Positions 1-64,000 of a stretch of 64,000 bases of DNA are shown here, one piece after another; within the stretch, counting starts at the first letter, position 1, and each line of letters opens with the position of its first letter. Source of the stretch: Candidatus Limnocylindria bacterium. Lineage in GTDB: Bacteria > Chloroflexota > Limnocylindria > P2-11E. The stretch covers positions 149,444 to 213,443 of the forward strand of contig DASYTL010000035.1 in the NCBI GenBank assembly GCA_036002305.1, read 5' to 3'. Below the pieces are notes generated by a model. That model did not search any database. It saw only the letters and a program-made list of their open reading frames with translations, and had not been told where the DNA came from. The position numbers and the translations under genes were made by a program.

Positions 1-1
1 G

Positions 2-223
2 ATGGCGCAGCACATCGTCGCCGAGGCCGCGACGCGCGCGGGGCTCTCGGAGAACGTGTCGCCGCACTGGCTTCGACACGCCGCCATCACCGCGTGGGCG
101 AAGGAAGAGAGCGTTCCGTTCGCGCAGCGTCTGGCCGGACATCGCAACGTGGCGACGACCAGCCGTTATCTGGGCAGCACCGACGCAGAGCTCAAGGAGC
201 GCTACAAGAAGCGCTTCGGCTAG
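2..223 (+). CDS. tyrosine recombinase (phage-integrase family), C-terminal fragment; 5' end outside window
   Basis: Frame open from window edge; catalytic-domain motifs HWLRHAAIT and GHRNVATTSRY; TAG stop at 221-223. Confidence 0.8.
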   Translation: MAQHIVAEAATRAGLSENVSPHWLRHAAITAWAKEESVPFAQRLAGHRNVATTSRYLGSTDAELKERYKKRFG

Positions 224-1044
224 CCGTCCAACGCGTCGCCGAGGCGCTGGATGTACCGCTCGGCCGAGCGCTCGAGTGCGTCGCGTCCGCCCGTCACCAC
301 CTCGCGTCCGTCCCACGCGCCGTAGATGCGCTCGAAGCGGAACGGGCGGAGGCGGTCCACGATGCGGCGCACCGTCTCCGCCGAGAGCGGCATGAGGTTC
401 GGGTAGCTGTACATGAAGCTGACGAAGCGGCGATCCATGACCACGGTCACCGAGTCGCCGCTCAAGAGGAGTCCGCGACCATCGGCGCCGTCCGCCCAGT
501 GCAGGACCTGCGAGCCGTCGAAATGGCCTCCCGTATTGACGAGCGTGACGCCCGGCAGGATCTCCCTCCGCGTTCCATCCCACAGCCGTAGTGCGGGGGT
601 CGGGTGTTGCACCCACCGCGCATCCGCGGCATGGATGTAGATCGGGCAATCACCGAAGGCCTCGCTCCACGTCGCCATGCTGGCGTAGAAGTGCGGATGC
701 GAGATCGCGATCGCGCGAAGCCCGCCGAGCTCGTGGACCGCACGCACCGACGCATCGTCGACCACGGTCACGCAGTCCCACATCACCAGGCCCTCTGTCG
801 TGCGCGCGAGAAGCGCGCGCTGCCCGATCGCGACCGCCGGTGTCGTGGCGATCTGGAACAACCCTGGCTCGAGCTCGCGCACGGTGTTCGTGTGCCCCTC
901 GTCGCGCAGCTCGGCCATCGTTGTCCAGCGTTGGCCATCCCAGCCGACGTACTGCCGCTCGTCTTCGCAGATGGGACAGACGTCGGGAGGCCGCGGCGCC
1001 GGGGCGTACTGCACCCCGCAGGTCCGGCACACGAACGCTTCCAC
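220..1044 (-). CDS. MBL-fold metallo-hydrolase with N-terminal CxxC...CxxC zinc ribbon
   Basis: CRTCG...CPICEDE ribbon followed by MBL-like core (AISHPHFY, TGGHFDGS). GTG at 1044 preferred; the upstream extension to 1149 looks non-coding (Arg/Ser-rich). Confidence 0.65.
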   Translation of the reverse strand: MEAFVCRTCGVQYAPAPRPPDVCPICEDERQYVGWDGQRWTTMAELRDEGHTNTVRELEPGLFQIATTPAVAIGQRALLARTTEGLVMWDCVTVVDDASVRAVHELGGLRAIAISHPHFYASMATWSEAFGDCPIYIHAADARWVQHPTPALRLWDGTRREILPGVTLVNTGGHFDGSQVLHWADGADGRGLLLSGDSVTVVMDRRFVSFMYSYPNLMPLSAETVRRIVDRLRPFRFERIYGAWDGREVVTGGRDALERSAERYIQRLGDALDG

Positions 1045-1212
1045 GGCGCGAGACGATACGGTGGGCGAACATCGGCCTGTGTCGCGGCCGGACAAGAATG
1101 AAGGCGTGTCCACTTGCGTGGACTCGCCTTCGGGCAGCCTTGTGCGCATGAAACGTGCCGGTTGGTGCCTGCTCGCATCTCACAAACCGGTAACGCGCAT
1201 CGTTGGAGCTAC

Positions 1213-2016
1213 GTGCCGCTCCCACTGACCGCGGAGACGCTCGCGGAGGGCGTCGCCGAGCTCAGGCGCCGTGATCCGCATCTCGCGGTGGTTGTGGATC
1301 GTTTCGGGCCGCCGCCGCTCTGGTCTCGCGAGCCGGGGTTCGGCACGCTCGTCCAGATCATCCTCGAGCAGCAGGTCTCGCTCGGCTCGGCCCGCGCGGC
1401 GTACGAACGGCTCAGCCAGGCGGCCGGCGGCGTCAGTCCGGACCGACTCGGCGAACTCGACGACGCGACCTTCCGGGCCGCGGGAGTGAGCCGGCAGAAG
1501 ACCGCATACGTCCGCGGCCTCGCGCGAGCAATCGTTGAGGGCCGGTTCGACCCAAGTGCTCTCGTGAAGATGGAGGACGACGCCGCCAGAGCGGAGCTGG
1601 TCAAGCTCAATGGGATCGGCAACTGGAGCGCGGACATCTATCTGCTCATGGCTCTCGGCCGGAGGGACGTGTGGCCGATCGGTGACCTGGCACTGGTCGG
1701 CGCCGTCCGTGAGGTGAAGCGCCTCCGATCGATGCCGAGCACGGAGCGGATGCTCCGCATCGCCCGCGGATGGCGTCCCTGGCGTGCGGTCGCCGCCCGC
1801 GTGCTCTGGCACCACTACCTGAGCACGCCGCGACCCCGTCGTGCGGCTACCGCCGCGAGGTCGTCCCCACTTCGAAGGGGTGCCCGGTCTCGACGTCCGG
1901 TCCCGAAAGGTCCGCGTTCGGGAAGACGCTCCGGAACGCCTTCGCGAGCCAGCGCTGCAGGCGCGTCGTCCACACCAGCGGCTCGTACGCCTCGAGGTGG
2001 TCGTACACGCGCCTGA
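1213..2016 (+). CDS. HhH-GPD DNA glycosylase (AlkA / 3-methyladenine glycosylase II-like)
   Basis: LVQIILEQQVS, RQKTAYVRGLA, LNGIGNWSADIYLLMALGRRDVWPIGD. GTG 1213 chosen as start. Low-complexity C-terminal tail overlaps the convergent amidase gene. Confidence 0.75.
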   Translation: MPLPLTAETLAEGVAELRRRDPHLAVVVDRFGPPPLWSREPGFGTLVQIILEQQVSLGSARAAYERLSQAAGGVSPDRLGELDDATFRAAGVSRQKTAYVRGLARAIVEGRFDPSALVKMEDDAARAELVKLNGIGNWSADIYLLMALGRRDVWPIGDLALVGAVREVKRLRSMPSTERMLRIARGWRPWRAVAARVLWHHYLSTPRPRRAATAARSSPLRRGARSRRPVPKGPRSGRRSGTPSRASAAGASSTPAARTPRGGRTRA

Positions 2017-2590
2017 GCATCCGGCGATCTTCCTCGGTGAACATGTCGTCCTCCTCCCGTGCTTCGCGAACGATGCGCTCGAGATCGAGCGTCCCAGGGC
2101 ACTCCGTCGGCACGATGGCGTTGTGCGGCAGAACCGTCGAGCCAACGCGCAGCGCCAGCCCGTAGCGGCCGGCGATGTCGGCGTGGAGCCGCGCCGACGC
2201 CCTGTACAGCGCGTCGCTCGGCGGCATGGCGGGTCCGGCCTCGTGCTCGATCCCGATGGACCGCTCGTTCACGGCGTATACGCCCGCGTGATAGGCGGTG
2301 TCGTCCTCGCTCACGAGCTGCGCGATCCGGCCGTCCTGGCCGATGACGTAGTGGGCCGACAGGATGCTCCGCGGATCCTTGAATCGCCGGATGGCCGCCT
2401 CGAACATGACGACCGTCCAGTGGTCGACGATGAACGTCACCGGATTGCCACCGCGGCCCACGGTGTAGTTGCGCTCCGGCACGGGCCCGCGCCATTGGAT
2501 GGCTAGAGCTCCTCCCTTCGTCCCGGCTGGACGGTGCAAGCCTCTGACCACATCCGTAAACGTGAGACCCTGAAGACATGGCACGGGCAT
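1847..2590 (-). CDS. N-acetylmuramoyl-L-alanine amidase (Amidase_2 / PGRP domain)
   Basis: HWTVV, SAHYVIGQDGRIAQLV, AYHAG, NERSIGIEHE, LPHNAIVPTECPG. Start uncertain: ATG 2590 overlaps the divergent gene, TTG 2539, or ATC 2500 behind an AAGGGAGG. Confidence 0.8.
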   Translation of the reverse strand: MPVPCLQGLTFTDVVRGLHRPAGTKGGALAIQWRGPVPERNYTVGRGGNPVTFIVDHWTVVMFEAAIRRFKDPRSILSAHYVIGQDGRIAQLVSEDDTAYHAGVYAVNERSIGIEHEAGPAMPPSDALYRASARLHADIAGRYGLALRVGSTVLPHNAIVPTECPGTLDLERIVREAREEDDMFTEEDRRMLRRVYDHLEAYEPLVWTTRLQRWLAKAFRSVFPNADLSGPDVETGHPFEVGTTSRR

Positions 2591-3498
2591 TGCTCGCCGC
2601 GCTTGTCCTCATCGCGGCATGCGCCAATCCGGCGGTGGTCGTCCCGCCGCCGGCGATCAGCTCGTCCCCGACTCCTTCCCCATCGCCTTCGGCGACGCCA
2701 TCACCGAGTCCGACGCCGGGGATCCTCCCGATCTTCGATGCGCATCTCCACTACAGCCGCGAGTCCTGGACCGCGTATCCGGCCGACAAGGTCGCGGCAC
2801 TGCTGGACGCGCAGGGTGTGCGAGCCGCGTTCGTGTCGAGCGCGCCCGACGAGGGCACGTTCCGCCTGCGTGCGGTGATGGGCGATCGCATCATTCCGAC
2901 GCTTGGCCCCTACCGCAACGGCGCGGACGTGTTCTCCTGGGCGCGCGATCCATCCGTCGTGCCGTACGTCGAGGCGGCGTATCGGGCGGGCGTGCACCGC
3001 GGGTTCGGCGAGTTCCACCTGAACGCCGGGCAGACCGCTCTGCCCGTCGTGAGGAGCCTCCTGGCTTTCGCCGCGCGCGAAAGGCTTTTCCTGCAGCCGC
3101 ACGCCGACGCCCGGGCCGTCGCCGAGCTGCTCGACGTCGCTCCGGACCAGACCGTCCTTTGGGCGCACGCCGGAGTGACGGCGACCCCCGATCAGGTGGA
3201 GGCGCTCCTCGCGAGGTGGCCGAAGCTGTGGGTCGAGCTCTCGCTGCGCGAGGACGTCGCTCCACAGGGGCATCTCGACGCGAGGTGGCGCGCGCTCTTC
3301 ATGAAGTACGCCGATCGCTTCATGGTGGGGACCGACACCTGGACCGTCGGCGGATCGTTCACTGGCAACGAACGCTGGGATCGCTACGCCGACATCGTGT
3401 CCGGCATCCGCGCGTGGCTCGGCGAGCTGCCGCGTGAAACGGCCGAGGCGGTCGCCTACCGCAACGCCGAGCGGTTCGTGGCGCAGCTTCCCCGGTAG
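2578..3498 (+). CDS. amidohydrolase-family lipoprotein
   Basis: Signal peptide plus lipobox LIAAC, Pro/Ser/Thr linker, DAHLHY metal motif and TIM-barrel amidohydrolase-like body. Confidence 0.65.
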   Translation: MARALLAALVLIAACANPAVVVPPPAISSSPTPSPSPSATPSPSPTPGILPIFDAHLHYSRESWTAYPADKVAALLDAQGVRAAFVSSAPDEGTFRLRAVMGDRIIPTLGPYRNGADVFSWARDPSVVPYVEAAYRAGVHRGFGEFHLNAGQTALPVVRSLLAFAARERLFLQPHADARAVAELLDVAPDQTVLWAHAGVTATPDQVEALLARWPKLWVELSLREDVAPQGHLDARWRALFMKYADRFMVGTDTWTVGGSFTGNERWDRYADIVSGIRAWLGELPRETAEAVAYRNAERFVAQLPR

Positions 3499-3503
3499 CG
3501 CGG

Positions 3504-4250
3504 CTAGACGAGCGTGGGTTCGGCTGGCTCGGCCGGGGCTGCGGACCTGCGTCGCCAGAACGTGAACCCGAGCACGCCGGCGCCGGCGAGGACGAGCGCG
3601 AAGAGGACCCGAGGCCAGTCCGGGTAGATGCTTTCCGCGGTCATCACGCGCTCCGCGGACGAGCTGATGTCGAGATGCCACGTGAGCCGCGATTGGTCGC
3701 CGGGCGCCCCATTGGTCGCGGTCACGATGCCGGGCATCGTGAGGTAGTAGTCGTAGGTGATCCCCGCGAGGAGCGCCTGCGCGAGCTGCTGCGACGCCGG
3801 GTCGCTGCTCGAGGGCGTGCTAGGCGTGGTCCGGCTGGGCGACACGACGACGCGGATCGTGTACCGGCGCGCGACGATCCAGTCGTCCTGACGCACTTCG
3901 AGCGTGCCCACGTCGAAGCCGCTCGTCGAGTTCTCCGCGACACGCCCCTGCGCCTCCGCCAGGCCGACGGTGCGGAACATCCGGACGCGGACGGTCGAGC
4001 CCTCGGAGTTGTCGCGGATCTCCCACTTGGTCCCGGACTGCGGGGACTTCTCAGTCGTCGCCGCCTGGGTCATCGACTGTTTGACGGCGTTGCCGAGGAT
4101 CCCGTCGGCTTCGACGTTCACCTCCTGCCTGACCGAGGCCCCGGGCAGGATCGGCGTCGGCTCGATGGCCTGGCTCACGCCGATGGCGACCTTGCCGAAG
4201 CACGCCGAGAGGAGGAGCCCGGAGGCGGCCAGCGCCAGGAGTCGTGCCAC
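3504..4250 (-). CDS. lipoprotein with C-terminal TM anchor (LppM/DUF3153-like)
   Basis: Lipobox LLSAC at N-terminus; hydrophobic helix FALVLAGAGVLGFTFW near C-terminus. Family assignment is from memory only. Confidence 0.5.
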   Translation of the reverse strand: MARLLALAASGLLLSACFGKVAIGVSQAIEPTPILPGASVRQEVNVEADGILGNAVKQSMTQAATTEKSPQSGTKWEIRDNSEGSTVRVRMFRTVGLAEAQGRVAENSTSGFDVGTLEVRQDDWIVARRYTIRVVVSPSRTTPSTPSSSDPASQQLAQALLAGITYDYYLTMPGIVTATNGAPGDQSRLTWHLDISSSAERVMTAESIYPDWPRVLFALVLAGAGVLGFTFWRRRSAAPAEPAEPTLV

Positions 4251-4359
4251 TGACGCGCGAGCCTATACCAGGCTGGTGGCTATTCGGTCACTGACTCGGC
4301 CGGCTGTGCTGGGGGCCGATGGCACACCCGCTGCAGCCGCAGCGGACCGGAGGTGTGCC

Positions 4360-4503
4360 ATGGCCAACGAGGAATGTGCCCACTGCGGGGTGCCGATCAC
4401 CGACTGGTCCACCGTCGCGAAGCGCGAGGGCATGATCTTCTGCTGCCCGAACTGCGCGAACGCCCACGTAGCCGCGCAGGCGCCGAGCGAAGCGCGGTCC
4501 TAG
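4360..4503 (+). CDS. small Cys-rich metal-binding protein (SmtA/BmtA metallothionein-like zinc-finger fold)
   Basis: 47 aa, MANEECAHCGVPI...REGMIFCCPNCANAH; GGAGG 7 nt upstream of ATG 4360. Confidence 0.55.
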   Translation: MANEECAHCGVPITDWSTVAKREGMIFCCPNCANAHVAAQAPSEARS

Positions 4504-5846
4504 GCCGCCTCGGCCGCCGGGGCGATCTCTTCGAGTGAGCGGCCGCGGGTCTCCTCGCCGAGGAGCGCGACCGCGGCCGCCGTGACCAGCAGCATCGCCA
4601 TGAACAGCGCGAACGTGCCGTTCACCTCGATCGAAGAGACGAGCACCGGAGTCAGGTACGGGCCGATGATCCCGCCGACGCGCCCCACCGCCGCGGCGAC
4701 CCCGGCGCCGGTCGCGCGAACGGCGGTCGGGTAGAGCTCGGGCGTGTACGTATAGACGATGCCCCATGCCCCAAGGTTGAAGAACGAGAGCAGCGCCGCC
4801 CACACGAACGCATCGCTCCCCGCGCCGGCGTTGCCGAACATGTACGCGGCGACGGCCGTCCCGAGGAGGTACGTCACGAGGGTCGGCTTCCGGCCCCAGC
4901 GCTCCACGAGCCAGGCGGCGCTGAAGTATCCCGGCACCTGAGCGAGTGTCGACAGGAAGAAGAATTCGTTGCTGCGGACCTCCGAGAGCCCGCGCGCGGC
5001 GAGGATCGACGGTATCCAGAGGAAGATCCCGTAGTAGGTCAGGACCACTCCGAACCACAGGATCCAGAGCATCGCGGTCCGGCGCGCGTACCGACCGCTC
5101 CAGAGCTCCGCGATCCGCGTCCGGCCGCCACGAGTCGGTGGCACGGCGGGCGCGAGCGTCAGCAGCGCTCCCCCGCCCGCGCGCTCCACCCGCCGCACGA
5201 TCGCGTCGGCTTCGGGCGCGCGCCCGCGTTCGGCAAGGAAGCGGGGTGACTCGGGGAGCGCGCGCCGCAGGTACGCGACGTAGAGCGCCGGCAGCGCACC
5301 CACGGCGAAACCCCAGCGCCACCCGAAGTTGGCTACCACGGTGATCGCCACGATCCCCGCGAGGATCGTCCCGTACGCCCAGAACGACTCGAGGAGCACG
5401 ATCATCCGTCCGCGCTGCGCACGGGGCGAGAGCTCGCTGACGAGCGTCGCCACGACCGGGAGCTCGCCGCCGAGACCGAGCCCGGCGACGACGCGGGCGG
5501 CCAGAAGGGTCTCGAAGCTGGGCGCGACCGCCGACAGCGCGCTTCCGAACGAGAAGACGACGAGCGTGGCCGTGAATACGGCGCGGCGCCCGTACCGGTC
5601 CGCGAGCCGGCCGGCCGCCGCGGCGCCGATGAACATTCCGAGAAAGGTCGCGCTTGCGATGAGCCCGACGCCCGTCGCGTCGAGCTTGAACTCGGCGCGG
5701 ATCGGGGCGAGGAGGAAGCTCAGCATGAGGACGTCCATCGCGTCGAACATCCACCCGAGCCCCGACAGGATGAGCAGGCGCCAATGGAAGCTGTTCAGTG
5801 GCACGCGGTCGAGCCGCGCGACGAACGTCTCGGCGCTGGTGCTCAC
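4500..5846 (-). CDS. MFS transporter
   Basis: 12-TM pattern; LGWMFDAMD and GRLADRYGRR (MFS motif A-like). Confidence 0.85.
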   Translation of the reverse strand: MSTSAETFVARLDRVPLNSFHWRLLILSGLGWMFDAMDVLMLSFLLAPIRAEFKLDATGVGLIASATFLGMFIGAAAAGRLADRYGRRAVFTATLVVFSFGSALSAVAPSFETLLAARVVAGLGLGGELPVVATLVSELSPRAQRGRMIVLLESFWAYGTILAGIVAITVVANFGWRWGFAVGALPALYVAYLRRALPESPRFLAERGRAPEADAIVRRVERAGGGALLTLAPAVPPTRGGRTRIAELWSGRYARRTAMLWILWFGVVLTYYGIFLWIPSILAARGLSEVRSNEFFFLSTLAQVPGYFSAAWLVERWGRKPTLVTYLLGTAVAAYMFGNAGAGSDAFVWAALLSFFNLGAWGIVYTYTPELYPTAVRATGAGVAAAVGRVGGIIGPYLTPVLVSSIEVNGTFALFMAMLLVTAAAVALLGEETRGRSLEEIAPAAEAA

Positions 5847-5849
5847 CGG

Positions 5850-6902
5850 CTAATTCCCCAGACAGCCCTCGGCGGCGAGGAGCTCGGCGTTGAGCACCGA
5901 CGCACCCGCCGCCCCGCGGATCGTGTTGTGGGTGAGGACGACGAACTTCATCCCCAGCACAGGGTCTTCGCGGACGCGTCCGACGGTGGCCGCCATCCCG
6001 CGCTCGGTGTCTCGGTCGAGAATCGGCTGCGGCCGGTCTCGCTCGTCGCGCACGTGGATTGGACGCTCGGGCGCCGTCGGCAGGCGGAGCTCCTGGGGGC
6101 GGCCGCGGAAGCTCCGCATCGCGTCCTTGACCGCGTCCACCGGCGGGGAACCGCGTAGGGCGATGCTCACCGCCTCGGTGTGGCCGTCCCGCACCGGGAC
6201 GCGGTTGCAGTGCGCTGAGAAGAGGAAGTCGGCGTCCACGAAACGTTTACCGTCCCAGGTCCCGAGGAACTTCCTCGTCTCGACCTTCATCTTCTCCTCT
6301 TCCTCGCCGATGAAGGGGACGACGTTGTCGAAGGCGTCCAGGGACGCGACGCCCGGGTATCCGGCGCCGGAGAGCGCCTGCATCGTGGTCACGACCGCGC
6401 GCTCGATCCCGAACGTCTTGTGCAGCGGGGCGACGGCGAGCGCGAACCCGATCGCGGAGCAGTTCCCGTTCGTCACGAGCGAGCCGGTCCAGCTGCGCTT
6501 GCGTCGCTGCACCTCGAGCGCGTGCATGTGCTCGGGGTTGACCTCGGCGATCATCAGCGGGACGTCATCGTCCATGCGGTGCGTCTTCACGTTGGAGAAG
6601 ACGTGGTGCCCGGTCTTCGCGAGCGCGGCCTCCCAGAGCTCGGCGGCCTCGGACGGGAGCGCCGAGAAGCAGACCTCGGCGTCCAGATCCGCCTTCGTCG
6701 GCTGGAGCGTCATGTCCGCGACACCCGCCGGCATCTCGCCGGGCGAGTGCCACGGCGTGACGTCGCCGTAGCGCTTGCCCGCCTTCGCGTCGCTCGTGGT
6801 GAGCGCCGCGATCTCGAACCACGGATGGGCGGCGAGCAGCCCGATGAAGCGCTGCCCGACCGTGCCCGTCGCGCCGAGGACCGCGACCTTCCGCCTGCGC
6901 AT
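5850..6902 (-). CDS. asd: aspartate-semialdehyde dehydrogenase
   Basis: VAVLGATGTVGQRF Rossmann motif, NGNCSAIG active-site Cys, SGAGYPG. ATG at 6902; the longer 499-aa ORF extension is rejected. Confidence 0.92.
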   Translation of the reverse strand: MRRRKVAVLGATGTVGQRFIGLLAAHPWFEIAALTTSDAKAGKRYGDVTPWHSPGEMPAGVADMTLQPTKADLDAEVCFSALPSEAAELWEAALAKTGHHVFSNVKTHRMDDDVPLMIAEVNPEHMHALEVQRRKRSWTGSLVTNGNCSAIGFALAVAPLHKTFGIERAVVTTMQALSGAGYPGVASLDAFDNVVPFIGEEEEKMKVETRKFLGTWDGKRFVDADFLFSAHCNRVPVRDGHTEAVSIALRGSPPVDAVKDAMRSFRGRPQELRLPTAPERPIHVRDERDRPQPILDRDTERGMAATVGRVREDPVLGMKFVVLTHNTIRGAAGASVLNAELLAAEGCLGN

Positions 6903-6952
6903 CGCGCTCAAGTCTGACGCATCGGCCGGCGCCGGCCCACGGGGTCCGCGGC

Positions 6953-7590
6953 TCAGCGGCTCATGCACCGGTAACGCCACACCGCGAGCGGCGCGAAGAT
7001 CGCCACGACGACGATGACCAAGATGATTGTGAGCTCGACGGGCCGCTCGGCCGGGAGTCCCGTCGCCGCGAATGGATTGGGATTGCCCCAGAGCTGGCGT
7101 GTCGCGGCCGTGAGCGCGCTCACCGGGTTCCACTCGGCGACCGGCTTGAGCCACGCGGGAAGGGTGGACGTGGGCACGAACACGTTCGACAGGAACGTCA
7201 GCGGGAACAGGACGGTGAACGAGAGCTGCTGGGTGACCTCGACCGTCGGCACCCACAGACCGAGCCAAACACCGATCCAGACCATGGCGAAGGCGAAGAG
7301 CAGCAGAAGGCCGACCCCGGCGAGGAGGCCGGGATCCCCGAATGCACACGCCACCCGACCGCGAGCCCTGAGAGCATCAGCACGACGAGGATGCCGGCGT
7401 TGTAGACGACGTCGGCGAGCGCGCGCCCGCTCACGACAGCCGAACGGGCCATCGGCAGCGAGCGGAATCGATCGATGATCCCCTTGCTCAGGTCGCTCGT
7501 CATGCTGATCGCCGTCGTCGCGGCGGCGAACACGATCGTCTGCGCGAAGATGGCCTTCGGCGACGATCGCGTCCACTGGGAAGTGCGACC
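6953..7590 (-). pseudogene. ABC-2 type transporter permease remnant (N-terminally truncated, frameshifted)
   Basis: SPKAIFAQTIVFAAATTAISMTSDLSKGIIDRFRSLPM...GWRV is in one frame. GLLAGVGLLLLFAFAMVWIG...LPAWLKPVAEWNPVS is in another. The frame switch lies near 7340-7365, an in-frame stop at 7591-7593 removes the N-terminal TMs, and there is no partner ATPase. Confidence 0.75.
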
Positions 7591-7667
7591 CTACCCCCGA
7601 ACGGCGCCGGGACTCTATGAGGAAATACACATTCGCGGGCCCCGCCCGTCGGTCGGGGCTCAGCGCG

Positions 7668-8318
7668 TCAGGCGGGCATCGCCGCGAGCCAGCGATGCTG
7701 CCGGTCGATCCAGCGCAGGAGGCGCAGATGCGCGGCCGTGAGCGCCGCGAGCATCTCGTCGTCGCTCAGGACGCGCGCCCCCTCCAGCCGGATCCGCCAC
7801 TGGCCACGCGAGCCGGCGTCGTATTCGATCGTCTCGTAAAGCAGCTGCCCCTCGCGCCGGATGTCGAAGGCGCGGATCGCGAGGCCACACCGCTCGTGCT
7901 CCGTCGGCGTGGGGTCCAGCCCGCTCTCCGGGTCGTACCGCTCGATGAGCAGGATGCCGTTCGGCGTGAGGTGTCGCCGGCACGCTAGGAGGAGGGCGAT
8001 CCGCCCTGCCTCGTCGGGGGTGTTCACCAGGTTGCTCATGAGCAGCACGCCGCGGAACGTGCGCCCGAGATCGAGGTCCTCGATGCGGGATTGGACCTTC
8101 TCCGCTCCCTCGATGAGCTCGAGCTTCTCGGGGTCCATGTCGACGGCGACGACGCGCCGGCCGAGCGCGAGCAGCGCGTGCGTGATGCGACCCGGGCCGG
8201 CGCCGAGCTCGAGGATCTCGGCATCCTCGGGGATCTCGCGATCGATGAGCGCTGGCTCATCAGCGGGCTCGAGCAAAGGGTAGAGGTCGACAGGCGCCCC
8301 AAGGTCGCGCATGCGCAA
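7668..8318 (-). CDS. class I SAM-dependent methyltransferase
   Basis: ILELGAGPGRIT motif I, VVAVDMD motif II. Confidence 0.8.
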   Translation of the reverse strand: MRMRDLGAPVDLYPLLEPADEPALIDREIPEDAEILELGAGPGRITHALLALGRRVVAVDMDPEKLELIEGAEKVQSRIEDLDLGRTFRGVLLMSNLVNTPDEAGRIALLLACRRHLTPNGILLIERYDPESGLDPTPTEHERCGLAIRAFDIRREGQLLYETIEYDAGSRGQWRIRLEGARVLSDDEMLAALTAAHLRLLRWIDRQHRWLAAMPA

Positions 8319-8350
8319 CGAGTCTGGCAGACGGCAGGACGCCGAGCGCT

Positions 8351-8926
8351 TCAGGTCGCGAAGCGGACGAGGTCCACCAGCAGCTCCGGGCTCACCCGCT
8401 GCGCGCGCCTCAATACTGCGCCGTTCTCATCGAGCACCCGGTAGCCGTTCGCGAGCGGAGTCACGTTGTCGGGGACGATCGTGCGGACCAGATCGCCGTG
8501 CTCGTCGAAGATGAGGTAGCTCGGCGTGTATCGCACCCCGTTCGCGTCGCCGATCGCGCGACCGGCCGGGGTCGGAAGCTCGACGCGAACGAAACGCGCG
8601 GCACCACGCATGCTCGTGGCGGCGAACTTGATGATCTGACGGTTCGCCATGCAGATGAGGCAGTAATTCGAGTAAAGCTCCACGACGACCGGCCTGCCAC
8701 CACGGACGAGCCGCGCGAGGTCCTCCGGCGCCGTGATGTCGGGTGGCCCCGGGCGCAGAGCGAGCCAGACCCCGCCGAGCACGACGAAGTCGATGAGGAC
8801 GGTGGCGATGAGGGCGGGCACCGCCGCCATGCCGACCGGTCCGAGGGTCAGCGAGATCCCGAGGAAGGTCGGCACGACGACGGCGAGCGCGAGGATGAGA
8901 TAGCTGAAATTGTTGAGGGCCCTCAA
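8351..8926 (-). CDS. membrane-anchored thioredoxin-like protein
   Basis: Two N-terminal TM helices, then a thioredoxin fold with a CLIC (CxxC) motif. TTG start overlaps the upstream TGA (TTGA). Confidence 0.65.
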   Translation of the reverse strand: MRALNNFSYLILALAVVVPTFLGISLTLGPVGMAAVPALIATVLIDFVVLGGVWLALRPGPPDITAPEDLARLVRGGRPVVVELYSNYCLICMANRQIIKFAATSMRGAARFVRVELPTPAGRAIGDANGVRYTPSYLIFDEHGDLVRTIVPDNVTPLANGYRVLDENGAVLRRAQRVSPELLVDLVRFAT

Positions 8927-9555
8927 ACTACCGGCGTCCTGAGACGACCCGTCGGCCCTGCGCCGTCTGTCAGGATTGCCTTCGGGACCGGGCTGAATAG
9001 GCGGTCCGCGACTATGCCTTCCCACCAATTCACGTATCGCCAGTTCTGGATCGTCAGCGCCGCGAAGAGGACCGCCGTGAGGATATACAAGAGCCAGAAC
9101 CGTGGGCCGAAGCTGGCTAGTCCAAGCGCGGATGCGGCAGTGATCCCCATGATCCCAAGGACGGCCGCGAGGACGACGCCAGCTGAGCTGTGAACGAAGA
9201 GCCAGAGCCTTGTTGCTCGCTCCCTATATGGATCGTCCGCAACCCGGTATGTCCATAATTCCCACTCTTCCCACAGGCGCGACCTGGTGGGTGCGTCGAT
9301 TCCGATAGCCTCGAGACGCGCACGCACGACTTGGAGCGGTCGTCTTTGTGGCGATTCGTAAACGCGGAAGAGATTGAAGAGTAGCCAGTAGAGCTGGTGC
9401 ACCGCGTAACCAGCGACCAAGACCGCAACACCCGCCAGCGCGGCGTCGACGCCTGTGAAGCCACTCATCCCGCCTCCAGGCACCACCCGCAGGAGCGGCA
9501 GAACCACAAGGAAGCCGGGGACGAGGTACCGAAGGATGACCTCCACGCCGAACAT
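8923..9555 (-). CDS. hypothetical polytopic membrane protein
   Basis: 4-5 predicted TM helices; no recognisable family; locally lower GC (roughly 55-60% by eye). Confidence 0.5.
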   Translation of the reverse strand: MFGVEVILRYLVPGFLVVLPLLRVVPGGGMSGFTGVDAALAGVAVLVAGYAVHQLYWLLFNLFRVYESPQRRPLQVVRARLEAIGIDAPTRSRLWEEWELWTYRVADDPYRERATRLWLFVHSSAGVVLAAVLGIMGITAASALGLASFGPRFWLLYILTAVLFAALTIQNWRYVNWWEGIVADRLFSPVPKAILTDGAGPTGRLRTPVV

Positions 9556-9577
9556 CAACGGGCCCTTCCAGCGGCCT

Positions 9578-10966
9578 TCAACGGTGGAACTCCTCGTGGA
9601 TCAGCTTCACCGCCTTCTCGCGGTCCCGCTCCATGACCACGAGCGAGATGTTGAGCTCGCTCGAGCCCTGCGCGATGGCGACCACGTTCACGCCGGCCTT
9701 CCCGAGAGCGGTGAAGACGCGCGCCGCGACCCCGGGCGTGCCGCGCATCCCCTCCCCCACCGCGGCCACGATGGCCACCGGCCGCTCGACGTCGATCTTC
9801 TCGACGTCGTGGCGGCGCAGCTCCGCGTTGAACATCTTCTCGAGCGCGGCCTTGAGGCGATCGGTCGCATCCTCCGGCACGACGAGGCAGATCGAGTTCT
9901 CGCTCGAGGACTGGCTGATCATCATCACCGAGACGCGCTCCGCGGCCGCAGTGTCGAAGACCCGCGCGGCGAAGCCCGGCACGCCACTCATGCCCGCGCC
10001 CTGCACGGTGATGAGGCCGAGCCCCCCGAGCGAGGTGGTCGCCTTCACCACGCTGCCGTCCTTCCGCGCCTCACCCGTGATCGTCGTGCCCGCGTCGGAG
10101 GGCGCGAACGTGTTCAGGATGCGCACCGGTATTCCCGCCTCGATGGCCGGCAGCACGGTCCGCGGATGGATGACCTTCGCGCCGAAGTAGCTCAGCTCGG
10201 CGGCCTCGGCGTACGACATCGTGGCGAGCGGTTTCGCCCCCTTCACGATGCGCGGGTCGGCGCTCATCACGCCGCTCACGTCCGTGTAGATGCGCAGGTC
10301 GTCGGCTCCCGTCGCCGCGGCCAGCACGGCGGCGGAGTAGTCGGAGCCGCCGCGCCCCAGCGTCGTCGTGACCCCGTCGACGGTCGAGCCAATGAACCCG
10401 GTCACCACTGGGACCACGCCGTAATCGAGGCGTGAGTCGAGCTCCTTGCTGGCCCGAGCCCGCGTCTCGTCGACGACGGGGTTCGCGTGGCCGAAGGCGT
10501 CATCGGTGATGAGGAGGCCCTCCGTCGAGAGCGCCTCGGCCTTCGTCCCCTTGTGGTTCAGCACGGCGGCCACGATCGGTGCGGAAATGCGTTCGCCGTA
10601 CGACGTGATCGCGTCGAGGGTGCGCGCGGTGCACTCGCGGAGGATCGCGACGCTCTGGAGCAGCGCGTCGGTCCGCTCCGTGAGGTCGGCGATCTCCTTG
10701 AGGACGTCGGCCGACTCGAAGCCGAGCGCGTCGGCCGCGAGGTTCTTGTGCGCCGCCGCGAGCCCGAGCAGGGCTTCCTGCGCGGCCTGGGCGTCTCCCG
10801 CCTCGGACGCACGCGCCGCGGCGATGAGCGCGTCAGTCGTGCCGGCGGTCGCCGACACCACCACGATGCGCTCGCCCTTGGTCGCCTTGACGATCTCCGC
10901 GACCCGGAGGAGCGCGGCCGGCGACGCGACGGACGTTCCGCCGAACTTGAGGACCGTCCGGGTCAC
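9578..10966 (-). CDS. lysC: aspartate kinase (monofunctional, C-terminal ACT domains)
   Basis: VLKFGGTSV, VVVSATAGTTD, RGGSDYSA. GTG start overlaps the hom stop (GTGA). Confidence 0.92.
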   Translation of the reverse strand: MTRTVLKFGGTSVASPAALLRVAEIVKATKGERIVVVSATAGTTDALIAAARASEAGDAQAAQEALLGLAAAHKNLAADALGFESADVLKEIADLTERTDALLQSVAILRECTARTLDAITSYGERISAPIVAAVLNHKGTKAEALSTEGLLITDDAFGHANPVVDETRARASKELDSRLDYGVVPVVTGFIGSTVDGVTTTLGRGGSDYSAAVLAAATGADDLRIYTDVSGVMSADPRIVKGAKPLATMSYAEAAELSYFGAKVIHPRTVLPAIEAGIPVRILNTFAPSDAGTTITGEARKDGSVVKATTSLGGLGLITVQGAGMSGVPGFAARVFDTAAAERVSVMMISQSSSENSICLVVPEDATDRLKAALEKMFNAELRRHDVEKIDVERPVAIVAAVGEGMRGTPGVAARVFTALGKAGVNVVAIAQGSSELNISLVVMERDREKAVKLIHEEFHR

Positions 10967-11925
10967 GCGCTCCTCCGCGCGATCGCGATCACGTCGCCGA
11001 GTATCGCGGACGCTGTGGCCTCGCCCCCCGCGCCCGGGCCGCTCCAGGTGAGCTTTGGCACGAGGTCGCTCTCGAGCGTGATCACGTTCGTCGGACCCGT
11101 GGCCCTGCCCTCGAGCGAATCCGCGGGCACCTCCTCGGGACCGACGCGCGCCTTCGTGGCGCGCTCGCCGAAGTCCGCGACGGCGAGGTAGCGCACGCGC
11201 GCGCCACGCGCCGACGCGCCGGTCAGCTCCGCGGCCGAGACGCCCCGCAGGCTCGCGCGCCGCACGTTGTCGGGGTGGTAATGGCGGCCCTCGAGGATCG
11301 AGACGAGGATCGCGAGCTTGTAGGCGGCGTCGTGCCCGTCCACGTCGTTCGTCGGGTCCGGTTCGGCATATCCGGCGGCCATGGCCTCGGCGAGGGCCTC
11401 GTCGAAGGACATACCGGTCTCCATCCGCGAGCAGATGTACGTCGTCGTGCCGTTCAGCAGGCCGCGCAGCACGCGCGGCCGTACCGCGCCGAGCCCGCGC
11501 ATGCCCGCGATCACCGGGACCGCCGCCGCGACCGCCGCCTCGAAGCGCAGCTCGCGCTTCGCCAGGCGGGCTCTTTCGTGCAGCGGGTTCCATTCCTTGG
11601 CGACGAGCTCCTTGTTCGCGGTCACCACGTGCTTGCCGCGGTCGAACGACTCGAGCACGAGCTCGCGTGCGGGATCGGTGCCGCCGATAACCTCGACCAC
11701 GACCGTGATCTCGGGGTCGTCGAGGATCGCGTGCGGATCCGCGGTGACCGGCACGTCGCCCGCGTTCCGTGCGCGTGTCGGGTCGCGCACCGCGGCGGCG
11801 ACGAGCTTCACGGGCCGGCCGGCCGCGGCGTCGATGCGGCGCGACCGGTCCGCGAAGGTCCGCGCGACCGCGGACCCGACGGTGCCGAGGCCGAGGAGCC
11901 CGACTCCGAGCGGTTTCGCGCTCAT
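10963..11925 (-). CDS. hom: homoserine dehydrogenase (short form, no ACT domain)
   Basis: GVGLLGLGTVGSAV, VVTANKEL, AAVAAAVPVI, NGTTTYI, DVDGHDAAYKLAIL. Confidence 0.9.
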   Translation of the reverse strand: MSAKPLGVGLLGLGTVGSAVARTFADRSRRIDAAAGRPVKLVAAAVRDPTRARNAGDVPVTADPHAILDDPEITVVVEVIGGTDPARELVLESFDRGKHVVTANKELVAKEWNPLHERARLAKRELRFEAAVAAAVPVIAGMRGLGAVRPRVLRGLLNGTTTYICSRMETGMSFDEALAEAMAAGYAEPDPTNDVDGHDAAYKLAILVSILEGRHYHPDNVRRASLRGVSAAELTGASARGARVRYLAVADFGERATKARVGPEEVPADSLEGRATGPTNVITLESDLVPKLTWSGPGAGGEATASAILGDVIAIARRSA

Positions 11926-12698
11926 CCGAGCGGCTTGCCCCACACGACGACGCCCACGACATCGAGCCGGATCCGACCGATCCCGTGCTGTTCGAACAGC
12001 GTCCGCGCGTCTGCCTCGAACCGGTCGCGCGTGTCCTTGAGCGTGGCGCGCGAGAGCGAGCTCGTGCTGGCGAGCATCGCGAGGTACTCGTCGACCGACG
12101 GCTCGTATGCGACCGGAGCCGCGCAATGCTTCCCCACCTTCTCGAAGTGACCGCCCTCCTCGAGCGACCTCAGGCGACCGTCGAAGTCCTCGTGGTGTTT
12201 TATCGGTGAATAGCGCTGGATCAGCGAAACGATGGCCGTTCGCCACTCCTCCTCCGGAAGGACCCATTCGAGCTCCGCGATCGCGAGGAAAGCGTCCGTG
12301 GCCAGCGCGTCCCGGAACCGAGGCATGACCATGGAAGGATCCATCCAGTGGATGCTCGCGCCGGTCGTGATCAGCCCGTAGGGCGGCCGGAGCGGCGCGT
12401 CCTCGGCTCGGCCGACGATCCACCGGATGGCGGGATCGTCCCCGCCGGGAAGGGCGCGCGCTTCCGCGATCTTCGCCTCCGACGGGTCGAGCGCGTCCAC
12501 CCGTTTCGCGAACGCGGCCAGCCCGCGCGTCAGCGCGCCGGTGCCGCAGCCGGCATCGAGAACGACGCGCGGCGCGACCAGGAGCGGCTCGAGCACCTGG
12601 AAGATCTCGCGGGGGTATGGGGGGCGGTGGCGATAGTTCCGCACGACATCCTCGTGCGCGAACGCCGCGCCGAGCTCGCGCGCGAAGGTCTTCCTCAA
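11922..12698 (-). CDS. class I SAM-dependent methyltransferase
   Basis: VLDAGCGTGALT motif I. TTG start overlaps the cinA-like stop (TTGA); its stop overlaps the hom ATG (ATGA). Confidence 0.75.
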   Translation of the reverse strand: MRKTFARELGAAFAHEDVVRNYRHRPPYPREIFQVLEPLLVAPRVVLDAGCGTGALTRGLAAFAKRVDALDPSEAKIAEARALPGGDDPAIRWIVGRAEDAPLRPPYGLITTGASIHWMDPSMVMPRFRDALATDAFLAIAELEWVLPEEEWRTAIVSLIQRYSPIKHHEDFDGRLRSLEEGGHFEKVGKHCAAPVAYEPSVDEYLAMLASTSSLSRATLKDTRDRFEADARTLFEQHGIGRIRLDVVGVVVWGKPLG

Positions 12699-13153
12699 CC
12701 GATCGCCCTTTCGAGCAGATCGAGAGCGGCGCCCACCGATGCGAGGCGGTTGCCCTCGCGGTCGAACGGCCAGTCGAACTTCTTCACGGCGGAGAAGTCG
12801 TCGCTGTCGACGGCCACGTAGGTCAGGCCAACCGCCTTGCCCGGCGTCGAGCCGCCGGGCCCCGCGATCCCGGTCACGCCCAGGCCGACCTTCGCACCGA
12901 GCCGAGCACGCGACCCGCGCGCCAGCGCGCCGGCGACGACCGACGACACGGCGCCGTGCCCGTGGATGAGGTCCGGCGCGACGTCGGCGAAGATCGTCTT
13001 CGCCTCGTTCGAGTACACGACGGCGCCGCCCAGGAACTGCGCGCTCGCCCCGCCCTGGGCGGTGAGGACGGCGGCGAGGAGGCCGCCGGTGCATGACTCG
13101 GCCGCGGCCACGGTGAGCTTGCGACGGACGAGGCGCGCCTGGATCGACTTCAT
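12695..13153 (-). CDS. CinA C-terminal domain / nicotinamide-nucleotide amidase (PncC-like)
   Basis: LTVAAAESCTGGLLAA, AVVYSNEAK, GVTGIAGPGG. Confidence 0.85.
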   Translation of the reverse strand: MKSIQARLVRRKLTVAAAESCTGGLLAAVLTAQGGASAQFLGGAVVYSNEAKTIFADVAPDLIHGHGAVSSVVAGALARGSRARLGAKVGLGVTGIAGPGGSTPGKAVGLTYVAVDSDDFSAVKKFDWPFDREGNRLASVGAALDLLERAIG

Positions 13154-13166
13154 GCGCTCCTCGAGC

Positions 13167-13700
13167 TCAGGCAGCGTGGGCGGTCGTTCTTGCGGCACGG
13201 AGCATGAGTCTGACGCCCGAGACGACGGTGAGCGCGACGGCGGCCAGGAGCAGGCCTTGCGCCGCGAATCCCACATCGGCCGATCGCGACGCGGCGGCCA
13301 CGATTCCCGTCGCGGCAGCGACGACCTGAAGGACGGTCTTCGCCTTGCCGTCAGCCGTCGCAGGGAGTGGGTGCCGTGAGCGGGCGCGCAGGGAGACCGC
13401 AGCGAGCTCGCGGCCGATGATCACCGCGAGCGCCCAGGGCGGAACCAGCCCGCGCACGGCGAGTGCGCTCAGGGTGCCGACGATCAGGATCTTGTCGGCG
13501 AGGGGATCGAGGCTCGCGCCGAGCGCGGTCACCTGGCCGCGCGCACGCGCCAGGCGCCCGTCAATGACGTCGGAGAGCACCGCGACGGCGAAGAGGCCCA
13601 GGGCGAGCGTGTCGGTCTCGGGCGTCGCGATCACGAGCAGCACACAGACCGGGAACGTAGCGACGGCGCGACCGACGGCGATGAGGATCGGGAGGTTCAC
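13167..13700 (-). CDS. pgsA: CDP-diacylglycerol--glycerol-3-phosphate 3-phosphatidyltransferase
   Basis: CDP-alcohol phosphatidyltransferase motif DVIDGRLAR...G...DPLADK. GTG start overlaps the rodZ stop (GTGA). Confidence 0.85.
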   Translation of the reverse strand: MNLPILIAVGRAVATFPVCVLLVIATPETDTLALGLFAVAVLSDVIDGRLARARGQVTALGASLDPLADKILIVGTLSALAVRGLVPPWALAVIIGRELAAVSLRARSRHPLPATADGKAKTVLQVVAAATGIVAAASRSADVGFAAQGLLLAAVALTVVSGVRLMLRAARTTAHAA

Positions 13701-14872
13701 TGCGCGGTGAAAACGCGCTCCACGACCTCCCCCTGGCGCCCCAGGCTCGCGATGAGCTGCCCGTTGTAAATGACCTGCGTCACGGCGGCGTTGCCGGTGC
13801 GAATGCGGACCTCTTTGCCCGTGAAATTCGCGGTCTCGCCGTCCTTGTACACGCGGCCCGTTTCCGCGATGTCCGTTCCGTCCACGGTGGCGAGGAGCCA
13901 TGTGTCCCCGCCGCGCACGAAGACGTTGACGACGGCCGCGGTGTAGGTGACGTTCACGTTGCGGGTCTCCTCCACCGTGCCGCCCGCGCTGTTGCGCGCG
14001 ACGACGCGGAACGAGTGCGGCCCCGCAGGGAGGTAGTACCGCGCCTGGAACGTCCCGTCCCCGCTCACGCTGAGAGGGGTGTTGTTGACCTGCACGTTCG
14101 TGACGCTGCGATCGACCCTGCCGCTCAGCTGCACGTACACGTTCGTGAGCGTCGCCCCGTTTGCCGGCTGGTCGACGGCCAGGATCGGAGGGTTCGCGAG
14201 CCCGACCGTCGGCGCCTGGTACCGCACCGTCCGAGTCACGCGGTTCGTCTTGCCCGCCGCGTCCAGGACGTCGACCTCGACGTGGTTGGAGCCCGGCTTG
14301 AGCGCGACCGTGGTCGCGAAGCTGCCGTCCGCGCCGACATGGATGTCGCCGAAGGTGTCGGGGCCGGGGAATACCCGTACGGTGACTCGCCCGTCCGGGA
14401 CGGTGATGCCACGAACGAGCAGGTCCTGGCTGGCCGCGAACGTGTCGTTCGCGGGGTCGAGCACCTCGAGGCGCGGGAGCGTCGCGAACGTCGTGAACTG
14501 ATAGACGAGGTAGCCGAGGAACAGCCCGACGGCCGCGATGACGAACACCGGGACGAAGACCACCGGCCGGAAGATGAGGCTGCGCCGCACCACCGGCCGG
14601 TACGGCCGGAACGTCCGGGATTGCTGCGGCTCGGGCGGTCCGACGCGCTCGCGCTGGTAGAGCACGACGAGCTCGTCTGTCTCGAGGTCGAGGTACTCGG
14701 CGTAGTTGCGCAGAAACCCGCGCGTGTAGACGGTGCCGGGGAGCGACTGATAGTCGCCGTCCTCGAGGGCCTTGAGGAACTTCTCACGGATCCGCGTGTC
14801 CGCGGCGGCCTGCTCGAGGGTGATGCCCTTGCGCTCGCGCTGCGCGCGAAGCTGCTCGCCGAGCGTGCTCAC
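13697..14872 (-). CDS. rodZ: RodZ-like cytoskeleton protein (HTH, TM, Ig-like repeats, DUF4115-like C-terminus)
   Basis: LGEQLRAQRERKGITLEQAAADTRIREKFLKALEDGDY, a single TM helix, and a C-terminal beta-rich domain. Confidence 0.75.
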   Translation of the reverse strand: MSTLGEQLRAQRERKGITLEQAAADTRIREKFLKALEDGDYQSLPGTVYTRGFLRNYAEYLDLETDELVVLYQRERVGPPEPQQSRTFRPYRPVVRRSLIFRPVVFVPVFVIAAVGLFLGYLVYQFTTFATLPRLEVLDPANDTFAASQDLLVRGITVPDGRVTVRVFPGPDTFGDIHVGADGSFATTVALKPGSNHVEVDVLDAAGKTNRVTRTVRYQAPTVGLANPPILAVDQPANGATLTNVYVQLSGRVDRSVTNVQVNNTPLSVSGDGTFQARYYLPAGPHSFRVVARNSAGGTVEETRNVNVTYTAAVVNVFVRGGDTWLLATVDGTDIAETGRVYKDGETANFTGKEVRIRTGNAAVTQVIYNGQLIASLGRQGEVVERVFTAQ

Positions 14873-14873
14873 C

Positions 14874-17114
14874 CTAGTCGGTGTCGCGCGCCATGCCATA
14901 CACCTCGCGCATCTTCCCGGGGCCCTGCGACGGACCGATGACGCCCTGCTGCTCCATCATGTCGATGAGCCGGCCGGCGCGCGCGAAGCCGATCGTCATC
15001 TTGCGCTGCAGCATCGACACCGACGCCTGCCCGGCGCGCTGGACGATGTCGACCGCCTCTTCGTACCGGTCGTCGTCCATCTCGTCCCCGCCGTCGTCGC
15101 GCGCTCGGGCGCGGTCCTTGTCCTCGAGGATCGAGAGGTCGTACCGCGGCTCGCGCTGCTGCTTCCAGTGGCGGGTGACGAGATCGATCTCGGCGTCCGA
15201 GACGAAGGCGCCCTGCGCCCGCACCGGCTTGGCCGAATCCGGCGCGAGCCAGAGCATGTCACCGCGCCCCAGGAGCTTCTCCGCGCCGGTCATGTCGATG
15301 ATCGTGCGTGAATCGACCGCGGAAGCGGTAGCAAACGCGATGCGAGCGGGCACGTTCGCCTTGATCAGCCCGGTGATCACATCGACCGATGGCCGCTGGG
15401 TGCCGAGCACCAGGTGGATGCCCGTGGCGCGCGCCAGCTGGGCGATGCGCGTGATCTGCTTTTCCACCTGGATCGGCGCCTGGAGCATCAGATCCGCGAG
15501 CTCGTCGATGATCAGGACGACGTAGGGCACCCGGTCCGCGCCCGTGTGCTTCTCGTTGTAGGCGGCGATGTTCCGGGCGTTCGCGCGCGCGAAGAGCCGG
15601 TACCGCCGGTCCATCTCGCTCGTCAGCCAGTAGAGGGCGTTCAGGATCTGCGGGGAGTCGTGCATGACCGGGACGACCAGGTGCGGCACACCGTTGAAGC
15701 CCGGGAAGTCGACGCGCTTGAGGTCGCCGATGAGGAGGCGGACGTCGTCCGGCGTCGACTGCAGGAGCAGGCTGGTCAGGATCGCGCCGATGCACACGCT
15801 CTTGCCCGATCCGGTCTGCCCGGCGATGAGGATATGAGGGAGCTTCGCGAGGTCGGTGACGATCGCCGCGCCCGCGACGTCCTTGCCGAGGGCGACCGTG
15901 AGCTTCGAGCCCGAGCCCTTGAACTCGGCGCTCTCCGCGACGTCACGCACCGAGACGAGGCCGATCGCCATGTTCGGGATCTCGATCCCGACCACGCTCT
16001 TCCCCGGGATCGGGGCCTCGATGCGGAGCGTTCGCGCCGCGAGCGTGAGCGCAAGGTCGTCGGCGAGCGCCTCGATCCGCGAGAGCTTCACGCCCGCCGC
16101 GGGCCTGAGCTCGTACCGGGTGACGACCGGTCCGACGCTGACCTCGACGACGCGAGCGCTGATGTCGAAGTTGGCGAGCGTCTCTTCGATGACGCGGGTG
16201 TTGCGCATGACCTCGTCCTTGCCCGAACGCGCCGCAGATCCCTCATCGAGAAGGTCCACTGCCGGGAGCGCCCACGGTGTCTGGGGCGGGTCCGCATGCA
16301 GGACGCCTTCGGCCGCGACCGCGGCTGAGGCCAGCCCGGCAGTGGAGACGGAGAATGGCTCCCGCGGGGCCGACCCAGGCTCAACTTCCGAGGGCCCCCG
16401 CGCGATGGGGATCCGGCCGGAGGCCGGGGGGTCCCCGTCGCGTTGAGAGGGTTTCGGAAGTTGAGCCTGCACACCTGGGACGCGAGAGCGCTGCTCCGGG
16501 AGGTTGATCTTGAGCTGCCGGGCGTCCTCGTCGAGGTCGACGAGGCGGTCGAAGCGGGTGGCGGTTCCGCCGGGGATGAGGGTTCCCGGCTTGAGGCCGC
16601 CGAGCGCTGGGCGCTGGCGCCAGACGGGCGCGAGCAGATCGGCGATGGTCCGGTTCGCCGCCATGACGACGCCCACGAGAAGCAACGCGCCGAGCGCGAT
16701 CGGAGCGCCGATCTGTCCGAAGAGGGCGGCCGCGCCCTTGGCGACCGCGCCTCCGACGTAGCCTCCGGCGACGTCGTCGCGGACGTAATGGCGCGTCAAG
16801 CCGAGCAGCGCGACGACGATGACGAGCCCGCCGAGGATCGGGAGGACGGTCTCACGGCGCACGATCCCGAACCAGAGCTCCAGGGCGACCGCGGCCAGGC
16901 CCAGCGGCACGAGCCACGCGCCCCAGCCCAGGAAGGAGAAGAGCGCCGAACGCCACCACTGGAGGACCGCGCCCTGATCGGTCGCGAACGCGACGGTCGA
17001 GAGGAGCGCGAACGCGAGGACCGCGATCGCCCCGATCTCGTCGCGAATCCGCGGTTCGATCGCCGGTGTCGCTCCTCGCCGTCGTGAGCTCGTGGCCCTC
17101 CGTGCCCCGCTCAA
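14874..17114 (-). CDS. ftsK: DNA translocase FtsK/SpoIIIE
   Basis: N-terminal TM helices, Walker A GQTGSGKS, LIIDELADL, gamma domain ASVSMLQRKMTIGFARAGRLID. Confidence 0.93.
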   Translation of the reverse strand: MSGARRATSSRRRGATPAIEPRIRDEIGAIAVLAFALLSTVAFATDQGAVLQWWRSALFSFLGWGAWLVPLGLAAVALELWFGIVRRETVLPILGGLVIVVALLGLTRHYVRDDVAGGYVGGAVAKGAAALFGQIGAPIALGALLLVGVVMAANRTIADLLAPVWRQRPALGGLKPGTLIPGGTATRFDRLVDLDEDARQLKINLPEQRSRVPGVQAQLPKPSQRDGDPPASGRIPIARGPSEVEPGSAPREPFSVSTAGLASAAVAAEGVLHADPPQTPWALPAVDLLDEGSAARSGKDEVMRNTRVIEETLANFDISARVVEVSVGPVVTRYELRPAAGVKLSRIEALADDLALTLAARTLRIEAPIPGKSVVGIEIPNMAIGLVSVRDVAESAEFKGSGSKLTVALGKDVAGAAIVTDLAKLPHILIAGQTGSGKSVCIGAILTSLLLQSTPDDVRLLIGDLKRVDFPGFNGVPHLVVPVMHDSPQILNALYWLTSEMDRRYRLFARANARNIAAYNEKHTGADRVPYVVLIIDELADLMLQAPIQVEKQITRIAQLARATGIHLVLGTQRPSVDVITGLIKANVPARIAFATASAVDSRTIIDMTGAEKLLGRGDMLWLAPDSAKPVRAQGAFVSDAEIDLVTRHWKQQREPRYDLSILEDKDRARARDDGGDEMDDDRYEEAVDIVQRAGQASVSMLQRKMTIGFARAGRLIDMMEQQGVIGPSQGPGKMREVYGMARDTD

Positions 17115-17199
17115 TCTCGCGGCTCCGCCGCGCAGACACGCTCGAGGCCGGAGGGGTTCGCTCCTCGCGGCAGAGCCGCTCGTCGCTCACATCTCACTT

Positions 17200-18873
17200 C
17201 TAGACCTGCATGATGACGGGCAGCACCATAGGCCGACGCTTGGTGCGCTCGTAGAGGAACGACGCGACGCTGTTGTGGATCGCATCCTTGAGCGCCGGCG
17301 GCTCGGCGAGGTGCTCGCCGGTCTGGGCCTCGGCCAGACCCTCGAGGATCCTCTGTTTCGCGGCCTCGACGATCTGCGCGGCGTCCTGCTCCGGCACGAA
17401 GCCTTTCGTCACGATGTCCGGTCCGGCGACCACCGCCCCGGTCTTCTGCTCGATGGTGACGACGACCAGGAAGATCCCATCGCTGCCGATGGACAAGCGG
17501 TCGCGCATGACCGACTGGCTCACATCCCCGACCCCGAGCCCGTCGACGTACACGACACCGGAGGGCACCCTCTCGCCGAGCCGCGCGCCTTTCTCGTCGA
17601 TCTCCAAGACGTCGCCGTTCGTGAGCACGAACGCTCTCTTCGGGTCGACCCCGAGGTCCATCGCCATCCGCGCGTGGCGCACCAGCATCCGGTACTCGCC
17701 GTGGATCGGCAGGAAATGCTTCGGCCGCAGGATGTTGAGGAGGAGCTTCAGCTCCTCCTGGCTCGCATGCCCTGACACGTGGGGCCGGCTCTGGTTGTCG
17801 TAGATCACTTCCGCGCCCAGCTTGAAGAGGTTGTCGATGGTCCGCGACACGAGCTCCTCGTTGCCGGGGATCGGTGTCGCGGACATCACGACCGTATCCC
17901 CTTCCTTGACCGCGACGTGCCGGTGGTCGCCGAGCGCCATCCGCGACAGCGCGCTGGTCGGCTCGCCCTGACTGCCGGTGGTGATGATGCAGACCTCGTG
18001 GTCGGGCAGCTTGGCGATCTCGTTCGGGTGGACGACCGCGCCCTCGGGGTATTCGAGGTACCCGAGCTCGCGCGCCGTCTTCGTGTAGTTCTCCATCGAG
18101 CGGCCGACGATCGCGGTCTTCCGGCCCCACGCCGCCGCGATCTCGATGATCTGCTTGATGCGCGAGATGTTCGAGGCGAAGGTCGTGGTGATCACGCGGC
18201 CCGGGGCGCGGGACATGATCGCGTCGAACATCTCCGCGACGTGCCGCTCCGACTGGGTGTAGCCGGGTACCTCCGAGCGGGTCGAATCGGACATGAGCAG
18301 CAGCACGCCCTTGGCGGCGATCGCGGCCAGGCGCGCGAAGTCGGTCTGCCGGCCGTCGACCGGCGTGTGGTCGAACTTCCAGTCGCCCGAGTGCACGATC
18401 GTGCCGTAGGGCGTATCGAGCGTGATCCCGACCGCGTCGGGGATGCTGTGACAGACGTAGTACGAGTCGAGCCGCAGCCCGCCGACCATGAACGGCTCCC
18501 CGGGCGTGATCTCGCGGAAGGTCGCGCGGTCGGCGAGCTTGTGCTCGCGGAGCTTCGTCCGGATGAGCCCGAGCGTGAGCTTCGTCCCGTAGATCGGCAC
18601 GTGGAGCAGGTCGCGGAGGGCGTACGGCAGCGCGCCGATGTGGTCCTCGTGCGCGTGCGTGATCACGAAGCCGCGGACTCTGTCCTTGCGCTGCCGGAGG
18701 TACGTCATATCCGGGATGACGAGGTCGATCCCGAGCATCTCCTCGTCAGGGAACATCAGGCCGGCGTCGATGACGACGATGTCGCCACCGACCTCCAGCG
18801 CCAGCATGTTCTTTCCGATCTCACCGACGCCGCCGAGCGGGATGATCCGCAGCGGCCCGTTCGCCTTAACCAA
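17200..18873 (-). CDS. rnj: ribonuclease J
   Basis: MBL/beta-CASP: ITHAHEDHIGALP, HSGDWKFD, HVSGHASQEEL. Confidence 0.93.
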   Translation of the reverse strand: MVKANGPLRIIPLGGVGEIGKNMLALEVGGDIVVIDAGLMFPDEEMLGIDLVIPDMTYLRQRKDRVRGFVITHAHEDHIGALPYALRDLLHVPIYGTKLTLGLIRTKLREHKLADRATFREITPGEPFMVGGLRLDSYYVCHSIPDAVGITLDTPYGTIVHSGDWKFDHTPVDGRQTDFARLAAIAAKGVLLLMSDSTRSEVPGYTQSERHVAEMFDAIMSRAPGRVITTTFASNISRIKQIIEIAAAWGRKTAIVGRSMENYTKTARELGYLEYPEGAVVHPNEIAKLPDHEVCIITTGSQGEPTSALSRMALGDHRHVAVKEGDTVVMSATPIPGNEELVSRTIDNLFKLGAEVIYDNQSRPHVSGHASQEELKLLLNILRPKHFLPIHGEYRMLVRHARMAMDLGVDPKRAFVLTNGDVLEIDEKGARLGERVPSGVVYVDGLGVGDVSQSVMRDRLSIGSDGIFLVVVTIEQKTGAVVAGPDIVTKGFVPEQDAAQIVEAAKQRILEGLAEAQTGEHLAEPPALKDAIHNSVASFLYERTKRRPMVLPVIMQV

Positions 18874-19492
18874 AGAGCGTTATCTGCTCGGCGGGCTTCT
18901 TCTCCACCTCCGGCTGCTTCGCCGGGGCCGGTGTCGCGAGGAAGAGCGCGAGCGCCGCGAAGTCGGCGTGCAGCGCCTCGCGCAGCGCGGGTTGATGGAG
19001 CGCGGCTGCGGGATGGTAGACGGGAAAGATCACGAGGCCGTCCGCGCTCTTGCGGGGTTTTCCGTGGATCCGCGAGATCGACTCGCCCGGGAAGAACTTC
19101 CCCATCGCGTGGCGCCCGAGGGTGACGATCACGCGGGGCCGGAGGACATCGAGATGGCGGCGCAACCAGATATCGCAGGCCGCGATCTCCTCGGGAAGCG
19201 GGTCGCGATTCTCCGGCGGGCGGTGGCGCACCACGTTCGTGATGAACACCTTCCGGCGGTCGAGCCCGATGCCGGCGAGCAGCTCGTCCAGGAACTGCCC
19301 GGCAGCGCCGACGAATGGCTTGCCCTGAAGGTCCTCGTGGTAGCCGGGCGCCTCACCCAGGAAGAAGATCCCGGACTCGGCCGAGCCATCCCCGGGGACG
19401 GCCTGCCGGGCGCTGCGGTGAAGCGGGCAGGCGGTGCAGGCACGGATCTCGTCGGCGACGAGCCGCAGGTCCGCGTGCGAAGCGTCCCGCAT
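18866..19492 (-). CDS. uracil-DNA glycosylase, family 4
   Basis: CTACPL, GEAPGYHEDLQGKPFVGAAGQFLD, HPAAAL. Confidence 0.88.
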   Translation of the reverse strand: MRDASHADLRLVADEIRACTACPLHRSARQAVPGDGSAESGIFFLGEAPGYHEDLQGKPFVGAAGQFLDELLAGIGLDRRKVFITNVVRHRPPENRDPLPEEIAACDIWLRRHLDVLRPRVIVTLGRHAMGKFFPGESISRIHGKPRKSADGLVIFPVYHPAAALHQPALREALHADFAALALFLATPAPAKQPEVEKKPAEQITLFG

Positions 19493-19500
19493 CGGGCTGA

Positions 19501-20217
19501 TTATGCGGCGGCGAGAGGCTTCAGAGGAGCCTTTCGAGCGAGATACACGACATCGGTGTACGGCCGGCGCGGCATGTCCTCGACCTCGACGACGAAACCC
19601 GCCCGCTCGAACATCGCGACCGCCTCGTCGCGAGAAGGGAAGTAGAAGCGCTCGTGCCCGCCTCGGGTGAACCCGAGGCCCACGGTCACCAGCTCCTGCG
19701 CGTACGTGATCGCGTAGCGCGGGTCGGTCCGCCGCTCCTGAGCCTTCACGATCATGGGGCCGCCCTCACCGAGCGCGGACGCGGCGTTGCGCAGCACCTG
19801 CTCCTGCTGGTCGAACGGCAGCAGGTAGAGCACGTCGACGATGGTGACGGCATCGCAGTGCGGTGGCGGGTCTTTCACGATGTCCCCCACCTCGAACCGA
19901 AGCCACTGGGTGTCCCGGATCGCGCTTCGCGCGACCTCGATCTTGCGCTCGTCGAGGTCGATACCCACGACGCGCCGGGTATCGGCAGCTTCGCGCAGCA
20001 GGCAGGCGAACAGCCCATGCCCGCAGCCGAGGTCAACGATGAAGCCCTTCTTGGGCACGAAGCGCTCGACGAACGCGAGATCGGATAGGAACGCGCGGCC
20101 GTGGACGAACAGGCGCGCGCCGAAGGGCGCCGAGCGGTACCGATGAACCGCGCGGCCCAGTGCCGCACGTCCGGACGGCGGGGGGTTCGAGGGGGGCGGA
20201 GGCCCCATCGACCGCAT
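19501..20217 (-). CDS. class I SAM-dependent methyltransferase
   Basis: IVDLGCGHGLFA motif I, VVGIDLD motif II. Confidence 0.75.
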   Translation of the reverse strand: MRSMGPPPPSNPPPSGRAALGRAVHRYRSAPFGARLFVHGRAFLSDLAFVERFVPKKGFIVDLGCGHGLFACLLREAADTRRVVGIDLDERKIEVARSAIRDTQWLRFEVGDIVKDPPPHCDAVTIVDVLYLLPFDQQEQVLRNAASALGEGGPMIVKAQERRTDPRYAITYAQELVTVGLGFTRGGHERFYFPSRDEAVAMFERAGFVVEVEDMPRRPYTDVVYLARKAPLKPLAAA

Positions 20218-21011
20218 CAGGGCACACGCCAGCGAACGCCGTCGCTGCCAAGGGCCGTTCGCAGGAGCGGATCGGTCAGGATCGCGAGGTCACGCGGCCG
20301 TTCGGCGACGAGCGTGTCGGCTTCGAGCAGCTCGTCGTCGACGTACCCCGGATGCGCTCCGAGCTCCCCCACTCCGCCGTACGCCGCGAGCAGCGCCACA
20401 CCCGGGGCGTCCAGGCGTGGCCGCTGCGACGTGAGATCCACGTACCAGCGGTTGCCGCCGATGCCGCGGTACGCGAGCGCCGACGCGAACGTCGCGGCCC
20501 GCAGCGCGGCTTCCTTCGCGCCGGTCCAGACCCGCGGGGAACGAGCCCGGCGGATCCAGCGAACGCCGTGCTCACGGGCGAGGCCGCCGACGACGCGGGC
20601 GACCGGGGGCATCAGGTGGACGTGCCGGTGCGAATCCCAGGCCAGCGGGACGAGGCCCCACGAGCGCGCCAGGGCCGCCTGAGCGCGGACCTCGGCGGCC
20701 ACCTCGCCCGCGCGTACGCGGCCCGTGACCAGGCGGCGGGTGAGCCCGGCGAGCCCCAAGAAGCGGCCCTCGCCGTCGCAAAGGCTGGCCACGTCCGCTG
20801 GATCGTTCACCGGCCGCCCGCCGACGAGGTCGATGTGCAGCCCGACCTCGAGCTCGGGCTGGGTCCGCGCCAGCGCGGCGCCCTCGGCGGAAGAGTCGAA
20901 CGTGACGATGAGAGAGGCCGAGCGCACGATCCCGCCCCGGTGCGCCTCGATCACGCCTCGGGTGACCGCCGGCGAGAGGCCGAGATCGTCCGCCGTGACG
21001 ACCAGCGTCAT
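20217..21011 (-). CDS. ChbG/HpnK (YdjC) family carbohydrate deacetylase
   Basis: LVVTADDLGLSPAVTRGVIEAHRGGIVRSASL, DSHRHVH, ELGAHPG. ATG overlaps the GT2 stop (ATGA). Confidence 0.8.
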   Translation of the reverse strand: MTLVVTADDLGLSPAVTRGVIEAHRGGIVRSASLIVTFDSSAEGAALARTQPELEVGLHIDLVGGRPVNDPADVASLCDGEGRFLGLAGLTRRLVTGRVRAGEVAAEVRAQAALARSWGLVPLAWDSHRHVHLMPPVARVVGGLAREHGVRWIRRARSPRVWTGAKEAALRAATFASALAYRGIGGNRWYVDLTSQRPRLDAPGVALLAAYGGVGELGAHPGYVDDELLEADTLVAERPRDLAILTDPLLRTALGSDGVRWRVP

Positions 21012-21730
21012 CGTCCGTACACCCCCCGCAGCGAGTTCAGCCGGATGGCGAAGAGATCGCGGAACATCCGCGGCGCGTCCGCGAGGAAGTCGATACGGGT
21101 CTCGTTGTGCTGCCGGAGCGCGAAGGGGATCTCGCGCACGCGATAGCCGGCGCGGCGTGCGAGGAAGAGCACCTCCGCATCGAACGCGAATCCGTCGAGG
21201 CGCTGGCGGCCGAACAGGTCCTTGGCCGCCTCGGCGGTGTACATCTTCCCCCCGCACTGGGTGTCGCGGATGTCGGTGGGGACGAGCAGGTGCACCGCCG
21301 CGCGGTAGACGTCGCCCATGACGCGTCGCCACCATGGGCGGTCCACCACGGAGCCGGGAACGTAGCGCGACGCGATCGCGATGTCGGCGCCGGTGTCGAG
21401 CGCGTCCACGAACACGTCGATGATCTCGACGGGGATGGTGAGGTCGGCGTCAAGGAACGCGATCGGGTCCCCGCTCGCGGCATTGATTCCCGCGCGCACG
21501 GCGGCGCCCTTGCCGCGGTGCGGCAGCCGGAGCACTTTGAAGGTCAGGCTCGTATGGCCGTGCGCGATCTTCGCGCGGTGGAAGAGCTCCGCAGTCGCAT
21601 CGCTCGATCCGTCGTCGGCGAGGATGATCTCCGCCGCGAGATCGCGGTCGTGAAAGAACGCGGCGCACCGCGCGAGGCTCGCCTCGATGCGGCGAGCCTC
21701 GTTGAAGGCCGGTAGGACGAGGCTAAGGAT
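21008..21730 (-). CDS. family 2 glycosyltransferase (polyprenyl-phosphate glycosyltransferase-like)
   Basis: LSLVLPAFNE, ILADDGSSD, FLDADL, RDTQCGGK. The conserved N-terminus lies upstream of the first canonical start (GTG 21535), so the proposed start is ATC at 21730. Confidence 0.8.
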   Translation of the reverse strand: MLSLVLPAFNEARRIEASLARCAAFFHDRDLAAEIILADDGSSDATAELFHRAKIAHGHTSLTFKVLRLPHRGKGAAVRAGINAASGDPIAFLDADLTIPVEIIDVFVDALDTGADIAIASRYVPGSVVDRPWWRRVMGDVYRAAVHLLVPTDIRDTQCGGKMYTAEAAKDLFGRQRLDGFAFDAEVLFLARRAGYRVREIPFALRQHNETRIDFLADAPRMFRDLFAIRLNSLRGVYGR

Positions 21731-21733
21731 CCG

Positions 21734-23965
21734 CTAGCCGCGCGGCGGGCCGCCGCGCCGGAAGCCGCCTCCCCCACCCGGTCCGCGCCGTGGACCGCCG
21801 CCCCGCTCATCGCGCTCGCGATAGCGCTCGCGCTCGGCGCGCTGCCGCGTCTCATAGTCGTTGCCGTCTTCGGTCACCGCCCGCATCGATAGGTTCACCC
21901 GGCCCATGCGGTCGACCTCGGCCACCTTGACCTTCACCTTGTCGCCCACATTCACGACGTCCTCGACGCGGTTCACGCGCTCGGGGGTGATCTCGCTGAC
22001 GCGCACGAGCCCTTCCTTGCCCGGCAGGTACTCGACGAACGCGCCGATGCTCATGATCCGCGTGACCTTGCCGTCGTAGATCTCGCCGACCTCGGGCTCC
22101 TTGGTAAGCCCCTCGATCATCGCGCGCGCTTTCTCACGGCCTTCTGCCTTCGCCCCGGTGATGCGGACCGTGCCGTCGTCCTCGAGCTCGATCGTCGTTC
22201 CGGTCTCGGCCTGGATCGCCCGGACCATCTTGCCACCGGGACCGATGACCTCGCGCACCTTGTCGGGCTGGATCTTGATCGTCTCGATGCGCGGGGCCCA
22301 GCGCGAGAGCTCCGGTCGCGGCCGGTCGAGCACATCGCGCATCGCGTTCAGGATGAAGAGCCGGCCCTCGCGGGCCTGCTGGAGCGCATCGCCGAAGATC
22401 TGGGTCGAGAGCCCGCGGACCTTGATGTCCAGCTGGATGGCGGTGATGCCTTTTTCCGACCCCGTGACCTTGAAGTCCATGTCGCCGTAGTTGTCTTCCA
22501 TCCCCTGGATGTCCGTGAGGAGCTTGTATTGGCCGCCCTCGCCGGTCACGAGACCGATCGAGATGCCGCCGATCATCGCCTTGATTGGCACGCCCGCGTC
22601 CATCAGCGAGAGCGTCGCTCCGCAGGTCGCGGCCATGGACGTCGATCCGTTCGAGCTCAGGGTCTCGGAGACCACGCGGATCGTGTAGGGGAACTCTTCC
22701 TTCGACGGGATCAGCGGCAGGAGCGCACGCTCCGCGAGCGCGCCGTGACCGATCTCGCGGCGGCCCGCGCCGCGCAGTGGCCGGACCTCTCCGACCGAGT
22801 ACGGCGGGAAGTTGTAGTGATGCATGAAGCGCTTCGACTCGACCGGCGAGAGCGTGTCGATGATCTGCTCGTCGCCCGACGGGCCGAGCGTGGTGATCGA
22901 GAGGACCTGCGTCTGGCCCCGCGCGAAGAGCGCCGAGCCGTGGGTCCGCGGGAGGACGCCGACCTCGATGTGCAGCGGACGGATGTCCTTGAGACCGCGA
23001 CCGTCAGGCCGGATCCCCTCCTCGAGGATGGCGCGCCGCAGCTCGGTCTTCAGGACCTCGTCGAACACGAGGCCGACGTCCGACTCGGTGATGTCGTCGC
23101 CGCCCGGCGCGGCCGCCTCGGCGACGAGGGCGGCGATCGTCTCGCGCTTGAGCTCCTCGAGGCCCTGCTCGCGCTGGGCCTTGTCGGGATTGCGGACCTT
23201 CGCGCGGATCTTGTCTGCGAGGAAAGCCGCGATCCGCTCCTTCTTGTCATGGTCGACCTTCTCCGGGGTCCACGCCATCTTGGGCTTGCCCGCGGCGGCG
23301 ACCAGCGCCTCCTGCGCGTCGATGATGGCGACGATGGCGGTCTGCGCGAGCTTGAGGGCCTCCATCATCAGGTCCTCGCTCACCTGGTTCGCTCCGGCCT
23401 CGACCATCATGATCGCGTCGCGCGTGCCGGCGACGACGAGATCGATTTCGCTCTTCTCGAGCTCCTGGATGGTCGGCATGAGCGTCAGCTTTCCGTCGAC
23501 GGTGCCGACGCGCACCGCAGCGATCGGCCCTTCGAAGGGCGCGGGCGAGATGGCGAGCGCGGCGGACGCCGCGTTCACCGCGAGGATGTCGGGTTCGTTC
23601 TCCTGGTCCGCGCTGAGCGGCGTGACGACGACCTGCACGTCGTTGCGGAAGGCCTTTGGGAAGAGCGGGCGGATGGGCCGGTCGGTGAGGCGCGCCGTCA
23701 GGATGCCTTCCTCGGAGGGGCGGCCCTCCCGCCGTGGGAACGAGCCCGGGATCTTCCCGGCGGCGTAGAGACGCTCCTCGAAGTCGATGGTGAGCGGGAA
23801 GAAGTCGATGCCCGGTCGCGTGGTCGGCGAGACCGTGGCGGCCGCGAGAACGAGGGTGTCCCCGTAGCGGACGGTGACCGCGCCTCCGGCCTGCTCGGCG
23901 AGCTTGCCCGTCTCGAAAACGAGCGGCTTTCCGTTGATGACGGCCTGGGATCTGGTGACTGCCAT
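21734..23965 (-). CDS. pnp: polyribonucleotide nucleotidyltransferase (PNPase)
   Basis: Two RNase PH domains, KH and S1 domains, and a Gly/Arg-rich tail. Confidence 0.95.
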   Translation of the reverse strand: MAVTRSQAVINGKPLVFETGKLAEQAGGAVTVRYGDTLVLAAATVSPTTRPGIDFFPLTIDFEERLYAAGKIPGSFPRREGRPSEEGILTARLTDRPIRPLFPKAFRNDVQVVVTPLSADQENEPDILAVNAASAALAISPAPFEGPIAAVRVGTVDGKLTLMPTIQELEKSEIDLVVAGTRDAIMMVEAGANQVSEDLMMEALKLAQTAIVAIIDAQEALVAAAGKPKMAWTPEKVDHDKKERIAAFLADKIRAKVRNPDKAQREQGLEELKRETIAALVAEAAAPGGDDITESDVGLVFDEVLKTELRRAILEEGIRPDGRGLKDIRPLHIEVGVLPRTHGSALFARGQTQVLSITTLGPSGDEQIIDTLSPVESKRFMHHYNFPPYSVGEVRPLRGAGRREIGHGALAERALLPLIPSKEEFPYTIRVVSETLSSNGSTSMAATCGATLSLMDAGVPIKAMIGGISIGLVTGEGGQYKLLTDIQGMEDNYGDMDFKVTGSEKGITAIQLDIKVRGLSTQIFGDALQQAREGRLFILNAMRDVLDRPRPELSRWAPRIETIKIQPDKVREVIGPGGKMVRAIQAETGTTIELEDDGTVRITGAKAEGREKARAMIEGLTKEPEVGEIYDGKVTRIMSIGAFVEYLPGKEGLVRVSEITPERVNRVEDVVNVGDKVKVKVAEVDRMGRVNLSMRAVTEDGNDYETRQRAERERYRERDERGGGPRRGPGGGGGFRRGGPPRG

Positions 23966-23991
23966 GTGCTGTTGTTCTCTCGGGTGCCTAT

Positions 23992-24018
23992 GAAAAGACC
24001 CAGGGATGTCCCTGGGTC
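23992..24018 (-). terminator. hairpin plus U-tract between rpsO and pnp (terminator / pnp-leader processing hairpin)
   Basis: RNA sense GACCCAGGGA-CA-UCCCUGGGUC followed by UUUUCA. Confidence 0.6.
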
Positions 24019-24039
24019 GTCCGCTCTACGCGGGCGGTC

Positions 24040-24312
24040 TCACCGTCTCAGACCGAGTCGCCCGATGACTTCCTGGTAGCGCTCCGGGCTCCTTCGGTGC
24101 AGGTAGGCGAGCAGCCGTCGGCGTTGACCGACCATGCTGAGCAGCCCGCGCCGGCTGGCGTTGTCGTGGCGCGCGGTGCGCAGATGCTCGGTGAGGTGCT
24201 TGATCCGCTCCGTCAGGAGCGCGATCTGGATCTCCGGCGAGCCGGTGTCCTTCTCACCGCGGCGGTACGCCGCGATGACCTCGTTCTTCTTGGGAAGCGT
24301 CGCTGACGGCAC
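24040..24312 (-). CDS. rpsO: 30S ribosomal protein S15
   Basis: 90 aa, [42 protein letters not shown] 24312 preceded by GAAAGGA. Confidence 0.93.
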
Positions 24313-24503
24313 CCGTTGTCCTTTCTGTGATCCTTTGGATCTCTTATTCGAGAGAAGTCTAACGGAAAGCACCGGCGGGACGAGCGCGCGCTGGCCAGAC
24401 CCCACAGTGAACGGTGACCACGGCGAGGGCGGGCGACTACGGTCGTCGGATGCATCAGCGCTCCGCGACCGGCGCCGACGCGCCTCACCGGTCGACCGCC
24501 CGG

Positions 24504-25168
24504 GTCCCGCGGTGCACGAGCACGCGGCACCCGGGCAACGTCGCGGTGCCGTTCTTCTCCGATCGCGCGCTCCTCGGCGCGGAGGACGAGGTGCGCGAGG
24601 CCTACTGCGCGTTCTCCCACATCGGGTGCGACGAGCAGATGTGGGATTTCGGCAAAGGAGGTCGACGAGCACGTCGTCGAGAAGCTCCACTCCAGCTACG
24701 CGCCATTCTTCGCCGATCGCCCCATCGGCGAGTCGGGCCTTCCTCACGCCACGCATGCCGAACCCCGCGCTCGAACCGACGCAAGCCAAGCTCGTCCTGG
24801 AGGCCCAGCACAGCCTGCCCAGGCATGCCGACATCGCCCGCGCGTTCCACGATCGCGAGCGGCCGCCCATCCTCGAGCTGATCTACCCGATGGCGACGTC
24901 GGCGCGCGACGTCGATCGCGTGCGCGAGTACTACGAGCGCTTCGTTGCCGGGATGGAGCACGCTGTTCTGGGCGGTGACGAGGGGCCGCTCGGGACATGG
25001 TTCGGACGCGCGAGAGTGTCGACCGCGCGCTCGCCATGGTCGGGGCGGTGGACGCGGACCTCCCCACCGGAGATCGCGCGCGCGGCGCGGGGCGCCAGCG
25101 GCCCCGGTGGTGCGCAGCTCGGTGAGCTCATCGTGCGCGCGGGCGCCATCCGCAGGTTCCTCGGCTGA
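24504..25168 (+). pseudogene. archaeal-type phosphoenolpyruvate carboxylase (PepcA-like) relic
   Basis: N-terminal family motifs are split over three frames: [27 protein letters not shown], then [17 protein letters not shown], then [12 protein letters not shown]...[13 protein letters not shown]...YYERF. Only about 220 codons remain out of an expected 500 or more. Confidence 0.7.
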
Positions 25169-25175
25169 GCCGCTC

Positions 25176-26423
25176 CTAGCCGCCGCCGGGCGGCGTCGCG
25201 AGCAGCTCCTCGGCGGCGAAGCCCTGGCCGCGGACGAGCGCCAGGACCGCGTCGGCGTGCGCCCGGTCACGCGTGTCGACGATGACGTCGAGTCCGACGC
25301 GGCCGAGGGCCGCGTACGGGCCGAGACGATGGATCCCGACGTGGAGGATGTTGATGTGCTCGCGGGCGAGGAGTCCGGTGAGCAGATGCAGCATTCCCGG
25401 CTTGTCGTCGAGCCAGGTCCGGAACGCGAGGTAGCGGCCGGCAGAGACGAGTCCCTGCTGCAGCGCCTTCGTCAGCAGGTTCGCGTCGATGTTCCCCCCG
25501 CTGATCACGACGCCGACCTTCCGGCCGCCCACGCGTCCGTCCGCCTCGAGCACGGCACCCAGGCCGGCCGCGCCGGCACCCTCCGCGAGGAGCTTCGCCC
25601 GCTCGAGCAGGACGACGATCGCGCGCGCGATCGCCTCGTCACTCACGGTGATGACGTCGTCGACGAGGCGCTTCACGATCGCCAGCGTCCGCTCGGCGGG
25701 TCGACGAACCGCGATCCCGTCGGCGATCGTCGCGGCGGGCCGCTCGACCACTTTGCCGGCCGCGAAGGAGTCGGCGAAAGCCGACGCGCCCGCCGCCTGG
25801 ACGCCGATGATCCGCGGCCGCGGCGATCGTGCCGCGGCGACGAGGGCGACGCCGGCGATGAGCCCGCCGCCGCCGACCGGAACGACGAGCGTGTCGACGT
25901 CGGGCACGTCCTCGAGGAGCTCGAGCGCGAGCGTTCCCTGCCCCGCGATCACGTCGTCGTCGTCGAACGCGTGCACGTACGCGCGCCGCTTCTCGCGTGC
26001 GAGCTCGAGCGCCGTCGCCTGCGCCTCGTCGTAGCTCTCGCCGGAGAGGACCGTCTCCGCCCCGGTTCGCTGGATCGCGATGAGCTTCGCGAGCGAGACG
26101 CCCTGCGGGAGGACGACGGTGGCCGGCACGCCGACCAGCTGCGCCGCGTACGCGATCCCCTGCCCGTGGTTGCCGGCGGACGCGGTGACCACGCCGCTCG
26201 CCCGCTCGCGCGGGTCTCTCCGCATGAGCGCGTGGAGCGCGCCACGTATCTTGAACGCCCCGGTCTTCTGGAGGTTCTCGAGCTTGAGGTAGACCTCGCG
26301 GCCCGACAGCGTCGAGAGCGCCTCCGAACGCTCGGTCGGGGTGCGGCGGATGTGGGGCGCGATGAGCCTCGCGGCGTCGACGACCGCCGCTTGGTCGAGC
26401 GATCGGGGCGTCACGACGCTCAT
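25176..26423 (-). CDS. ilvA: threonine ammonia-lyase (threonine dehydratase) with C-terminal ACT-like domain
   Basis: LKLENLQKTGAFKIRGA (PLP Lys), SAGNHGQG, VPVGGGGLIAG. Confidence 0.9.
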   Translation of the reverse strand: MSVVTPRSLDQAAVVDAARLIAPHIRRTPTERSEALSTLSGREVYLKLENLQKTGAFKIRGALHALMRRDPRERASGVVTASAGNHGQGIAYAAQLVGVPATVVLPQGVSLAKLIAIQRTGAETVLSGESYDEAQATALELAREKRRAYVHAFDDDDVIAGQGTLALELLEDVPDVDTLVVPVGGGGLIAGVALVAAARSPRPRIIGVQAAGASAFADSFAAGKVVERPAATIADGIAVRRPAERTLAIVKRLVDDVITVSDEAIARAIVVLLERAKLLAEGAGAAGLGAVLEADGRVGGRKVGVVISGGNIDANLLTKALQQGLVSAGRYLAFRTWLDDKPGMLHLLTGLLAREHINILHVGIHRLGPYAALGRVGLDVIVDTRDRAHADAVLALVRGQGFAAEELLATPPGGG

Positions 26424-26430
26424 CGTGCCA

Positions 26431-27651
26431 TTACGCCAGCCGGTCGACCGCGCGTCTGAGGCGCCGGACCCCCTCGTCGATACGATCTGGCGACGGTCCG
26501 CTGATCGAGAAGCGGAAAGCGTTCGAGAGATCGCGGTCCACCGCGAACGCCGCGCCCGGCACGAACGCCACGCCTTCCGCGAGGGCGACGTCGAGGAGCA
26601 CCCGCGCGTCCACGTGTTCCGGCAGCCGGACCCAGAAATAGAAGCCGCCCGCGGGGTCATTCCAGGTCACCGCCGCGCCCGCGAGCTCGCGCGCCAGGGC
26701 CGTGCGCCCGCGGTCCTGCTTCTCGCGGTAGAGCGCGCGAAGCCGCTCGAGATGGGCGGCGACGCCGCCGCGGCGGTGGAACTCGATGACTATGCGCTGC
26801 GCGAGCGTGCCCGTGCTCGAGTCCATCGTCTGTTTCGCCTTCGCCATCCGGCCGATCGTCTCGGGATCCGCGACCACCCAGCCGACCCGTAGCCCGGGCA
26901 GGAACGTCTTCGAGAACGTACCGATCGAGACGACCCTCCTGTCCAGCGCGGCGAGCGGCGGGAGGTCCGGGCCCCGGTAGCGCAGCAGCGCGTACGGATC
27001 GTCCTCGACCACGATCGCCTCGTAGCCCGCCGCGAGGGCGAGTAGGGACTCTCGGCGCTCGAGCGACAGGGTCTCCCCCGAGGGATTGCTGAAGTTCGGC
27101 ACAACGAAGAACATCCGCGGCCGCGCGTTCGCGCGGCGGAGCAGGCGGGCGGCTTGCGCGACGTCGAGGCCATCGCCGTCGACAGGCGCCTCCAGGACCC
27201 GCGCGCCGTGATTGCGAAACGCCGACAGGGCGTTGGCGAAGCCCGGCGATTCCGCGACCACCACGTCGCCAGGCCGGAGGAAGACCCGGCACGCGAGATC
27301 GATCGCCTGCAACGCTCCGGCGCTGACGAGCACCTCCGCCGAAACGGCGCGGATGCCGCGTGCGCGAGCCTGATCCGCCACGAGCTCTCTGAGCTCGGGC
27401 TCGCCCTCGGTGATGCCGTAGCCGAGCGCGCTCGCACCCTGCGTCCGGATGACCGCGGCGGCGAGATCTTCCGCTCCGACGATGTCGAGCGCCTCGCGGG
27501 CAGGCGAGCCGACCGCGAAGGAGACGATGTCGCGTGTCTGGCGCGCGACGATCCCGATCGTCTCGTCGATGAAGGAGCCGAACACTTCGTGATCCGGGCG
27601 CGGCGCGACGCCTTCCTTCTCTTGCGCGCGCACTTGCCTGACGGTCGCCAT
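26431..27651 (-). CDS. PLP-dependent aminotransferase, class I/II (LysN / 2-aminoadipate aminotransferase-like)
   Basis: NFSNPSGETL, GTFSKTFLPGLRVGW (PLP Lys), FRFS. Confidence 0.85.
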   Translation of the reverse strand: MATVRQVRAQEKEGVAPRPDHEVFGSFIDETIGIVARQTRDIVSFAVGSPAREALDIVGAEDLAAAVIRTQGASALGYGITEGEPELRELVADQARARGIRAVSAEVLVSAGALQAIDLACRVFLRPGDVVVAESPGFANALSAFRNHGARVLEAPVDGDGLDVAQAARLLRRANARPRMFFVVPNFSNPSGETLSLERRESLLALAAGYEAIVVEDDPYALLRYRGPDLPPLAALDRRVVSIGTFSKTFLPGLRVGWVVADPETIGRMAKAKQTMDSSTGTLAQRIVIEFHRRGGVAAHLERLRALYREKQDRGRTALARELAGAAVTWNDPAGGFYFWVRLPEHVDARVLLDVALAEGVAFVPGAAFAVDRDLSNAFRFSISGPSPDRIDEGVRRLRRAVDRLA

Positions 27652-27884
27652 CGCCGTGCCCTCCTCTTCGATGGGATCGAAAAGGCCTCCCTTTCGGGAG
27701 GCCCTCTGCTCGCCTGGATCTGGGTCGTTGGTGCGGTCAGCCTCCCGAACGCGAGGAGAGCCCCGGCTCCGGGGCGATCGACGGCGACGGGACGATGGCG
27801 AGCCGCATGTGAGGAGGGACCGTAGCGGAGCGCCGCTCGCGCGGTCAACATGGGTCGCGCGGGCGGTGCAGCCCGCACAGTGTG
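27652..27884 (-). promoter_or_regulatory. attenuator-like 5' leader A (upstream of aminotransferase-ilvA)
   Basis: Contains a 23-codon uORF (27737-27808) whose UGA lies in the UCGCGUUCGGGAGGCUGAC box, an alternative pairing partner GGCCUCCC, a terminator-like hairpin, and then GAGGAGG-N7-AUG. Homologous to leader B. Confidence 0.6.
27678..27703 (-). terminator. leader A terminator/sequestor hairpin
   Basis: RNA GGCCUCCC-GAAA-GGGAGGCC followed by UUUUCG. Confidence 0.6.
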
Positions 27885-28154
27885 TCAGCCGCCGCTCATC
27901 GCCGGCAGGATCTCGACGACCCGCTTGCCGCGGAGATCGCCGTCCCCTTCGAGGAATCGCACGTCCTCACCGTCGACGAAGACGTTCACGAACCGGCCGA
28001 ACTCCCCGTCTCGGAGCACCCGTGTCGCGAGCTCCGGGTAGCGGTCGGCGATCTGGCGCACCAGAGCCGAGACGTCCGGGGCGTCGAACGACAGCGTCGC
28101 GCTGCCCCCGGCCGCGGCGCGCAGCGGCGTGGCGAGGCGAACGGTGATGCTCAT
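27885..28154 (-). CDS. ThiS/MoaD-family sulfur-carrier protein (C-terminal Gly-Gly)
   Basis: 89 aa beta-grasp-like protein ending ...EILPAMSGG-stop. ATG overlaps the ThrC-like stop (ATGA). Confidence 0.8.
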   Translation of the reverse strand: MSITVRLATPLRAAAGGSATLSFDAPDVSALVRQIADRYPELATRVLRDGEFGRFVNVFVDGEDVRFLEGDGDLRGKRVVEILPAMSGG

Positions 28155-29395
28155 CGCAGCTCGTCCACGTAGGCGCCGCGGAACTCGTCCGCGTCGGCGC
28201 CGATGACCGGGCCGAGCGGTCCCGACACGGGCTGACCCTTGTACGCGTTGCCGGTGATGTAGAGGACGACGCTCTCGCCACCCTGGAACGCGTTCCGCTT
28301 CGCGAGGGCGCGAGCAGCCGCGACCACGACGCCCCCGGCGGGCTCGGCGAGCACGCCTTCGGTCCGCGCGAGGAGGGCGCAGGAGTCGAGGACGTCCTCG
28401 TCGGTGACAGCGGCGGCGGACCCGCCGCTGGCGCGGATCGCGGCGACCGAGCCGTCGCCGTCGGCGGGCGTGCCGATCGCGAGGGAGCGTGCCACCGTCG
28501 TGGGCGCGCGCACCGGCCGGACCTCGCGGAACCCCTCGAGCACCGCGTCCGAGACCGGCGCGCATCCGACCGGCTGCGCCGCGTGGATGCGGCAGGGTGT
28601 GTCGTCGACGAGCCGTGCCGAGCGGAGCTGCGTGACGGCCGTCGCGGTGCGGGTGAGCAGCGCGCCGGATCCGACCGGCACGACGACGTGGTCCGGGAGC
28701 GTCCAGTCGAGCTGCTCGGCGGTCTCGAAGAGAAGGGTCTTCGAGCCCTCGGCGTAGTAGGGCCGCAGCGTGAAGTTGACGAATCCCCAATGCTCCTCGT
28801 CGGCGAGGCGGGCGCAGAGCCGGTTGACCTGGTCGTACGTGCCGCGGACGCGGACGACGGTCGCGCCGTACGCGGCGGCGCCGGCGACCTTACTTTCGTC
28901 GGTCGCCTCGGGCACGAAGACGAACGCCCGGAGCCCGTTGCGCGCCGCTGCCGCCGCGACGGCGCCCGCGAGATTCCCGGTCGACGCGCAAGCCAGCGTG
29001 TCGAGTCCGACCGCGAGCGCGCGCGCCAACGCGAGCGCGACCGGCCGGTCCTTGAACGAGAGCGACGGATTGCGCGAGTCGTCCTTCAGGTAGAGACGCT
29101 CCACGCCGATCGCCGCCCCGAGACGCGGCGCGAGATGAAGCGGGGTCCAACCGACGGTGTAGTGCGACGCCGGCTCGGCGACCGGGAGCAGCGGCGCATA
29201 CCGCCAGAGCGAACGCGGACCGCGCGTGATCTCCTCGCGCAGGAGGTCGGGATCGAGCGCCGCGAGGTCGTATTCGGGCTCGATCGGGCCGTAGCAGTCC
29301 GAACACACGTACCGCTCGTCGGCGGGCTGGAGCAGCTGGCACGCGCGACAGCGAAATCCCCGCAGAGCCGTGGTTCTTTCGAGCGTCGTCGCCAT
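28151..29395 (-). CDS. threonine synthase family PLP enzyme with N-terminal zinc ribbon (ThrC or MetM-like)
   Basis: CRAC...CSDC ribbon, NPSLSFKDRP (PLP Lys), ASTGNLAG. Translationally coupled to the sulfur-carrier gene. Confidence 0.88.
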   Translation of the reverse strand: MATTLERTTALRGFRCRACQLLQPADERYVCSDCYGPIEPEYDLAALDPDLLREEITRGPRSLWRYAPLLPVAEPASHYTVGWTPLHLAPRLGAAIGVERLYLKDDSRNPSLSFKDRPVALALARALAVGLDTLACASTGNLAGAVAAAAARNGLRAFVFVPEATDESKVAGAAAYGATVVRVRGTYDQVNRLCARLADEEHWGFVNFTLRPYYAEGSKTLLFETAEQLDWTLPDHVVVPVGSGALLTRTATAVTQLRSARLVDDTPCRIHAAQPVGCAPVSDAVLEGFREVRPVRAPTTVARSLAIGTPADGDGSVAAIRASGGSAAAVTDEDVLDSCALLARTEGVLAEPAGGVVVAAARALAKRNAFQGGESVVLYITGNAYKGQPVSGPLGPVIGADADEFRGAYVDELR

Positions 29396-29649
29396 CGTGA
29401 GACCTCCACATAAAAGGAGAGGCCTCCCGTTCGGGAGGCCTCCTATCTGCCTGGATGCGCCGAAGTCTCTGAGTCAGCCTCCCAAACGCGAAGCGGGCCC
29501 CGCAATCGAGGCCATCGCCATGGACATAGGCATCGTCTGGGCGCGACTCACCACGACGAGCCTACGAAGCGGTCCCACCCGCAGTCAAACGAGAGGTGCA
29601 CTCTGCACGAACGGCCGAGGTCAAAACGGCCCATCCCTAGACTCGCGCG
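29396..29649 (-). promoter_or_regulatory. attenuator-like 5' leader B (upstream of ThrC-like/ThiS-like pair); also the divergent hisZ promoter region
   Basis: 19-codon uORF MPMSMAMASIAGPASRLGG (29474-29533) with its UGA inside the UCGCGUUUGGGAGGCUGAC box, a terminator-like hairpin, and then GGAGG-N8-AUG. Confidence 0.6.
29411..29442 (-). terminator. leader B terminator/sequestor hairpin
   Basis: RNA GAGGCCUCCC-GAAC-GGGAGGCCUC followed by UCCUUUUAU. Confidence 0.6.
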
Positions 29650-30831
29650 ATGGAGGACCAGGCTCGTCCGCTCGGCCCGCCGCGAGGATTTCGCGATGTC
29701 CTGCCGACTGAAGCTCGCGAGCTCGGGTCGATCGAGCGGTCGCTAACGGACACGTTCCGCTCGTACGGCTACATGCCGCTCGAGCCGCCGATGGTCGAGT
29801 TCAGCTCCGGCCAGTCTCAAGAGCGGCTCATCCAGTTCCTCGACAGCGACGGCAGCCTCGTGACCCTCCGCCCGGATCTCACGACGGCCGTAGCGCGGCT
29901 CGTCGCCCAGCGCTATCGGGAGACTCGGGGCGCGCTGCGGCTCTCGTACGTCGCGCCGATCTTCCGCGAGGAGCCGGCCATGACCGCGAGCGATCGCCAG
30001 CTCCTCCAAGCGGGAGTCGAGCTCATCGGCGCTTCCGGTCCGCTGGCCGACGCCGACGTCCTCGCGCTCCTCGCCGAGGCGCTCGAGTGCTGCGGGTTGC
30101 GATCGGAGCGGACGACGATCCACGTTGGTCACCTCGGCGTGGTGCGCCGGCTCTTCGCCGAGCTCGACCCGTCCTCGCGCGACCTGGTTCTCGACGACCT
30201 GCGCCGGGGCGATCTCGTCGGGGCCCTCTCGCGGGCGCGCGACGCGGGAATGTCCGGCGAAGGCCTCGGCCGCGCGCAAGAGGCGCTGGGCGTGATCGGC
30301 AGGGGCATCGAAGAGCTGGCCGGCGATGACGTCAGCGAGATCCGCCACGTGATCCACCTCGCGCGCGAGCGCCATCACGGCGCGAACGACCTCTGGGGCG
30401 TCCCGAACATCGGTCTCATCCCACGGCTTCCCTACTACACGGGGGTCGTCTTCGAGGCGCTCCATCCGGACGTCGGCGTCATCGCTTCGGGCGGGCGATA
30501 CGACCTGCTGATCGGCGCTTTCGGCGCGCCGCGGCCCGCGACGGGGTTCGCGATCGACGTGCTTCGCCTGCACCGCGCGCTTTTCGCCGACGGCTGGCGG
30601 CCCGCGGTCGCGCAGCCGCTGTTCACGATCCGTCCGGGGGCCGACGAGCGGCTCGTGATGCGCTGCGCGGGCGCTCTGCGATCCGCCGGATTGTCGGTCG
30701 TGCTCGGCGATGTCGCCGAGAGCGCGGGTGTCCCGGTCGTCGCGGTGGACGTCGTCGACGAGGCGCGCGTGAAGCTCGTCGATGGCCGCGTCGTCGACAT
30801 CGAGACGCTCGCGCGGGAGATCCGTCGGTGA
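29650..30831 (+). CDS. hisZ: ATP phosphoribosyltransferase regulatory subunit (HisRS paralog)
   Basis: PRGFRDVLP, LRPDLTTAVAR, class II aaRS-like core without an anticodon-binding domain; directly precedes short-form hisG. Confidence 0.88.
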   Translation: MEDQARPLGPPRGFRDVLPTEARELGSIERSLTDTFRSYGYMPLEPPMVEFSSGQSQERLIQFLDSDGSLVTLRPDLTTAVARLVAQRYRETRGALRLSYVAPIFREEPAMTASDRQLLQAGVELIGASGPLADADVLALLAEALECCGLRSERTTIHVGHLGVVRRLFAELDPSSRDLVLDDLRRGDLVGALSRARDAGMSGEGLGRAQEALGVIGRGIEELAGDDVSEIRHVIHLARERHHGANDLWGVPNIGLIPRLPYYTGVVFEALHPDVGVIASGGRYDLLIGAFGAPRPATGFAIDVLRLHRALFADGWRPAVAQPLFTIRPGADERLVMRCAGALRSAGLSVVLGDVAESAGVPVVAVDVVDEARVKLVDGRVVDIETLAREIRR

Positions 30832-31472
30832 GGCCGCTGCGTTTCGCGCTCGCGCAGGGACTGCTCCTGAACGATGCGCTCGCGTCCCTTCGCGCCATCG
30901 GGATGGACGTCTCGCGCGTCACGCCGGGCGGCAGGCGGCTCGTCGTCGGCGGTGGCGACATCGAGTTCGTGCTGGCGCGGCCGAGTGACATCGCGACGTA
31001 TGTCGAGCGCGGCGCGGCCGATATCGGGATCGTCGGAAAGGACGTGCTCATGGAGTCGGGGGCGCGGGTGATCGAGCTCGTCGACCTGCGCTTCGGCAGG
31101 TGTCGCTTCGTCGTGGCCGCGCCCCGCGGGGAGATCGAGCGCGCGCTCGACGAGTATCGCCACCTCGGGAGCCTGGTCGTCGCCACGAAGTACACGCGGG
31201 TCACCGAAGCGCACTTCCGGGCGCGAGGGACCGAGGTCGAGATCGTCAAGGTTGCCGGATCCGCCGAGGTGGCCCCGCAGGTCGGCCTGGCCGACTGGAT
31301 CGTCGATCTCGTCGCCACGGGCGCCACCCTTCGCGCCAACGACCTCGGGATCGTCGAGGAGATCGCCTCGTGCAGCGCGCGTCTCGTCGCGAACCCGGCC
31401 TCGTACCACCTGCGCAGGCGGGAGATCGCTCCGATCGTGGAGAAGCTCGTGGCCTGGGCGGAGCGACAATGA
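30828..31472 (+). CDS. hisG: ATP phosphoribosyltransferase, short form
   Basis: ARPSDIATYVERGAADIGIVGKD, LVATGATLRAN; GTGA overlap with hisZ. Confidence 0.92.
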   Translation: MRPLRFALAQGLLLNDALASLRAIGMDVSRVTPGGRRLVVGGGDIEFVLARPSDIATYVERGAADIGIVGKDVLMESGARVIELVDLRFGRCRFVVAAPRGEIERALDEYRHLGSLVVATKYTRVTEAHFRARGTEVEIVKVAGSAEVAPQVGLADWIVDLVATGATLRANDLGIVEEIASCSARLVANPASYHLRRREIAPIVEKLVAWAERQ

Positions 31473-32692
31473 GACCGCTCTCGGCGATGCGGCGCGATCT
31501 CTCGCGGGCGCGGCGCGGCGGTGCGTTCGGCCCGCTCGAGCGCGAGTCGGCGAGGCGGACCGTCACCGCGGTCAGGCGCGGCGGCGACGCGGCGGTCCTG
31601 CGCAGCGTGCGCCGGTTCGACCAGCCGCAGGCGACCGCTCGGGACCTCGTGGTCGACGCGGCCGGTCTGCGGCGCGCCGCGGGCCGCTGCTCGCGAGAGA
31701 TGCGGATCGCGCTCGACCTCGCGTACGCACGGGTCCGAGCCTTTCACGAGCGTCAGCGGCCGCGCGAGATCCGGCGGCGTGACGCGACCAGCGACGTCCG
31801 CCTCGTGCCGCTGCCGCTCGACCGTGTGGGCGCCCTCGTTCCGCGCGGCGGCTCGGCGTATCCATCGACCGCGCTCATGACCGGGGTCCCCGCGCAGGTC
31901 GCGGGCGTCGGCGATCTCGTCGCGGCTTCACCGCCGCCGCGCGACGGAACCGTTGACCCGGCCCTGGCGTACGCCCTTACGCTGGTGGGCGCCACCGCGC
32001 TCTACCGCGCCGGCGGCGCCGCGGCGGTCGCGGCGCTCGCCTACGGGACCGGGAGCCTCGCGCGCGCCGACCGCATCGTGGGTCCCGGCAACGCGTACGT
32101 CGCCGCGGCGAAATGGCTAGTCTCGGCCGACGTCGGCATCGACGCCTTCGCAGGCCCGAGCGAGCTCGTTGCGATCGCCTCCGCGGATGCCGATCCGCGA
32201 CTGCTCGCGCTCGATCTGCTGGCACAGGCCGAGCACGGCGCCGGGGCGTTCGCGGCGCTCATCTCGGACGATCCGCTGCTTCTCCGCGGCGTCGCGGGCG
32301 CGCTCGCGACGGGATCGGCGCGCGTTTTCCTCTACCGCGCGGCCGACTTGGGCGCGGCGGCGCGTGCGGCGGACGACGCGGCGCCCGAGCACGTGCTGCT
32401 CGCCGGCCGGGAAGCCGCCGCGCTGCGCGACGACGTGCCTCACGCCGGCGCGGTGTTCGTGGGCCCGCGGTCGGCCGTCGCGTTCGGCGACTACGTCGCG
32501 GGGGCGAACCACTCGCTGCCGACGGGCGGCACCGCGCGCTGGTCCTCGCCGCTCCGGGTCGAGGATTTCGTGCGCTGGACGAGTCGCGTGGAGCTTCGCG
32601 GCGACGTCCGCCGGCTCGCGCGCGCCGGCGCCGCCGTGGCGCGTCACGAGGGCATGCGCTATCACGCGGAGTCGATGGAGGCACGGATCTAG
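31469..32692 (+). CDS. hisD: histidinol dehydrogenase
   Basis: IVGPGNAYVAAAK, AGPSE, QAEHG, GDYVAGANHSLPT; ATGA overlap with hisG. Confidence 0.92.
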   Translation: MRPLSAMRRDLSRARRGGAFGPLERESARRTVTAVRRGGDAAVLRSVRRFDQPQATARDLVVDAAGLRRAAGRCSREMRIALDLAYARVRAFHERQRPREIRRRDATSDVRLVPLPLDRVGALVPRGGSAYPSTALMTGVPAQVAGVGDLVAASPPPRDGTVDPALAYALTLVGATALYRAGGAAAVAALAYGTGSLARADRIVGPGNAYVAAAKWLVSADVGIDAFAGPSELVAIASADADPRLLALDLLAQAEHGAGAFAALISDDPLLLRGVAGALATGSARVFLYRAADLGAAARAADDAAPEHVLLAGREAAALRDDVPHAGAVFVGPRSAVAFGDYVAGANHSLPTGGTARWSSPLRVEDFVRWTSRVELRGDVRRLARAGAAVARHEGMRYHAESMEARI

Positions 32693-33288
32693 TGCCGCGA
32701 GCACGTCGCGCGCGGGGCACACGGCGCACGAAGGAGACCGACGTGCAGGTCCGCTTCGCGCTCGACGGTGGCGGGAAAGCGGCCGTCAGCACGGGTCTGC
32801 CCTTCCTCGATCACATGCTCGAGCTCGTCGCGGTCCACGGCCTGTTCGACCTCACGGTGAAGGCGAAAGGCGACGTCGAGGTCGACCAGCATCACACCGT
32901 CGAGGACCTCGGTCTCGTGCTCGGGGGCGCGGTCGACAAGGCGCTCGGCGATCGGAAGGCGATCGTGCGCTACGCCTCGATCACGGTGCCGATGGACGAG
33001 TGCCTCGTCTCGGTCGCGGTGGACCTGGGCGGCCGTCCCCATTTCTCGCACGATCTCAGGCCGAAGACGCGCATCGTCGGCTCGTTCGATTCGACGCTCG
33101 TCCCCGACTTCTTCATCGCGTTCACGCAGGGCGCGCGCTGCACGGTCCACGTCTCGCAGCTGCGCGGGGGCAACACGCACCACCTCCTCGAGGCCACGTT
33201 CAAGGCCCTCGGGCGCGCTCTCGACGCCGCCAGCCGCCGCGATCCTCGTCGGGCGGGTGTGCCGAGCTCGAAGGGGCGCATCGGATGA
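32692..33288 (+). CDS. hisB: imidazoleglycerol-phosphate dehydratase
   Basis: RRTKETDV, FLDHML, DQHHTVEDLG, GGNTHHLLEATFKA. Confidence 0.92.
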   Translation: MPRARRARGTRRTKETDVQVRFALDGGGKAAVSTGLPFLDHMLELVAVHGLFDLTVKAKGDVEVDQHHTVEDLGLVLGGAVDKALGDRKAIVRYASITVPMDECLVSVAVDLGGRPHFSHDLRPKTRIVGSFDSTLVPDFFIAFTQGARCTVHVSQLRGGNTHHLLEATFKALGRALDAASRRDPRRAGVPSSKGRIG

Positions 33289-33896
33289 TCGCGATCGTCG
33301 ACTACGGCGTCGGCAATCTGGCGAACGTCGAGCGCGGCCTGCGGCGTGCCGGGGCGGCCGATGTCCGGATCACCCGCAGCGACCGCGAGCTCCTCTCGGC
33401 CCGAGCGCTCGTCCTTCCCGGTGTGGGCAACTTCGGACACTGCGCGCGTGAGCTGCGCCGGTACGGCCTCGATGCCACCGTCTCCGCGGCGCGCTCGCGC
33501 GGCATTCCCCTGCTCGGCCTGTGCGTGGGCATGCAGCTCCTCTTCGAAAGCAGCGACGAGGACCCGGCGGCACCCGGGATCGGGCTCTATCAAGGACGCG
33601 TCCGCCGGTTGCGCGGTCCGGTGCGCGTCCCGCACACCGGATGGAACCGCCTCCACCTGACCCGCGCCCACCCGTGGCTGGGCGAGCTCCCCGATGACGC
33701 GTACTTCTACTTCGTGCATTCATACGCCGCGGAGCCCGCGGATCAGCGCGTCGTTGTCGGTTCGGTCGACCACGGCGGCCCCGTCACCGCGGCGGTCGGG
33801 ACGGAGGGCGTGCTGGGATTGCAGTTCCACCCGGAGAAGAGCGGCGCGATGGGCGTTCGAGCGCTCGCCGGATTTGTTCGCGCGACGGCGGCGTGA
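33285..33896 (+). CDS. hisH: imidazole glycerol phosphate synthase, glutaminase subunit
   Basis: IAIVDYGVGNLANV, LPGVGNFG, GLCVGMQLL, VHSY, QFHPEKS. Confidence 0.92.
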   Translation: MIAIVDYGVGNLANVERGLRRAGAADVRITRSDRELLSARALVLPGVGNFGHCARELRRYGLDATVSAARSRGIPLLGLCVGMQLLFESSDEDPAAPGIGLYQGRVRRLRGPVRVPHTGWNRLHLTRAHPWLGELPDDAYFYFVHSYAAEPADQRVVVGSVDHGGPVTAAVGTEGVLGLQFHPEKSGAMGVRALAGFVRATAA

Positions 33897-34672
33897 GCGT
33901 GCTCGCGAAGCGGGTCATCCCCTGCCTCGACGTGAAGGATGGACGCGTGGTGAAGGGGACGCGGTTCGTCGATCTGCGCGACACCGGCGATCCCGTCGGC
34001 CTGGCGTCGCGGTACGATCGCGAGGGCGCCGACGAGCTGTTCTTTCTGGACATCACGGCATCGGCCGAGCGCCGCGCAACGGCCGCCGACCTCGCGGCGC
34101 GCGTCGCCGAGGTCCTCACCATACCGTTCTGTGTCGGCGGCGGGATCGAGTCGGTGGAGCAAGCCGCCGCCATCCTCCGCGCCGGGGCCGACAAGGTCGC
34201 GGTGAACACGTCCGCGGTCCGCCGCCCCCGGCTGCTCGCTGAGATCGCCGCGCGAGCGGGTGCGCAGGCGGCCGTCCTCGCCATCGATGCGCGGCGCCGC
34301 GACGATGGCTCTTATGAGGTGGTGATCGAGGGTGGACGGACGCCGACCGGGGTGGACGCGGTCGCGTGGGCCCGCCGCGGGGTGGAGCTGGGCGCCGGCG
34401 AGATCCTGCTCACCTCGATGGATCGGGACGGTACGCGCGCGGGCTTCGAGATCGAGCTGACCGCGCTGGTCGCGGACGCCGTGGGCGTCCCGGTGATCGC
34501 CTCGGGCGGCGCGGGCGAGGTCGGCCACTTCCTCGAGCTCTTCACGCGGACCGGCGCGGAGGCCGGGCTCGCCGCGTCGATCCTCCACTCCGGCGAGCTC
34601 GTCATTGGGAGTCTGAAGGACGAGCTGGCCGCGCATGGCGTCGCGGTCAGGCCGACCGCGGAGGCCGCGTGA
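33893..34672 (+). CDS. hisF: imidazole glycerol phosphate synthase, cyclase subunit
   Basis: [43 protein letters not shown]. Confidence 0.92.
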
Positions 34673-35310
34673 GGGAGGTCGGCTTCGACGAGCGCGGCCT
34701 CGTCCCGGCGATCGTGCAGGACGCGGCGACGGGAGCGGTGCTCATGCTCGCCTACATGGACCGCGACGCGCTCGACGCGACGCTGCGTACGCGCGAGGTC
34801 CATTTCCACAGCCGCTCCCGCGGTCGGCTGTGGAAGAAGGGCGAGACCAGCGGAAACGTCATGCACCTGGTGGACATCGCGCCGGACTGCGACGCAGACG
34901 CGCTCCTGGTCAAGGTGCATCCCGCGGGTCCGGCGTGTCACACGGGTGACGCCACCTGCTTCGGGCCGACGAACGACCGCGACCTCGGGCGGTTCCTCTC
35001 GGAGCTCGCCGCGCTCCTGCGCGAGCGGCGCCGCGATCTCCCCGAGGGCTCGTACACCGCCGAGCTCCTCCGGGGCGGCCCCGCGGCGATCGGGGCGAAG
35101 CTCCGCGAGGAGGCGGACGAGACGGCTTCCGCGCTCGTCGGTGAAAGCCGCGAGCGCGCGCTGAGCGAGCTCACCGACCTGCTCTACGCGATGCTCGTCC
35201 TCGCCACGCATCTCGAGCTCACGCCTGACGAGGTGCGCGCGAGCCTCGAGGAGAAGCGCCTCCGGGCGCCGGCGCGTCGAGCCGAGCGAGGAGCGGACGA
35301 ACCTCGCTGA
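34669..35310 (+). CDS. hisI: bifunctional phosphoribosyl-AMP cyclohydrolase / phosphoribosyl-ATP pyrophosphatase
   Basis: [32 protein letters not shown], then a HisE-like helical C-terminus (SYTAELL...EEADE). Confidence 0.9.
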
Positions 35311-36064
35311 GCCGCTCGATGCGCGCGTCGGGCTCGGGAAGCGGCCCTCCGCCCTCGTCGCCGAGGTGACGGTCGATCCATACCGCGCGCAGCCCCGCCG
35401 CGCGCGCGCCCGCGATGTCGCGACGGAGGCTGTCCCCGACCATCACGGCCTCGGCCGGCACGACGCCGATCCGCTCGAGCGCGAGCTCGAAGATGCGCGG
35501 GTCCGGTTTGGCCACGCCGACCTCGACGGAGATCGCGACCGCGCGAAAGTGCCGCGCGAGGCTCGTGCCGGCGAGCTTCTCGCGCTGCACGTCGGGCGCG
35601 CCGTTGGTCACGAGCGCGAGGGCGTGGTCACGCGCGAGATCGCCCAATACGACCTCCGCTTCGGGATCCATCGGTTGGCGCGCGCGGCGCCTGCTCCTGA
35701 ACTCGCCGGCGAGCCGGTCCGCCAGGGCGTCATCGACCATGCCGGCGGCGGCCAGGGCGCCGCGCCACACGCCGCGACGGAACCCTGGAAGGAAAGCGCG
35801 CAGCGCGCCAAGCTCGGGGGCCTCGCCGACGAACTCGCCCCAGAGGCCCTCGCCCCACCAGATGCCCATCCGGTCGGCCCACCCGAACAGCGGAGACGCG
35901 GTCCAGAGCCTCTCGGCGATCCTCGGCGCGGCGGTCGCGAGGACGGCCGGGTCGACCCCACGCGCCCGCGCGAGCCCGCTGACCTCACGGATCGCGGACC
36001 GCGTCGCTTCGTCCTCGAGGAGCAGCGTGTTGTCGAGGTCGAAGAGAACGGCTCGGATCGTCAC
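35219..36064 (-). CDS. HAD-superfamily hydrolase (subfamily IA-like)
   Basis: VLFDLDNTL motif I, LVTNG motif [10 protein letters not shown] motif IV. 3' end overlaps hisIE by 92 nt. Confidence 0.8.
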
Positions 36065-36080
36065 CGGCCGGGCCGGGCGC

Positions 36081-37067
36081 TCAACCGACCAGCGCGAGCT
36101 TCTGGAAGGTGTGGCAGTCCGCCGGGACGAGTCCGGCTTTCGCGCCGATCGTCCACGTGACCTCCGCGACGTAGAGGTCGCCGTTCGTGTCCACGGCGAT
36201 CCCGTGCGGAGCGCAGAAGCTCCCGGGGGCGCAGGGGTCGGATCCGCCGATGCGGGTCAACAGATTCCCGGCTTCGTCCAGAACGCTCACCCGGGCCGGC
36301 AGCTCGCGCTCGATCGGGCCGTTGCGGAACGACCGCAGACCGACGCGCCACACGAGCTCCGACACGTACATGCGGCCGAGAGCGAGGACGATCTGGGTCG
36401 GACGCTGGACGTTCGTGAGCTCACGGCGGAACGACCCGTCGGCGTCGAACACCTGTATGCGATCGTTCTCGCGATCGCACACGTAGACGTCTCCGTTGCG
36501 ATCGACGGCGATGCCGTGAGGCAGCATGAATTCACCAGGCCCGGTCCCCGGGGCGCCCCACGACGCGAGAAGCCGCCCTCCCGCCGAGAAACGGTGGACG
36601 CGGCAGTTCCCGTAACCGTCGGACACGTACAGGTCGCCGTTTGGCGCGACCGCGATGTTCGTCGGACGGTTGAACGGCGGCGCGCCGCGCGAGATGGTCG
36701 TCAGGTTCTTCCCGTCGTAGCCGCTGTCCGAGGGCTTCCCGTCGTTGTCGCCGAGCGTCAGCAGCAACTTCCCGTCAGGCGTGAACTTCCGGACGCTGTG
36801 GCCCGCGTCATCGACGCAGTACACGCTGTCGTCCGGGCCGATGGTCATCCCGTGCGTGCGCATCGTGAACAGCCCCTCGCCCCACGAGCCGACGAATCGT
36901 CCGTCCCGCTCGTACATGAGGACCGGGTGTTCCGCGCGGCAGAAGAGGTAGACGCGACCTTTCGAGTTGATCGCGACCGCGGCGACGTCCGGATGCGTGT
37001 AGCCCTTCGGCGGTTGTTCCCAATCCGCGACGGCCTCGTACCTCGGCGTCGAAACGCGCACGCTCAT
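36081..37067 (-). CDS. NHL-repeat beta-propeller protein (peptidyl-alpha-hydroxyglycine lyase-like)
   Basis: Repeated P.GIAVD..G..YV.D...RI..F units. Confidence 0.75.
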   Translation of the reverse strand: MSVRVSTPRYEAVADWEQPPKGYTHPDVAAVAINSKGRVYLFCRAEHPVLMYERDGRFVGSWGEGLFTMRTHGMTIGPDDSVYCVDDAGHSVRKFTPDGKLLLTLGDNDGKPSDSGYDGKNLTTISRGAPPFNRPTNIAVAPNGDLYVSDGYGNCRVHRFSAGGRLLASWGAPGTGPGEFMLPHGIAVDRNGDVYVCDRENDRIQVFDADGSFRRELTNVQRPTQIVLALGRMYVSELVWRVGLRSFRNGPIERELPARVSVLDEAGNLLTRIGGSDPCAPGSFCAPHGIAVDTNGDLYVAEVTWTIGAKAGLVPADCHTFQKLALVG

Positions 37068-37249
37068 CCGATGCGTGAGCGCTCTTCCAGATCGGCGGCG
37101 CAGCGCTGGACGACCCGTTCGAATTCCGCCGAACCGTGCATGACGGACGGCGGATACGTTCTGTCCCAGCCAGCGACCCTGCGATCGAACGGCCGAAAGT
37201 AGATCCCGTCCTGTACCAGTGCAACGAGCGACCCCTTGCGCCAAGACAT
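37064..37249 (-). CDS. small hypothetical protein (about 61 aa), coupled to the NHL gene
   Basis: Its stop overlaps the NHL ATG (ATGA) and its ATG overlaps the stop of upstream orfX (TGATG). No family recognised. Confidence 0.35.
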   Translation of the reverse strand: MSWRKGSLVALVQDGIYFRPFDRRVAGWDRTYPPSVMHGSAEFERVVQRCAADLEERSRIG

Positions 37250-37509
37250 CACGAACAAGACAGACCCCCGAAGAAGAAGGCTGTTCCCGCGATCCAGACG
37301 ACCCGAGCCGCGAACGCGATGGCGTCGGATCTAGGCCCGGCGGTAATCAGGAGAGCGAGCGTCCCGAAGCCAAGGAGCGCGAGTATGCCTACCGTGAGCG
37401 CCTGACCGAGCCGCGCGCCAGGGACGTCACTCGTCGAGACCCTAAAGATGAGCGCAGGGCGACGGACGCCCTTCAGCTCGATCTCGCCGCGCTCTGGCGT
37501 GTCCCTCAG
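37249..37509 (-). CDS. hypothetical 86-aa protein with two C-terminal TM helices; CTG start overlapping the ribF stop
   Basis: The open frame has no ATG/GTG/TTG, so it is absent from the ORF track. CTG at 37509 forms CTGA with the ribF TGA. Hydrophobic segments LTVGILALLGFGTLALLI and VVWIAGTAFFFGGL. Confidence 0.35.
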   Translation of the reverse strand: MRDTPERGEIELKGVRRPALIFRVSTSDVPGARLGQALTVGILALLGFGTLALLITAGPRSDAIAFAARVVWIAGTAFFFGGLSCS

Positions 37510-38420
37510 CTCAGTGCCCGTTTCGTTTCCTCCACGTCTCGCGCGATCTGCGCGGATAGCTCCGCCGGGCTCGCGAATGCGAGCTCGTCGCGGAGCCGTT
37601 TCACGAAGGTGACCTCGACCTCTTCGCCGTAGACCTCGCCGGTGAAGTCGAGAAGATACGCCTCCAGCACGCGCTCGCCGCCGCCGAAGGTGGGTCGGAC
37701 GCCGAGTGATGCCGCCGCTTTGAAACGTCCCTCCCCCATCTCAGCCCACATGGCGTAGATCCCGTCGCGTGGGAGCAGCCTCTCCTTGGGGAGAGCCAGG
37801 TTGATCGTGGGGAATCCGAGCGCGCGGCCGCGCTTCGCGCCGTGCACCACTCGTCCGCGCACGTCGTAGGGGCGGCCCAGCAGGCGCTCGGCCGCCTCGA
37901 CGTCACCGGCGAGCAGCAGATTGCGGATGCGCGTAGAGCTCACGACCTCGCCCTCCAGCTTGATCGGCGGCATCACGTCCACGGTGAAGCCCTCCCGTTT
38001 CCCTCGCGCGCGGAGCGCGTCGACGTCCCCTTCCGCGCGATGCCCGAAGTGGAAGTCCGGGCCGACGACGATCCGGCGCACATCGCCCGCCGCGCGGAGG
38101 CGGTCGATGAACCGGTCAGGGCTGAGCTTCGCGAACGCGTCGTCGAAGCGGAAGACGACCACCGCGTCGGCGCCCGCTTCCCGCAGCAGCTTCACGCGAT
38201 CGCGCACGTCCGAAAGCGCGGATGCCGGCGCGCCCGAGGCGAGGGCCTGGATCGGGAGCGGATCGAAGGTCGCGGCGAGCGCTCTTGCGCCCTCCCGGCG
38301 CGCCCCGCGCCCGAGCTCCGCGATGAGCGCGCGGTGTCCGAGGTGGACGCCGTCGAACACCCCGATCGCGAGGTCGATCGGCCCGCTCGGCCAGCCCGTG
38401 AAGTCCCGAAGCGCTTCGAT
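37506..38420 (-). CDS. ribF: bifunctional riboflavin kinase / FMN adenylyltransferase
   Basis: IGVFDGVHLGH, C-terminal kinase domain PTINL...GRFKAAASLG..PTF. The conserved N-terminus lies upstream of GTG 38360, so the proposed start is ATC at 38420. Confidence 0.88.
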   Translation of the reverse strand: MEALRDFTGWPSGPIDLAIGVFDGVHLGHRALIAELGRGARREGARALAATFDPLPIQALASGAPASALSDVRDRVKLLREAGADAVVVFRFDDAFAKLSPDRFIDRLRAAGDVRRIVVGPDFHFGHRAEGDVDALRARGKREGFTVDVMPPIKLEGEVVSSTRIRNLLLAGDVEAAERLLGRPYDVRGRVVHGAKRGRALGFPTINLALPKERLLPRDGIYAMWAEMGEGRFKAAASLGVRPTFGGGERVLEAYLLDFTGEVYGEEVEVTFVKRLRDELAFASPAELSAQIARDVEETKRALS

Positions 38421-38429
38421 GAGGCGAGA

Positions 38430-40001
38430 CTAGTCGGCCGAAGCAGCTCCGGCAGGCGAGGGTTCCGCGAGCGGAGCCTCAAGCGTGACCGGCACAGGTG
38501 GGGGCCGCTCCGGAGAAGGCGCGGACGGGACCTCGGATGGCGCGGAGGGGGCGTCGCGGTGCGCAGCGGGAGTCGGCCCGAACGCTGGGGCCGGACCGGT
38601 GACAACCGAAGGGGCAGGCCGAAGGGACCCGCGAGCGGCCGCGATGCCCTCGACGCGCCGGAGCCGACGGACGCGACGGACGTCCCGGAGAGCCAGGAAC
38701 GGGACCGGGGTGAAGACCGCCGCGATGAACCCGAGGTAGTTCCCTTGGAAGTACCGCCCGAAGAAGAGGAACGCGAGAAGCGTCAGGGCGTAGCCGGCGA
38801 GGAGCGTCGCGATGGTCGGCCGCTGCCAGAGGCGCAGGAGCCACCACGCGGCGATCGGCGCGGCGACGGCGATCTCGATCGCCGCGAACGGGAAGTCCGC
38901 CTGCCGGTACGGGATCAGCCCGAGCGAGAGCAGCAGCGCGGAGAAGCCCATGCCCGAGATCGGATACGTCCATGCCGCTCCGCCGGCGTTGTATCGCACG
39001 ACGTCGTCGTAGAAGGCGTCGAAGTCGTTCAACAGGAAGGGCAGGAAGGTGGCGAGCAGGAACAGCGCGGCCGGCCACGTCGGCGCGAGCGCGGCCACCG
39101 CCTCGCGGAGCGTGCGGGGCCGTTTCGTCGCGACGAGATAGACGGCGACGAAGGGCAGGACGAACAGCGCGTGCAGCTTGGCCGCGCCCGCCGCGGCGAA
39201 CGCGAGCGACGACGCGGTCCGCCGCTCGCGCATCAGGAGCGCCAGCCCCGCGAACAGGAACAGCAGGACGAAGAAGTCGTTGCGGCCCTCGACCACGAAC
39301 GGGAAGAGCTGCGGGTTGAGCGCGATGGCCGCCGTCAGCGCGAGCCGCCGAGCGGCGCCCTGCACGAGCAGCGGCACGAGCGCGAGGGTGCCGAGGTACG
39401 CGGGCAGGTAGAGAAAACGCTGATCCCAGATGATCCCGGCGTGATCGAAAAGCCAGACGAACGGCGTGGTGACGAGGAACATGAACGGGAAGTACGTCAG
39501 GTGGTACAGCGCCGGGTTGTTGATCATCGGCCAGAAGAACATCGGCGTGTCGAGATAGTCGGCGACGTACGGGTTCATGCCGTGGAGGAACTTGCGGGCG
39601 GCCTCTTCGACCATGAGCGCGCCATCGTGGACGTACGTGTATGGCTTCCCGGTCTCACGCAGCACGATCGAAGCGAGCGCCGGGACGATCACGAAGGCTC
39701 CGATGAGCCCGATGAGGTGGAGCACCCGCGCGCGCGTCGTGAACGACGTCCGAGCACGGTGATCGCGGAAGGGATACGCGAACGCGAGCGCGCCGCAGGC
39801 GATCAGGAAGGCGACGTCCGCGCCCGGGGGAAAGAGCTGCCAGAGCGGCACGTCGTGCGTTGCCGCGACCGTGGTGTGGTTCGCGAAGAGCAGGACCCAG
39901 TTCCCCACGCCGAGCAGGGCGACAACCTGGGCGTCGAGGGAGAGGTCGCGCCACACCGAGAGGGCCAGCTTGGTGAATCGTTCGAGCGCTTTCGCGAGCA
40001 T
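38430..40001 (-). CDS. polytopic membrane protein, putative GT-C-type glycosyltransferase (DUF2029-like) with Pro-rich C-terminal tail
   Basis: More than 10 TM helices. The family call is tentative and based only on topology and composition. Confidence 0.5.
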   Translation of the reverse strand: MLAKALERFTKLALSVWRDLSLDAQVVALLGVGNWVLLFANHTTVAATHDVPLWQLFPPGADVAFLIACGALAFAYPFRDHRARTSFTTRARVLHLIGLIGAFVIVPALASIVLRETGKPYTYVHDGALMVEEAARKFLHGMNPYVADYLDTPMFFWPMINNPALYHLTYFPFMFLVTTPFVWLFDHAGIIWDQRFLYLPAYLGTLALVPLLVQGAARRLALTAAIALNPQLFPFVVEGRNDFFVLLFLFAGLALLMRERRTASSLAFAAAGAAKLHALFVLPFVAVYLVATKRPRTLREAVAALAPTWPAALFLLATFLPFLLNDFDAFYDDVVRYNAGGAAWTYPISGMGFSALLLSLGLIPYRQADFPFAAIEIAVAAPIAAWWLLRLWQRPTIATLLAGYALTLLAFLFFGRYFQGNYLGFIAAVFTPVPFLALRDVRRVRRLRRVEGIAAARGSLRPAPSVVTGPAPAFGPTPAAHRDAPSAPSEVPSAPSPERPPPVPVTLEAPLAEPSPAGAASAD

Positions 40002-40774
40002 CAGGCTGACTCCCCCGCACCGACGATCGTAGCAGCGGCCTGCTCGACAAATCGGCGATCGAGCTGGAGCAGCGACTCGCTCGCGGGCCGAAGGAGCGCT
40101 ATGGCCGCGGCGCGACCCCGCTGACGGAGCAGGTCCGGCGCGACCGCGTCTTTTGCCTCGAGCGCGCCGACCGCGAGACGGCGCAGAGCGGCCAGGTGCG
40201 CAGCGGAGCCGAGCGTGCGCCCGAGGTCGCGCGCGATCGCGCGTACGTACGTGCCCGAAGAACAGACCACGAGGAGCCGCGTGTCAGGAGGTGCTGATGC
40301 GATCACGTCGAGTCGATAGACCTGCACGCTGCGAGCCGCGAGCTCGACCGTCTCGCCGGCGCGTGCCCGTGCGTATGCCGGGCGGCCGTCGACCTTGAGC
40401 GCCGCGTACCGCGGTGGGGTCTGCTCGATGACGCCGCGCAAGGACGCGAGCGCGCTTTCGAGCGTCTGGTCGTCGAGCGCCGGCACGTGCGCCGTGCGCA
40501 CGACCGCGCCCTCGCGATCGTCCGTGGCCGTCTCCGTGCCGAACCGCACGAGCGCGTCGTAGACCTTGGCCGCGCCGTGCACGCGATCGGCGAACTTCGT
40601 CGCGCTTCCCACGAGCAGCGGCAGAAGACCGGACGCGAGCGGGTCGAGCGTGCCGCCGTGGCCCACCCGTTTCGCGCCGATGACTCCGCGCACGACGGCG
40701 ACGACATCGTGCGAGGTCCAGCCCTCGGGCTTGTCGATCGCCAGGACGCCGGAGAGGAGTGCCTCGGTGCTCAG
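40001..40774 (-). CDS. truB: tRNA pseudouridine(55) synthase
   Basis: GVLAIDKPEGWTSHDVV, GHGGTLDPLASGLL, PPRYAALKVDG. Only a CTG start is available (CTGA overlap with the nrnA stop). Confidence 0.88.
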   Translation of the reverse strand: MSTEALLSGVLAIDKPEGWTSHDVVAVVRGVIGAKRVGHGGTLDPLASGLLPLLVGSATKFADRVHGAAKVYDALVRFGTETATDDREGAVVRTAHVPALDDQTLESALASLRGVIEQTPPRYAALKVDGRPAYARARAGETVELAARSVQVYRLDVIASAPPDTRLLVVCSSGTYVRAIARDLGRTLGSAAHLAALRRLAVGALEAKDAVAPDLLRQRGRAAAIALLRPASESLLQLDRRFVEQAAATIVGAGESA

Positions 40775-41748
40775 GCGCCGACGGCGGTGCGCGCGCGCGC
40801 CGCGTCCAGCGCGGAGCGCGCGGCGGCGAGCACGCGCTCGCGCACCGTGGTGAGATCGCCCGGGACGAGTGCACCGGCCGCTCGGATGTGACCGCCGCCC
40901 CCGAAGAGCGTCATCAGCGCGGCGGCGTCGACGGAGGGCTCCCACTGGGAGGTTCGGCACGACACCTTGATGTTGTCGCCCTGCTCGTTGAAGAGCAGCG
41001 CGACGCGCATGCCGCTCGATCGCGCCACCTGCTCGACCAGCCCGGAGATGTCCTCCTCGCGCGCGCCGGCGTCCTTGAAGTCGCCGGCGCGGACCTCCGT
41101 CCACACGAGCTCGCCCCCGCTCTCCCGCATGAGACGCGAGAAGGCGAACCCCCATAGCTTGATCGCTTCGAAGCGCTTGTTCCGGTACACGTTGTAGGTG
41201 ATGGCCTGGAGGTCGGCGCCGGCCTCGCGCAGGCGGGCGGCCCGCTCGAGGGCGCGCCCGTCGGTGCTCGGGAACTGGAACGACCCGGTGTCGGTCATGA
41301 TCCCGACAAGGGCGGCGGTGGCCATGTCGGGCGTCCACACGATCCCGAGCGCGTCGATGACCCGCGAGACCAGCTCGGCGGTGGCCGCGCTCGTCGCGTC
41401 GACCAGGTTGGCCCCGCCGAAGGCGTCATTCGAGACATGGTGGTCGATGTTCACGAGCCGCGGGCCAGCCGGCAGCGCGAATTTCGCCCGTTCCAGCGAC
41501 CCGAAGTCCACGGTCACCACGAGATCGACGTCCCCCGGCGGCGGATCCTGGCGGTAGCGCTCGACCCCGCGCAGGAAGCGAACCGTTTCCGGCACGGCAT
41601 CCGCGCAGTGCCACGACACCTTCTTCCCGATCGACTCCAGTCCCAGGCCGAGCGCGAGGCCGGAGCCGATGGTGTCGGGATCGGGGTCGCGGTGCGAGAC
41701 GATCGCGATGCGGCGTGCGCCGCTGAGAGCGGCGAGGACCTCTTTCAT
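40771..41748 (-). CDS. nrnA: DHH/DHHA1 phosphoesterase (oligoribonuclease / pAp phosphatase NrnA-like)
   Basis: IVSHRDPDPDTIGS, NIDHH, MTDTGSF, GGGGH. Confidence 0.88.
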   Translation of the reverse strand: MKEVLAALSGARRIAIVSHRDPDPDTIGSGLALGLGLESIGKKVSWHCADAVPETVRFLRGVERYRQDPPPGDVDLVVTVDFGSLERAKFALPAGPRLVNIDHHVSNDAFGGANLVDATSAATAELVSRVIDALGIVWTPDMATAALVGIMTDTGSFQFPSTDGRALERAARLREAGADLQAITYNVYRNKRFEAIKLWGFAFSRLMRESGGELVWTEVRAGDFKDAGAREEDISGLVEQVARSSGMRVALLFNEQGDNIKVSCRTSQWEPSVDAAALMTLFGGGGHIRAAGALVPGDLTTVRERVLAAARSALDAARARTAVGA

Positions 41749-42098
41749 CGGCCTTCGCGCTGACGAGCCTCGCGAAGGAGGCCCGAGATCCGCACCGCCT
41801 GCTCCGCCGTGCGGTCGGGGACGAAAGTCAGCTCGGGCACGAAACGCAGATCGGTCCTCGTGCCGAGCTGGTGACGGAGGAAGGGCTTGGCGTCCTCGAG
41901 CGCGGCCATGGTCTTCTTCGCCGCCTCCTCGTCAGCGAGGACGCTCACATGCACGCGGGCGCTGCGCAGATCGTCGGTGATCTGGACCGCGGTCACCGTG
42001 GTGAAAGCGATCCGCGGGTCGCGGAGCTCCTCGCTGATCAGGGTGCCGAGCTCGCGCTGGAGCAGCGCGTTCACGCGGTCCGCTCGCCGGTACGCCAT
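41745..42098 (-). CDS. rbfA: ribosome-binding factor A
   Basis: RRADRVNALLQRELGTLI, VTAVQITDDLRSARVHVS. Confidence 0.92.
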   Translation of the reverse strand: MAYRRADRVNALLQRELGTLISEELRDPRIAFTTVTAVQITDDLRSARVHVSVLADEEAAKKTMAALEDAKPFLRHQLGTRTDLRFVPELTFVPDRTAEQAVRISGLLREARQREGR

Positions 42099-42119
42099 GA
42101 CCTACGCCACCTCGTCCGG

Positions 42120-44027
42120 CTAGCGCGGCTTCGGCTGGACGACGTAGTCCTCGATGATGTCGCCGACCAACACTTCGTTGTGGTTCTCGAGCACGATGCC
42201 GCACTCGAGGCCCGCGTTGACCTCGCGAACGTCGTCCTTCATGCGGCGCAGCGTCGCGATCTTGCCGTCGTACACGGCGGTCCCGCCGCGGAGGAGCCGC
42301 GCCTGCGCCCCGCGCCGTGCGATGCCGTCCACGACACGGCAGCCGGCGATCGTCGTCTTGCCCGAGGTGAAGATCTGGAGCACCTCGGCGTGGCCGAGCA
42401 CCGACTCGACCATCTCGGGCTCGAGCATGCCGGTGAGCGCCTTCTCCACGTCCGCGAGCAGCTCGTAGATGACCTTGTATTGCCGGACGTCGACCTTGGT
42501 GGACTCGGCCACGCGGCGGGCCGGGGCTTCCATCTTGGTGTTGAAGCCGATCACGACCGCTCCCGAGGCCGCGGCGAGCGTGAGGTCGGACTCCGTGACG
42601 TCACCGACCGCGTCGTGGATGACCGAGAGCGCGACCTCGTCCTGCTTCACCTTGGCCAGCGCGCTCTTGATCGCCTCGAGCGAGCCTTGCACGTCGGCCT
42701 TGAGGACGAGCTTGAGCTCTTTGGCCTTGCCTTCCTTGACCTGGGCGAACATCTCGTCGAGCGTCGCCGGGCGCTCAGCGGCGGTGCCCGCGGCGCGCTC
42801 CCGCGCGTTCTGAGCGACGAGCGCCTTCGCGGCCTTCTCGTCGGAGACGGCACGGATGACGTCCCCCGCCTCGGGCACCTCGGGAAGTCCGAGGATCTCG
42901 ACCGGACGCGACGGCTCGGCGCGGCCGACGTTCTTCCCCTTGTCGTCGACCATCGCGCGCACCTTGCCGAACGTCGTCCCGGCGACCACGAGGTCGCCGC
43001 GCTCGAGCGTGCCGGTCTGCACGAGCACCGTCGCGACCGGGCCACGGCCCCTGTCGAGATGAGCCTCGATGACTCGCCCGATCGCCGGACGGTCGGGATC
43101 CGCCTTGAGCTCCGCAACGTCCGCGACGAGCAGCACGGTCTCGACGAGGTCGTTGATGCCCTGTTTGGTCTTGGCGGACACCGGCGCGAGCGGGGTGTCG
43201 CCGCCGTACTCCTCGATCGTGACGCCGTGCTCGGCCAGCTGCGCCTTCACCTGATCGGGGTTCGCGTCGGGGCGATCGATCTTGTTGAGCGCGACGACGA
43301 TCGGCACGTTCGCCGCCTTCGCGTGCGAGATCGCCTCGATCGTCTGCGGCTGCACGCCATCGTCCGCGGCGACCACCAGGACCGCGACGTCGGTCACCTG
43401 CGCCCCCCGCGCGCGCATGGCGGTGAACGCCTCGTGACCCGGGGTGTCGAGGAACGTGACCTTGCGGCCGTTGTGCTCGATCTGGTACGCGCCGATGTGC
43501 TGGGTGATCCCGCCGGCCTCGCGAGCGGTGACGTTGGTGGCGCGGATGGCGTCGAGCAGGCTCGTCTTGCCATGGTCGACGTGTCCGAGGACGGTGACCA
43601 CCGGCGGCCGCTCCTTGAGCTTCGCCGGGTCGACGTCCGTCCAGAGGATCTCCTTCGCGCCGACAACCTCGGCGGCGGCCTCCTCCTCGACGGCAGGCGC
43701 GATCTCCTCTTCGGCCCGCGTCTCGATGCCGAGCTCGTTGGCGACGAGGGAGGCGGTCTCGAAGTCGACCGTCTCGTTGATCGAGACCATGAGGCCCATG
43801 TTCACGAGGCCGCGCATCACGTCGACGACGCTCAGGTCGAGAGCGCGGGCGAGATCGCCGACCGTGATCGCCTTGGGCAGGGTCACGACGGTGCCGGTCG
43901 GCTCGGCGACCGCTACCGGCGCGGCCTGCTCGGGCACGGGCTGCGGGGCAGGCTGCCGCTGGGGCCTGCGGCCCTTGGGCCGCGGACCGCGCTGCGGCGG
44001 CATCCGCCTTGGTCTCGCCTTAGGCAT
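42120..44027 (-). CDS. infB: translation initiation factor IF-2
   Basis: [24 protein letters not shown]; short basic N-terminus. Confidence 0.95.
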
Positions 44028-44373
44028 TCGCCCTCCGTTCCTTCGCTGCGGCCGCGAGCTGCTCGCGCAGCTTCGCGGCGGCTCCGTCGTCTATCGGCGT
44101 TTCAAGCGCCCGCGAGAGCGCCCCTTCCGTGAGCCCGCGCTCGAGGCATCCGGCGTCGGGATCCAGGTAGGCTCCGCGGCCGGGCGCCTTCCCTCGGAGG
44201 TCGACGGAGAGCTCCCCCAGGGGTGAGCGTACGACTCGCACGAGCTCGCGTTTTGGGCGCGTCGTCCGGCAGGCCACGCAGGTCCGCTGCGGAAGGCTCC
44301 GCGGCGGCCTCTGGGAGGCCTTAGCGACGCTCCCGCTTCTTCTTGCCTCCGAGGAGCGCTCGGTCCTCCTCAT
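44020..44373 (-). CDS. YlxR/RnpM (DUF448) family RNA-binding protein
   Basis: [19 protein letters not shown]...GRGAYL. The ATG 44373 start overlaps the nusA 3' end, so the start is uncertain. Confidence 0.7.
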
Positions 44374-45535
44374 CCAGGTCCTCCTCGTCCGCGGCGGCCG
44401 ACTCCGCCTCGACCTCGGCGACGAGATCGTGGCGGATCTCGGATTCCTCCTCCACCGGTGGCGGCTCGGCGACGGCGACCGGCTCTGGCTCGGGCTCAGG
44501 CTCGAGCTCGGCACGGACCTCCGACTCGCTACGGATGTCGATGCGCCATCCGGTCAGCTTCGCGGCAAGGCGGGCGTTCTGGCCCTCCTTGCCGATGGCG
44601 AGCGAGAGCTGCCGGTCCGGGACCACGACGTACGCCGTCTTGTCCTCGGGGACGATATCAACACGGACCACGTGCGCCGGCTCGAGCGCGTTCGCGACGT
44701 AGCGCTCGGGGCTCTCGGCCCACTCGATGATGTCGATCTTCTCGCCGCCGAGCTCGTTCACGATCGCCTGCACGCGCAGCCCACGCTGCCCGATGCACGC
44801 GCCGCGGGCGTCCAGACCGGGCTGGCGCGCGCGCACGGCGATCTTCGTGCGCGATCCCGGCTCGCGGGCGATGCCGACGATCTCGACCTGCCCGTGGAAG
44901 ATCTCCGGGACCTCGAGCTCGAACAGCCGCTTCACGAGGGCCTTGTGCGCTCGGCTGACGATGATCTGCGGCCCGCGCAGCGTGCGACGGACCTCGAGGA
45001 CGACGACCTTTCGCGCCTGCCCGGCGAAATAGCGCTCGTGCGGCGCCTGCTCCGACCGGGGCAGGATCGCGGTCGCTCCGCGGTCGAGCTCCATGATCGC
45101 GGAGCCGGCTTCGAAGTGGCTGATCTTGGCGTTGATGATGTCGCCCTCGCGGTCGGCGTACTCCGCGAAGACCTGCTCCCGCTCCGCCTCGCGAAGCGAC
45201 TGCTGGATGACCTGCTTCGCGGTCTGCGCGCCGATGCGACCCAGCGCGGCGGCGGACTCCTCGAACGGGATGACCTCGCCGAGCTGCGCGTCCGTCTTGA
45301 TCTTCTTCGCCGTGTCGAGCTGGACCTGGATCTTGGGATCCTCGACCTTCTCGACCACGGTCTTCAGCAAGTAGACCTTGAACGCGCCGGTCTGGATATC
45401 GACCTTGACGTCGATGTGCTCCTCATCGCCGTATGCGCGCTTGATCGCGCGGGCGATGATGTCGCTGACGACTTCCTTGGGGAGACCCTTCTCCGCGGAG
45501 AGTTGCGCGAGGCCGGTGACGAGCTCTCGGTTCAT
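44321..45535 (-). CDS. nusA: transcription termination/antitermination factor NusA
   Basis: N-terminal, S1 and KH1/KH2 domains ([47 protein letters not shown]), acidic tail. AAGGGGAG 6 nt upstream of ATG 45535. Confidence 0.93.
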
Positions 45536-45570
45536 GGCAACTCCCCTTATCTTCAATTGGCGTCAGGCGA

Positions 45571-45597
45571 CAAAAAAAGTGGGGTCGACCCACTTTC
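45571..45597 (-). terminator. intrinsic terminator-like hairpin plus U7, nested inside a 9-bp outer inverted repeat (45560-45568 / 45603-45611)
   Basis: RNA AAGUGGG-UCGAC-CCCACUU followed by UUUUUUG. It lies about 35 nt upstream of the nusA ATG and downstream of flp. Confidence 0.75.
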
Positions 45598-45718
45598 AGA
45601 GAGCCTGACGCGGCCTCCAGCCCGGCCGGACGCCAGACGTAACTATATCAAATGGCGGGAACCGGACGAACGGGGCTGCGCCCCCTACGCGGAGAGCGGG
45701 CGGGCCGCCGCGCCGCTC

Positions 45719-45871
45719 CTAAGTGAGGTTATTGCCGATGCTCGAAAAGTAGTTCGAGAGCGCGTCCCGAAAGAAGACCATGGCGATGATGACTGCGATC
45801 GCGATCACCGCGATGATGAGTGCGTACTCGACGAGGCCTTGCCCCTCTTCGTTCCTCCAAAACTCGACCAT
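45719..45871 (-). CDS. flp: Flp family type IVb pilin
   Basis: 50 aa, MVEFWRNEEGQGLVEYALIIAVIAIAVI (G/xxxxEY prepilin motif). AAGGAG 6 nt upstream of the ATG. Confidence 0.8.
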   Translation of the reverse strand: MVEFWRNEEGQGLVEYALIIAVIAIAVIIAMVFFRDALSNYFSSIGNNLT

Positions 45872-45951
45872 GCACGCTCCTTTTACGGCGCGGCGGCCGC
45901 GCCAATGGTCGCAAATAGAGTGGTCGCCTGCCAGCCCGCTAGTACTTTTCG

Positions 45952-46533
45952 TCACCCGCCTGCGACGGCTGCTCTGCTGGTCAGTCGTAACGCCGCAGCA
46001 ACCCGCTCTTCGGTGCTGGCGCGGCCCTTCTCGGGTGCGCCGCGAAGCGCCGTCGCCGCTTCCGACGCCGTGTAGCCCAACGCGACAAGCGCGGCGTGCG
46101 CGTCGTCCTCGTTACCGAGCGGCCCTGCTGTCGCGGGGACACCCGCGACGCGTCCGATCTTGCTTTTCAGGTCGACGATGACGCGCTCCGCCGTCTTCTT
46201 CCCCACCCCCGGGGCGCGAGCGAGCACCGCGGTGTCGCCGGTCGCGATCGCCGACGCGATCTCCGCGGGACGCGCGACGGAAAGCATCGCCATCCCCGCT
46301 TTCGGTCCGACGCCCGACACGCTGATGAGCATCTCGAAGAGCGCCAGCTCCTCGCGCGTCTCGAACCCGTAGAGCGACTCGTCGTCCTCGCGCACGACCT
46401 GATGGGTGTGCAGCAGCACCTCGTCAAGCGTTGGATGCCGCGGGACGAAGACCTTGTAGCCGACTCCGTTGACCTCGACGACGACGTGATCGGACTCTCG
46501 CGCGATCACCTCGCCGCGGATGGCGGCGATCAC
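45952..46533 (-). CDS. ruvA: Holliday junction branch migration protein RuvA
   Basis: MIAAIRGEV, NGVGYKVFVP, SVSGVGPKAGMAML, APGVGKKTAERV. Confidence 0.92.
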   Translation of the reverse strand: MIAAIRGEVIARESDHVVVEVNGVGYKVFVPRHPTLDEVLLHTHQVVREDDESLYGFETREELALFEMLISVSGVGPKAGMAMLSVARPAEIASAIATGDTAVLARAPGVGKKTAERVIVDLKSKIGRVAGVPATAGPLGNEDDAHAALVALGYTASEAATALRGAPEKGRASTEERVAAALRLTSRAAVAGG

Positions 46534-46696
46534 CTCCCGATTCGCACGCGGGCGGGGTGAGGCTCGGGGTGCTCGCGTGCTCGCGGGTCCCTTCGCCCTA
46601 CCCCTCCGGATCCGGCGAGCGCGGCGGATGCGGATGGGGCGACTCCCGCTGCGCCGCGAGCACCCTCTCGCCTTCCCCGCGCGCGCGTGTCCCTTC

Positions 46697-47188
46697 TCAT
46701 CGCCCTGCCGCCACCGATTCGGCGAATCGCGCGCGGTTCGCGTGCGTCACCGCGATCGCGATCGCGTCGGCCACGTTGTCCTGTGTGATCGGGGCATTCA
46801 GCGCGACCAGTACCGGGAGCATGCGCTGGACCGCTTTCTTGTCCCCGCGTCCGTTACCCGTTACCGAGATCTTCACTTCCTGAGGCGTGTACTCGGCGAT
46901 CTCGAGACCGGCGCGTGCTCCACACAACAGCGCGATCCCCCGCGCTTCCGAGACGCGCATCGCCGTCTGGACGTTCTTATTGAAGTAGAGCCGCTCGACC
47001 GCGAGAGCGAACGGCCGGTGACGAGTGATCAGCTCGTCAAGCGCCTTCGAGATCGCGAGGAGCCGTTCCGGAGCGCTCGAGCTCGCGCGCACGTCGACGA
47101 CCCCGCACTCGAGGAGAAGGGCTCGCTCCGGACCCGCGACGAGGAAGGCGTATCCCATTCCGGTCGTCCCGGGGTCGATCCCGAGGAT
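46697..47188 (-). CDS. ruvC: crossover junction endodeoxyribonuclease RuvC
   Basis: ILGIDPGTTGMGY, AVERLYFNKN, ADAIAIAVTH. There is no canonical start near the conserved N-terminus, so the proposed start is ATC at 47188. Confidence 0.88.
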   Translation of the reverse strand: MLGIDPGTTGMGYAFLVAGPERALLLECGVVDVRASSSAPERLLAISKALDELITRHRPFALAVERLYFNKNVQTAMRVSEARGIALLCGARAGLEIAEYTPQEVKISVTGNGRGDKKAVQRMLPVLVALNAPITQDNVADAIAIAVTHANRARFAESVAAGR

Positions 47189-47195
47189 GACCCGG

Positions 47196-47942
47196 CTAGG
47201 CGTGCTGCAGGACCTCGTCGGGCACGTCGAAGTTCGCGTAGACCTTCTGCACGTCGTCGAGCTCCTCGAGGGCGTCGACGAGGCCGATGACCTTCCTCGC
47301 CTGCTCGCCCTCGACACGCACGGTCGTCGTCGGCCGCATGGAGAGCTCCGCGGAGGCCGTCTTGACGCCCGCCGCCTCGAGCTCCTTTTTCACCCGCTCG
47401 AACGCGGCCGGTGCGGTGTAGACCGTGATGAGCCCTGGCTCGACCTCCACGTCCTCGGCCCCGGCGTCGATCGCGGCGAGCTGGATCAGGTCGGGATCCT
47501 TCCCCTTGGTGTCGATCTCGATGACGCCCTTCTGCTCGAAGATCCATTGCACGGAGCCCGACTCGCCCAGCTTGCCGCCCCCGCGTGTGAACGCGGCGCG
47601 GATCTCTGAGACGGTGCGGTTCCGATTGTCGGTGGCGGCCTCGATCATCACCGAGACGCCGCCCGGTGCGTAGCCCTCGTACACGACGCTCTCGAGCGCC
47701 GCCGCCTCGCCGCTTCCGATGGCCCGGTCTATCGCGCGCTGGATGTTCTCGCGCGGCATGTTGACGTTGCGCGCGCGCTCGATGGCCAGTCTGAGCCTGA
47801 AGTTGCCGTCGGGATCGCCCCCGCCGCCTTCCTTCGCGGCGAGCATGATCTCCTTCGTCATCTTCGTGAAAACGACCCCCCGCTTGACGTCCGCGGCTCC
47901 CTTTTGGCGCTTGATCTGACTCCACTTTGAGTGCCCGGACAT
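47196..47942 (-). CDS. yebC: YebC/PmpR family DNA-binding transcriptional regulator
   Basis: MSGHSKWSQIKRQKG, NMPRENIQRAI, YEGYAPGGV. Confidence 0.92.
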   Translation of the reverse strand: MSGHSKWSQIKRQKGAADVKRGVVFTKMTKEIMLAAKEGGGGDPDGNFRLRLAIERARNVNMPRENIQRAIDRAIGSGEAAALESVVYEGYAPGGVSVMIEAATDNRNRTVSEIRAAFTRGGGKLGESGSVQWIFEQKGVIEIDTKGKDPDLIQLAAIDAGAEDVEVEPGLITVYTAPAAFERVKKELEAAGVKTASAELSMRPTTTVRVEGEQARKVIGLVDALEELDDVQKVYANFDVPDEVLQHA

Positions 47943-47985
47943 CGCGCGAAATACTATCAACGCACTTCGCGTTGGGGAGAGTTCC

Positions 47986-50070
47986 ATGCCATCACCGGAG
48001 CCCACGCTCATCAGAAACGTGGCCGTCGTCGGCCATGGGGGTTCGGGAAAGACGAGCCTCGTCGAATCCCTCCTCCACGCGGTCGGGGCGACGACGCGCC
48101 TTGGCAAGGTCGACGACGGCACCAGCATCCTGGACACGGACCCCGAAGAGCAGAGACGGCATATCACCATCAACATGGCGCTGGCCTCCTTCGCCCACGA
48201 CGGCGTGAAGATCAACCTCATCGACACACCCGGTTTCGCCGACTTCGCCGGGGACCAGCGCGCCGCGCTGCGTATCGCCGACGCGGCGATCGTGTTCGTC
48301 GACGCGTCCGCCGGCGTCCAGGTGGGGACGCAGACCGTCTGGAGTGAGCTCGAGAAGTCCGGCACCCCGCGGATCGTGGTCATCGGCAGGCTGGACCGTG
48401 AGAACGCCGACTTCGACGAGGTCCTCGGCCAGCTCCGTGAGGCGTACGGCATCCGCGTGGTGCCGCTTCATGTCCCGGTCGGCCAGCATCAGGACCTCAA
48501 AGCGACCATCGACCTGCTGCACGGCCAGGTCCTGAAAGGCCCGAAAGACCCCGTCGCGGACCTGAACAAGGAGGAGGCCGATCGCGTCGGGCCATACCGC
48601 CAGCAGCTGGTCGAAGCGATCGTCGAGACCGACGAGGATCTCCTCACGCGCTATCTCGACGGGAAGGAACTCGGGTACGACGAGCTGCGCGACGCGCTCC
48701 ACGCCGCCGTGCGCGAGGGAAAGGTCGTTCCGGTGGCGGCGTCGTCGGCGCACAAGCACGTCGGGTACGCCGCTCTACTCAACACCGTCCGCGAGATGCT
48801 GCCCTCCCCCGCCGAAGCCGGTTCGGTCATCGGCCGTTCGCCGTCGGGCGACGAGGTGGCGCGCAAGCCCGAGCCCTCCGAGAAGTTCTCGGCGTTCGTG
48901 TTCAAGACGCTCGCCGATCCGTTCGTGGGCAAGCTCAGCTACGTCCGGGTCTACTCGGGAGCGCTCCACCACAACACGCAGATCTACGACGCGACCAAGA
49001 AGGAAACAGAACGCGTCGGGCAGATCTTCTTCCTTCGCGGAAAAGAGCAGGAGCAGACCGACGCCGTCGGCGCGGGCGACATCTGCGCCATCCCGAAGCT
49101 GACGGCGACGACCACCAACGCGACCCTTTCGGACAGGGACGGGGTGATCCTCTACGAGCCCATCGAGTTCCCGCCGCCGTCCTTCGCGGTGGCGATCGAG
49201 CCGTCGAGCAAGGCCGACCTGGACAAGCTCGCCACGGCGCTGCACAAGCTCACCGACGAGGACCCCACGCTCCACGTGCGCCGCGAGGACGCGACACACG
49301 AGACGCTTCTCTCGGCGATAGGCGAGTCGGCGATCGAGGTCGCCGTCCACCACCTCAAGGACAAGTTCGGCGTCCAGGTGGAGATGCGCACGCCGAAGGT
49401 CCCGTACCGCGAGTCGATCCGGTCGAAGGCCCAGGCACAGGGCCGCTACAAGCGGCAGACCGGCGGGCACGGCCAGTTCGGCGACGTCTTCCTCGAGATC
49501 GAGCCGCAGCCCGCCGGCACCGGCGTCCAGTTCGGGACGCGGATCGTCGGCGGATCCGTGCCGCGCAACTTCTGGCCCGCGGTCGAGAAAGGCGTCCGCG
49601 AAGCGGCCGAGAGGGGAGTCATCGCGGGGTATCCCCTTTCGGACTTCAAGGCGGTGCTGTACGACGGCAGCTTCCACGCGGTGGACTCGAGCGAGATGAG
49701 CTTCAAGATCGCGGGATCGCTCGCGCTGCAGAACTGCGTGAAAGATGCCCAGCCGTACCTGCTCGAGCCGATCATGAAGGTCGAGGTGCTCGTGCCCGAG
49801 GAGCAGATGGGCGACGTGCTCGCGGACCTCAACTCGCGGCGTGGCCGCGTGCTCGGGATGGAAAGCAGTGGCGCCGGCCTGCAGCTGATCAGGGCGCACG
49901 TCCCGATGGCGGAGACGTTCCGCTACGCGACGGACCTGCGGTCGATGACCGGTGGCCGTGGGACGTTCAGCGCGGAGCTACTCGGCTATGAGGAGTGCCC
50001 CTCGCACATCGCGCAGAAGGTGATCGCGGCTCACGGGACCGAAGCGGAGGAGACGGCGGCGGCGCGGTAG
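47986..50070 (+). CDS. elongation factor G family GTPase (EF-G paralog, outside a str operon)
   Basis: NVAVVGHGGSGKTSL, DTPGFADF, GRLDRE, with domains II-V present. Confidence 0.88.
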   Translation: MPSPEPTLIRNVAVVGHGGSGKTSLVESLLHAVGATTRLGKVDDGTSILDTDPEEQRRHITINMALASFAHDGVKINLIDTPGFADFAGDQRAALRIADAAIVFVDASAGVQVGTQTVWSELEKSGTPRIVVIGRLDRENADFDEVLGQLREAYGIRVVPLHVPVGQHQDLKATIDLLHGQVLKGPKDPVADLNKEEADRVGPYRQQLVEAIVETDEDLLTRYLDGKELGYDELRDALHAAVREGKVVPVAASSAHKHVGYAALLNTVREMLPSPAEAGSVIGRSPSGDEVARKPEPSEKFSAFVFKTLADPFVGKLSYVRVYSGALHHNTQIYDATKKETERVGQIFFLRGKEQEQTDAVGAGDICAIPKLTATTTNATLSDRDGVILYEPIEFPPPSFAVAIEPSSKADLDKLATALHKLTDEDPTLHVRREDATHETLLSAIGESAIEVAVHHLKDKFGVQVEMRTPKVPYRESIRSKAQAQGRYKRQTGGHGQFGDVFLEIEPQPAGTGVQFGTRIVGGSVPRNFWPAVEKGVREAAERGVIAGYPLSDFKAVLYDGSFHAVDSSEMSFKIAGSLALQNCVKDAQPYLLEPIMKVEVLVPEEQMGDVLADLNSRRGRVLGMESSGAGLQLIRAHVPMAETFRYATDLRSMTGGRGTFSAELLGYEECPSHIAQKVIAAHGTEAEETAAAR

Positions 50071-50073
50071 CGG

Positions 50074-50730
50074 TCAGGCCGGCTCGTTCCAAACGCGTCG
50101 CCGGCCAAACCGGCGTACGCAGACGAGGCGCGCGACCGGACGATAGCCCGCGCCCTCGATGGCGCGACGCGATGGCGTGTTCGTCTCGAGCACCCCGGAA
50201 AAGATGCGCTCCGCTCCCAGCGCGAAGGCCGTGCGAACCGTCTCCCGCGCGCTCAGTTGGTGAAGACCTCGACCGCGGAGCCGCGGCTCCGTGTAGGCGC
50301 CGTAGCTGATCGCGCTCCCCGGCGGGACCGCGTAGCTCGCGCCGATCTCCGGGAAGGTGATCTCCCGCTGGCCGAGCTGAAGCCAGTGGTAGTGGGCGAG
50401 GACGCCCTCCTCGACCACGGTGAATGAGTGCTCGCCCTGAGCCAGGCGACGCCGGGCCTCGGCGACGATCGCCGCGCGCGAGAGATGCCAATCCGAGCCC
50501 GTGTAACGGCTGAAGTCGGCGAGCGCGTCCCAGCGACTCCCCGTCCGCACGGCGCGAAGCGGCTCCGGCGACTCCGCTGAGAGCTCGCGGTCCGCGCGGT
50601 AGACGGTCATGACCTGACGCGACCACGCCCACCGGCGGCCCTGGCGCAAGACAGCGCCTGCGAGCGAGCGCGGCGAACGGCGCCGAGCGAACCCCAGCAG
50701 ATCCCAGCAGCGCGACATCCACGACTTCAC
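50074..50730 (-). CDS. GNAT family N-acetyltransferase
   Basis: C-terminal acetyl-CoA motif A-like RLRGRGLHQL and ETNTPSRRAIEGAGYRPV. Confidence 0.6.
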   Translation of the reverse strand: MKSWMSRCWDLLGFARRRSPRSLAGAVLRQGRRWAWSRQVMTVYRADRELSAESPEPLRAVRTGSRWDALADFSRYTGSDWHLSRAAIVAEARRRLAQGEHSFTVVEEGVLAHYHWLQLGQREITFPEIGASYAVPPGSAISYGAYTEPRLRGRGLHQLSARETVRTAFALGAERIFSGVLETNTPSRRAIEGAGYRPVARLVCVRRFGRRRVWNEPA

Positions 50731-50808
50731 CCGACTCGCCTCAATGCGTGGCCGGTATCTTGCGAGAACGGTTGGTTGAGCAGGAGCGCGAACAGATGAC
50801 GCTCGGTA

Positions 50809-52089
50809 ATGAGCATGCCTGATCCGGGCCCCACCAGCGCGGGATTCTTATCCGTTTCCGGTGCGGCGACGGTGCTTCCAGACCGACGGATCCCGTCGGC
50901 GCGACCGCGGGGCGATGGCCCGACAAACGACCTCCGGTGGTTCCTCCACGACGGACCGTCGGCCCTCGCGGAGATCGCGCCCGAGTGGCGGCTGCTTGAA
51001 AGCTCTCTCCCCGAGCACTCGATCTTCGCTACGCCGGAGTGGGGTCTCACGTGGTGGGCTCACTTCGGCGGTGGGCGCGCTCTCCACCTGATCAGCGCGC
51101 GCCGCGGCGGCCAGCTCGTCGCGCTCGCCACGTTCTGCACACGGCGCCGCTGGGGCATACGCATCACCGAGTTCCTGGGCTCGGAGGAGCGCGACCACGC
51201 GAGCATCCTCACCGCGCCAGGCGAGGAGCCAGTCGCGGCGGGGCTCGTGCGCCTCGTGCTGGAGCGGGACGATTGGGATCTCCTCGACCTCTGGTGTGTG
51301 CCTGTCGGATCTCCGACCGCCGCCGCGCTCGTCGAGAGCCTCGCCGCGCAGCGGGCCCATTACGAGCTCATCAAGATGACCGGCAATCCCGTGCTCGACC
51401 TCAGCACGGACGCGTGGGATGCGTCGGCGAGCAAGTCTCGTCTGAGGCGGCTGGGCGCCAAGCGCCGGGCGCTCGAGCGGCGGGGACAGCTCGAGCTCGC
51501 TTTTCCTCGCGACGACGAGGATCTCGAGGCAGCGCTCAGAGAGCTCCGTGGACTTCACGCGCAGCGCTGGAGGAGCAAGGGCGAGACGAGTCCGCTGCAG
51601 CTCCCCAAATACTGGGGCTGGGTGCGAGGGATCACGATGAGCGCGGGTCGACAGGGCCGGCTCTACTTCCCACGCCTGCTCCTCGACGGGCGGCTGGTCG
51701 CCACCGGCATCTACTTTCTCCATCGCCGACGTCTGTTCTTCTGGCTGGGCGCGCACGATGCCGAGTTCGCTCGCCAATCGCCCTTCCATCTCCTGACACT
51801 CGCGGTCATCGAAGACGTGCGCTCGGCGGGTACCGTCGACGTCCTCGACTTCGGGGCCGGCGAAGAGCCATACAAGTTTCACTGGACACAGACGTCGCTG
51901 CCGCTCTTGCGCGTCCTGGCCTGGCGCGGGCAGCGCGGTCGCGCGGCCCACTTCTGGCAAGGCAGGGTGCGACCGTGGGCCTGGGCGCATCCGGACGTCT
52001 CCCGCCCGATGCGCCGATGGAGGCGATTCCGGGGCATCCTGAGCGGAGGAGGGCCGTCCTCGGCCGACGACGGCGGCATCAACCCGTGA
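50809..52089 (+). CDS. GNAT/FemAB-like acyltransferase (CelD / BioF2-like family)
   Basis: EWRLLESS..SIFATPEW..W and DFGAGEEPYKFHW resemble the CelD-like family. The N-terminal start is uncertain. Confidence 0.6.
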   Translation: MSMPDPGPTSAGFLSVSGAATVLPDRRIPSARPRGDGPTNDLRWFLHDGPSALAEIAPEWRLLESSLPEHSIFATPEWGLTWWAHFGGGRALHLISARRGGQLVALATFCTRRRWGIRITEFLGSEERDHASILTAPGEEPVAAGLVRLVLERDDWDLLDLWCVPVGSPTAAALVESLAAQRAHYELIKMTGNPVLDLSTDAWDASASKSRLRRLGAKRRALERRGQLELAFPRDDEDLEAALRELRGLHAQRWRSKGETSPLQLPKYWGWVRGITMSAGRQGRLYFPRLLLDGRLVATGIYFLHRRRLFFWLGAHDAEFARQSPFHLLTLAVIEDVRSAGTVDVLDFGAGEEPYKFHWTQTSLPLLRVLAWRGQRGRAAHFWQGRVRPWAWAHPDVSRPMRRWRRFRGILSGGGPSSADDGGINP

Positions 52090-52108
52090 TCGAGAGGGCG
52101 TCGCGTTC

Positions 52109-53521
52109 GTGAGCCTCGAGACGAGCGGCGCCGACGCCCGGCGCCGGATCGGCAATCTCGTGTCGCCAGTCTTCTACCGATTCGCCCTTGGCCCCACCCG
52201 GCCCCGGCGGGTCGAGGCCTTCGCCGACCTGCTGGAGGCGGAACGCCTGCCGCTGGAACGGCAGCGCGAGCTGCAGCAGCGGCTGCTCAGGAAGCTCTTG
52301 CTGCACGCGACGCGGAACAGCGCCTGGTACCGGGAAAGGCTGCCGGATCCTTCGGATCTCGCGCGCTTCCACCTGGACGATCTGCGCCGTCTGCCGGTCC
52401 TCGAAAAATCGGACCTGCAGGATCACCTCGACGAGATCACGGGTGCCGGGAGACTCGCGACCAACGTCGGCGAGAACCACAGCTCAGGCTCCACCGGGAC
52501 GCCGGTGCGGGTGTACCAGTCGCAGGAGTACTTCGACGCGCACTGGGCTGAGACGGCTTGGGGCTATCTCATGTGCGGGCAGTTCAGCCCTGGGATGCCG
52601 CTGGCATTCTTCTGGGGCTCGCAGATCAATGCAAGCGAGCACCGAGGGGTCCGTGGCACCCTCCACGATCTGCTCGTGAACGTGCTCTGGTTCGATGCCT
52701 TTTCGCTACGCCGCGACCGCCTTCCGGCCACCGTGCGGAAGCTGCGCGCCTATCGGCCCTCGCTCATCGTGGGCTACGTCTCCACGTTGACCGAAGTCGC
52801 ACACGCGCTGCACCGGCCGCTGGAGGGACTTTTGGGCTTGGAGACGACGGCGGAAACGCTCACGCCGCCCGACCGCGCGTTACTCGAGAGCGCTTTTGGC
52901 GCTCCGGTGTTCAACCGGTATGGAACGAACGAGGTAGGGACGATCGCGCACGAGTGCCAGGCGCACGATGGACTTCACCTGATGATGCAGAACAGCATCA
53001 TCGAGGTCGTCGATGCCGAAGGCCGGCCGCTTGCGGCAGCCGGCGATGAGGGCGAGATCCTGGTAACGAGTCTGCGAAACCTCGCCACGCCGCTGATCAG
53101 ATACCGGCTCGGTGACGTCGTGCGTCTTGGACGCGACGGCTGCTCCTGTGGACGTGGCAGTGCCCGCCTCGAGTCGGTCGTCGGCCGCTCATCCGACCTG
53201 ATCGTTTCTCCCGGCGGCGTCCTTCTCCACAGCCTGTTTTTCCTGAAGCTCTTCTACGGCACGCCGGTGCAGCGGTTCCGCGTCGAGCAGGAAACACACA
53301 GTCGACTACGGGTGCGGGTCGTTCCCAAGGCGCAATACAGCGACGACGTGCGCCGACGGGTCAGTTCGCAGATCCTCGCGCACGGGGACCCGGGCTTCGA
53401 GGTGATCTGGGAAGTTGTCGACGAGCTGCCGCGGACTGCTGGCGGGAAATTCAGAGTCACGGTCAGCCACGTCGGACGAGGTCAACCGCCGCGGCGTGTG
53501 CCGACGCGGGGGGCCGCCTAG
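52109..53521 (+). CDS. adenylate-forming enzyme, phenylacetate-CoA ligase / CapK / F390 synthetase family
   Basis: HSSGSTGTPV (AMP-binding P-loop), YGTNEVG, GKFRVT C-terminal Lys. Confidence 0.75.
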   Translation: MSLETSGADARRRIGNLVSPVFYRFALGPTRPRRVEAFADLLEAERLPLERQRELQQRLLRKLLLHATRNSAWYRERLPDPSDLARFHLDDLRRLPVLEKSDLQDHLDEITGAGRLATNVGENHSSGSTGTPVRVYQSQEYFDAHWAETAWGYLMCGQFSPGMPLAFFWGSQINASEHRGVRGTLHDLLVNVLWFDAFSLRRDRLPATVRKLRAYRPSLIVGYVSTLTEVAHALHRPLEGLLGLETTAETLTPPDRALLESAFGAPVFNRYGTNEVGTIAHECQAHDGLHLMMQNSIIEVVDAEGRPLAAAGDEGEILVTSLRNLATPLIRYRLGDVVRLGRDGCSCGRGSARLESVVGRSSDLIVSPGGVLLHSLFFLKLFYGTPVQRFRVEQETHSRLRVRVVPKAQYSDDVRRRVSSQILAHGDPGFEVIWEVVDELPRTAGGKFRVTVSHVGRGQPPRRVPTRGAA

Positions 53522-53596
53522 GTGTGATTCGAGGCGGTTTCTGAGACTCGTCTGAGGGCGGCTAGCGTGCCGCGCCATGAACGAGATCAGGGCCGG

Positions 53597-54850
53597 TCAC
53601 GGCGTGTTGGCCACGAGCCGGCCCGCGAAGAACGAGAGCACCCACTCGACCAGGAGCGACGCGCGGTTACGGACGCCGAGGAGCTGCATGAGGTAGTTCA
53701 CGCGCCACACGGTCCACGCGGGGAATCCGCTGAGCACGAACCCCCCAAGCTTCGCGAACTCGGCGGCAGCCTGCGTGCGGCCGAGCGCGATGAGGTCGCC
53801 CTTCCGGCGGTACACGAACGGGACGGTCGGCTCGCCCCGGACGAGCGCGGCGACGTTTCTCGCCGCGGTCGGCGCTTCCAGCACGGCGACCTGCGCGAGC
53901 TGCGGCAGACCCTTGCCGCCGTGCTCGAAGAAGGCCGCGTCCCCGAGGACGAGAACGTCGTCGCGCCCGGACGCGCGAAAGGAGCGGTCGACGACGATAC
54001 GGCCGTCCCTGGACTTCGGCAGGTCGAGGCCGGCGACGAGCGGGTTCACCTTCACGCCGCCGGACCAGACGATCGTCCGCGCCCTGAGCTGGGCACCCGC
54101 CTTGGTGTGGACGACGCCGGGGCCGATCTCCGAGACGAGCGTGTTCAGGAGCACGCGGATCCGCTGCTGCTCGAGGCGTCGCATCGCGATGGCCGAGAGC
54201 CGCGGGTCCATCGCCGGGAGCACGCGGTCCGAGCTGTCGATGAGGTGCACGGTGACGTCCGCGTAGAAGTCGATCGTCGGGTAGATCTTCCGCAGCGTGT
54301 GGTCCATCAGATCGCGGAGCGAGCTCGCGAGCTCGACGCCGACGGGCCCGGCGCCGACGATGACGAAGGTGAGCTGCTCGCGCCGGCGGGCGATGTCCGT
54401 CTCGGTCGCGGCGCTCTCGAAGATGTCGAGGACGTGGCGCTTGAGCGTCTCGGCGTCAGCGAGCCATTTGACCGGCTTGGCGTTCTCGCGGACCCCCGGG
54501 ATGCCGTAGTCGTTGCTGACCGAACCGAGGGCGATCACCAGGTGGTCGTAGCGGAGCTCTCCGTCGGCGGTGCCGACACGACGGCTTTCGAGATCGACCA
54601 CCCCGACCTCGCTCTGGAGGAACTCGAAACCGGCGGGCGCGGTCGTGTCCCGGAGCGGGTACGCGACCGCGTGCGGAGGGAGCTCGCCCGTGCAGACCTG
54701 ATAGAGGAGCGGCGTGAAGAGGTGGTAGTTCTGCCTGTCGACGACGGTGACGCTGGCCTCGCCCGGTCGCAGGCGGCGTTCGAGATGGCGGACCAGGTGC
54801 AGGCCGGCGAAGCCACCGCCGAGCACGACGATGTGCTTCGGCGCGTTCAA
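53597..54850 (-). CDS. ndh: type II NADH dehydrogenase (NDH-2) / FAD-dependent pyridine nucleotide-disulfide oxidoreductase
   Basis: IVVLGGGFAGL, VIVGAGPVGVE, LGDAA. TTG start overlaps the TPR-gene stop (TTGA). Confidence 0.85.
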   Translation of the reverse strand: MNAPKHIVVLGGGFAGLHLVRHLERRLRPGEASVTVVDRQNYHLFTPLLYQVCTGELPPHAVAYPLRDTTAPAGFEFLQSEVGVVDLESRRVGTADGELRYDHLVIALGSVSNDYGIPGVRENAKPVKWLADAETLKRHVLDIFESAATETDIARRREQLTFVIVGAGPVGVELASSLRDLMDHTLRKIYPTIDFYADVTVHLIDSSDRVLPAMDPRLSAIAMRRLEQQRIRVLLNTLVSEIGPGVVHTKAGAQLRARTIVWSGGVKVNPLVAGLDLPKSRDGRIVVDRSFRASGRDDVLVLGDAAFFEHGGKGLPQLAQVAVLEAPTAARNVAALVRGEPTVPFVYRRKGDLIALGRTQAAAEFAKLGGFVLSGFPAWTVWRVNYLMQLLGVRNRASLLVEWVLSFFAGRLVANTP

Positions 54851-56502
54851 TTCGCCTTTCCGGCCGCCGCCTCCGCGCGCTCGAGCTCGTCCAGGTACGC
54901 GCGCGTGAGCGGGTCATCGGCGTCGATGCCGCTCGCGATCCGCAGTCGCTCGCGGGCCGCGCCGAGGTCGCCGGCCCGGAGATGCGCGAAGCCCGCGTCG
55001 GCGATGTAGGCGGCCTCGCGCGGCCGGAGCGCCGCGGCGCCATCGAGCAGCGTCAGGGCCTCGGCCTTCGCGCCGGACGCGAGCAAGGCGACGCCCAGCT
55101 CGTGCATCACGTCGGCCTGCCCGGGGGCGAGCTCGAGCGCGCGCCTGAACGATCCGGCGGCTCCCGCGAAGTCCTCCCGCCTGCGCGCGACCAGCCCGAC
55201 GCCGAAGTGCGCTTCCCAGAGCTCGGGATCGAAGGCGAGGACGCTCTGGAACGAGGAGCGGACCTCGTCGAGGGAGGTGGTGTCGGCCGCGAGGGCCGCG
55301 CGGCCGGCTCGCTCGAGCTCGGCCTCGAGGTCGGGCCGTTCGATCCCGAGCCGGAGGCGTCGCGCCTGCGCGGCCGTATCGGGATCGGCACCGGTCAACA
55401 GGATCTCCGCCAGCTCCCGCCGCGCCTCTTCGCGCCGGCCCGCGGCGATCTGGGCGCGTGCGAGGTGCGCCCGTGCGCTGGTCCTGCCGTTCGCCGCCGC
55501 GCGCTCGAAATGGGTGATCGCCGCGGGGTGGTCGCCCTTCCCCATCGCGAGCGCCCCGAGGAGCTCCTGCGCCTGTCCGAACACGTCGCTCGAGGGCGCG
55601 ATGCGCCGCAGGTGCGCGGCAGCCTGCCCCGGAGCGCCCTCGGCCACGTACAGCTCGGCGAGCACGACGACGTCCGCGTCGCGCAGCGGCCGGAGCGCGT
55701 GCGCGTGTTCGAGCGCGACGATGGCGCCGCTCGTCTCGCCGATCTCGCGGCGCAGCTCGGCGAGCATGTAGTGCGCCCGCCAGGACCGCGGCCTCACCTC
55801 GATGATCTCCTCGAGCGCGCGGACCCCGAGCTCCTCGTCTCCGCGCTCGACCGACTCAGCGGCGAGCACGAGCAACCGCTCCTCGGCTCGAGCCGAGCCC
55901 GGATCGGCGCGCACCGCCGTGACGTAGCGCTCGAACGCTCGACGGCGGGCGGCTGCCGCGGCCACTTCGTCCCCGCTGCGCAGGAGCGTGGCGTTCACCT
56001 CCTCGTCGAGCCCTTCGAGGAACGCGAGGTAGGCCTTCTCGTCCACCGCCTCGGGCTCGTCCCGGCCCGACGTCGGGATACCGAGCGCGCCGGCCAGCCA
56101 GGCGGCGAGCGCGGGCTCGGCGCGGTGAAGCTCGCCCTGCGCCACGGCGAGCTCGCGCTGCGCGACCGGACGGCGCGTGGCAACGTCGATCAACGTCACC
56201 GCGAGCGCGCGGCGGGCGCCATCCTCCCGGTAGAGGCCGGTCAGCGCGTGCGTCGTCCCGAGCGACTCGCCGTAGCGCGCGGCCAGGTCGGCGTCGGGCG
56301 TCGAGCCGAACACGAGGTACCCGGCATCGCTCTTCGCTTCCGGCATTGCCACCAGGAAGACCGGCCGGAGCTCGGCCGCGGCGTCGTCCGCGAAGCGCTC
56401 GACCAAGCGGCGTGCGATCTGCCGCCCGATGACGCCGGCGCGGGCATCGCGGCCCATAGCGCCAAACGGGATGACCGCGACGACGGGTTTCGCGGTCGTC
56501 AC
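54847..56502 (-). CDS. TPR-repeat protein
   Basis: Multiple 34-residue Ala/Leu/Arg-rich TPR-like repeats. GTG start overlaps the tyrS stop (GTGA). Confidence 0.7.
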   Translation of the reverse strand: MTTAKPVVAVIPFGAMGRDARAGVIGRQIARRLVERFADDAAAELRPVFLVAMPEAKSDAGYLVFGSTPDADLAARYGESLGTTHALTGLYREDGARRALAVTLIDVATRRPVAQRELAVAQGELHRAEPALAAWLAGALGIPTSGRDEPEAVDEKAYLAFLEGLDEEVNATLLRSGDEVAAAAARRRAFERYVTAVRADPGSARAEERLLVLAAESVERGDEELGVRALEEIIEVRPRSWRAHYMLAELRREIGETSGAIVALEHAHALRPLRDADVVVLAELYVAEGAPGQAAAHLRRIAPSSDVFGQAQELLGALAMGKGDHPAAITHFERAAANGRTSARAHLARAQIAAGRREEARRELAEILLTGADPDTAAQARRLRLGIERPDLEAELERAGRAALAADTTSLDEVRSSFQSVLAFDPELWEAHFGVGLVARRREDFAGAAGSFRRALELAPGQADVMHELGVALLASGAKAEALTLLDGAAALRPREAAYIADAGFAHLRAGDLGAARERLRIASGIDADDPLTRAYLDELERAEAAAGKAN

Positions 56503-57713
56503 CGGAAGCGGATGCGCGCGAAGGTTCGCTTACCGACCCGGACCACGGGCTCGCCCTTGACCGGCACCGAGGTCCCAACGGTCGCCTTCTTGCCGTCGAC
56601 ATGGACGCCGCCCTGCTCGACGGCGCGCCGCGCCTCCCCCTTGCTCGCGCGGAGCCCGGCGAGCACCAGGAGCTCGACGATCGCGATCTCCTTCGCGCCG
56701 TCGACCTTCACCTCGCGGCTCTCGACGTCGCCCGGCGCCTCGCCCTGCGTGTGCACGCGGTCGAACTCGCGCTCGGCTTCCTCCGCCGCCGCGACCGAAT
56801 GGAGCTCGGCGGTGATCGTGCGGGCGAGCTTCCGCTTCGCCTCTCGCGGATGCAGCTCCTTCTGGGCGATCGCGCGCAGCGTCGCCTGCACCTCGCTCAT
56901 CGGGAGCTCCGTCGCCCACTCGAAGTAGTGCGACATCAGCCTGTCCTCGATGCTCATGACCTTGCCGTACACGTCGCTCGGCGGATCGGTGAGCCAGATC
57001 GCGGTCGTCGGCTTCGACTTGCTCATCTTCTCGCCGTCGAGGCCCTCGAGGAGCTGGACGATGAAGACGCTCTGCGCGCGCTGACCGATCTGCTCCTGCA
57101 GCTCGCGGCCGGCGAGGATGTTGAACAGCTGGTCGGTGCCGCCCACCTCGACGTCGGATTCGATGGCCACCGAGTCATAGGCCTGCAGCAACGGGTAGAG
57201 GAGGTCCTTGATCGGGATCGGCGTCTTGCGCTCGAGCCGTTTGCGGAACTCCTCCCGCTGAAGCATCTGCTGGGTTGTGAACCGCGACGCGAGCCGGATC
57301 ACGTCGCCGAGATCGAACTTCCCGAACCACTCGCTCTGCATGACGATGCGGACGTTCTCGCGGGGCACGATCTTGTGGAACTGACCGAGGTAGGTCTGGG
57401 CGTTTTCGAGGACCTTCTCGTGAGACATCGTCGGCCGCGCGTCATCGCGTTCGGTAGGGTCGCCGATCTGGGTCGTCCAGTCGCCGACGATGATCACGAT
57501 CTCGTGGCCCCACCCGGCGAATTTCCTGAGCTTGCGCAGGCCCACGGCGTGGCCGATGTGGAGGTTCGGGTGCGTCGGGTCGAAGCCCTGTTTGATACGG
57601 AGCTGACGCTCGCCGGAGGCGAGCTGCGCCGCGAGGTCCTCTTTCACGATGACCTGGCTCATCGCGCGCGTGAGGAATTCGTCCAACTCGCGTTGTGAAG
57701 GGCGTGCCTGCAC
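56499..57713 (-). CDS. tyrS: tyrosine--tRNA ligase (Thermus-like type with C-terminal S4 domain)
   Basis: HIGH (LHIGHAV), KMSKS, GGTDQ. GTG 57713 preferred because ELDEFLTRA..VIVKEDL aligns with the N-terminus of Thermus-type TyrRS as I recall it. Alternative ATG at 57662. Confidence 0.9.
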   Translation of the reverse strand: MQARPSQRELDEFLTRAMSQVIVKEDLAAQLASGERQLRIKQGFDPTHPNLHIGHAVGLRKLRKFAGWGHEIVIIVGDWTTQIGDPTERDDARPTMSHEKVLENAQTYLGQFHKIVPRENVRIVMQSEWFGKFDLGDVIRLASRFTTQQMLQREEFRKRLERKTPIPIKDLLYPLLQAYDSVAIESDVEVGGTDQLFNILAGRELQEQIGQRAQSVFIVQLLEGLDGEKMSKSKPTTAIWLTDPPSDVYGKVMSIEDRLMSHYFEWATELPMSEVQATLRAIAQKELHPREAKRKLARTITAELHSVAAAEEAEREFDRVHTQGEAPGDVESREVKVDGAKEIAIVELLVLAGLRASKGEARRAVEQGGVHVDGKKATVGTSVPVKGEPVVRVGKRTFARIRFR

Positions 57714-60208
57714 AGGGAAAGATTACCGGGCGTTTCGGAGGGGGCGAAGCCCCCTTTGGCCGCTACCATGGACGTATCGCGCGATCGAAAACGACGCACG
57801 ACCACGCGCTTCGGCGCGGGCTCTATCGCTCGAAGCGGCGCCGGGGCGGCGGAGCGTTCAGCGGTTGGCGCCTCGCGCTGCCGTCGGGGCTGCTGGCCGT
57901 CCTGCTGGCCACCGGAGGGCTGCTCTTGGTCGGCGCGGGAGCCGCAGTCGCCTTCTTCACCGAGGACCTCCCGTCCGCCGTGGACCTCGCGAGGGACCCG
58001 CTGGCCCTGTCGACGAAGGTGTACGACCGCAGCGGCGCGCAGCTGCTCTACCAGTTCTCCGAGGAGAACCGCGAGATCGTGACCTTCGAAGAGGTCCCGC
58101 AGCTGCTCGTCGACGCCACGGTCGCGGCCGAGGACAAGAGCTTCTGGACGAACCCGGGCGTCGACATCCTCGGGATCATGCGCGCCATCTACTCCGACCT
58201 CACCCGGCAGAGCAGCGGCGGGGGCGGCGCCTCGACGATCACGCAGCAGCTGGTGAAGCAGCGCATCGTCGGCGCCGAGGTCAGCATCAAGAGGAAGATC
58301 CGGGAGGCGATCCTCGCGATCGAGGTCACGAACACGTTCTCGAAGCAGCAGATCCTCGAGCTCTACTTCAACCAGATCTACTACGGGAACCAGGCGTACG
58401 GAGTGAAGGCCGCGGCGCAGACGTACTTCGGGAAGTCCGACCTGTCGAAGCTCACGCTCGCCGAGGCCGCGCTGCTCGCCGGACTGCCGCAGGCGCCTTC
58501 GGTGCTCGACCCGACCAAGGCCGAGAACCTCGACCGCGCGGCTGAGCGCCGCGCGTACGTGCTCGATCAGATGCTCGACACCAACACGATCACCCAGAAG
58601 GAGGCCGACGCCGCCAACGCCGAGCCGATCAAGGTCACAGGTCCTCGGGTCGTGACGATCCAGGCTCCCCACTTCGTCTTCCAGGTGCGCAACCAGCTGA
58701 GCCAGATCCTCGGCGGCGACGAGGCGGCGGTGTCGCGCGGCGGCTACCGCGTCGTGACGACGCTCGACACCAAGAAGCAGGAGATCGGCGAGCGCCAGGT
58801 GCGCGAATGGGTCGAGCTGCTGCACAGCCGCAACGTGTGGAACGCGGCCCTCGTCTCCATCGATCCGCGGAGCGGCGAGATCCTCGCCTACGTGGGTTCG
58901 GTCGACTACAACAACCGCGAGGATCCCCGCGTCCAGGGCCAGTTCGACGTCGCCGGCATCGGCCTTCGGCAGCCGGGATCGTCGTTCAAGATGTTCAACT
59001 ACGTCACGGCCCTCAAGAAGGGCGCGACCGCGGCGACGGTCGTCGTCGACGCGCGAACGGACTTCACCGGCAGGGCCGACCCGACGCGCATGAGCCCGGC
59101 GCTCTGCGGCTATTGCCCCGAGAACGCGGACCTGCAGTACCACGGGCCGGTCACGATGCGGCAGGCCATCCGCGAGTCGCGCAACGTGCCCGCGGTGCGG
59201 TTCCTGGCCGAGTACTCGGGCATCGAGGACACGATTCAGACGGCGCACGACCTGGGCATCACGACCGAGATCGATCCGTCGAAGGTCGGCCTTTCGCTCA
59301 CGCTCGGCGCGCGGGAGGTGCACCTCGTCGACATGACCAGCGCCTACGGCGTGCTCGCGAACATGGGCGTCCGCGTGGTGCCGACGTACATCCTCAAGGT
59401 GGAGGACGCGCGCGGGAGAGTCGTCTGGGAGCACAAGGACTACGAGGCGAAGCGCGTTCTCGACCCGGGGATCGCGTGGGTGATGAACGACATCCTGAAG
59501 GACACCACGCAGCCGACGCGCAGCTACGTCTTCGGTGCGTGGACGAACATCGGCCGCGTCGCCGCGCTCAAGACGGGCACGACCGACAACCTGAAGGACG
59601 TCTACTCGGTCGGCTACGTCCCGACGCTCGTCACCGGGGTCTGGATGGGCAATTCGAACGGCGATCCCATGAGCTCGCGCGACTTCTCGAGCGCGATGGG
59701 CCCCGGGCAGCTGTGGCGCGACTACATGACGGAAGCGCTCGCGGACACGCCGGCGTCCGACTGGGCCCGGCCGTCGAACGTCGTGAGCGCGACCGTGGTC
59801 GCGGCGCCCGGGGCGTTCGGCGGCTACGGCTCGGGCCTCGTGCCCTCGAGCCTCTCCCCCTTCTCTTCGACCGAGTGGTTCATCAAGGGGACCGAGCCGG
59901 CGAGGGCGGACGACTGGTTCGTCGCGGGCTGCGTGGCGCCGGATGGGACGACGAAGGTCGCGATGAAGATCCAGGATCCGCGAGCGCCCGCCATGTGGCA
60001 GCGCTACACCGACCAATGGGTGCGCGACGCCATCGTCGGCCGGCACACCTACAACCGCTACACGTGGAGCCTCGTGAGCCCGGATCCCTGCCCGACGCCG
60101 ACGCCGACGCCCGTCCCGACGCCACGTCCGACCCCGACCGCCACTCCGGCGCGCACGTTCCCGCTGCCGTTCCCGACGCCCACCCCGACCCCGACCAAGA
60201 AGCCGTAG
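57695..60208 (+). CDS. class A penicillin-binding protein (GT51 transglycosylase plus transpeptidase)
   Basis: EDKSFWTNPGVD, RKIREA, SSFK, SRN, KTGTT, with a Pro/Thr-rich C-terminal tail. Start uncertain: GTG 57695 or 57704 would overlap the divergent tyrS 5' end. Confidence 0.9.
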   Translation: MKGVPAQGKITGRFGGGEAPFGRYHGRIARSKTTHDHALRRGLYRSKRRRGGGAFSGWRLALPSGLLAVLLATGGLLLVGAGAAVAFFTEDLPSAVDLARDPLALSTKVYDRSGAQLLYQFSEENREIVTFEEVPQLLVDATVAAEDKSFWTNPGVDILGIMRAIYSDLTRQSSGGGGASTITQQLVKQRIVGAEVSIKRKIREAILAIEVTNTFSKQQILELYFNQIYYGNQAYGVKAAAQTYFGKSDLSKLTLAEAALLAGLPQAPSVLDPTKAENLDRAAERRAYVLDQMLDTNTITQKEADAANAEPIKVTGPRVVTIQAPHFVFQVRNQLSQILGGDEAAVSRGGYRVVTTLDTKKQEIGERQVREWVELLHSRNVWNAALVSIDPRSGEILAYVGSVDYNNREDPRVQGQFDVAGIGLRQPGSSFKMFNYVTALKKGATAATVVVDARTDFTGRADPTRMSPALCGYCPENADLQYHGPVTMRQAIRESRNVPAVRFLAEYSGIEDTIQTAHDLGITTEIDPSKVGLSLTLGAREVHLVDMTSAYGVLANMGVRVVPTYILKVEDARGRVVWEHKDYEAKRVLDPGIAWVMNDILKDTTQPTRSYVFGAWTNIGRVAALKTGTTDNLKDVYSVGYVPTLVTGVWMGNSNGDPMSSRDFSSAMGPGQLWRDYMTEALADTPASDWARPSNVVSATVVAAPGAFGGYGSGLVPSSLSPFSSTEWFIKGTEPARADDWFVAGCVAPDGTTKVAMKIQDPRAPAMWQRYTDQWVRDAIVGRHTYNRYTWSLVSPDPCPTPTPTPVPTPRPTPTATPARTFPLPFPTPTPTPTKKP

Positions 60209-60213
60209 GCCGC

Positions 60214-60672
60214 GTGCCCGAGGGCCCGGCGGTCGGCGCGATCGTCGCCTGCGTCGACGCGTCGGGCAGGGTCCTCGTCGTGAAGCAGACCAGTGGCCCG
60301 TTCGCGGGCGCGTGGCTACTCCCCGGCGGCACGGTCGAGCGCGACGAGCCGTTGGAGGACGGCGCGCGCCGCGAGCTCGCTGAAGAGACCGGGTATCGCG
60401 TCGCCGAGCTTCGGGCAGTCGCGCTTTACGAGGTCCGCATCAGGCCGCCGGGCGCCTTCCACATCCTGCTGCACATGTACCGCGGCGGTGGCGTCGAGGG
60501 GACGCCCCGGCCGGAAGCGGGCGGCGAGGTGCGCTGGACGCTCCCGCACGATTTCGTGCTCCACCCGAGCATGGCGGTGCAGCTCGTCGACCTCGGCCTC
60601 ATCGATCGCGACCGCGCCGGGCTCCTCCGCGATCTCGCGCGCATCGGCGTCGAGATGCGCAGGGTGTCCTAG
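60214..60672 (+). CDS. NUDIX hydrolase
   Basis: Nudix box GGTVERDEPLEDGARRELAEETG. Confidence 0.85.
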   Translation: MPEGPAVGAIVACVDASGRVLVVKQTSGPFAGAWLLPGGTVERDEPLEDGARRELAEETGYRVAELRAVALYEVRIRPPGAFHILLHMYRGGGVEGTPRPEAGGEVRWTLPHDFVLHPSMAVQLVDLGLIDRDRAGLLRDLARIGVEMRRVS

Positions 60673-62982
60673 CTAGAGCCGGACGATCGTCGCGCCCTCG
60701 CCGCCCTCGGCTGGACCCGCGGGCTGGTGCTCCCGCACGAGCGGATGCTCGGCGAGCGCCGCGCGGATCGCCGCGCGCAGCGCGCCGGTCCCCTTGCCGT
60801 GGACGATGCGGAGCCGCTCGACGCCCGCGACCGCCGCGTCGTTCAGATAGCGGTCGAGTACGGCGAGCGCCTCGTCCGCGCGCGCGCCGCGAAGGTCGAG
60901 CTGCAGCGGAACGCTCGGCGCCGATCCGCGGACGACGGGACGATCCGAGCGCGGCGTCGCGTCCGACTCGGGCGCGGGGCGAAGCTGCGCCGCCGGCACG
61001 CGCAGGCGCAGCGCGCCCGCGGCGACGTCGGCCATGCCGCGGTCGTCGATCGCGAGCAGCGTGCCGGGCTCGGCCACGCCCTCGACGTGCACCAGCGCGC
61101 CGACCGCGATCGGGACGGTCGGAGGCGGCGGGCCCGCGGGCGCGGCCGCGGCCCGAGCCGACTCGGCCTCAGCGAGCGCGGCGCGTGCCTCGTCCACGAG
61201 GTTCCGCTTCGCCGCGCGATCGCGCGCCTCCTCGGCCTGGCGCAGCGCGCGCCGTGCCTGCAGGAGGAGCTCGTCGGCCTCCGCACGCGCCGTGCGGAGG
61301 GCGCGCTGGGCATCGTCCCTCAGCCGGTCGGCCTTCCGAGCGGCCTCGGCGGTGACCCGTGCGGCGTCCGCCGCGGCGACGCGTGCTTCCTCGAGCGCGG
61401 TGCTGAGCTCGGTCCGCTCCCGCTCGGCCTCGAGCAGCGTGCGCTCGAGCGAGCGGTGCAGCTCGGAGAGGTGCCGGTCGGCGCGACCGAGCACGCTCCG
61501 GTCGAGCCCGAGACGCTCCGCGATCGCGAACGCGTTCGACGCGCCCGGCAGGCCGATGCGCAGGCGGAACGTCGGCCGCAGCGTTTCCGCGTCGAACTCC
61601 ATGCTCGCGTTCCGCACGCCGGGCGTGTTGAGCGCGAAGGCCTTCAGCTCCGGGTAGTGCGTGGTCGCGGCGACGAGCACGCCCCGCTCGAGGAGTGTCT
61701 CGAGGACGGCCATCGCGAGCGCGGCGCCCTCGTCGGGGTCGGTGCCCGCACCAACCTCGTCGAGCAGCGCGAGATCGCCGCGCTCGGCGCCGGCGAGCGT
61801 CGCGACGACGTTGCGCAGGTGGGACGAGAACGTGGACAGCGACTGCGCGATCGACTGCTCGTCGCCGATGTCGGCGAAGATGCGGCGCACCACGGGCACG
61901 TGGCTCGTCTCCGCGGGTATCGCCAGGCCGGATGCCGCCATGAGCGTGAGCAGTCCGACGGTCTTCAGGGTGACCGTCTTGCCCCCGGTGTTCGGGCCGG
62001 TGATGACCAACACGCGGAAGTCGCCGCCGAGCCGAGCGTCGATCCCGACCACGCTCCCCTGCTCCACGAGGAGCGGATGGCGCGCGTCCACCAGGTCGAG
62101 GATCCCGTCGGCGTTGAGGACGGGACGCGTCGCCTCGAGCGAGTCCGCGTAGAGGGCCTTGGCCAGGATGAGGTCGAGCGCGGCAAGCGCGCCGGTGACC
62201 GCGTCGAGGTCCTCGGCCGACCGCTCGACGCGCCGCGAAAGCTCGTCGAGGATCCGCTCGACCTCCGCGCTCTCGGCGAGCTCGGCCTCGCGGAGCGTGT
62301 TGTTCGCCTCCATGATCTCGAGCGGCTCGATGAAGACGGTCTGCCCGCTGGCGGACTGGTCGTGCACGATCCCCTTCACCGCGGCCCGGTGCTCCGCCTT
62401 GACCGGCACGACGTACCGGCCGCCACGCTGGGTGACGATCGGATCCTGGAGCAGCCGGGCGAGATCAGGAGAGCGCACCAGGCCATCGAGCCGCTGCTGG
62501 AGCCGCGCCTGCGCCGCCCGAAGGTCGGCGCGGAGCGATCCGAGCCGCGCGCTCGCGCGGTCGAGGACCTCACCGGTCGCGCCGATGGCGTTCTCGATCG
62601 CGCTCGCCACGTCGGATGGCGGTCGCGCGAAGCGCGTTCGCGCCGCGAGGGGCGGATGCGGTCGCACGTCCGCGAAGAGGCGCTCGGCGGCGCGCACGGT
62701 GTCCGCGACGGCGATGAGCTGCGCCGGGTCGAGCGCCCCGCCGAGTCGCGCGCGCCGGAGCGGCTCGCGGATGTCGCGCGCGCCGCGCAGCCCCGACGAT
62801 GGGCTCGCTCGCAGCAGGTCCCGCGCCGCCGCGGTCTCGTCCTGAAGCCGCTCGGCTTCGCGAAGATCGGTCGTCGGCGCGAGCGCGCTCGCGAGCTCGC
62901 GACCGGGCGCGAACGATGTCCGCTCGGCGAGGAGCGCGCGGATGGCGGGAAGCTCGAGGCGCGCGAGTGCGCCTTCGTTCAT
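60673..62982 (-). CDS. mutS2: endonuclease MutS2 (MutS domain V ATPase plus C-terminal Smr)
   Basis: ITGPNTGGKTVTLK, LLDEVGAGTDP, Smr domain LDLRGARADEAL...IVHGKGTGALR. ATG overlaps the mpg stop (ATGA). Confidence 0.92.
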   Translation of the reverse strand: MNEGALARLELPAIRALLAERTSFAPGRELASALAPTTDLREAERLQDETAAARDLLRASPSSGLRGARDIREPLRRARLGGALDPAQLIAVADTVRAAERLFADVRPHPPLAARTRFARPPSDVASAIENAIGATGEVLDRASARLGSLRADLRAAQARLQQRLDGLVRSPDLARLLQDPIVTQRGGRYVVPVKAEHRAAVKGIVHDQSASGQTVFIEPLEIMEANNTLREAELAESAEVERILDELSRRVERSAEDLDAVTGALAALDLILAKALYADSLEATRPVLNADGILDLVDARHPLLVEQGSVVGIDARLGGDFRVLVITGPNTGGKTVTLKTVGLLTLMAASGLAIPAETSHVPVVRRIFADIGDEQSIAQSLSTFSSHLRNVVATLAGAERGDLALLDEVGAGTDPDEGAALAMAVLETLLERGVLVAATTHYPELKAFALNTPGVRNASMEFDAETLRPTFRLRIGLPGASNAFAIAERLGLDRSVLGRADRHLSELHRSLERTLLEAERERTELSTALEEARVAAADAARVTAEAARKADRLRDDAQRALRTARAEADELLLQARRALRQAEEARDRAAKRNLVDEARAALAEAESARAAAAPAGPPPPTVPIAVGALVHVEGVAEPGTLLAIDDRGMADVAAGALRLRVPAAQLRPAPESDATPRSDRPVVRGSAPSVPLQLDLRGARADEALAVLDRYLNDAAVAGVERLRIVHGKGTGALRAAIRAALAEHPLVREHQPAGPAEGGEGATIVRL

Positions 62983-63551
62983 GGCCGGGACACACCCGCC
63001 GAGCCGCGGACGGAGAAGCGCCACGGCTTCGTCGTCGTCGCATGTTGGTTGAGGCCGATGCGCGCCGAGCGCACGACGCGTGCGGAGGGCACCGGCGGGG
63101 CGTCCCGCACGGAGAGCGCCGACCGCACGAGGTCCATGTCGCTGTGCGCCGTCGTCAGCCCGAACGCCCGCGTGAGCTTGCCCGGGCCGGCGAGCGCCCG
63201 CGGGTCAAGAGCGATACCCTCGAGCGGCTCGGCGCCGCGCACCAGCACCGCGCCAGCGACGCCGTCGCGCTCGGTCACGACGTTCAAGCAGTGGTACATC
63301 CCGTAGACGAAGTAGACGTAGCTCCTTCCGGGCGGGCCGAACATGGGTGCCGTCCGCGCCGTCAGCCCGCGATAGGCGTGCGAGGCCGGATCCGCCGCGC
63401 CGAGGTAGGCCTCGACCTCGACGAGCCGCGCCGCGCGCCGGCCGGCCGGGCCATCGTAGACGAGCGACTTGCCCAGAAGGTCGCGCGCGACGCGCGCGGT
63501 CGGACGGGCATAGAAGGAGCGAGGGAGGCGGCGGCCAAGACGGACCCCCAG
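62979..63551 (-). CDS. mpg: DNA-3-methyladenine glycosylase (Mpg/AAG family)
   Basis: FYARPTARVARDLLGK, VEVEAYLG..DPASHAY, MFGPPGRSYVYFVYGMYHCLNVV. There is no canonical start upstream of the internal Met, so CTG 63551 (or 63572) is proposed. Confidence 0.85.
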   Translation of the reverse strand: MGVRLGRRLPRSFYARPTARVARDLLGKSLVYDGPAGRRAARLVEVEAYLGAADPASHAYRGLTARTAPMFGPPGRSYVYFVYGMYHCLNVVTERDGVAGAVLVRGAEPLEGIALDPRALAGPGKLTRAFGLTTAHSDMDLVRSALSVRDAPPVPSARVVRSARIGLNQHATTTKPWRFSVRGSAGVSRP

Positions 63552-63632
63552 CGGCGCGGGCGCGGCGCTCAGTGTGCTCGGCTCACGACCGCTGCCGAAC
63601 GTGGTCCCGGAGCGCGACGCTACGCCGGTCGG

Positions 63633-64000
63633 CTACCCGGCCGTCCGGCGTGGATCGAGAGCGTCGCGCAGACCGTCGCCCATGTAATTGATCGAAAGCA
63701 CCGTGACGAAGATCAGCGCGCCCGGAAAGATCACCCAGTGGGGTGCCAGATCGATGTAGTTCTGCGCGTCGTAGAGCAGCCGACCCCAGGTCGGCACGTC
63801 TGGCGGGAACCCGAGCCCGAGGAAGGACAACGTCGATTCGGTGAGGATCGCGCCGCCGACACCGATGGTGGCCGCCACCACGACGGGGCTCAGCACGTTC
63901 GGGAGGATGTGCTTGATGATGATCCGGCTGTTGGGGGCGCCGACGGTGCGCGCCGCTTCGACGAACTCGCGGCGCTTCAGCGACAGGAACTGCGCGCGGA
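63633..64000 (-). CDS. ABC transporter permease (DppC/OppC-like), C-terminal part; 5' end outside window
   Basis: EFVEAARTVGAPNSRIIIKHILPNVLSP, ESTLSFLGLG, INYMGDGLRDALDPR. Confidence 0.88.
   Translation of the reverse strand, partial: RAQFLSLKRREFVEAARTVGAPNSRIIIKHILPNVLSPVVVAATIGVGGAILTESTLSFLGLGFPPDVPTWGRLLYDAQNYIDLAPHWVIFPGALIFVTVLSINYMGDGLRDALDPRRTAG

Follow-up and report, generated by a model that had tools for sequence, protein, structure and literature searches.

Near-cognate start codons probably initiate several operon-internal genes in a Limnocylindria-type soil bacterium

What might explain why several genes of an uncultured soil bacterium, a Limnocylindria-type member of the Chloroflexota, have no ATG, GTG or TTG where their conserved N-termini need a start codon? 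The window, the whole 64-kb stretch of DNA analyzed here, contains about 61 genes according to a map curated from codon statistics and Pfam. The first-pass annotation had claimed at least five such genes, and five are found: the GT2 glycosyltransferase gene, ribF, ruvC, truB and mpg. Each of the remaining genes on the map has a sensible canonical start, so the count is 5 of ~61. From sequence comparison, we consider it probable that GT2, ribF, ruvC, truB and probably mpg use near-cognate starts in this lineage, with re-initiation as the proposed mechanism; the codons would be AUC and CUG in the window, while certain relatives would use AUA. The comparison set comprises ~80 syntenic loci of close relatives, and counts given below are of distinct haplotypes.

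The stop/start overlaps of the window are mostly unexceptional. Every one of the 19 NTGA tetranucleotides counted earlier was found in place, on the right strand and in agreement with the gene map: eight ATGA (11922, 21008, 28151, 31469, 33285, 37064, 41745, 62979), six GTGA (10963, 13697, 30828, 33893, 34669, 56499), three TTGA (8923, 12695, 54847) and two CTGA, at 40771 (nrnA/truB) and 37506 (ribF/orfX), together 19 of the 50 co-directional junctions. The 17 canonical overlaps (8923..62982), whose flanking genes were recognized by Pfam or coding potential, are an ordinary feature; no gene arrangement is commoner in prokaryotes than the -4 overlap (PMC10666635). All four nucleotides occur as the N of NTGA, and N varies at homologous junctions too: A, G and C at rbfA/nrnA, G and C at ribF/GNAT, and A, G and C, plus an ATAA, at ribF/orfX. 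CTGA by itself is no proof of a CTG start, because 11 genes of the window end in CTGA where ~17.6 would be expected from third-position composition.

It had been proposed that the conserved N-terminal segments of ribF, GT2 and ruvC begin within 12 nt of the upstream stop with ATC as the only near-cognate codon, and for ribF and GT2 this holds as described. The ribF gene (FAD synthetase/riboflavin kinase; 37506..38420, minus strand) has a frame that opens directly after the TAG (38432-38430) of a GT87-like gene, with ATC 38420-38418, 9 nt past that stop, as its sole near-cognate. Its first canonical codon is GTG 38360, a start at which loses strand β1; the window RibF aligns with the C. ammoniagenes FADS from residue 19. 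Full-length orthologs begin M/V-E-A-L-R-D-F at precisely the ATC codon of the window, and the start position is occupied by ATC in 12 haplotypes, GTG in 11, ATG in six and ATA in two. In the ATC clade the upstream stop is always 9 nt away and in frame, and the triplet preceding the constant ATC takes eight forms; ATC invariance alone cannot tell a start from an isoleucine codon, because ATC accounts for 311 of 318 Ile codons (98%) in this genome. In the ATA clade the spacing is +11, which puts the stop in another frame. The contested N-terminus of ribF has a pN/pS of 0.212. The GT2 gene (21008..21730, minus strand) would start at ATC 21730-21728, its sole near-cognate, 3 nt past the pnp TAG (21736-21734), and position 1 of the Pfam PF00535 profile falls on codon 4 of the frame that follows this stop. 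Its first canonical codon, GTG 21535, lies downstream of the DDGSSD motif, and pN/pS across the 64 codons preceding that GTG is 0.285. The start position is ATC in seven haplotypes, GTG in two, ATA in one and CTG in one; in the ATC clades the pnp-GT2 spacer is not constant in sequence, can be 3, 6 or 9 nt long and stays in frame.

For truB (40001..40774, minus strand), the candidate start is CTG 40774-40772, in a CTGA where it overlaps the stop of nrnA (40773-40771). The next canonical codon is GTG 40693, and starting there deletes SGVLAIDKPEGWTSHDVV, with the loss of β1/α1; the window TruB aligns with M. tuberculosis TruB from residue 6. In all 39 haplotypes the CTG, in the context CGC CTG A, is invariant. 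The C of this CTG is a synonymous site of nrnA, yet it does not change: the last alanine codon of nrnA is GCC in 39 of 39 haplotypes, against a genome usage of 471 GCG to 316 GCC, whereas neighboring alanine codons vary. The valine codon of the truB SGV motif is GTG, GTC, GTT or GTA, and because of this variation it must be internal rather than a start. Indels between the CTG and SGV stay in frame (18, 21 or 24 nt), and in typical haplotypes no canonical codon lies between them.

The ruvC gene (46697..47191, minus strand) also has its conserved N-terminus within 12 nt of a stop, the yebC TAG (47198-47196), and the predicted ATC 47188-47186, 7 nt past it, is present; an adjacent GTC (47191-47189, 4 nt past the stop) is a second candidate. 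In the window, V-I-L-G-I-D-P-G aligns with E. coli RuvC (1HJR) at residues 2-9. A start at the next ATG (47158) would leave out the catalytic GIDPG, and upstream the sole canonical choice is GTG 47317, at the cost of a 122-nt overlap. The codon preceding the conserved ATC is GTG in ten haplotypes, GTC in three and GTA in one, and the N-terminus shows 0 nonsynonymous and 6 synonymous differences. In L089 and L127 the frame is closed and without a canonical start. In L127 and L141, ruvC lies ~41 nt from the stop, past a hairpin insertion, and at L141 no near-cognate codon is available there, only ACC GTC. As a side observation, ruvC hints at GUC or GUA starts, at L089, L122, L127 and L141 as well as in the window.

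Two further CTG proposals fared less well. The mpg gene (3-methyladenine DNA glycosylase; 62979..63572, minus strand) does have only CTG available, but not near a stop as in the other cases: in the 40 codons between the ABC permease TAG (63635-63633) and the conserved mpg core there is no canonical codon, only CTG 63572-63570 and CTG 63551-63549, 60 and 81 nt past the TAG, either of which may be the start. Position 1 of Pfam PF02245 corresponds to codon 39, and no canonical codon comes before codon 97. The 87% identical mpg of L164 shares a CTG AGC at -19 with the window; in L165-168 there is only an ATA, in an ATAG overlap (-4) with the permease stop and out of frame with it. The other proposal, that orfX (37064..37509, minus strand; CTG 37509-37507 in CTGA with the ribF stop) is a missed gene with a CTG start, did not survive comparison. 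A tblastn search with the L085 protein, a 196-aa hypothetical protein, found window orfX in two different frames with ~50 residues missing, and since it is thus probably a pseudogene or decaying gene, its CTG is no evidence for a functioning CTG start. The homologous start in relatives is mostly ATG, with GTG in L126 and ATA in L129.

When the orthologs of related genomes are aligned, as the first-pass annotation had suggested, ATC and CTG are found to be kept at these positions across dozens of diverged haplotypes. At ribF, GT2, orfX, nrnA (L135/137) and the GNAT gene, the same position carries ATG or GTG in some haplotypes and ATC, ATA or CTG in others. Of the frames closed by a stop, 14 of 33 for ribF, 9 of 11 for GT2, 8 of 37 for truB and 2 of 15 for ruvC contain no canonical start; in the window, the open frames of GT2, ribF and mpg offer no canonical codon ahead of the conserved N-terminus. 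Across haplotypes the contested N-termini have pN/pS of 0.2-0.3 at pS of 0.4-0.6, and have therefore been under long-term selection. The starts of pnp, rpsO, flp, yebC, the fusA-like gene, GT87, ydjC and ruvA, which served as controls, are canonical in every haplotype. Because of this conservation, the closed frames lacking a canonical option, the purifying selection and the ATG or GTG of orthologs at the same codon, genuine ATC or CTG starts are strongly supported for ribF, GT2 and truB, and a genuine start at ATC or the adjacent GTC is supported for ruvC; for mpg a near-cognate start is probable.

Could the odd codons be something other than starts? If ribosomes read through the upstream stops, producing PNPase-GT2 and GT87-RibF fusions, ATC would merely encode isoleucine. 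The stop is indeed in frame in the ATC clades of ribF and GT2, and it is TAG in all four window cases, but relatives have TAA as well as TAG and the junction stop varies among TAG, TAA and TGA. TAG must be a normal stop here because it ends 21 of 61 genes, and with neither the identity nor the frame of the junction stop conserved, stop reassignment and programmed readthrough were rejected. The upstream stop is in a different frame in the ATA clade of ribF, in ruvC, in truB and in the mpg of L165-168, orthologs are separate genes with ATG or GTG at exactly the same codon, and the hypervariable triplet preceding the ribF ATC behaves as untranslated spacer would; a fusion of a membrane glycosyltransferase with a cytosolic FAD synthetase also seems implausible. 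Readthrough is thus very improbable. Equally improbable, in our judgment, are canonical starts elsewhere, either far upstream (GTG 47317 for ruvC, GTG 40945/40960 for truB) or at downstream GTG or ATG codons giving truncated proteins. Such codons exist in the window and the JGI and NCBI pipelines pick the downstream ones, but stops close these frames in relatives and leave no canonical codon upstream, the upstream extensions are R/S/T-rich out-of-frame junk, and the downstream starts lose the catalytic-Asp strand of RuvC and the first β-strands of RibF and TruB, segments that are under purifying selection. Pseudogenes or sequencing and assembly errors are hardly credible for ribF, GT2, ruvC and truB, even though window orfX is probably decaying and metagenome data and MAGs may hold errors: identical near-cognate states recur in independent assemblies (JGI, NCBI, ENA, Logan) from many samples, the catalytic motifs are intact, and the purifying selection described above applies, so that this explanation is largely refuted.

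The geometry of the near-cognate starts fits termination-reinitiation. Stop-to-start spacing in the window is -4 for truB, +3 for GT2, +7 for ruvC and +9 for ribF, and most non-canonical sites among the haplotypes fall between -4 and +11 nt relative to the preceding stop, with window mpg and the ruvC of L127/L141 as exceptions. In a simple motif scan of positions -18 to -4, 29 of 55 canonical starts had an SD-like motif but none of the 6 non-canonical ones did, and no first-in-operon gene has a non-canonical start in any haplotype. The ribosome that ends the upstream gene would re-initiate locally, with fMet-tRNA at the adjacent near-cognate codon and without involvement of a Shine-Dalgarno sequence; re-initiation is known to be local and SD-independent (PMC10666635, PMC2268962). 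In E. coli, initiation at near-cognates reaches ~1-2% of the AUG level (10.1101/063800), and a weak codon might limit enzymes in low demand to a small, constant share of the upstream product (PNPase, YebC, NrnA). The effect is gene-specific, since the coupled genes ydjC, GT87 and most nrnA retain canonical starts, and this dosage argument would be its selective rationale. However, coupling alone may not account for the tolerance of AUC, because IF3 proofreading persists during re-initiation in E. coli (PMC2268962). A clade-wide loosening of proofreading (IF3, initiator tRNA or 16S P-site), making AUC, AUA, CUG and possibly GUC and GUA routine for several percent of genes, is a tentative and less likely possibility. 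The related idea that start selection is generally relaxed, for example through IF3, initiator tRNA or 16S rRNA, with AUC, AUA and CUG as stop-independent de novo starts, we regard as rather unlikely. It would suit the stop-distant mpg and ruvC cases, the density of near-cognate starts, the repeated swaps between canonical and non-canonical codons at several junctions, and L141, which combines a ribF ATA, a GT2 CTG and a ruvC without a canonical start; the closeness of most sites to a stop, the missing SD motifs and the uniformly canonical first-in-operon starts speak against it.

Near-cognate starts as such are familiar: infC begins with AUU in many bacteria, as does pcnB in E. coli. Listeria monocytogenes rnhC has an ATC start, and 6 of 2,265 Listeria core genes (0.26%) have near-cognate starts (PMC13068326). 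The window genes resemble these in having a conserved AUU, AUC, AUA or CUG where orthologs have AUG or GUG, a codon read by the initiator tRNA with lowered or regulated expression in the known examples. Those are isolated genes, a handful in E. coli, whereas here five of ~61 fall in one 64-kb window; what is new is thus a variant at unusual density, ~8% against 0.26% of Listeria core genes. Unlike the known examples, the window cases are all operon-internal, stop-proximal (mpg excepted) and in several instances without SD, ATG, GTG, ATC, ATA and CTG interchange at one site within a clade, and the autoregulatory logic of infC is not evident. The arrangement is also reminiscent of trpB-trpA and other termination-reinitiation systems (Huber et al. 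2023, PMC10666635) and of M13 geneV-geneVII (PMC2268962), which are co-directional, span -4 to ~+10 nt and do not require SD. Described systems use ATG, GTG or TTG, and near-cognates as natural conserved re-initiation sites are not part of them; their downstream gene, like those of the window if coupling is at work, is presumably read by the ribosome that ended upstream. The codons involved belong to the best non-canonical class of Hecht et al. (10.1101/063800), AUA, AUC, AUU and CUG, although that work concerned reporter leakiness in E. coli and the window genes would be natural cases, in which such codons have been selected as the starts of enzymes with essential or housekeeping roles.

If near-cognate starts are in use, standard gene finders will shorten these proteins, and should proofreading have loosened throughout the lineage, annotation pipelines would make systematic errors in the genomes of these soil bacteria, which are abundant. 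The expectation that gene callers truncate or miss such genes is borne out by the JGI pipeline, which gives TruB as 230 aa, RibF as 284 aa and RuvC as 153 aa, and reduces orfX to a 61-aa fragment.

What initiates translation of the GT2, ribF, ruvC, truB, and mpg genes, whose conserved N-termini have no ATG, GTG, or TTG at the required position? The first-pass annotation had counted at least five genes of this kind, and these are the five that a gene map based on codon-position GC, a self-trained codon log-odds score, and Pfam bears out; a plausible canonical start is present in each of the remaining genes among the ~61 mapped in this ~70% GC window. The mapped genes include asd, ask-hom, pgsA, ftsK, rnj, rpsO-pnp-GT2-ydjC, and the his operon, as well as nusA-ylxR-infB-rbfA-nrnA-truB-GT87-ribF, yebC-ruvC-ruvA, tyrS, mutS2, and mpg. 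In GT2, ATC 21730 is the sole near-cognate codon, Pfam position 1 is codon 4 after the pnp TAG, and the first GTG is found only downstream of the DDGSSD motif; initiation at the ATC would give Met-LSLVLPAFNEAR. The ribF frame opens immediately past the upstream TAG, with ATC 38420 as the only candidate (predicted N-terminus Met-EALRDFTGWP...), and a start at the first GTG would drop strand β1. For ruvC, ATC 47188 lies 7 nt past the yebC TAG, the next ATG is downstream of GIDPG, and the predicted N-terminus is Met-LGIDPGTTGMGY or Met-ILGIDPG. The truB candidate, CTG 40774, is within a CTGA overlap and would yield Met-STEALLSGVLAIDKPEGW. Among the 40 open codons of mpg, CTG 63572 and CTG 63551, 60 and 81 nt past the permease stop, are the only options. 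Gene callers had also been expected to truncate such genes, and the JGI pipeline cuts truB, ribF, and ruvC exactly as predicted on Ga0376049_0000007, the 377-kb soil-metagenome contig that contains the window and supplied the JGI gene calls. The window RibF is identical to that of an NCBI MAG labelled Candidatus Limnocylindria bacterium.

A homolog search with RibF returned ~100 relatives (78-88% identity), most of which begin M/V-E/D-A-L-R-D-F, and the alignment puts their first residue exactly on the window ATC; ~20 relatives, about one in six of the close ones, are deposited N-terminally truncated. For comparison, ~80 loci were assembled from exact-protein look-ups for syntenic DNA and a search of metagenomes for the clade-specific GT87-like protein, encoded upstream of ribF; the NHL, nusA, and truB rows were left out of the tblastn start-codon extrapolation as artefacts of N-terminal indels. 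The first-pass annotation had looked to orthologs for conservation of the ATC and CTG codons, and in these relatives the ribF and GT2 sites hold near-cognate codons in some haplotypes and ATG or GTG at the same codon in others. The ribF start position is ATC in 12 distinct haplotypes, GTG in 11, ATG in six, and ATA in two. The junction of the ATC clade reads GAC TAR TCT CGN NNN ATC, where NNN takes eight forms and ATC never varies; in the ATA clade the junction differs and is out of frame, and distant Chloroflexota ribF genes from a GTDB scan have canonical starts. GT2 starts at ATC in seven haplotypes, GTG in two, and ATA and CTG in one each, after spacers of 3, 6, or 9 nt that are unrelated in sequence. 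Ten haplotypes have GTG as the Val codon preceding the conserved ruvC ATC, three have GTC, and one has GTA; two loci (L089 and L127) have a stop-closed ruvC frame without any canonical start.

Closed truB frames lack a canonical start in eight of 37 cases. The Val codon of the SGV motif, used as the start by callers in some relatives, occurs as GTG, GTC, GTT, and GTA and is therefore an internal codon, so GTG at this position was rejected as the start; CGC CTG A is invariant. The last Ala codon of nrnA is GCC in 39/39 haplotypes, where the genome prefers GCG (471) over GCC (316), and neighbouring Ala codons are freely variable. From the CTG to SGV, the length varies in frame (18, 21, and 24 nt), and Pro, Asp, and Gln codons change synonymously. 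A scan of GTDB species representatives with nrnA gave best matches of at most ~42% identity, in Chloroflexota, Limnocylindria, and Dormibacteria MAGs, which makes them useless for junction comparison. The rbfA stop is lost in four relatives, where rbfA continues in frame into nrnA as a fusion ORF of 457 aa (L083 6256-7629, L084 4197-5570, and likewise L117 and L130; the homologous window segment is 40771-42098); the ATGA overlap at this junction is kept in most haplotypes.

Substitution patterns in lineages without a canonical start, to which the selection test was restricted, indicate purifying selection acting on the contested N-terminal segments: pN/pS is 0.285 at pS 0.43 for GT2 and 0.212 at pS 0.60 for ribF, and ruvC has no nonsynonymous differences versus six synonymous ones. 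According to alignments to solved structures, truncation to a canonical start would cost RuvC its residues 2-12 with the catalytic Asp (Asp7 in 1HJR), RibF the first β-strand of its adenylyltransferase fold, and TruB the segment that corresponds to M. tuberculosis residues 6-25. Separately, RuvC residues 101-139 (window 46700-47191) gave weak whole-sequence matches to TAL-effector repeat proteins in a phmmer search of the PDB; no matched stretch passes on its own, and the matches look compositional rather than homologous.

The weakest case is mpg, whose conserved core starts at LGRRLPRSFY. A long N-terminus conserved in some Mpg relatives (M-T-G-S-G-T-R-S) was rejected as start evidence, being an out-of-frame reading of the conserved GDGLRDALDPR tail of the permease. 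Locus L164 (87% identical) has CTG AGC at -19 in common with the window, 10 nt past its own permease stop, and in loci L165-168 (17 contigs) ATA is the only option, in an ATAG overlap with the permease stop.

Readthrough or recoding of TAG was suspected at first because four of the window cases follow TAG, three of them in frame. It was rejected: relatives also use TAA, TAG ends 21 of the 61 window genes (34%), and the upstream stop is not in frame in other clades and genes, namely the ribF ATA clade, ruvC, truB, and the mpg of L165-168. Canonical starts far upstream are ruled out by the closed frames in relatives, and, except for orfX, the ORF after ribF, sequencing error and pseudogenisation are ruled out by recurrence across independent assemblies and by the selection signal. 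Strict coupling to the upstream stop is countered by the window mpg, far from the stop, and by the ruvC of L127 and L141, ~41 nt from it. In these two loci a GC-rich hairpin insertion lies between the yebC stop and ruvC (L127 ~350-435, with the inverted repeat GGGGGGCTCCGCCCCCC; L141 ~2390-2476; homologous to window 47188-47198), and the L141 ruvC, which reads ACC GTC CTC GGG, offers no canonical start and none of the usual near-cognates. A lineage-wide relaxation of start-codon proofreading seems a less likely source of the near-cognate starts: pnp, rpsO, flp, yebC, and the fusA-like gene, which have their own initiation sites, carry a canonical start in every haplotype. The coupled genes GT87, ydjC, and ruvA are canonical throughout as well. 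A search of the window and 170 loci found neither infC nor the initiator tRNA.

We infer instead that a ribosome ending the upstream gene would re-initiate at a weak near-cognate codon, and that this termination-reinitiation would set a low, fixed output of low-demand enzymes. With mpg excepted, the non-canonical starts of the window lie -4, +3, +7, and +9 nt from the upstream stop, and re-initiation is local, spanning ~-8 to +10 nt (PMC10666635). A simple motif scan found a Shine-Dalgarno-like motif at -18 to -4 in 0/6 non-canonical versus 29/55 canonical starts; re-initiation has no need of a Shine-Dalgarno sequence, requires fMet-tRNA and IF2, and is opposed by IF3 (PMC2268962). Among non-canonical codons, AUA, AUC, AUU, and CUG initiate best, at ~1-2% of AUG (10.1101/063800). 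The 50 co-directional junctions of the curated map comprise 19 with a -4 overlap, two with a -1 overlap, and six with a 0-12 nt spacer, and ATC is used at three of these six.

All 19 NTGA tetranucleotides of the first-pass annotation were found at their claimed places, and its further claim that all four N are used is real at the clade level, since the orfX, GNAT, and nrnA sites vary among relatives. A bare CTGA is uninformative (11 window genes end in it versus ~17.6 expected from third-position composition) and was dropped as start evidence. In most relatives orfX encodes a 196-aa hypothetical protein whose ATG makes an ATGA overlap with ribF; the window CTG 37509 aligns with that ATG, and the site is ATA in L129 (ATAA overlap) and GTG in L126. 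The window orfX matches its homolog in two frames with ~50 residues missing, and is thus probably decaying. Other relatives have a GNAT gene in place of orfX, with GTGA in some and CTGA in L097 and L102, and nrnA starts with ATG in 24 haplotypes, GTG in four, and CTG, within a CTGA overlap, in L135 and L137. What lies between ribF and the NHL-repeat gene (window 37064-37509) differs among loci across L083-L160: some encode a hypothetical membrane protein of 196 aa and some a GNAT acetyltransferase of 190 aa, others keep remnants of one or the other, and in others the slot is empty; the window has a frameshifted, internally deleted copy of the membrane protein.

Near-cognate starts and -4 coupling are each already known separately. 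Listeria has fixed non-canonical starts in 6/2,265 core genes, the rnhC ATC among them (PMC13068326), and CTG, ATT, and ATC were not enriched at M. tuberculosis initiation sites in Ribo-RET data (PMC9094748); the literature searched held no comparable report for Limnocylindria or Chloroflexota. What is new is the density (~8% of the genes in this window), the confinement to stop-proximal junctions, although mpg and the L127/L141 ruvC lie further off, the conservation over long times, with ATG, GTG, ATC, ATA, and CTG exchanged for one another at one site across an uncultured soil clade, and the systematic mis-annotation that follows. Prodigal- and PGAP-style callers shorten RibF, RuvC, TruB, GT2, and Mpg in an abundant soil lineage, which corrupts protein families and domain statistics as well as what is inferred about the metabolism of Chloroflexota MAGs. 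These naturally occurring AUC, AUA, and CUG starts, validated by evolution and clustered at junctions close to a stop, provide material for testing whether a ribosome that re-initiates evades proofreading by IF3, a point relevant to the choice between 30S and 70S re-initiation, and start codons could be viewed as an evolvable expression dial for enzymes required in small amounts.

An Rfam scan of the window gave no matches to RNA elements at the junctions. ARAGORN predicts an 88-nt tRNA-Gly(GCC) at 54778-54865 (+), antisense across the ndh/TPR TTGA junction, which is probably a false positive because Rfam sees no tRNA there. With the starts chosen here, the ftsK 3' end and the rodZ-like start overlap by 26 nt (14874-14899), and as no other long same-strand overlap occurs in the map, the rodZ start may be misplaced. 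Between the ilvA-like stop and the rpsO start, 863 nt (24313-25175) hold no confident gene and have no Rfam matches; relatives have a luciferase-like monooxygenase gene upstream of rpsO at this place. The upstream partner in the TTGA overlap at 8923 is a 211-aa hydrophobic ORF (8923-9558, minus strand) with no Pfam match, whose GC is below that of its surroundings (0.62, GC3 0.72), and which is possibly a recent acquisition.

What the first reader, a model, noticed from the sequence alone, without database searches (positions are those of the whole stretch)
27678..27754. Two homologous attenuator-like leaders in front of two amino-acid biosynthesis operons
Leader A lies at 27652-27884 upstream of aminotransferase-ilvA. 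Leader B lies at 29396-29649 upstream of the ThrC-like/ThiS-like pair. Read in RNA sense (minus strand), they share three elements in the same order and spacing.
(1) A near-identical 19-nt box: UCGCGUUCGGGAGGCUGAC at 27736-27754 in A, and UCGCGUUUGGGAGGCUGAC at 29473-29491 in B.
(2) An AUCCAGGC box: 27712-27719 in A, 29449-29456 in B.
(3) A near-identical GC hairpin GGCCUCCC-GAAN-GGGAGGCC followed by a U-run, then a GGAGG Shine-Dalgarno and the AUG.
The upstream GGGAGGC can pair with the GCCUCCC 5' arm of the hairpin. That gives a classic antiterminator versus terminator choice. The same CCUCC arm could also sequester the true SD, so three GGAGG copies compete for one CCUCC. I could not match the upstream parts to T-box, SAM-I, SAM-IV, lysine, glycine or ZTP consensus sequences from memory. 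This may therefore be an unclassified cis-regulatory RNA or a leader-peptide attenuator family.
Basis: seen in the sequence. Interest (0 to 1): 0.78.

Follow-up and report, generated by a model that had tools for sequence, protein, structure and literature searches.

The report
Leaderless leader-peptide attenuators, Met and Ile
The two look-alike leaders are ribosome-sensing transcription attenuators: each starts with a tiny gene whose codons (methionine in one, isoleucine/valine in the other) let a stalling ribosome decide whether a terminator hairpin forms. They belong to an undescribed family that one soil Chloroflexota lineage has copied and re-coded for several amino-acid pathways.

Summary

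- **What the 19-nt box is.** It holds the last codons of that ORF (S-R-x-G-G-stop). Its GGGAGGC is also the antiterminator strand that competes with the terminator's 3' arm for GCCUCCC.
- **Leader B**, in front of a MetM/MetO-like pair, encodes VSRAQTMPMSMAMASIAGPASRLGG.
- **Leader A**, in front of aminotransferase-ilvA, encodes MRLAIVPSPSIAPEPGLSSRSGG.
- **Translation start.** Both ORFs begin 7-10 nt after a TTGAC-18-TAnnnT promoter and have no Shine-Dalgarno, so they look leaderless.

About 120 relatives from Limnocylindria MAGs and soil metagenomes keep the same roughly 23-codon scaffold. Their internal codons follow the operon:

- Met upstream of metM (8-fold enriched).
- His upstream of hisZG.
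- Ile/Leu upstream of aminotransferase-ilvA.
- Leu/Ile/Val upstream of ilvB.
- Cys upstream of a regulator gene.

Distant metM homologues carry SAM-I riboswitches instead. No Rfam family matches.

**Verdict:** a classic ribosome-mediated attenuation mechanism in a new, lineage-specific, paralogous family. Met sensing by B is well supported. Ile/BCAA sensing by A is plausible but weaker. Nothing has been tested experimentally.

The parts
29596..29608 (-). Leader B: palindrome GTGCAGAGTGCAC, 7 nt upstream of the -35 box. It also faces the divergent hisZ gene.
   Evidence: The same motif lies 7-8 nt upstream of -35 in most group-1 Met leaders and in all four His leaders.
29559..29588 (-). Leader B promoter-like site: -35 TTGACT (29583-29588), 18-nt spacer, -10 TAGGCT (29559-29564).
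   Evidence: Read. The TTGAC-18-TAnnnT arrangement is conserved in the relatives. The generic sigma-70 scan did not flag it.
29474..29551 (-). Leader ORF B: GTG start 7 nt after the -10 box, no SD. It has 25 codons plus TGA and encodes VSRAQTMPMSMAMASIAGPASRLGG, with 4 Met codons.
   Evidence: It aligns codon for codon with the group-2 metM leaders MAQRISMSMPMAPMAGPATRLGG.
29496..29513 (-). Leader B: small GC hairpin inside the ORF (GGCCUCG-AUUG-CGGGGCC). Candidate pause hairpin and apex of the 1:2 structure.
   Evidence: RNAalifold predicts it family-wide. One pair switches CG to GC in 4-5 sequences.
29473..29491 (-). The antiterminator strand GGGAGGC is at 29477-29483.
   Evidence: The duplex with the terminator's 5' arm and loop is -21.9 kcal/mol.
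29409..29443 (-). Leader B: terminator hairpin GGAGGCCUCCC-GAAC-GGGAGGCCUCU (29418-29443) followed by CCUUUUAUG.
   Evidence: flags it as terminator-like. The hairpin is -22.7 kcal/mol.
28151..29407 (-). SD GGAGG (29403-29407) and the ThrC-like gene (ATG at 29395), interpreted as the MetM-like homocysteine synthase.
   Evidence: One search shows threonine-synthase-family hits. Eleven of 19 distant homologues sit behind SAM-I riboswitches. The MetM/MetO pathway is described in 10.1101/2024.10.14.618325.
27885..28154 (-). MoaD/ThiS-like sulfur-carrier gene (MetO-like), ending in ...AMSGG.
27866..27878 (-). Leader A: palindrome GTGCGGGCTGCAC, 17 nt upstream of the -35 box.
27819..27848 (-). Leader A promoter-like site: -35 TTGACC (27843-27848), 18-nt spacer, -10 TACGGT (27819-27824).
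   Evidence: The aminotransferase leader of L142 has the same arrangement.
27737..27808 (-). Leader ORF A: ATG 10 nt after the -10 box, no SD. It has 23 codons plus TGA and encodes MRLAIVPSPSIAPEPGLSSRSGG. It has no internal Met; it has Ile5, Val6 and Ile11.
   Evidence: Its closest relatives are the aminotransferase-ilvA leaders of L142 and L118.
27760..27775 (-). Leader A: intra-ORF hairpin GCCCCG-GAGC-CGGGGC.
27736..27754 (-). Leader A: the 19-nt box, which is codons S-R-S-G-G plus TGA. The antiterminator strand GGGAGGC is at 27740-27746.
   Evidence: The duplex with GGGCCUCCCGAA is -22.1 kcal/mol.
27676..27704 (-). Leader A: terminator hairpin GGGCCUCCC-GAAA-GGGAGGCCU (27683-27704) followed by UUUCGAU, a weak U-tract.
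   Evidence: The hairpin is -20.1 kcal/mol. The terminator scan did not flag it.
26431..27664 (-). SD GGAGG (27660-27664) and the PLP aminotransferase gene (ATG at 27651).
   Evidence: In other genomes this gene lies inside BCAA clusters.
25176..26423 (-). ilvA, threonine ammonia-lyase. Its ATG at 26423 is 7 nt after the aminotransferase stop.
   Evidence: TIGR01127, 431.9 bits against a cut-off of 378.75..

Best explanation
Both leaders are ribosome-mediated (leader-peptide) transcription attenuators of the trp/his type, built on a leaderless mRNA.

**Proposed mechanism (inferred)**
1. Transcription starts at or within about 3 nt of the start codon of a 23-25-codon ORF.
2. The last codons of that ORF (GGA GGC, then the stop) contain GGGAGGC. 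This is strand 2, which can pair with the GCCUCCC 5' arm (strand 3) of the downstream terminator and with part of its loop, giving 11-13 bp.
3. **Cognate aminoacyl-tRNA plentiful.** The ribosome runs to the stop codon and covers strand 2. Strand 3 then pairs with strand 4 (GGGAGGCC), and RNA polymerase terminates before the operon.
4. **Cognate aminoacyl-tRNA scarce.** The ribosome stalls at regulatory codons in positions 4-14. This exposes strand 2 and also covers the 5' half of the ORF, which would otherwise pair with strand 2. Strand 2 captures strand 3 before strand 4 is made, and transcription reads through.
5. **No ribosome.** The ORF folds back on itself (1:2, capped by a small GC hairpin that may pause the polymerase), and the terminator forms.

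**Specificity**
- Leader B has four Met codons and senses Met-tRNA for the MetM/MetO-like homocysteine-synthesis genes.
- Leader A is the orthologue of the aminotransferase-ilvA leaders. It has lost all internal Met codons and keeps Ile5, Val6 and Ile11, so it most likely senses isoleucine (BCAA) supply.

**Shown here:** the sequence anatomy, the conservation, the match between codons and operons, and pairing that is energetically feasible.
**Inferred:** the transcription start, translation of the ORF, stalling, termination, and the amino-acid response.
For: 1. **Conserved ORF.** Eleven relatives were found through the MetM protein alone, so they are not biased by any RNA pattern. All carry one 23-codon ORF, MR[LF]xLIPPMP[IM]AP[MI]PG..RxGG-stop, upstream of metM. 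The Met moves between positions 11 and 14.
2. **Codons track the operon.** This was seen in 110 metagenome loci plus model hits.
   - The 43 distinct metM leaders have 105 Met in 950 internal codons, 8.2 times the background.
   - The hisZ-hisG leaders read MRRLHHAHSS... They have His at positions 5, 6 and 8 (9.8-fold enriched) and no internal Met.
   - The aminotransferase-ilvA leaders are MAFALLPIILPAPIPG.., MSLVLIPIPPMAPIPG.. and the window's leader A. They have 0-1 internal Met, and Ile is 2.4-fold enriched.
   - The ilvB leader is MEFARFLLALIGIVLVERAYVRSGG.
   - A Cys-rich leader, MLYRCCAMAMPEAHCTCVCAM.., also exists.
   - Sources.
3. **Position of the regulatory codons.** They all lie at positions 4-14, far enough upstream that a stalled ribosome leaves strand 2 free.
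4. **Leaderless geometry.** The start codon lies 7-9 nt after a TAnnnT -10 box in 117 of 121 members. None has a Shine-Dalgarno.
5. **Coding signature.** In 48 group-1 sequences, variation is concentrated at third codon positions (entropy 10.7 against 4.5 and 3.2). The ORF is far more conserved than the spacer, at 0.28 against 0.87 bits per site.
6. **Structures.**
   - The terminator is paired in 99% of cells, with compensatory changes in its outer pairs.
   - The antiterminator is paired in 92.5% of cells. One pair switches UA to CG in 6 sequences, linking codon 21 to the terminator loop.
   - The antiterminator duplex (-22 kcal/mol) is comparable to the terminator (-20 to -23 kcal/mol).
   - Masking a ribosome footprint at codons 7-9 cuts the terminator's equilibrium advantage from 6-12 kcal/mol to between -4 and +3 kcal/mol in window A, window B (codon 7) and the group-1 leaders.
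7. **Independent link to methionine.** Eleven of 19 distant homologues of the ThrC-like/MoaD-like pair sit directly behind SAM-I riboswitches.
8. **Aminotransferase-ilvA belongs to BCAA clusters elsewhere.** Examples are ilvB-ilvC-HMGL-aminotransferase-ilvA-leuC and ilvD-aminotransferase-ilvA-leuC.
9. **Precedent.** Leaderless leader peptides are described in Deinococcus deserti (PMC4007540), Streptomyces lividans (PMC8079986) and mycobacteria (10.1101/834739).
Against: - There are no experimental data of any kind: no mapped transcription start, no Term-seq, no Ribo-seq.
- The core pairs of the terminator and antiterminator are invariant. In the metagenome set they were also imposed by the search pattern, so they carry no covariation evidence. 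The real covariation amounts to a few pairs in a few clades.
- At equilibrium the terminator stays favoured by 8-13 kcal/mol in the His, group-2 and group-3 leaders, even with a stalled-ribosome mask. The model therefore depends on co-transcriptional kinetics.
- The U-tracts are short and interrupted. Leader A's UUUUCGAU failed the terminator scan.
- Leader A has only two Ile and one Val codon, and Ile6 and Ile11 also occur in the Met leaders. With only four distinct aminotransferase leaders, the Ile enrichment is weak (p about 0.02, and the sequences are not independent).
- Sensing Met through a leader peptide has a conceptual difficulty. Initiation of the leader ORF needs Met-charged initiator tRNA, and a failure to initiate is predicted to favour termination.
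- The family sequences are closely related, so the enrichment p-values are inflated.
Confidence: 0.82

Rival explanations
1. The leaders are metabolite-binding riboswitches (for SAM, Met, Ile or similar). The conserved box and spacer would form an aptamer that controls the same terminator, and the ORFs would be incidental.
For: The metM-like operon is riboswitch-controlled (SAM-I) in other phyla. The elements have conserved sequence and a terminator/antiterminator switch. No known family matches, so an unknown aptamer cannot be formally excluded.
Against: - The only conserved structure besides the terminator is a 6-bp hairpin.
- The spacer between the stop codon and the terminator is the least conserved part.
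- The same scaffold precedes Met, His, BCAA and Cys operons, and it differs mainly by in-frame codon replacements that match each operon.
- ORF length and frame relative to GGGAGGC are fixed, and substitutions show three-base periodicity.
Confidence: 0.03
2. Stalling in the leader ORF acts mainly on translation, by exposing or hiding the Shine-Dalgarno of the first gene as in the mycobacterial polycysteine sORFs. On this view the GC hairpin is a structural element and not an intrinsic terminator.
For: - The U-tracts are short and interrupted, and leader A failed the terminator scan.
- In the minimum-energy fold of leader B, the spacer GAGACUUC pairs with the SD region GGAGGUCUC.
- The closest experimentally studied leaderless system works through RBS sequestration (10.1101/834739).
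Against: - The hairpin is a textbook 9-11 bp GC stem with a tetraloop, followed by U-rich sequence in nearly every member.
- The SD lies 10-25 nt beyond the hairpin and is not part of any conserved pairing.
- The SD pairing seen in leader B is not seen in leader A or in the relatives.
Confidence: 0.08
3. A trans-acting protein sets the terminator/antiterminator choice or the promoter activity, and the ORFs play no sensing role. The protein would bind either the conserved RNA box or the GTGCA-N3-TGCAC palindrome.
For: A conserved palindrome sits next to the -35 box in most members and in both window copies. In some relatives, PucR-type regulators are encoded next to family members.
Against: - The palindrome is shared by Met and His leaders and is absent from group-2 Met leaders, so it cannot provide amino-acid specificity.
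- No PucR-type paralogue is present in the window.
- A protein model does not explain the match between codons and operons.
- A transcription factor at the palindrome could well act in addition to attenuation.
Confidence: 0.05
4. Leader A is only the terminator of the upstream metM-metO operon plus a decayed, non-functional copy of the Met leader. Aminotransferase-ilvA would then be expressed constitutively or by read-through.
For: - In 11 relatives there is no leader between metO and the aminotransferase, and in many of them the two genes are fused.
- Leader A has lost the Met codons and has a weak U-tract.
- L159 shows a Met-type leader that lost one Met and now sits in front of the aminotransferase.
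Against: - Leader A keeps an intact promoter, a 23-codon ORF, the internal hairpin, the antiterminator and the terminator. It scores higher against the family model than leader B.
- Stand-alone aminotransferase-ilvA operons in L142, L118 and L150 carry orthologous Ile/Leu-rich leaders that are not downstream of metO.
Confidence: 0.1

Closest known systems
Classical leader-peptide attenuators of enterobacterial trp, his, leu, thr, ilv and pheA operons (Rfam His_leader, Phe_leader and others)
   Same: - A short ORF enriched in codons for the operon's amino acid.
- Mutually exclusive 1:2, 2:3 and 3:4 pairings that end in an intrinsic terminator.
- Ribosome position decides the outcome.
   Different: - There is no sequence or model similarity. 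The best Rfam score is Phe_leader at 22-24 bits against a cut-off of 55, and it comes from the terminator alone.
- The ORF is leaderless instead of SD-driven.
- Regulatory codons are few (2-5) and scattered, not in tandem runs.
- Members for different amino acids are clear paralogues of one scaffold.
Leaderless leader peptides of Actinobacteria and Deinococcus. Examples are S. lividans trpL, leuL, ilvL and the putative metL upstream of metNIQ (PMC8079986), and the 14 predicted in D. deserti (PMC4007540).
   Same: - The transcription start coincides with the start codon of a short ORF enriched in cognate codons.
- The ORF lies upstream of amino-acid genes in a high-GC bacterium.
- Hairpins follow, with poor U-tracts.
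   Different: - The phylum differs (Chloroflexota, class Limnocylindria), and there is no sequence relation.
- Here one conserved cassette is reused for at least five specificities. The cassette is the promoter, a 23-codon ORF, GGGAGGC at the stop, and a GCCUCCC hairpin.
- The S. lividans metL precedes a transporter and has no clear terminator.
Mycobacterial polycysteine leaderless sORF attenuators, the 'Cys ribulon' (10.1101/834739)
   Same: - Leaderless sensory sORFs.
- Several operons are coordinated through ribosome stalling on one amino acid.
- Experimentally validated, so it serves as a model for how such elements work.
   Different: - The mycobacterial elements work by unmasking the downstream ribosome-binding site, that is, on translation. 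Here the anatomy points to intrinsic termination.
- The mycobacterial sORFs sense one amino acid. This family covers several.
SAM-I riboswitch (RF00162) upstream of metM/metO homologues
   Same: It occupies the same position, directly upstream of the ThrC-like/MoaD-like pair. It plays the same role, feedback control of methionine synthesis through a terminator.
   Different: It senses SAM directly with a 108-nt aptamer. The window elements have no aptamer and no Rfam match, and they sense Met-tRNA indirectly through translation.

Membership tests
Ribosome-mediated leader-peptide transcription attenuator (mechanistic class) | A short ORF lies between the promoter and the first structural gene. 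| tested here: met
   ORF A is at 27808-27737 (23 codons) and ORF B at 29551-29474 (25 codons). The ORF is conserved in length and frame in about 120 relatives.
Ribosome-mediated leader-peptide transcription attenuator (mechanistic class) | The ORF is enriched in codons for the amino acid made by the operon. | tested here: met
   Leader B has 4 Met in 24 internal codons. Family-wide, Met is 8.2-fold enriched before metM and His 9.8-fold before hisZG. Leu, Ile and Val dominate before ilvB. For leader A alone the result is inconclusive: 2 Ile plus 1 Val, with Ile 2.4-fold enriched across the three aminotransferase leaders counted.
Ribosome-mediated leader-peptide transcription attenuator (mechanistic class) | An intrinsic terminator lies between the ORF and the first gene. 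| tested here: met
   The GC hairpins are -20.1 kcal/mol (A) and -22.7 kcal/mol (B), each followed by U-rich sequence. The hairpin is paired in 99% of cells across the family. The U-tracts are imperfect, and A is not flagged by the scan.
Ribosome-mediated leader-peptide transcription attenuator (mechanistic class) | An alternative antiterminator pairing exists whose availability depends on ribosome position. | tested here: met
   GGGAGGC sits in the last codons and pairs with the 5' arm plus loop, at -22 kcal/mol. The pairing is kept in 92.5% of cells, with one UA-to-CG covarying pair. It is blocked when the footprint sits on the stop codon and competitive when the footprint sits on codons 7-9.
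Ribosome-mediated leader-peptide transcription attenuator (mechanistic class) | The ORF is actually translated, and expression responds to the amino acid. | not testable with these tools
   The support is indirect only. The start codon lies 7-9 nt after the -10 box in 117 of 121 members, and substitutions show third-position periodicity.
Known Rfam leader families (His_leader, Phe_leader, Trp/Leu/Thr leaders and others) | A score at or above the family's gathering threshold. | tested here: not met
   There are no gathering-level hits in the window. The best hit is Phe_leader at 23.7 and 22.1 bits against a cut-off of 55. The His-type relative L046 has no His_leader hit.
SAM riboswitches (SAM-I, SAM-IV and others) and T-box leaders | A match to the aptamer or T-box covariance model. 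| tested here: not met
   There is no hit even at E up to 10 across 27550-29750. The same search method does find SAM-I in 11 distant metM loci.
Leaderless sensory sORF attenuators (mycobacterial Cys type) | Output through sequestration and release of the downstream ribosome-binding site. | tested here: inconclusive
   An SD-spacer pairing appears in leader B's minimum-energy fold only. It is absent from leader A and the relatives. The conserved hairpin plus U-run argues for termination.

The most novel reading that the evidence does not exclude
One ancestral leaderless attenuator cassette has been copied and re-coded across Limnocylindria genomes. The cassette comprises a palindrome, a promoter, a 23-codon ORF ending in GGGAGGC-stop, and a GCCUCCC terminator.

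The copies place at least five amino-acid pathways under direct ribosome-stalling control: Met, His, Ile, Leu/Ile/Val and Cys. Two PucR-type transcription factors are controlled the same way. This would be a multi-amino-acid 'ribulon' that replaces the SAM-I riboswitch used elsewhere for metM-metO.

It would also include a clear-cut methionine-sensing leader-peptide terminator. I found no experimentally studied example of that in the literature I searched.
Probability: 0.55. Interest if true: 0.65.

Novelty: new member of a known kind. Interest (0 to 1): 0.5.

Why it matters
- **Regulation in an uncultured group.** It shows how an abundant, uncultured soil lineage (Limnocylindria) regulates amino-acid synthesis. 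The lineage appears to use translation-coupled attenuation where other phyla use riboswitches or T-boxes.
- **A natural evolution series.** The members are recognisable paralogues, which is unusual for attenuators. They show a sensor changing specificity through a handful of codon swaps: Met to His to Ile to Cys. They also show operons being split or merged by gaining or losing a copy. In relatives, metM-metO-aminotransferase-ilvA runs under one Met leader. In this window the same genes form two units under a Met leader and an Ile-type leader.
- **Annotation.** It supports reading the 'threonine synthase'/MoaD pair as methionine (homocysteine) synthesis genes.
- **Database value.** It supplies a ready covariance model for a family missing from Rfam.
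- **Design.** The compact scaffold of about 130 nt could serve as a template for synthetic amino-acid-responsive switches.

Tried and rejected
- **Rfam.** Searches at gathering thresholds and at E up to 10 gave nothing but sub-threshold Phe_leader hits driven by the terminator. Known leader, SAM and T-box families are rejected.
- **Generic sigma-70 scan.** It found no promoter. The promoter call therefore rests on the conserved TTGAC-18-TAnnnT seen across relatives.
- **More copies in the window.** There are none. The 16-bit model hit at 63841-63933 lies in coding-like sequence with no terminator.
- **AUCCAGGC box.** I looked for a role and found none. It is absent from every relative and has no consistent pairing partner, so it is left unexplained.
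- **Recent duplication of A and B.** Rejected. A is closest to the aminotransferase leaders of other genomes and B to group-2 Met leaders, while A against B is the lowest pair at 0.69.
- **Palindrome as a Met-specific operator.** Rejected, because the His leaders carry it too.
- **PucR-type regulator in the window.** None found.
- **Equilibrium folding.** It does not by itself give the antiterminator in all classes, so I rely on the kinetic argument.
- **Deinococcus paper supplement.** The list of leader peptides is not held.
- **Chance hits.** About 19 of the 110 metagenome pattern matches lack a family-type ORF and were discarded.
Full report
**1. The observation**

- The 19-nt boxes are at 27736-27754 and 29473-29491. 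They are the only two matches in the window at up to 3 mismatches, against 0.15 expected.
- ATCCAGGC is at 27712-27719 and 29449-29456.
- The hairpin GCCTCCC-N4-GGGAGGC is at 27685-27702 and 29422-29439. These are the only exact copies.
- The two leaders are 74% identical overall.

**2.

The box is the 3' end of a short ORF.
- Leader A encodes MRLAIVPSPSIAPEPGLSSRSGG-stop at 27808-27737.
- Leader B encodes VSRAQTMPMSMAMASIAGPASRLGG-stop at 29551-29474.

Each ORF follows a promoter-like TTGACC/TTGACT-18 nt-TACGGT/TAGGCT. It starts 10 nt (A) or 7 nt (B) after the -10 box, with no Shine-Dalgarno. That geometry is expected for a leaderless mRNA. The GGGAGGC that can pair with the terminator's 5' arm lies in the last two or three codons, directly before the stop.

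**3. Genes and organism**

Downstream of leader B lies a threonine-synthase-family protein and an 89-aa MoaD/ThiS-like protein ending in Gly-Gly. Downstream of leader A lies a PLP aminotransferase and IlvA. The aminotransferase is 100% identical to a protein from a Candidatus Limnocylindria MAG, and the closest loci are Limnocylindria/Chloroflexota MAGs.

The ThrC-like/MoaD-like pair matches the recently described MetM/MetO thiocarboxylate route from O-phosphohomoserine to homocysteine. MetM is noted there as commonly misannotated as threonine synthase (10.1101/2024.10.14.618325). Independently, 11 of 19 more distant homologues of this pair sit directly behind a SAM-I riboswitch. These come from Acidimicrobiia, Solirubrobacterales and other groups. 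The pair therefore belongs to the methionine regulon.

**4. Relatives found without RNA bias**

Eleven loci were retrieved through the MetM protein alone. All carry one leader upstream of metM with a 23-codon ORF, MR[LF]xLIPPMP[IM]AP[MI]PG[LF]xxRxGG-stop. Met swaps between positions 11 and 14, so at least two internal Met codons are always kept.

In these genomes metM, metO and the aminotransferase are contiguous with no second leader. In several, ilvA follows. In many, MetO and the aminotransferase form one fused ORF.

**5. The family and its codon switching**

A metagenome scan with GGAGGCTRR-N25-55-GCCTCCCNNNNGGGAGGC returned 110 loci. About 91 of them hold the same ORF architecture. A covariance model built from 78 distinct members then found more diverged members. 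The internal codons follow the downstream operon.

| Downstream genes | Example leader peptide | Key feature |
|---|---|---|
| metM | MAQRISMSMPMAPMAGPATRLGG, MRAALAASMAMARISGSISRSGG | 43 distinct peptides; 105 Met in 950 internal codons, 8.2-fold over background |
| hisZ-hisG | MRRLHHAHSSVAPISGLAVRPGG | His 9.8-fold enriched; no internal Met |
| aminotransferase-ilvA | MAFALLPIILPAPIPGPASRSGG (L118, L150), MSLVLIPIPPMAPIPGSSSRSGG (L142) | Ile/Leu-rich |
| ilvB | MEFARFLLALIGIVLVERAYVRSGG | Leu/Ile/Val-rich |
| PucR-type regulator genes | Ile/Val-rich and Cys/Met-rich ORFs | |

All regulatory codons fall in positions 4-14. The start codon lies 7-9 nt after a TAnnnT box in 117 of 121 members. 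Within 48 group-1 sequences, variation concentrates at third codon positions, and the ORF is much better conserved than the spacer. This match between codons and operons is the hallmark of leader-peptide attenuation. It is very hard to reconcile with a ligand-binding RNA.

**6. Structures**

RNAalifold predicts a small GC hairpin inside the ORF (codons 12-17) and the terminator.

Pair counts:
- The terminator is paired in 99% of cells, with compensatory changes in its outer pairs.
- The internal hairpin has a CG-to-GC switch.
- The antiterminator (ORF nt 58-70 with the 5' arm plus loop) is paired in 92.5% of cells. One UA-to-CG covariation links codon 21 to the terminator loop.
- The invariant core pairs were partly imposed by the search pattern, so I do not count them as evidence.

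Energies:
- The antiterminator duplex is about -22 kcal/mol.
- The terminator is -20 to -23 kcal/mol.

Effect of the ribosome:
- With no ribosome, the 5' half of the ORF pairs with the box region (a 1:2 structure). The terminator is then favoured by 6-19 kcal/mol.
- With a footprint on codons 7-9, the gap shrinks to between -4 and +3 kcal/mol in window A, window B (codon 7) and the group-1 leaders.
- In the His, group-2 and group-3 leaders the gap stays at 8-13 kcal/mol, so the switch must be kinetic there.
- With a footprint on the stop codon, the antiterminator strand lies inside the ribosome.

**7. The two window leaders specifically**

- Leader B aligns codon for codon with the group-2 Met leaders. 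The ancestral ATG has become CGC, and a GTG two codons upstream now sits 7 nt from the -10 box. This fits a requirement that the start codon coincide with the transcription start.
- Leader A's ORF is closest to the aminotransferase-ilvA leaders of L142 and L118 (0.81 and 0.78). A against B is the least similar pair, at 0.69. The two are therefore old paralogues and not a recent duplication.
- Leader A has no internal Met, while the other aminotransferase leaders have 0-1. It keeps Ile5, Val6 and Ile11.
- Aminotransferase-ilvA lies inside BCAA clusters in other genomes, and IlvA is the first isoleucine-specific enzyme.

Ile/BCAA sensing is the best reading for leader A, but it rests on few codons and only four distinct sequences.

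**8. Comparison with what is known**

The mechanism is the classical attenuation of trp/his operons, in the leaderless form reported in three groups:
- Deinococcus deserti (PMC4007540);
- Streptomyces lividans, including a tentative metL before metNIQ (PMC8079986);
- the experimentally dissected mycobacterial polycysteine sORFs (10.1101/834739).

It is not a member of any Rfam family. Three things are new:
- the lineage;
- a well-supported Met-specific terminator-type leader peptide that stands where other phyla have SAM-I;
- attenuators for different amino acids that are evident paralogues of one cassette.

My literature searches found no description of this family or of leader-peptide attenuators in Chloroflexota. 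The library is incomplete, however.

**9. Verdict**

The feature is real, and its mechanism is confidently assigned as a class (about 0.8). It is a new member of a known kind. Interest is moderate. The mechanism will not surprise a specialist, but the re-codable paralogous family and the Met sensor are worth a short paper and an Rfam entry.

Noticed in passing
window 29596-29608 and 27866-27878 (minus strand); relatives such as L016, L046, L142: A palindrome GTGCA-N3-TGCA(C/T) lies 7-8 nt upstream of the -35 box in most group-1 Met leaders and in all four His leaders. In the aminotransferase leaders it lies 17-20 nt upstream. Group-2 Met leaders lack it. It is part of the copied promoter cassette and cannot be amino-acid specific. 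It may be the site of a general regulator.
   Followed up: partly
window 29609-29652 (plus strand), hisZ-hisG at 29650-31472: hisZ is divergent from leader B and has no His leader, although relatives L046, L060, L108, L128, L047 and L143 have one. A TAGACT box lies 6 nt before its ATG, so hisZ itself may be leaderless. The leader-B palindrome lies about 29 nt upstream of that box and could serve both promoters.
   Followed up: no
P0003, P0008 and about 40 other homologues; L001:5239-6672: In many relatives the MetO-like sulfur carrier is fused in frame to the aminotransferase (...EILPAMSGG|AVAPLP...FGSFIDE, 486-490 aa, ThiS/MoaD plus aminotransferase domains). The Gly-Gly would have to be exposed by proteolysis. 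In the window the two genes are separated by a stop codon and leader A.
   Followed up: partly
L118:2480-3300; L134:517-1300 and 5585-6330; also L131, L132, L103, L051, L080, L120: Diverged family members precede genes for PucR-type HTH regulators of about 220 aa. One class encodes VSQPIIVIVPVDLLVLEKAHQTLGGEAT and the other MLYRCCAMAMPEAHCTCVCAMGDHGLGGGS. The Ile/Val class has a palindrome GTGCG-N3-CGCAC inside its promoter spacer, and its regulator gene sits directly upstream of the ilvB leader. Attenuators that control transcription factors are unusual.
   Followed up: partly
L118:3385-3520 and equivalents in L080, L103, L044, L132, L051, L120, L131, L134: A Leu/Ile/Val-rich member (MEFARFLLALIGIVLVERAYVRSGG) lies upstream of an ilvB-ilvC-leuA-ilvD cluster. 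Its -10 box is not of the TAnnnT type.
   Followed up: partly
window 27712-27719 and 29449-29456: The AUCCAGGC box sits at the same offset in both window leaders but is absent from every relative. No consistent pairing partner was found. It could be chance or local gene conversion.
   Followed up: yes
L011-L013, L015, L017, L020-L023, L029, L032 (about 70-220 nt upstream of the gene): SAM-I riboswitches lie directly upstream of ThrC-like/MoaD-like pairs in Acidimicrobiia, Solirubrobacterales and other MAGs. This supports annotating these 'threonine synthases' as MetM.
   Followed up: yes
L159:799-931: A group-1 (Met-type) leader with Met14 changed to Lys (MRFALIPPMPIAPKPGFASHSGG) lies directly upstream of aminotransferase-leuC-leuD. 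It looks like an intermediate in the re-targeting of a Met leader.
   Followed up: no
L008 (DATLPP010000225.1): A MAG labelled Candidatus Udaeobacter (Verrucomicrobiota) carries a typical Limnocylindria leader-metM-metO-aminotransferase locus at 78% protein identity. This is probably a binning contaminant.
   Followed up: no
L118:2622-2640 and equivalents: The Ile/Val-class PucR gene aligns with its paralogue's ATG at an ACG codon (…GGGGGCACGT ACG AGC GAC…). Its start codon is unclear or non-canonical.
   Followed up: no

Follow-up and report, generated by a model that had tools for sequence, protein, structure and literature searches.

A threonine synthase homolog coupled to a Gly-Gly sulfur carrier in a Limnocylindria bacterium: candidate MetM/MetO-type homocysteine synthesis

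This locus raises the question of whether an enzyme that resembles threonine synthase (ThrC), and whose gene overlaps that of a small sulfur carrier, makes threonine or instead takes sulfur from the carrier to make homocysteine. Streptomyces albulus MetM and MetO reportedly form a system of the latter kind, for the O-phospho-L-homoserine-dependent homocysteine synthesis that Hasebe, Adachi, Maruyama and Hamano are said to have described in 2024 (Appl Environ Microbiol 90:e01247-24). A preliminary description of the present locus had proposed MetM/MetO-type homocysteine synthesis as a candidate function, and the tree, synteny, riboswitches, residues, gene inventory and leader reported here support that reading. 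As the best overall explanation, we consider it highly likely that this gene pair is orthologous to metM and metO and that its products would synthesize homocysteine from O-phosphohomoserine. The pair was delineated by open reading frame and domain searches in the window, i.e. the whole stretch of 64,000 nucleotides that was analysed:

28151..29395, minus strand: metM-like gene, 414-aa ThrC-family fold-type II PLP enzyme
27885..28154, minus strand: metO-like gene, 89-aa ThiS/MoaD/CysO-type beta-grasp sulfur carrier

The enzyme and its place in the ThrC family

The enzyme begins with a 4-Cys zinc ribbon (C16-x2-C19 ... C31-x2-C34) and carries its PLP lysine in the motif S113-F-K-D-R-P118. It scored 238 bits against the Pfam PALP model and 221 bits against the NCBIfam thrC model TIGR00260 (cut-off 167.1), but only 47 bits against the cysKM model, and is thus a ThrC-family rather than a CysK/CysM enzyme. 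The open reading frame and the PALP and TIGR00260 scores agree with the earlier identification of a ThrC-family PLP enzyme with an SFKDRP lysine and a CxxC..CxxC ribbon. In a PDB search with this protein the best solved structures were all threonine synthases (134-165 bits), and no MetM structure was found. Orthologs sharing 78-83% identity are present in 17 of 18 genus relatives, and homologs with 77-83% identity carry the source name 'threonine synthase'.

The TIGR00260 match above cut-off, the best structures and the names of the homologs all favor a second threonine synthase of the ordinary kind, or one that moonlights as a threonine deaminase, with the neighboring carrier serving another pathway. 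Such a reading can also draw on the ilvA-type gene two genes downstream, and on a homolog from Microcystis aeruginosa, a 'ThrC' encoded beside a metO-like gene, which reportedly acted in vitro both as a threonine synthase and as a threonine deaminase in assays without carrier thiocarboxylate (PMC12172450). The Microcystis protein probably belongs to the same clade as the enzyme studied here, and the cyanobacterial loci L088, L092, L102 and L103 lie inside that clade with a carrier downstream and no SAM riboswitch. However, the genome, which encodes four thrC homologs, already has a canonical thrC (312 bits) adjoining thrB. This arrangement, the separate clade and the changed residues reported below weaken the suggestion, made in the preliminary description, that the enzyme may be a plain threonine synthase, and we regard that reading, with or without moonlighting, as very improbable.

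In a maximum-likelihood tree the enzyme was recovered in a 48-row clade (support 100/99) together with cyanobacterial and Nonomuraea genes. The canonical ThrC clade, also supported at 100/99, consists of the four ThrCs with PDB structures (A. aeolicus, B. subtilis, T. thermophilus and M. tuberculosis) and the thrC of this same genome, and excludes the MetM-like enzyme, which answers the question of its relation to canonical ThrC posed earlier. The MetM-like clade is likewise apart from the two other paralogs of the genome, and a 133-row quick tree agrees with the maximum-likelihood tree. Evidently, the TIGR00260 model takes in this clade as well. Most of its members are paired with a carrier. 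The enzyme itself sits on a long branch in a divergent 7-row subclade (support 86/82), and its two nearest named relatives (L026 and L028) have no carrier beside the gene. In this tree the Nonomuraea gene stands in, as an Actinomycetes proxy, for S. albulus MetM (UniProt A0A059WBP2), and orthology to the latter is drawn from shared features rather than from direct placement. These features are the carrier, the SAM riboswitch and the published identity of cyanobacterial homologs, one of which, encoded beside a metO-like gene, shares 51.6% identity with MetM (PMC12172450). A tblastn search against plasmids produced a single match, a chromosome of Nonomuraea gerenzanensis (L117) filed as a plasmid.

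Alignment of the clade with T. thermophilus ThrC revealed three replacements, namely Thr88 by Leu (98 of 100), Asn157 by Arg (97 of 100) and Arg160 by Tyr (98 of 100), all of which are present in the enzyme as L142, R211 and Y214. In the Thermus ThrC structures Thr88 and Arg160 presumably contact the substrate phosphate, and the replacement of residues at these two positions argues against an ordinary threonine synthase. The motifs STGNL and LRPYY, along with a carrier directly downstream and a SAM-I riboswitch upstream, are the marks that separate the clade from ThrC. Beside this signature and the substrate site, the enzyme departs from the clade consensus at F208 and T209, where V or I (92 of 100) and N (93 of 100), respectively, predominate. 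It shares with canonical ThrC (PDB 1UIM, 2ZSJ, 6CGQ, 2D1F) the fold, the PLP lysine motif and, probably, O-phosphohomoserine as the substrate, but differs by one inserted residue and by the additional zinc ribbon at the N-terminus.

A conserved pairing with a sulfur carrier

The carrier terminates in ...PAMSGG followed by the stop codon, i.e. exactly in Gly-Gly, and matches the Pfam ThiS model with 36.9 bits (cut-off 22.5), while its matches to SAMP1 and MoaD are weak. At the junction, CTG CGA TGA GC, the TGA stop of the metM-like gene and the ATG start of the carrier share the tetranucleotide ATGA, and the two genes very probably form a bicistronic, translationally coupled unit. The ATGA overlap with an 89-aa ThiS/MoaD-like protein ending in GG had been noted before, and the junction, reading frame and ThiS score are all in accord with it.

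We surveyed the best 80 species-level loci from a profile search of genome contigs, for which the query was derived from a 6-sequence alignment; Streptomyces was not among these 80. In 60 of them the clade gene is directly followed by a carrier gene of the same orientation, and in about 20 of these 60 the two genes overlap by 4 nt. The loci span more than 10 phyla, including Chloroflexota, Actinomycetota, Acidobacteriota, Planctomycetota, Nitrospirota, Cyanobacteriota and Verrucomicrobiota, and within the genus a carrier follows the metM-like ortholog in all 11 relatives examined. The retention of the pairing across the best loci and the genus runs counter to the earlier caution that it could be incidental, and also counts against a threonine synthase whose carrier belongs to some other pathway.

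The carrier is 36-45% identical to those that follow orthologs elsewhere (38% to the Nonomuraea carrier) and 37% identical to the CysO-like protein of its own genome, which in turn reaches 49% identity with MetO-like proteins of other genomes and is hence closer to them than the local MetO-like carrier is. Carrier sequence was tried as a means of telling MetO from CysO and proved uninformative, as the identities overlap; the assignment as MetO is therefore one of genomic context. This context is not that of a Moco or thiamine locus, a possibility raised earlier: MoaD is found elsewhere in a fusion to MoaE, and CysM, CysO and Mec form a cluster of their own.

A carrier of CysO/SAMP type that is indistinguishable from CysO by sequence could also belong to a thiocarboxylate-dependent synthase for another sulfur metabolite, for example cysteine from O-phosphoserine, or could be loosely associated with an enzyme that uses free sulfide. 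In the CysM/CysO/Mec system of Mycobacterium tuberculosis, O-phosphoserine and CysO-thiocarboxylate yield cysteine. As in that system, a fold-type II PLP enzyme would here add a protein thiocarboxylate to a phosphorylated hydroxy-amino acid, with a carrier of the same subfamily and a shared E1; unlike in that system, the enzyme is of the ThrC and not the CysK/CysM family, and the regulation of its clade points to methionine. Loci in Nitrospirota and some others do place the clade ortholog among CysM, E1 and Mec genes (E1, CysM or Mec also adjoins the clade gene in about 10 of the 80 best loci), and the non-consensus residues 208-209, which adjoin the substrate site, would suit a different product. 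However, the genome has its own complete CysM-CysO(GGR)-Mec cluster on contig C45, and the recurrent metabolic neighbor of the clade gene is thrB (7 of the 80 loci), whose product makes O-phosphohomoserine. Furthermore, the SAM riboswitches and Met-codon leaders described below speak for methionine rather than cysteine, and a genus without MetX and MetA needs a source of homocysteine. Hence, a different sulfur metabolite or a free-sulfide enzyme appears very unlikely, and we retain homocysteine as the predicted product.

The pairing is subject to some variation. In eleven Chloroflexota loci an 80-aa NIL-domain gene is inserted between enzyme and carrier; an HMM built from these 11 ORFs found no such partner among the six-frame ORFs of at least 40 aa in the present genome. 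In L026 the enzyme is coupled to asd-lysC-thrB and not to a carrier.

Homocysteine synthesis in its genomic setting

Three genes of the aspartate pathway, whose presence in the window had been pointed out before, were located on the same strand as the pair:

about 5850-6900, minus strand: asd
9578 to about 10960, minus strand: lysC, aspartate kinase
10963 to about 11915, minus strand: hom, homoserine dehydrogenase

As also observed earlier, the window contains no E1, JAMM protease or thrB; the only copies in the genome are on contigs C41, C45 and C16, respectively, the last being the thrB beside which the canonical thrC lies. The single E1 is of the MoeB/MoeZ type with a rhodanese domain. For methionine synthase, a MetE-type enzyme is encoded on contig C39 and no MetH-type enzyme was found in the genome. 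Neither MetX nor MetA occurs in any of the 19 genus genomes (this one, which is 84% complete and whose absences are read against that figure, and 18 others). The substrate supply through thrB, an E1 with rhodanese and a methionine synthase, which a functional MetM would call for, are thus all encoded, and given the genus-wide absence of MetX and MetA the pair would be the sole rather than a redundant route to homocysteine.

From this inventory and the features of the pair we infer the following pathway. Homoserine supplied by the lysC, asd and hom products would be phosphorylated by ThrB, and the Gly-Gly terminus of the carrier would be adenylated and converted to the thiocarboxylate by the single rhodanese-MoeB/MoeZ-type E1. 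The ThrC-like enzyme would bind O-phosphohomoserine as the external aldimine and, by elimination of phosphate, form an intermediate of the vinylglycine type. In canonical ThrC, water is then added to this intermediate at C-beta; the MetM-like enzyme, which we predict to be a carrier-thiocarboxylate-dependent homocysteine synthase, would instead add the thiocarboxylate sulfur at C-gamma. An acyl shift and hydrolysis would then release homocysteine and regenerate the carrier, and the MetE-type synthase would convert homocysteine to methionine. Given that the carrier already ends in Gly-Gly, trimming by a Mec/JAMM protease should be unnecessary.

A further source of homocysteine might be sought in the two PF01053 (Cys/Met-metabolism PLP) enzymes of the genome. 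Plants pair O-phosphohomoserine with cystathionine gamma-synthase (bioRxiv 10.64898/2026.09.15.751699), and the PF01053 enzyme of contig C32 might act on the same substrate in a like manner, leaving the ThrC-like pair redundant or cryptic. For one of the two enzymes, a match to the MetB model of M. tuberculosis type and a cystathionine beta-synthase gene some 5 kb away are consistent with reverse transsulfuration. The other (C32: 247752-248960) reaches no family cut-off, and its gene, coupled to an ATP-grasp gene and beside a MocR-type regulator, has no methionine context. Moreover, the preservation of the ThrC-like pair at 78-83% identity in 17 of 18 relatives, with a conserved leader, argues for an active role. 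Accordingly, a PF01053-based route that leaves the pair idle strikes us as extremely improbable next to MetM/MetO-type synthesis. As a separate observation, the C32 enzyme could offer another homocysteine route.

In several respects the pair resembles the S. albulus system: a ThrC-homologous PLP enzyme adjoins a ThiS/CysO-type Gly-Gly carrier, a rhodanese MoeZ/MoeB-type E1 is encoded elsewhere, a separate canonical thrC is present, expression is, by our reading, linked to methionine, and database annotation wrongly names the enzyme threonine synthase. GapMind (2026) counts MetM, MetO, Mec and MoeZ among the proteins with experimental support and remarks that the label threonine synthase is often wrongly given to MetM (PMC13759103 and preprint). 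It lists Mec trimming for S. albulus MetO (PMC13759103), unlike the carrier described here with its terminal Gly-Gly. The present system also differs in the N-terminal rhodanese of its E1 (PRK08762 type), in the absence of MetX and MetA from the whole genus, and in its host, an uncultured soil bacterium. With MetM/MetO known since 2024 and included in GapMind already, the pair is very probably a further instance of this known system and not a new kind of system. The main value of the finding lies in the correction of annotation: thousands of metagenomic proteins of this family that are labelled "threonine synthase" most likely make homocysteine. Relabelling them alters predictions of methionine prototrophy for abundant uncultured soil lineages, and in this genus the pair would fill the apparent methionine gap of 19 genomes devoid of MetA and MetX.

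Control of the pair and of the genes downstream

In 13 of the 14 clade loci scanned, a same-strand SAM-I riboswitch (RF00162) lies immediately upstream of the clade gene. By coordinates, about 28 of the 35 genomes with any SAM-I element have one upstream of the clade gene, and this is usually the only such element of that genome. The S. albulus metM likewise has a SAM riboswitch upstream (PMC12172450), as does the clade gene of N. gerenzanensis, and a single SAM riboswitch heads the metM-like, asd, lysC and thrB genes of L026, a relative at class level. The operons with these riboswitches (N. gerenzanensis L117, Dormibacterota L026 and L028, and others in Chloroflexota, Acidobacteriota and Planctomycetota) share with the present enzyme the 100/99 clade and the L/R/Y signature and, in most cases, the downstream carrier. 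That orthologs are preceded by SAM riboswitches and not by threonine-related control is a further point against a threonine synthase.

In contrast to these operons of other phyla and to S. albulus, no SAM riboswitch was detected in the window, at the gathering threshold or at E<=10, and the terminator region gave only a weak Phe_leader-like match. The region upstream of the metM-like gene has instead the following two elements, the second of which came from a terminator scan:

29474..29533, minus strand: leader uORF, MPMSMAMASIAGPASRLGG*, with 4 Met in its first 7 codons
29418..29443, minus strand: intrinsic terminator hairpin, GGAGGCCTCCC-GAAC-GGGAGGCCTCT, then CCTTTTATGT

The hairpin has 11 pairs, 8 of them G-C, with an energy of -17 kcal/mol, and ends 22 nt before the metM-like start codon; the scan of the whole region returned 4 terminator-like sites versus 0.6 expected in shuffles. 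A GGGAGGC box at 29477-29483, within the last codons and stop of the uORF, is able to base-pair with the terminator's 5' arm, and a truncated transcript folds into this box:5'-arm antiterminator. Both elements are preserved in 11 genus relatives, which retain the terminator and have a uORF of 23-24 codons in the same place, typically MRLVLIPPMPIAPMPGLSARPGG*, with 3-5 Met and always ending at the conserved GGGAGGCT box. These features suggest that expression of the pair is probably tuned to methionine supply by the Met-codon leader peptide and terminator rather than by a SAM riboswitch, and that the leader may be a functional analog of the latter. We know of no described amino-acid attenuator of this type for methionine.

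A second leader-like element, homologous to the first by alignment, precedes the genes that follow the carrier:

27680..27808, minus strand: second leader-like element
26431..27651, minus strand: class I/II PLP aminotransferase (COG1167/MocR-AT-like, no HTH), from domain searches
25176..26423, minus strand: ilvA-type threonine ammonia-lyase with one ACT domain (TIGR01127, 432 bits)

This element consists of a uORF, MRLAIVPSPSIAPEPGLSSRSGG* (27737-27808), with no internal Met and the same GGGAGGCTGA box, and of a hairpin, GGGCCTCCC-GAAA-GGGAGGCC-TTTT (27680-27704). It occupies a 233-nt spacer between the carrier and aminotransferase genes that is absent from the genus relatives, in which the aminotransferase gene abuts or overlaps that of the carrier, and it probably marks the end of the metM-metO unit while exerting separate control over the genes downstream. 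The full combination, in which MetM/MetO is the sole homocysteine route of the genus, is governed by a Met-codon leader-peptide transcription attenuator in place of the SAM riboswitch of sister genera and many further phyla, and has donated a duplicated copy of that leader, its Met codons lost, to the position before aminotransferase-ilvA, is plausible but, taken jointly, somewhat doubtful. The comparative data in themselves indicate that, within one bacterial class, control of an orthologous gene has changed between a riboswitch and a probable leader-peptide attenuator.

Within the genus, 10 of 11 loci have the aminotransferase gene directly after that of the carrier, and the ilvA-type gene starts 7 nt after the aminotransferase stop. 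Neither gene is conserved beside orthologs in other phyla, and here the terminator-like element intervenes; both were therefore considered and rejected as parts of the system, and the proximity of ilvA lends correspondingly less weight to a threonine-related role for the enzyme. The ilvA-type gene probably stands outside the homocysteine system.

The enzyme-carrier gene pair and its conservation

The genes and control elements that concern us lie consecutively on the minus strand of the window:

29474-29533, minus strand: leader uORF, MPMSMAMASIAGPASRLGG followed by a stop, 5' of the metM-like gene
end of the uORF, minus strand: GGGAGGC box, 5' of the metM-like gene
29418-29443, minus strand: strong terminator, GGAGGCCTCCC-GAAC-GGGAGGCCTCT then CCTTTTATGT, from a terminator scan
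28151-29395, minus strand: metM-like gene, ORF of 414 aa
27885-28154, minus strand: metO-like sulfur carrier gene, ORF of 89 aa with the C-terminus ...PAMSGG
27652-27884, minus strand: spacer of 233 nt separating the carrier and aminotransferase genes, with a homologous leader copy
26431-27651, minus strand: MocR-AT-like class I/II aminotransferase gene without an HTH domain, 3' of the carrier gene

The metM-like product contains a four-cysteine ribbon (C16, C19, C31 and C34) and the PLP-lysine motif S113-F-K-D-R-P118, and its stop codon overlaps the ATG of the carrier gene as ATGA in the junction CTG-CGA-TGA-GC. The preliminary description, which had read a ThrC-family enzyme with ribbon and SFKDRP motif, overlapping by ATGA a GG-ending carrier of 89 aa, was correct in each detail. 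The enzyme matched Pfam PALP with 238 bits and NCBIfam thrC TIGR00260 with 221 bits (cut-off 167), and remained under the cut-off of PRK08197 (266 versus 303); the carrier matched Pfam ThiS with 36.9 bits, and SAMP1 and archaeal MoaD weakly. As had also been described, genes for asd, aspartate kinase (lysC) and homoserine dehydrogenase (hom) occur at ~5.8-12 kb of the window, and profile searches found no MoeB/MoeZ-type activating enzyme (E1), JAMM protease or thrB within its 64 kb.

Homologs of the enzyme number in the thousands in soil metagenomes, where the source label is "threonine synthase". A locus scan with one genome per species yielded, as its best 80 loci, genes with 42-53% identity from Chloroflexota, Dormibacterota, Actinomycetota, Acidobacteriota, Planctomycetota, Nitrospirota, Nitrospinota, Cyanobacteriota, Verrucomicrobiota, Elusimicrobiota, Omnitrophota, Kiritimatiellota and Aquificota. 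A carrier-like ORF follows on the same strand in 60 of these 80, about 20 of the loci sharing the 4-nt overlap seen in the window, and the carriers mostly end in ...AGG, some with 1-5 extra residues. Genes for E1, CysM and Mec (the JAMM protease) adjoin in about 10 of the 80 loci, and thrB in 7. Within the genus, 17 of the 18 other genomes have an ortholog with 78-83% identity, with the carrier 3' of it in all 11 loci examined. The pairing had been considered possibly incidental; given its retention in 60 of 80 species loci and 11 of 11 genus loci, it is instead ancient and conserved.

At one locus (L031, 7226-8338) matches to a carrier and to E1 share one frame with no intervening stop, possibly a carrier-E1 fusion or else an assembly or frame artefact. 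The aminotransferase gene lies directly 3' of the carrier gene in 10 of the 11 genus loci (L106-L116), often overlapping its end, and is not found in this position in other phyla; one possibility for such an enzyme beside a homocysteine synthase is a methionine or 2-oxo-acid transaminase.

Phylogeny and active site of the enzyme

A 133-row quick tree and a 73-row IQ-TREE analysis with ultrafast bootstrap and SH-aLRT supports concurred with each other; the likeness to S. albulus MetM is drawn from reported features. Four structurally solved threonine synthases and the canonical ThrC of this genome formed one clade (100/99), with zinc-ribbon proteins as its sister group. Inside the latter, a 48-row clade (100/99) united the window enzyme with all of the best 80 loci sampled into the IQ-TREE analysis. 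In the comparison with canonical ThrC, which the preliminary description had proposed, the enzyme stands apart, in a separate, well-supported MetM-like clade. It belongs to a divergent 7-row subclade (86/82), on a long branch, with the Dormibacterota genes of L026 and L028; these, its nearest named members, have no adjoining carrier gene.

Residues were compared with T. thermophilus ThrC, with numbering counted along the alignment (PLP lysine K61; N154, S155, R160) and conservation over 100 clade sequences. The clade has Leu at Thr88 (98/100), Arg at Asn157 (97/100) and Tyr at Arg160 (98/100), which correspond to L142, R211 and Y214 of the window enzyme, and a one-residue insertion after Asn154. 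Where the clade consensus is V/I and N, the window enzyme has F208 and T209. Thr88 and Arg160 of Thermus ThrC are presumably ligands of the substrate phosphate, and in ThrC the retained phosphate steers water addition. With both replaced in the clade, the remodelled phosphate site would fit a different fate of the intermediate.

Homocysteine routes in the genome and its relatives

MetM, MetO, MoeZ and Mec were reportedly described from S. albulus in 2024. The source genome of the window is a metagenome-assembled one of 3.16 Mb in 45 contigs, 84% complete, the window being C35:149444-213443 of it. It has four ThrC-family genes, including a canonical thrC on contig C16 that scores 312 bits with TIGR00260 and has thrB (237 bits) directly after it. 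The one E1 of the genome, encoded on C41, carries an N-terminal rhodanese domain (PRK08762 MoeB, 595 bits; MoeZ, 409 bits). Profile searches of the genome returned no match for MetA and only a 20-bit chance match for MetX. The second thrC and the MoeZ/ThiF-like E1 that had been proposed as checks are thus present, and both homoserine O-acyltransferases absent. A CysM / CysO-like (C-terminus GGR) / JAMM cluster is located on C45 and a MoaD-MoaE fusion on C43. The methionine synthase, on C39, is of the MetE type, no MetH-type domain being found in the genome; two Meth_synt_2-type ORFs lie side by side at C39:68429-70380, with 267 and 87 bits, and the enzyme may accordingly be split or two-domain. 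Both Cys/Met-metabolism PLP enzymes of the genome are encoded on C32: one, ~5 kb from the cystathionine beta-synthase gene, fits the MetB model of the M. tuberculosis type, and the other, under every family cut-off, is coupled to an ATP-grasp gene with a MocR-type regulator adjoining.

The remaining zinc-ribbon ThrC-family paralogs both fall outside the MetM-like clade: C32:233041-234534 (PRK08197, 589 bits) adjoins the cystathionine beta-synthase gene, and C29:163188-164489 clusters with short-chain dehydrogenase and luciferase-like oxidoreductase-type ORFs. A third CysO/SAMP-like carrier (C15:8967-9287, ending in ...SGGAE) has no adjoining PLP enzyme.

In a survey of 31 related genomes, MetX and MetA were absent from all 19 of the genus, and their absence is therefore no assembly gap. 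Four genomes of a sister family have MetX, three of them lacking the clade gene and one possessing both. Six genomes from small-genome families of the class (G072, G074, G076-G078 and G080; 1.2-2.3 Mb, 93-99% complete) lack the MetM-like gene, MetX and MetA alike, and are either methionine auxotrophs or users of another homocysteine route.

Probable methionine-linked control and comparison with MetM/MetO

An Rfam SAM-I riboswitch stands immediately 5' of the clade gene, on the same strand, in 13 of 14 loci scanned (L026 and L028 included). Whole-genome scans of 50 genomes behind the best 80 loci detected SAM-I in 35; in about 28 of these it lies, by coordinates, directly 5' of the clade gene, and it is usually the sole SAM-I of the genome. 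None was found at cyanobacterial, Nitrospirota and some other clade loci. A tblastn search of a plasmid collection recovered the cultured actinomycete Nonomuraea gerenzanensis, where the clade member has a SAM-I riboswitch (68.7 bits) in front of it and the gene of a 91-aa carrier ending in AGG behind it; IQ-TREE placed this clade member amid Actinomycetota in the 48-row clade. The arrangement is the one reported for S. albulus metM, which has a SAM riboswitch upstream and metO adjacent; MetM shares 51.6% identity with a cyanobacterial homolog adjoining a metO-like gene (PMC12172450). The Nonomuraea record (NZ_LT559118.1, 11.85 Mb, 10 annotated features) is filed as a plasmid and is evidently the chromosome.

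In the Dormibacterota locus L026 (5802-10466) a lone SAM-I riboswitch heads a series of metM-like, asd, lysC and thrB genes that includes no carrier gene, a grouping that ties the enzyme to O-phosphohomoserine supply; the operon would be a SAM-controlled union of the aspartate pathway with a homocysteine synthase. A Chloroflexota locus (L043) with the order thrC, thrB, metM-like, carrier has a T-box leader (7116-7542, 104 bits) directly 3' of the carrier gene.

Conserved pairing, a separate clade, a second thrC and methionine-linked control together support the MetM/MetO-type candidate reading. The pair belongs to an already described system and, judging from sequence comparison, very probably makes homocysteine from O-phosphohomoserine using the carrier thiocarboxylate. 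Its architecture, clade, genomic requirements and probable methionine-linked control are those to be expected of the S. albulus system. It differs in the type of regulator, in a carrier that should need no trimming, in the domain order of the E1 of its genome and in being apparently the sole homocysteine route of that genome. GapMind 2026 includes MetM, MetO, MoeZ and Mec, and names the annotation of MetM as threonine synthase as a frequent error (PMC13759103). Unlike the window pair, 11 Chloroflexota loci (L034, L057, L058, L060, L062, L065, L073, L077, L079, L082 and L093) have an 80-aa NIL-domain ORF between enzyme and carrier, a kind not found in the window's genome; two of these ORFs, when tested, scored 54-55 bits with Pfam NIL.

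Less usual features are the probable control by a leader peptide and the duplication of that leader. No SAM riboswitch was found in the window; the 254-nt region 5' of the metM-like gene holds the uORF, box and terminator instead. The GGGAGGC box is identical in sequence to the 3' arm of the terminator, and folding of a shortened transcript shows that it pairs with the 5' arm while the 3' arm is untranscribed. A ribosome at the uORF stop would cover the box and let the terminator form, and one stalled at the Met codons would leave the box free, permitting read-through. Comparison of window 29396-29560 with the 230 nt 5' of each ortholog in L106-L116 revealed the same architecture in the 11 genus relatives, whose uORF typically reads MRLVLIPPMPIAPMPGLSARPGG plus stop, contains 3-5 Met together with Ile and Pro, and in every case ends immediately past the box. 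In sister genera within the class, represented by L026 and L028, SAM-I takes the place of this Met leader, and the control type of the orthologous gene has therefore switched within one class.

The spacer 3' of the carrier gene is missing in the genus relatives, where the aminotransferase gene abuts or overlaps the carrier gene. Its uORF, MRLAIVPSPSIAPEPGLSSRSGG plus stop, ends in ...SRSGG with the internal Met codons replaced and none left, and it retains the GGGAGGCTGA box and the hairpin GGGCCTCCC-GAAA-GGGAGGCC-TTTT. The spacer thus looks like a duplicated attenuator, now 5' of the aminotransferase-ilvA genes.
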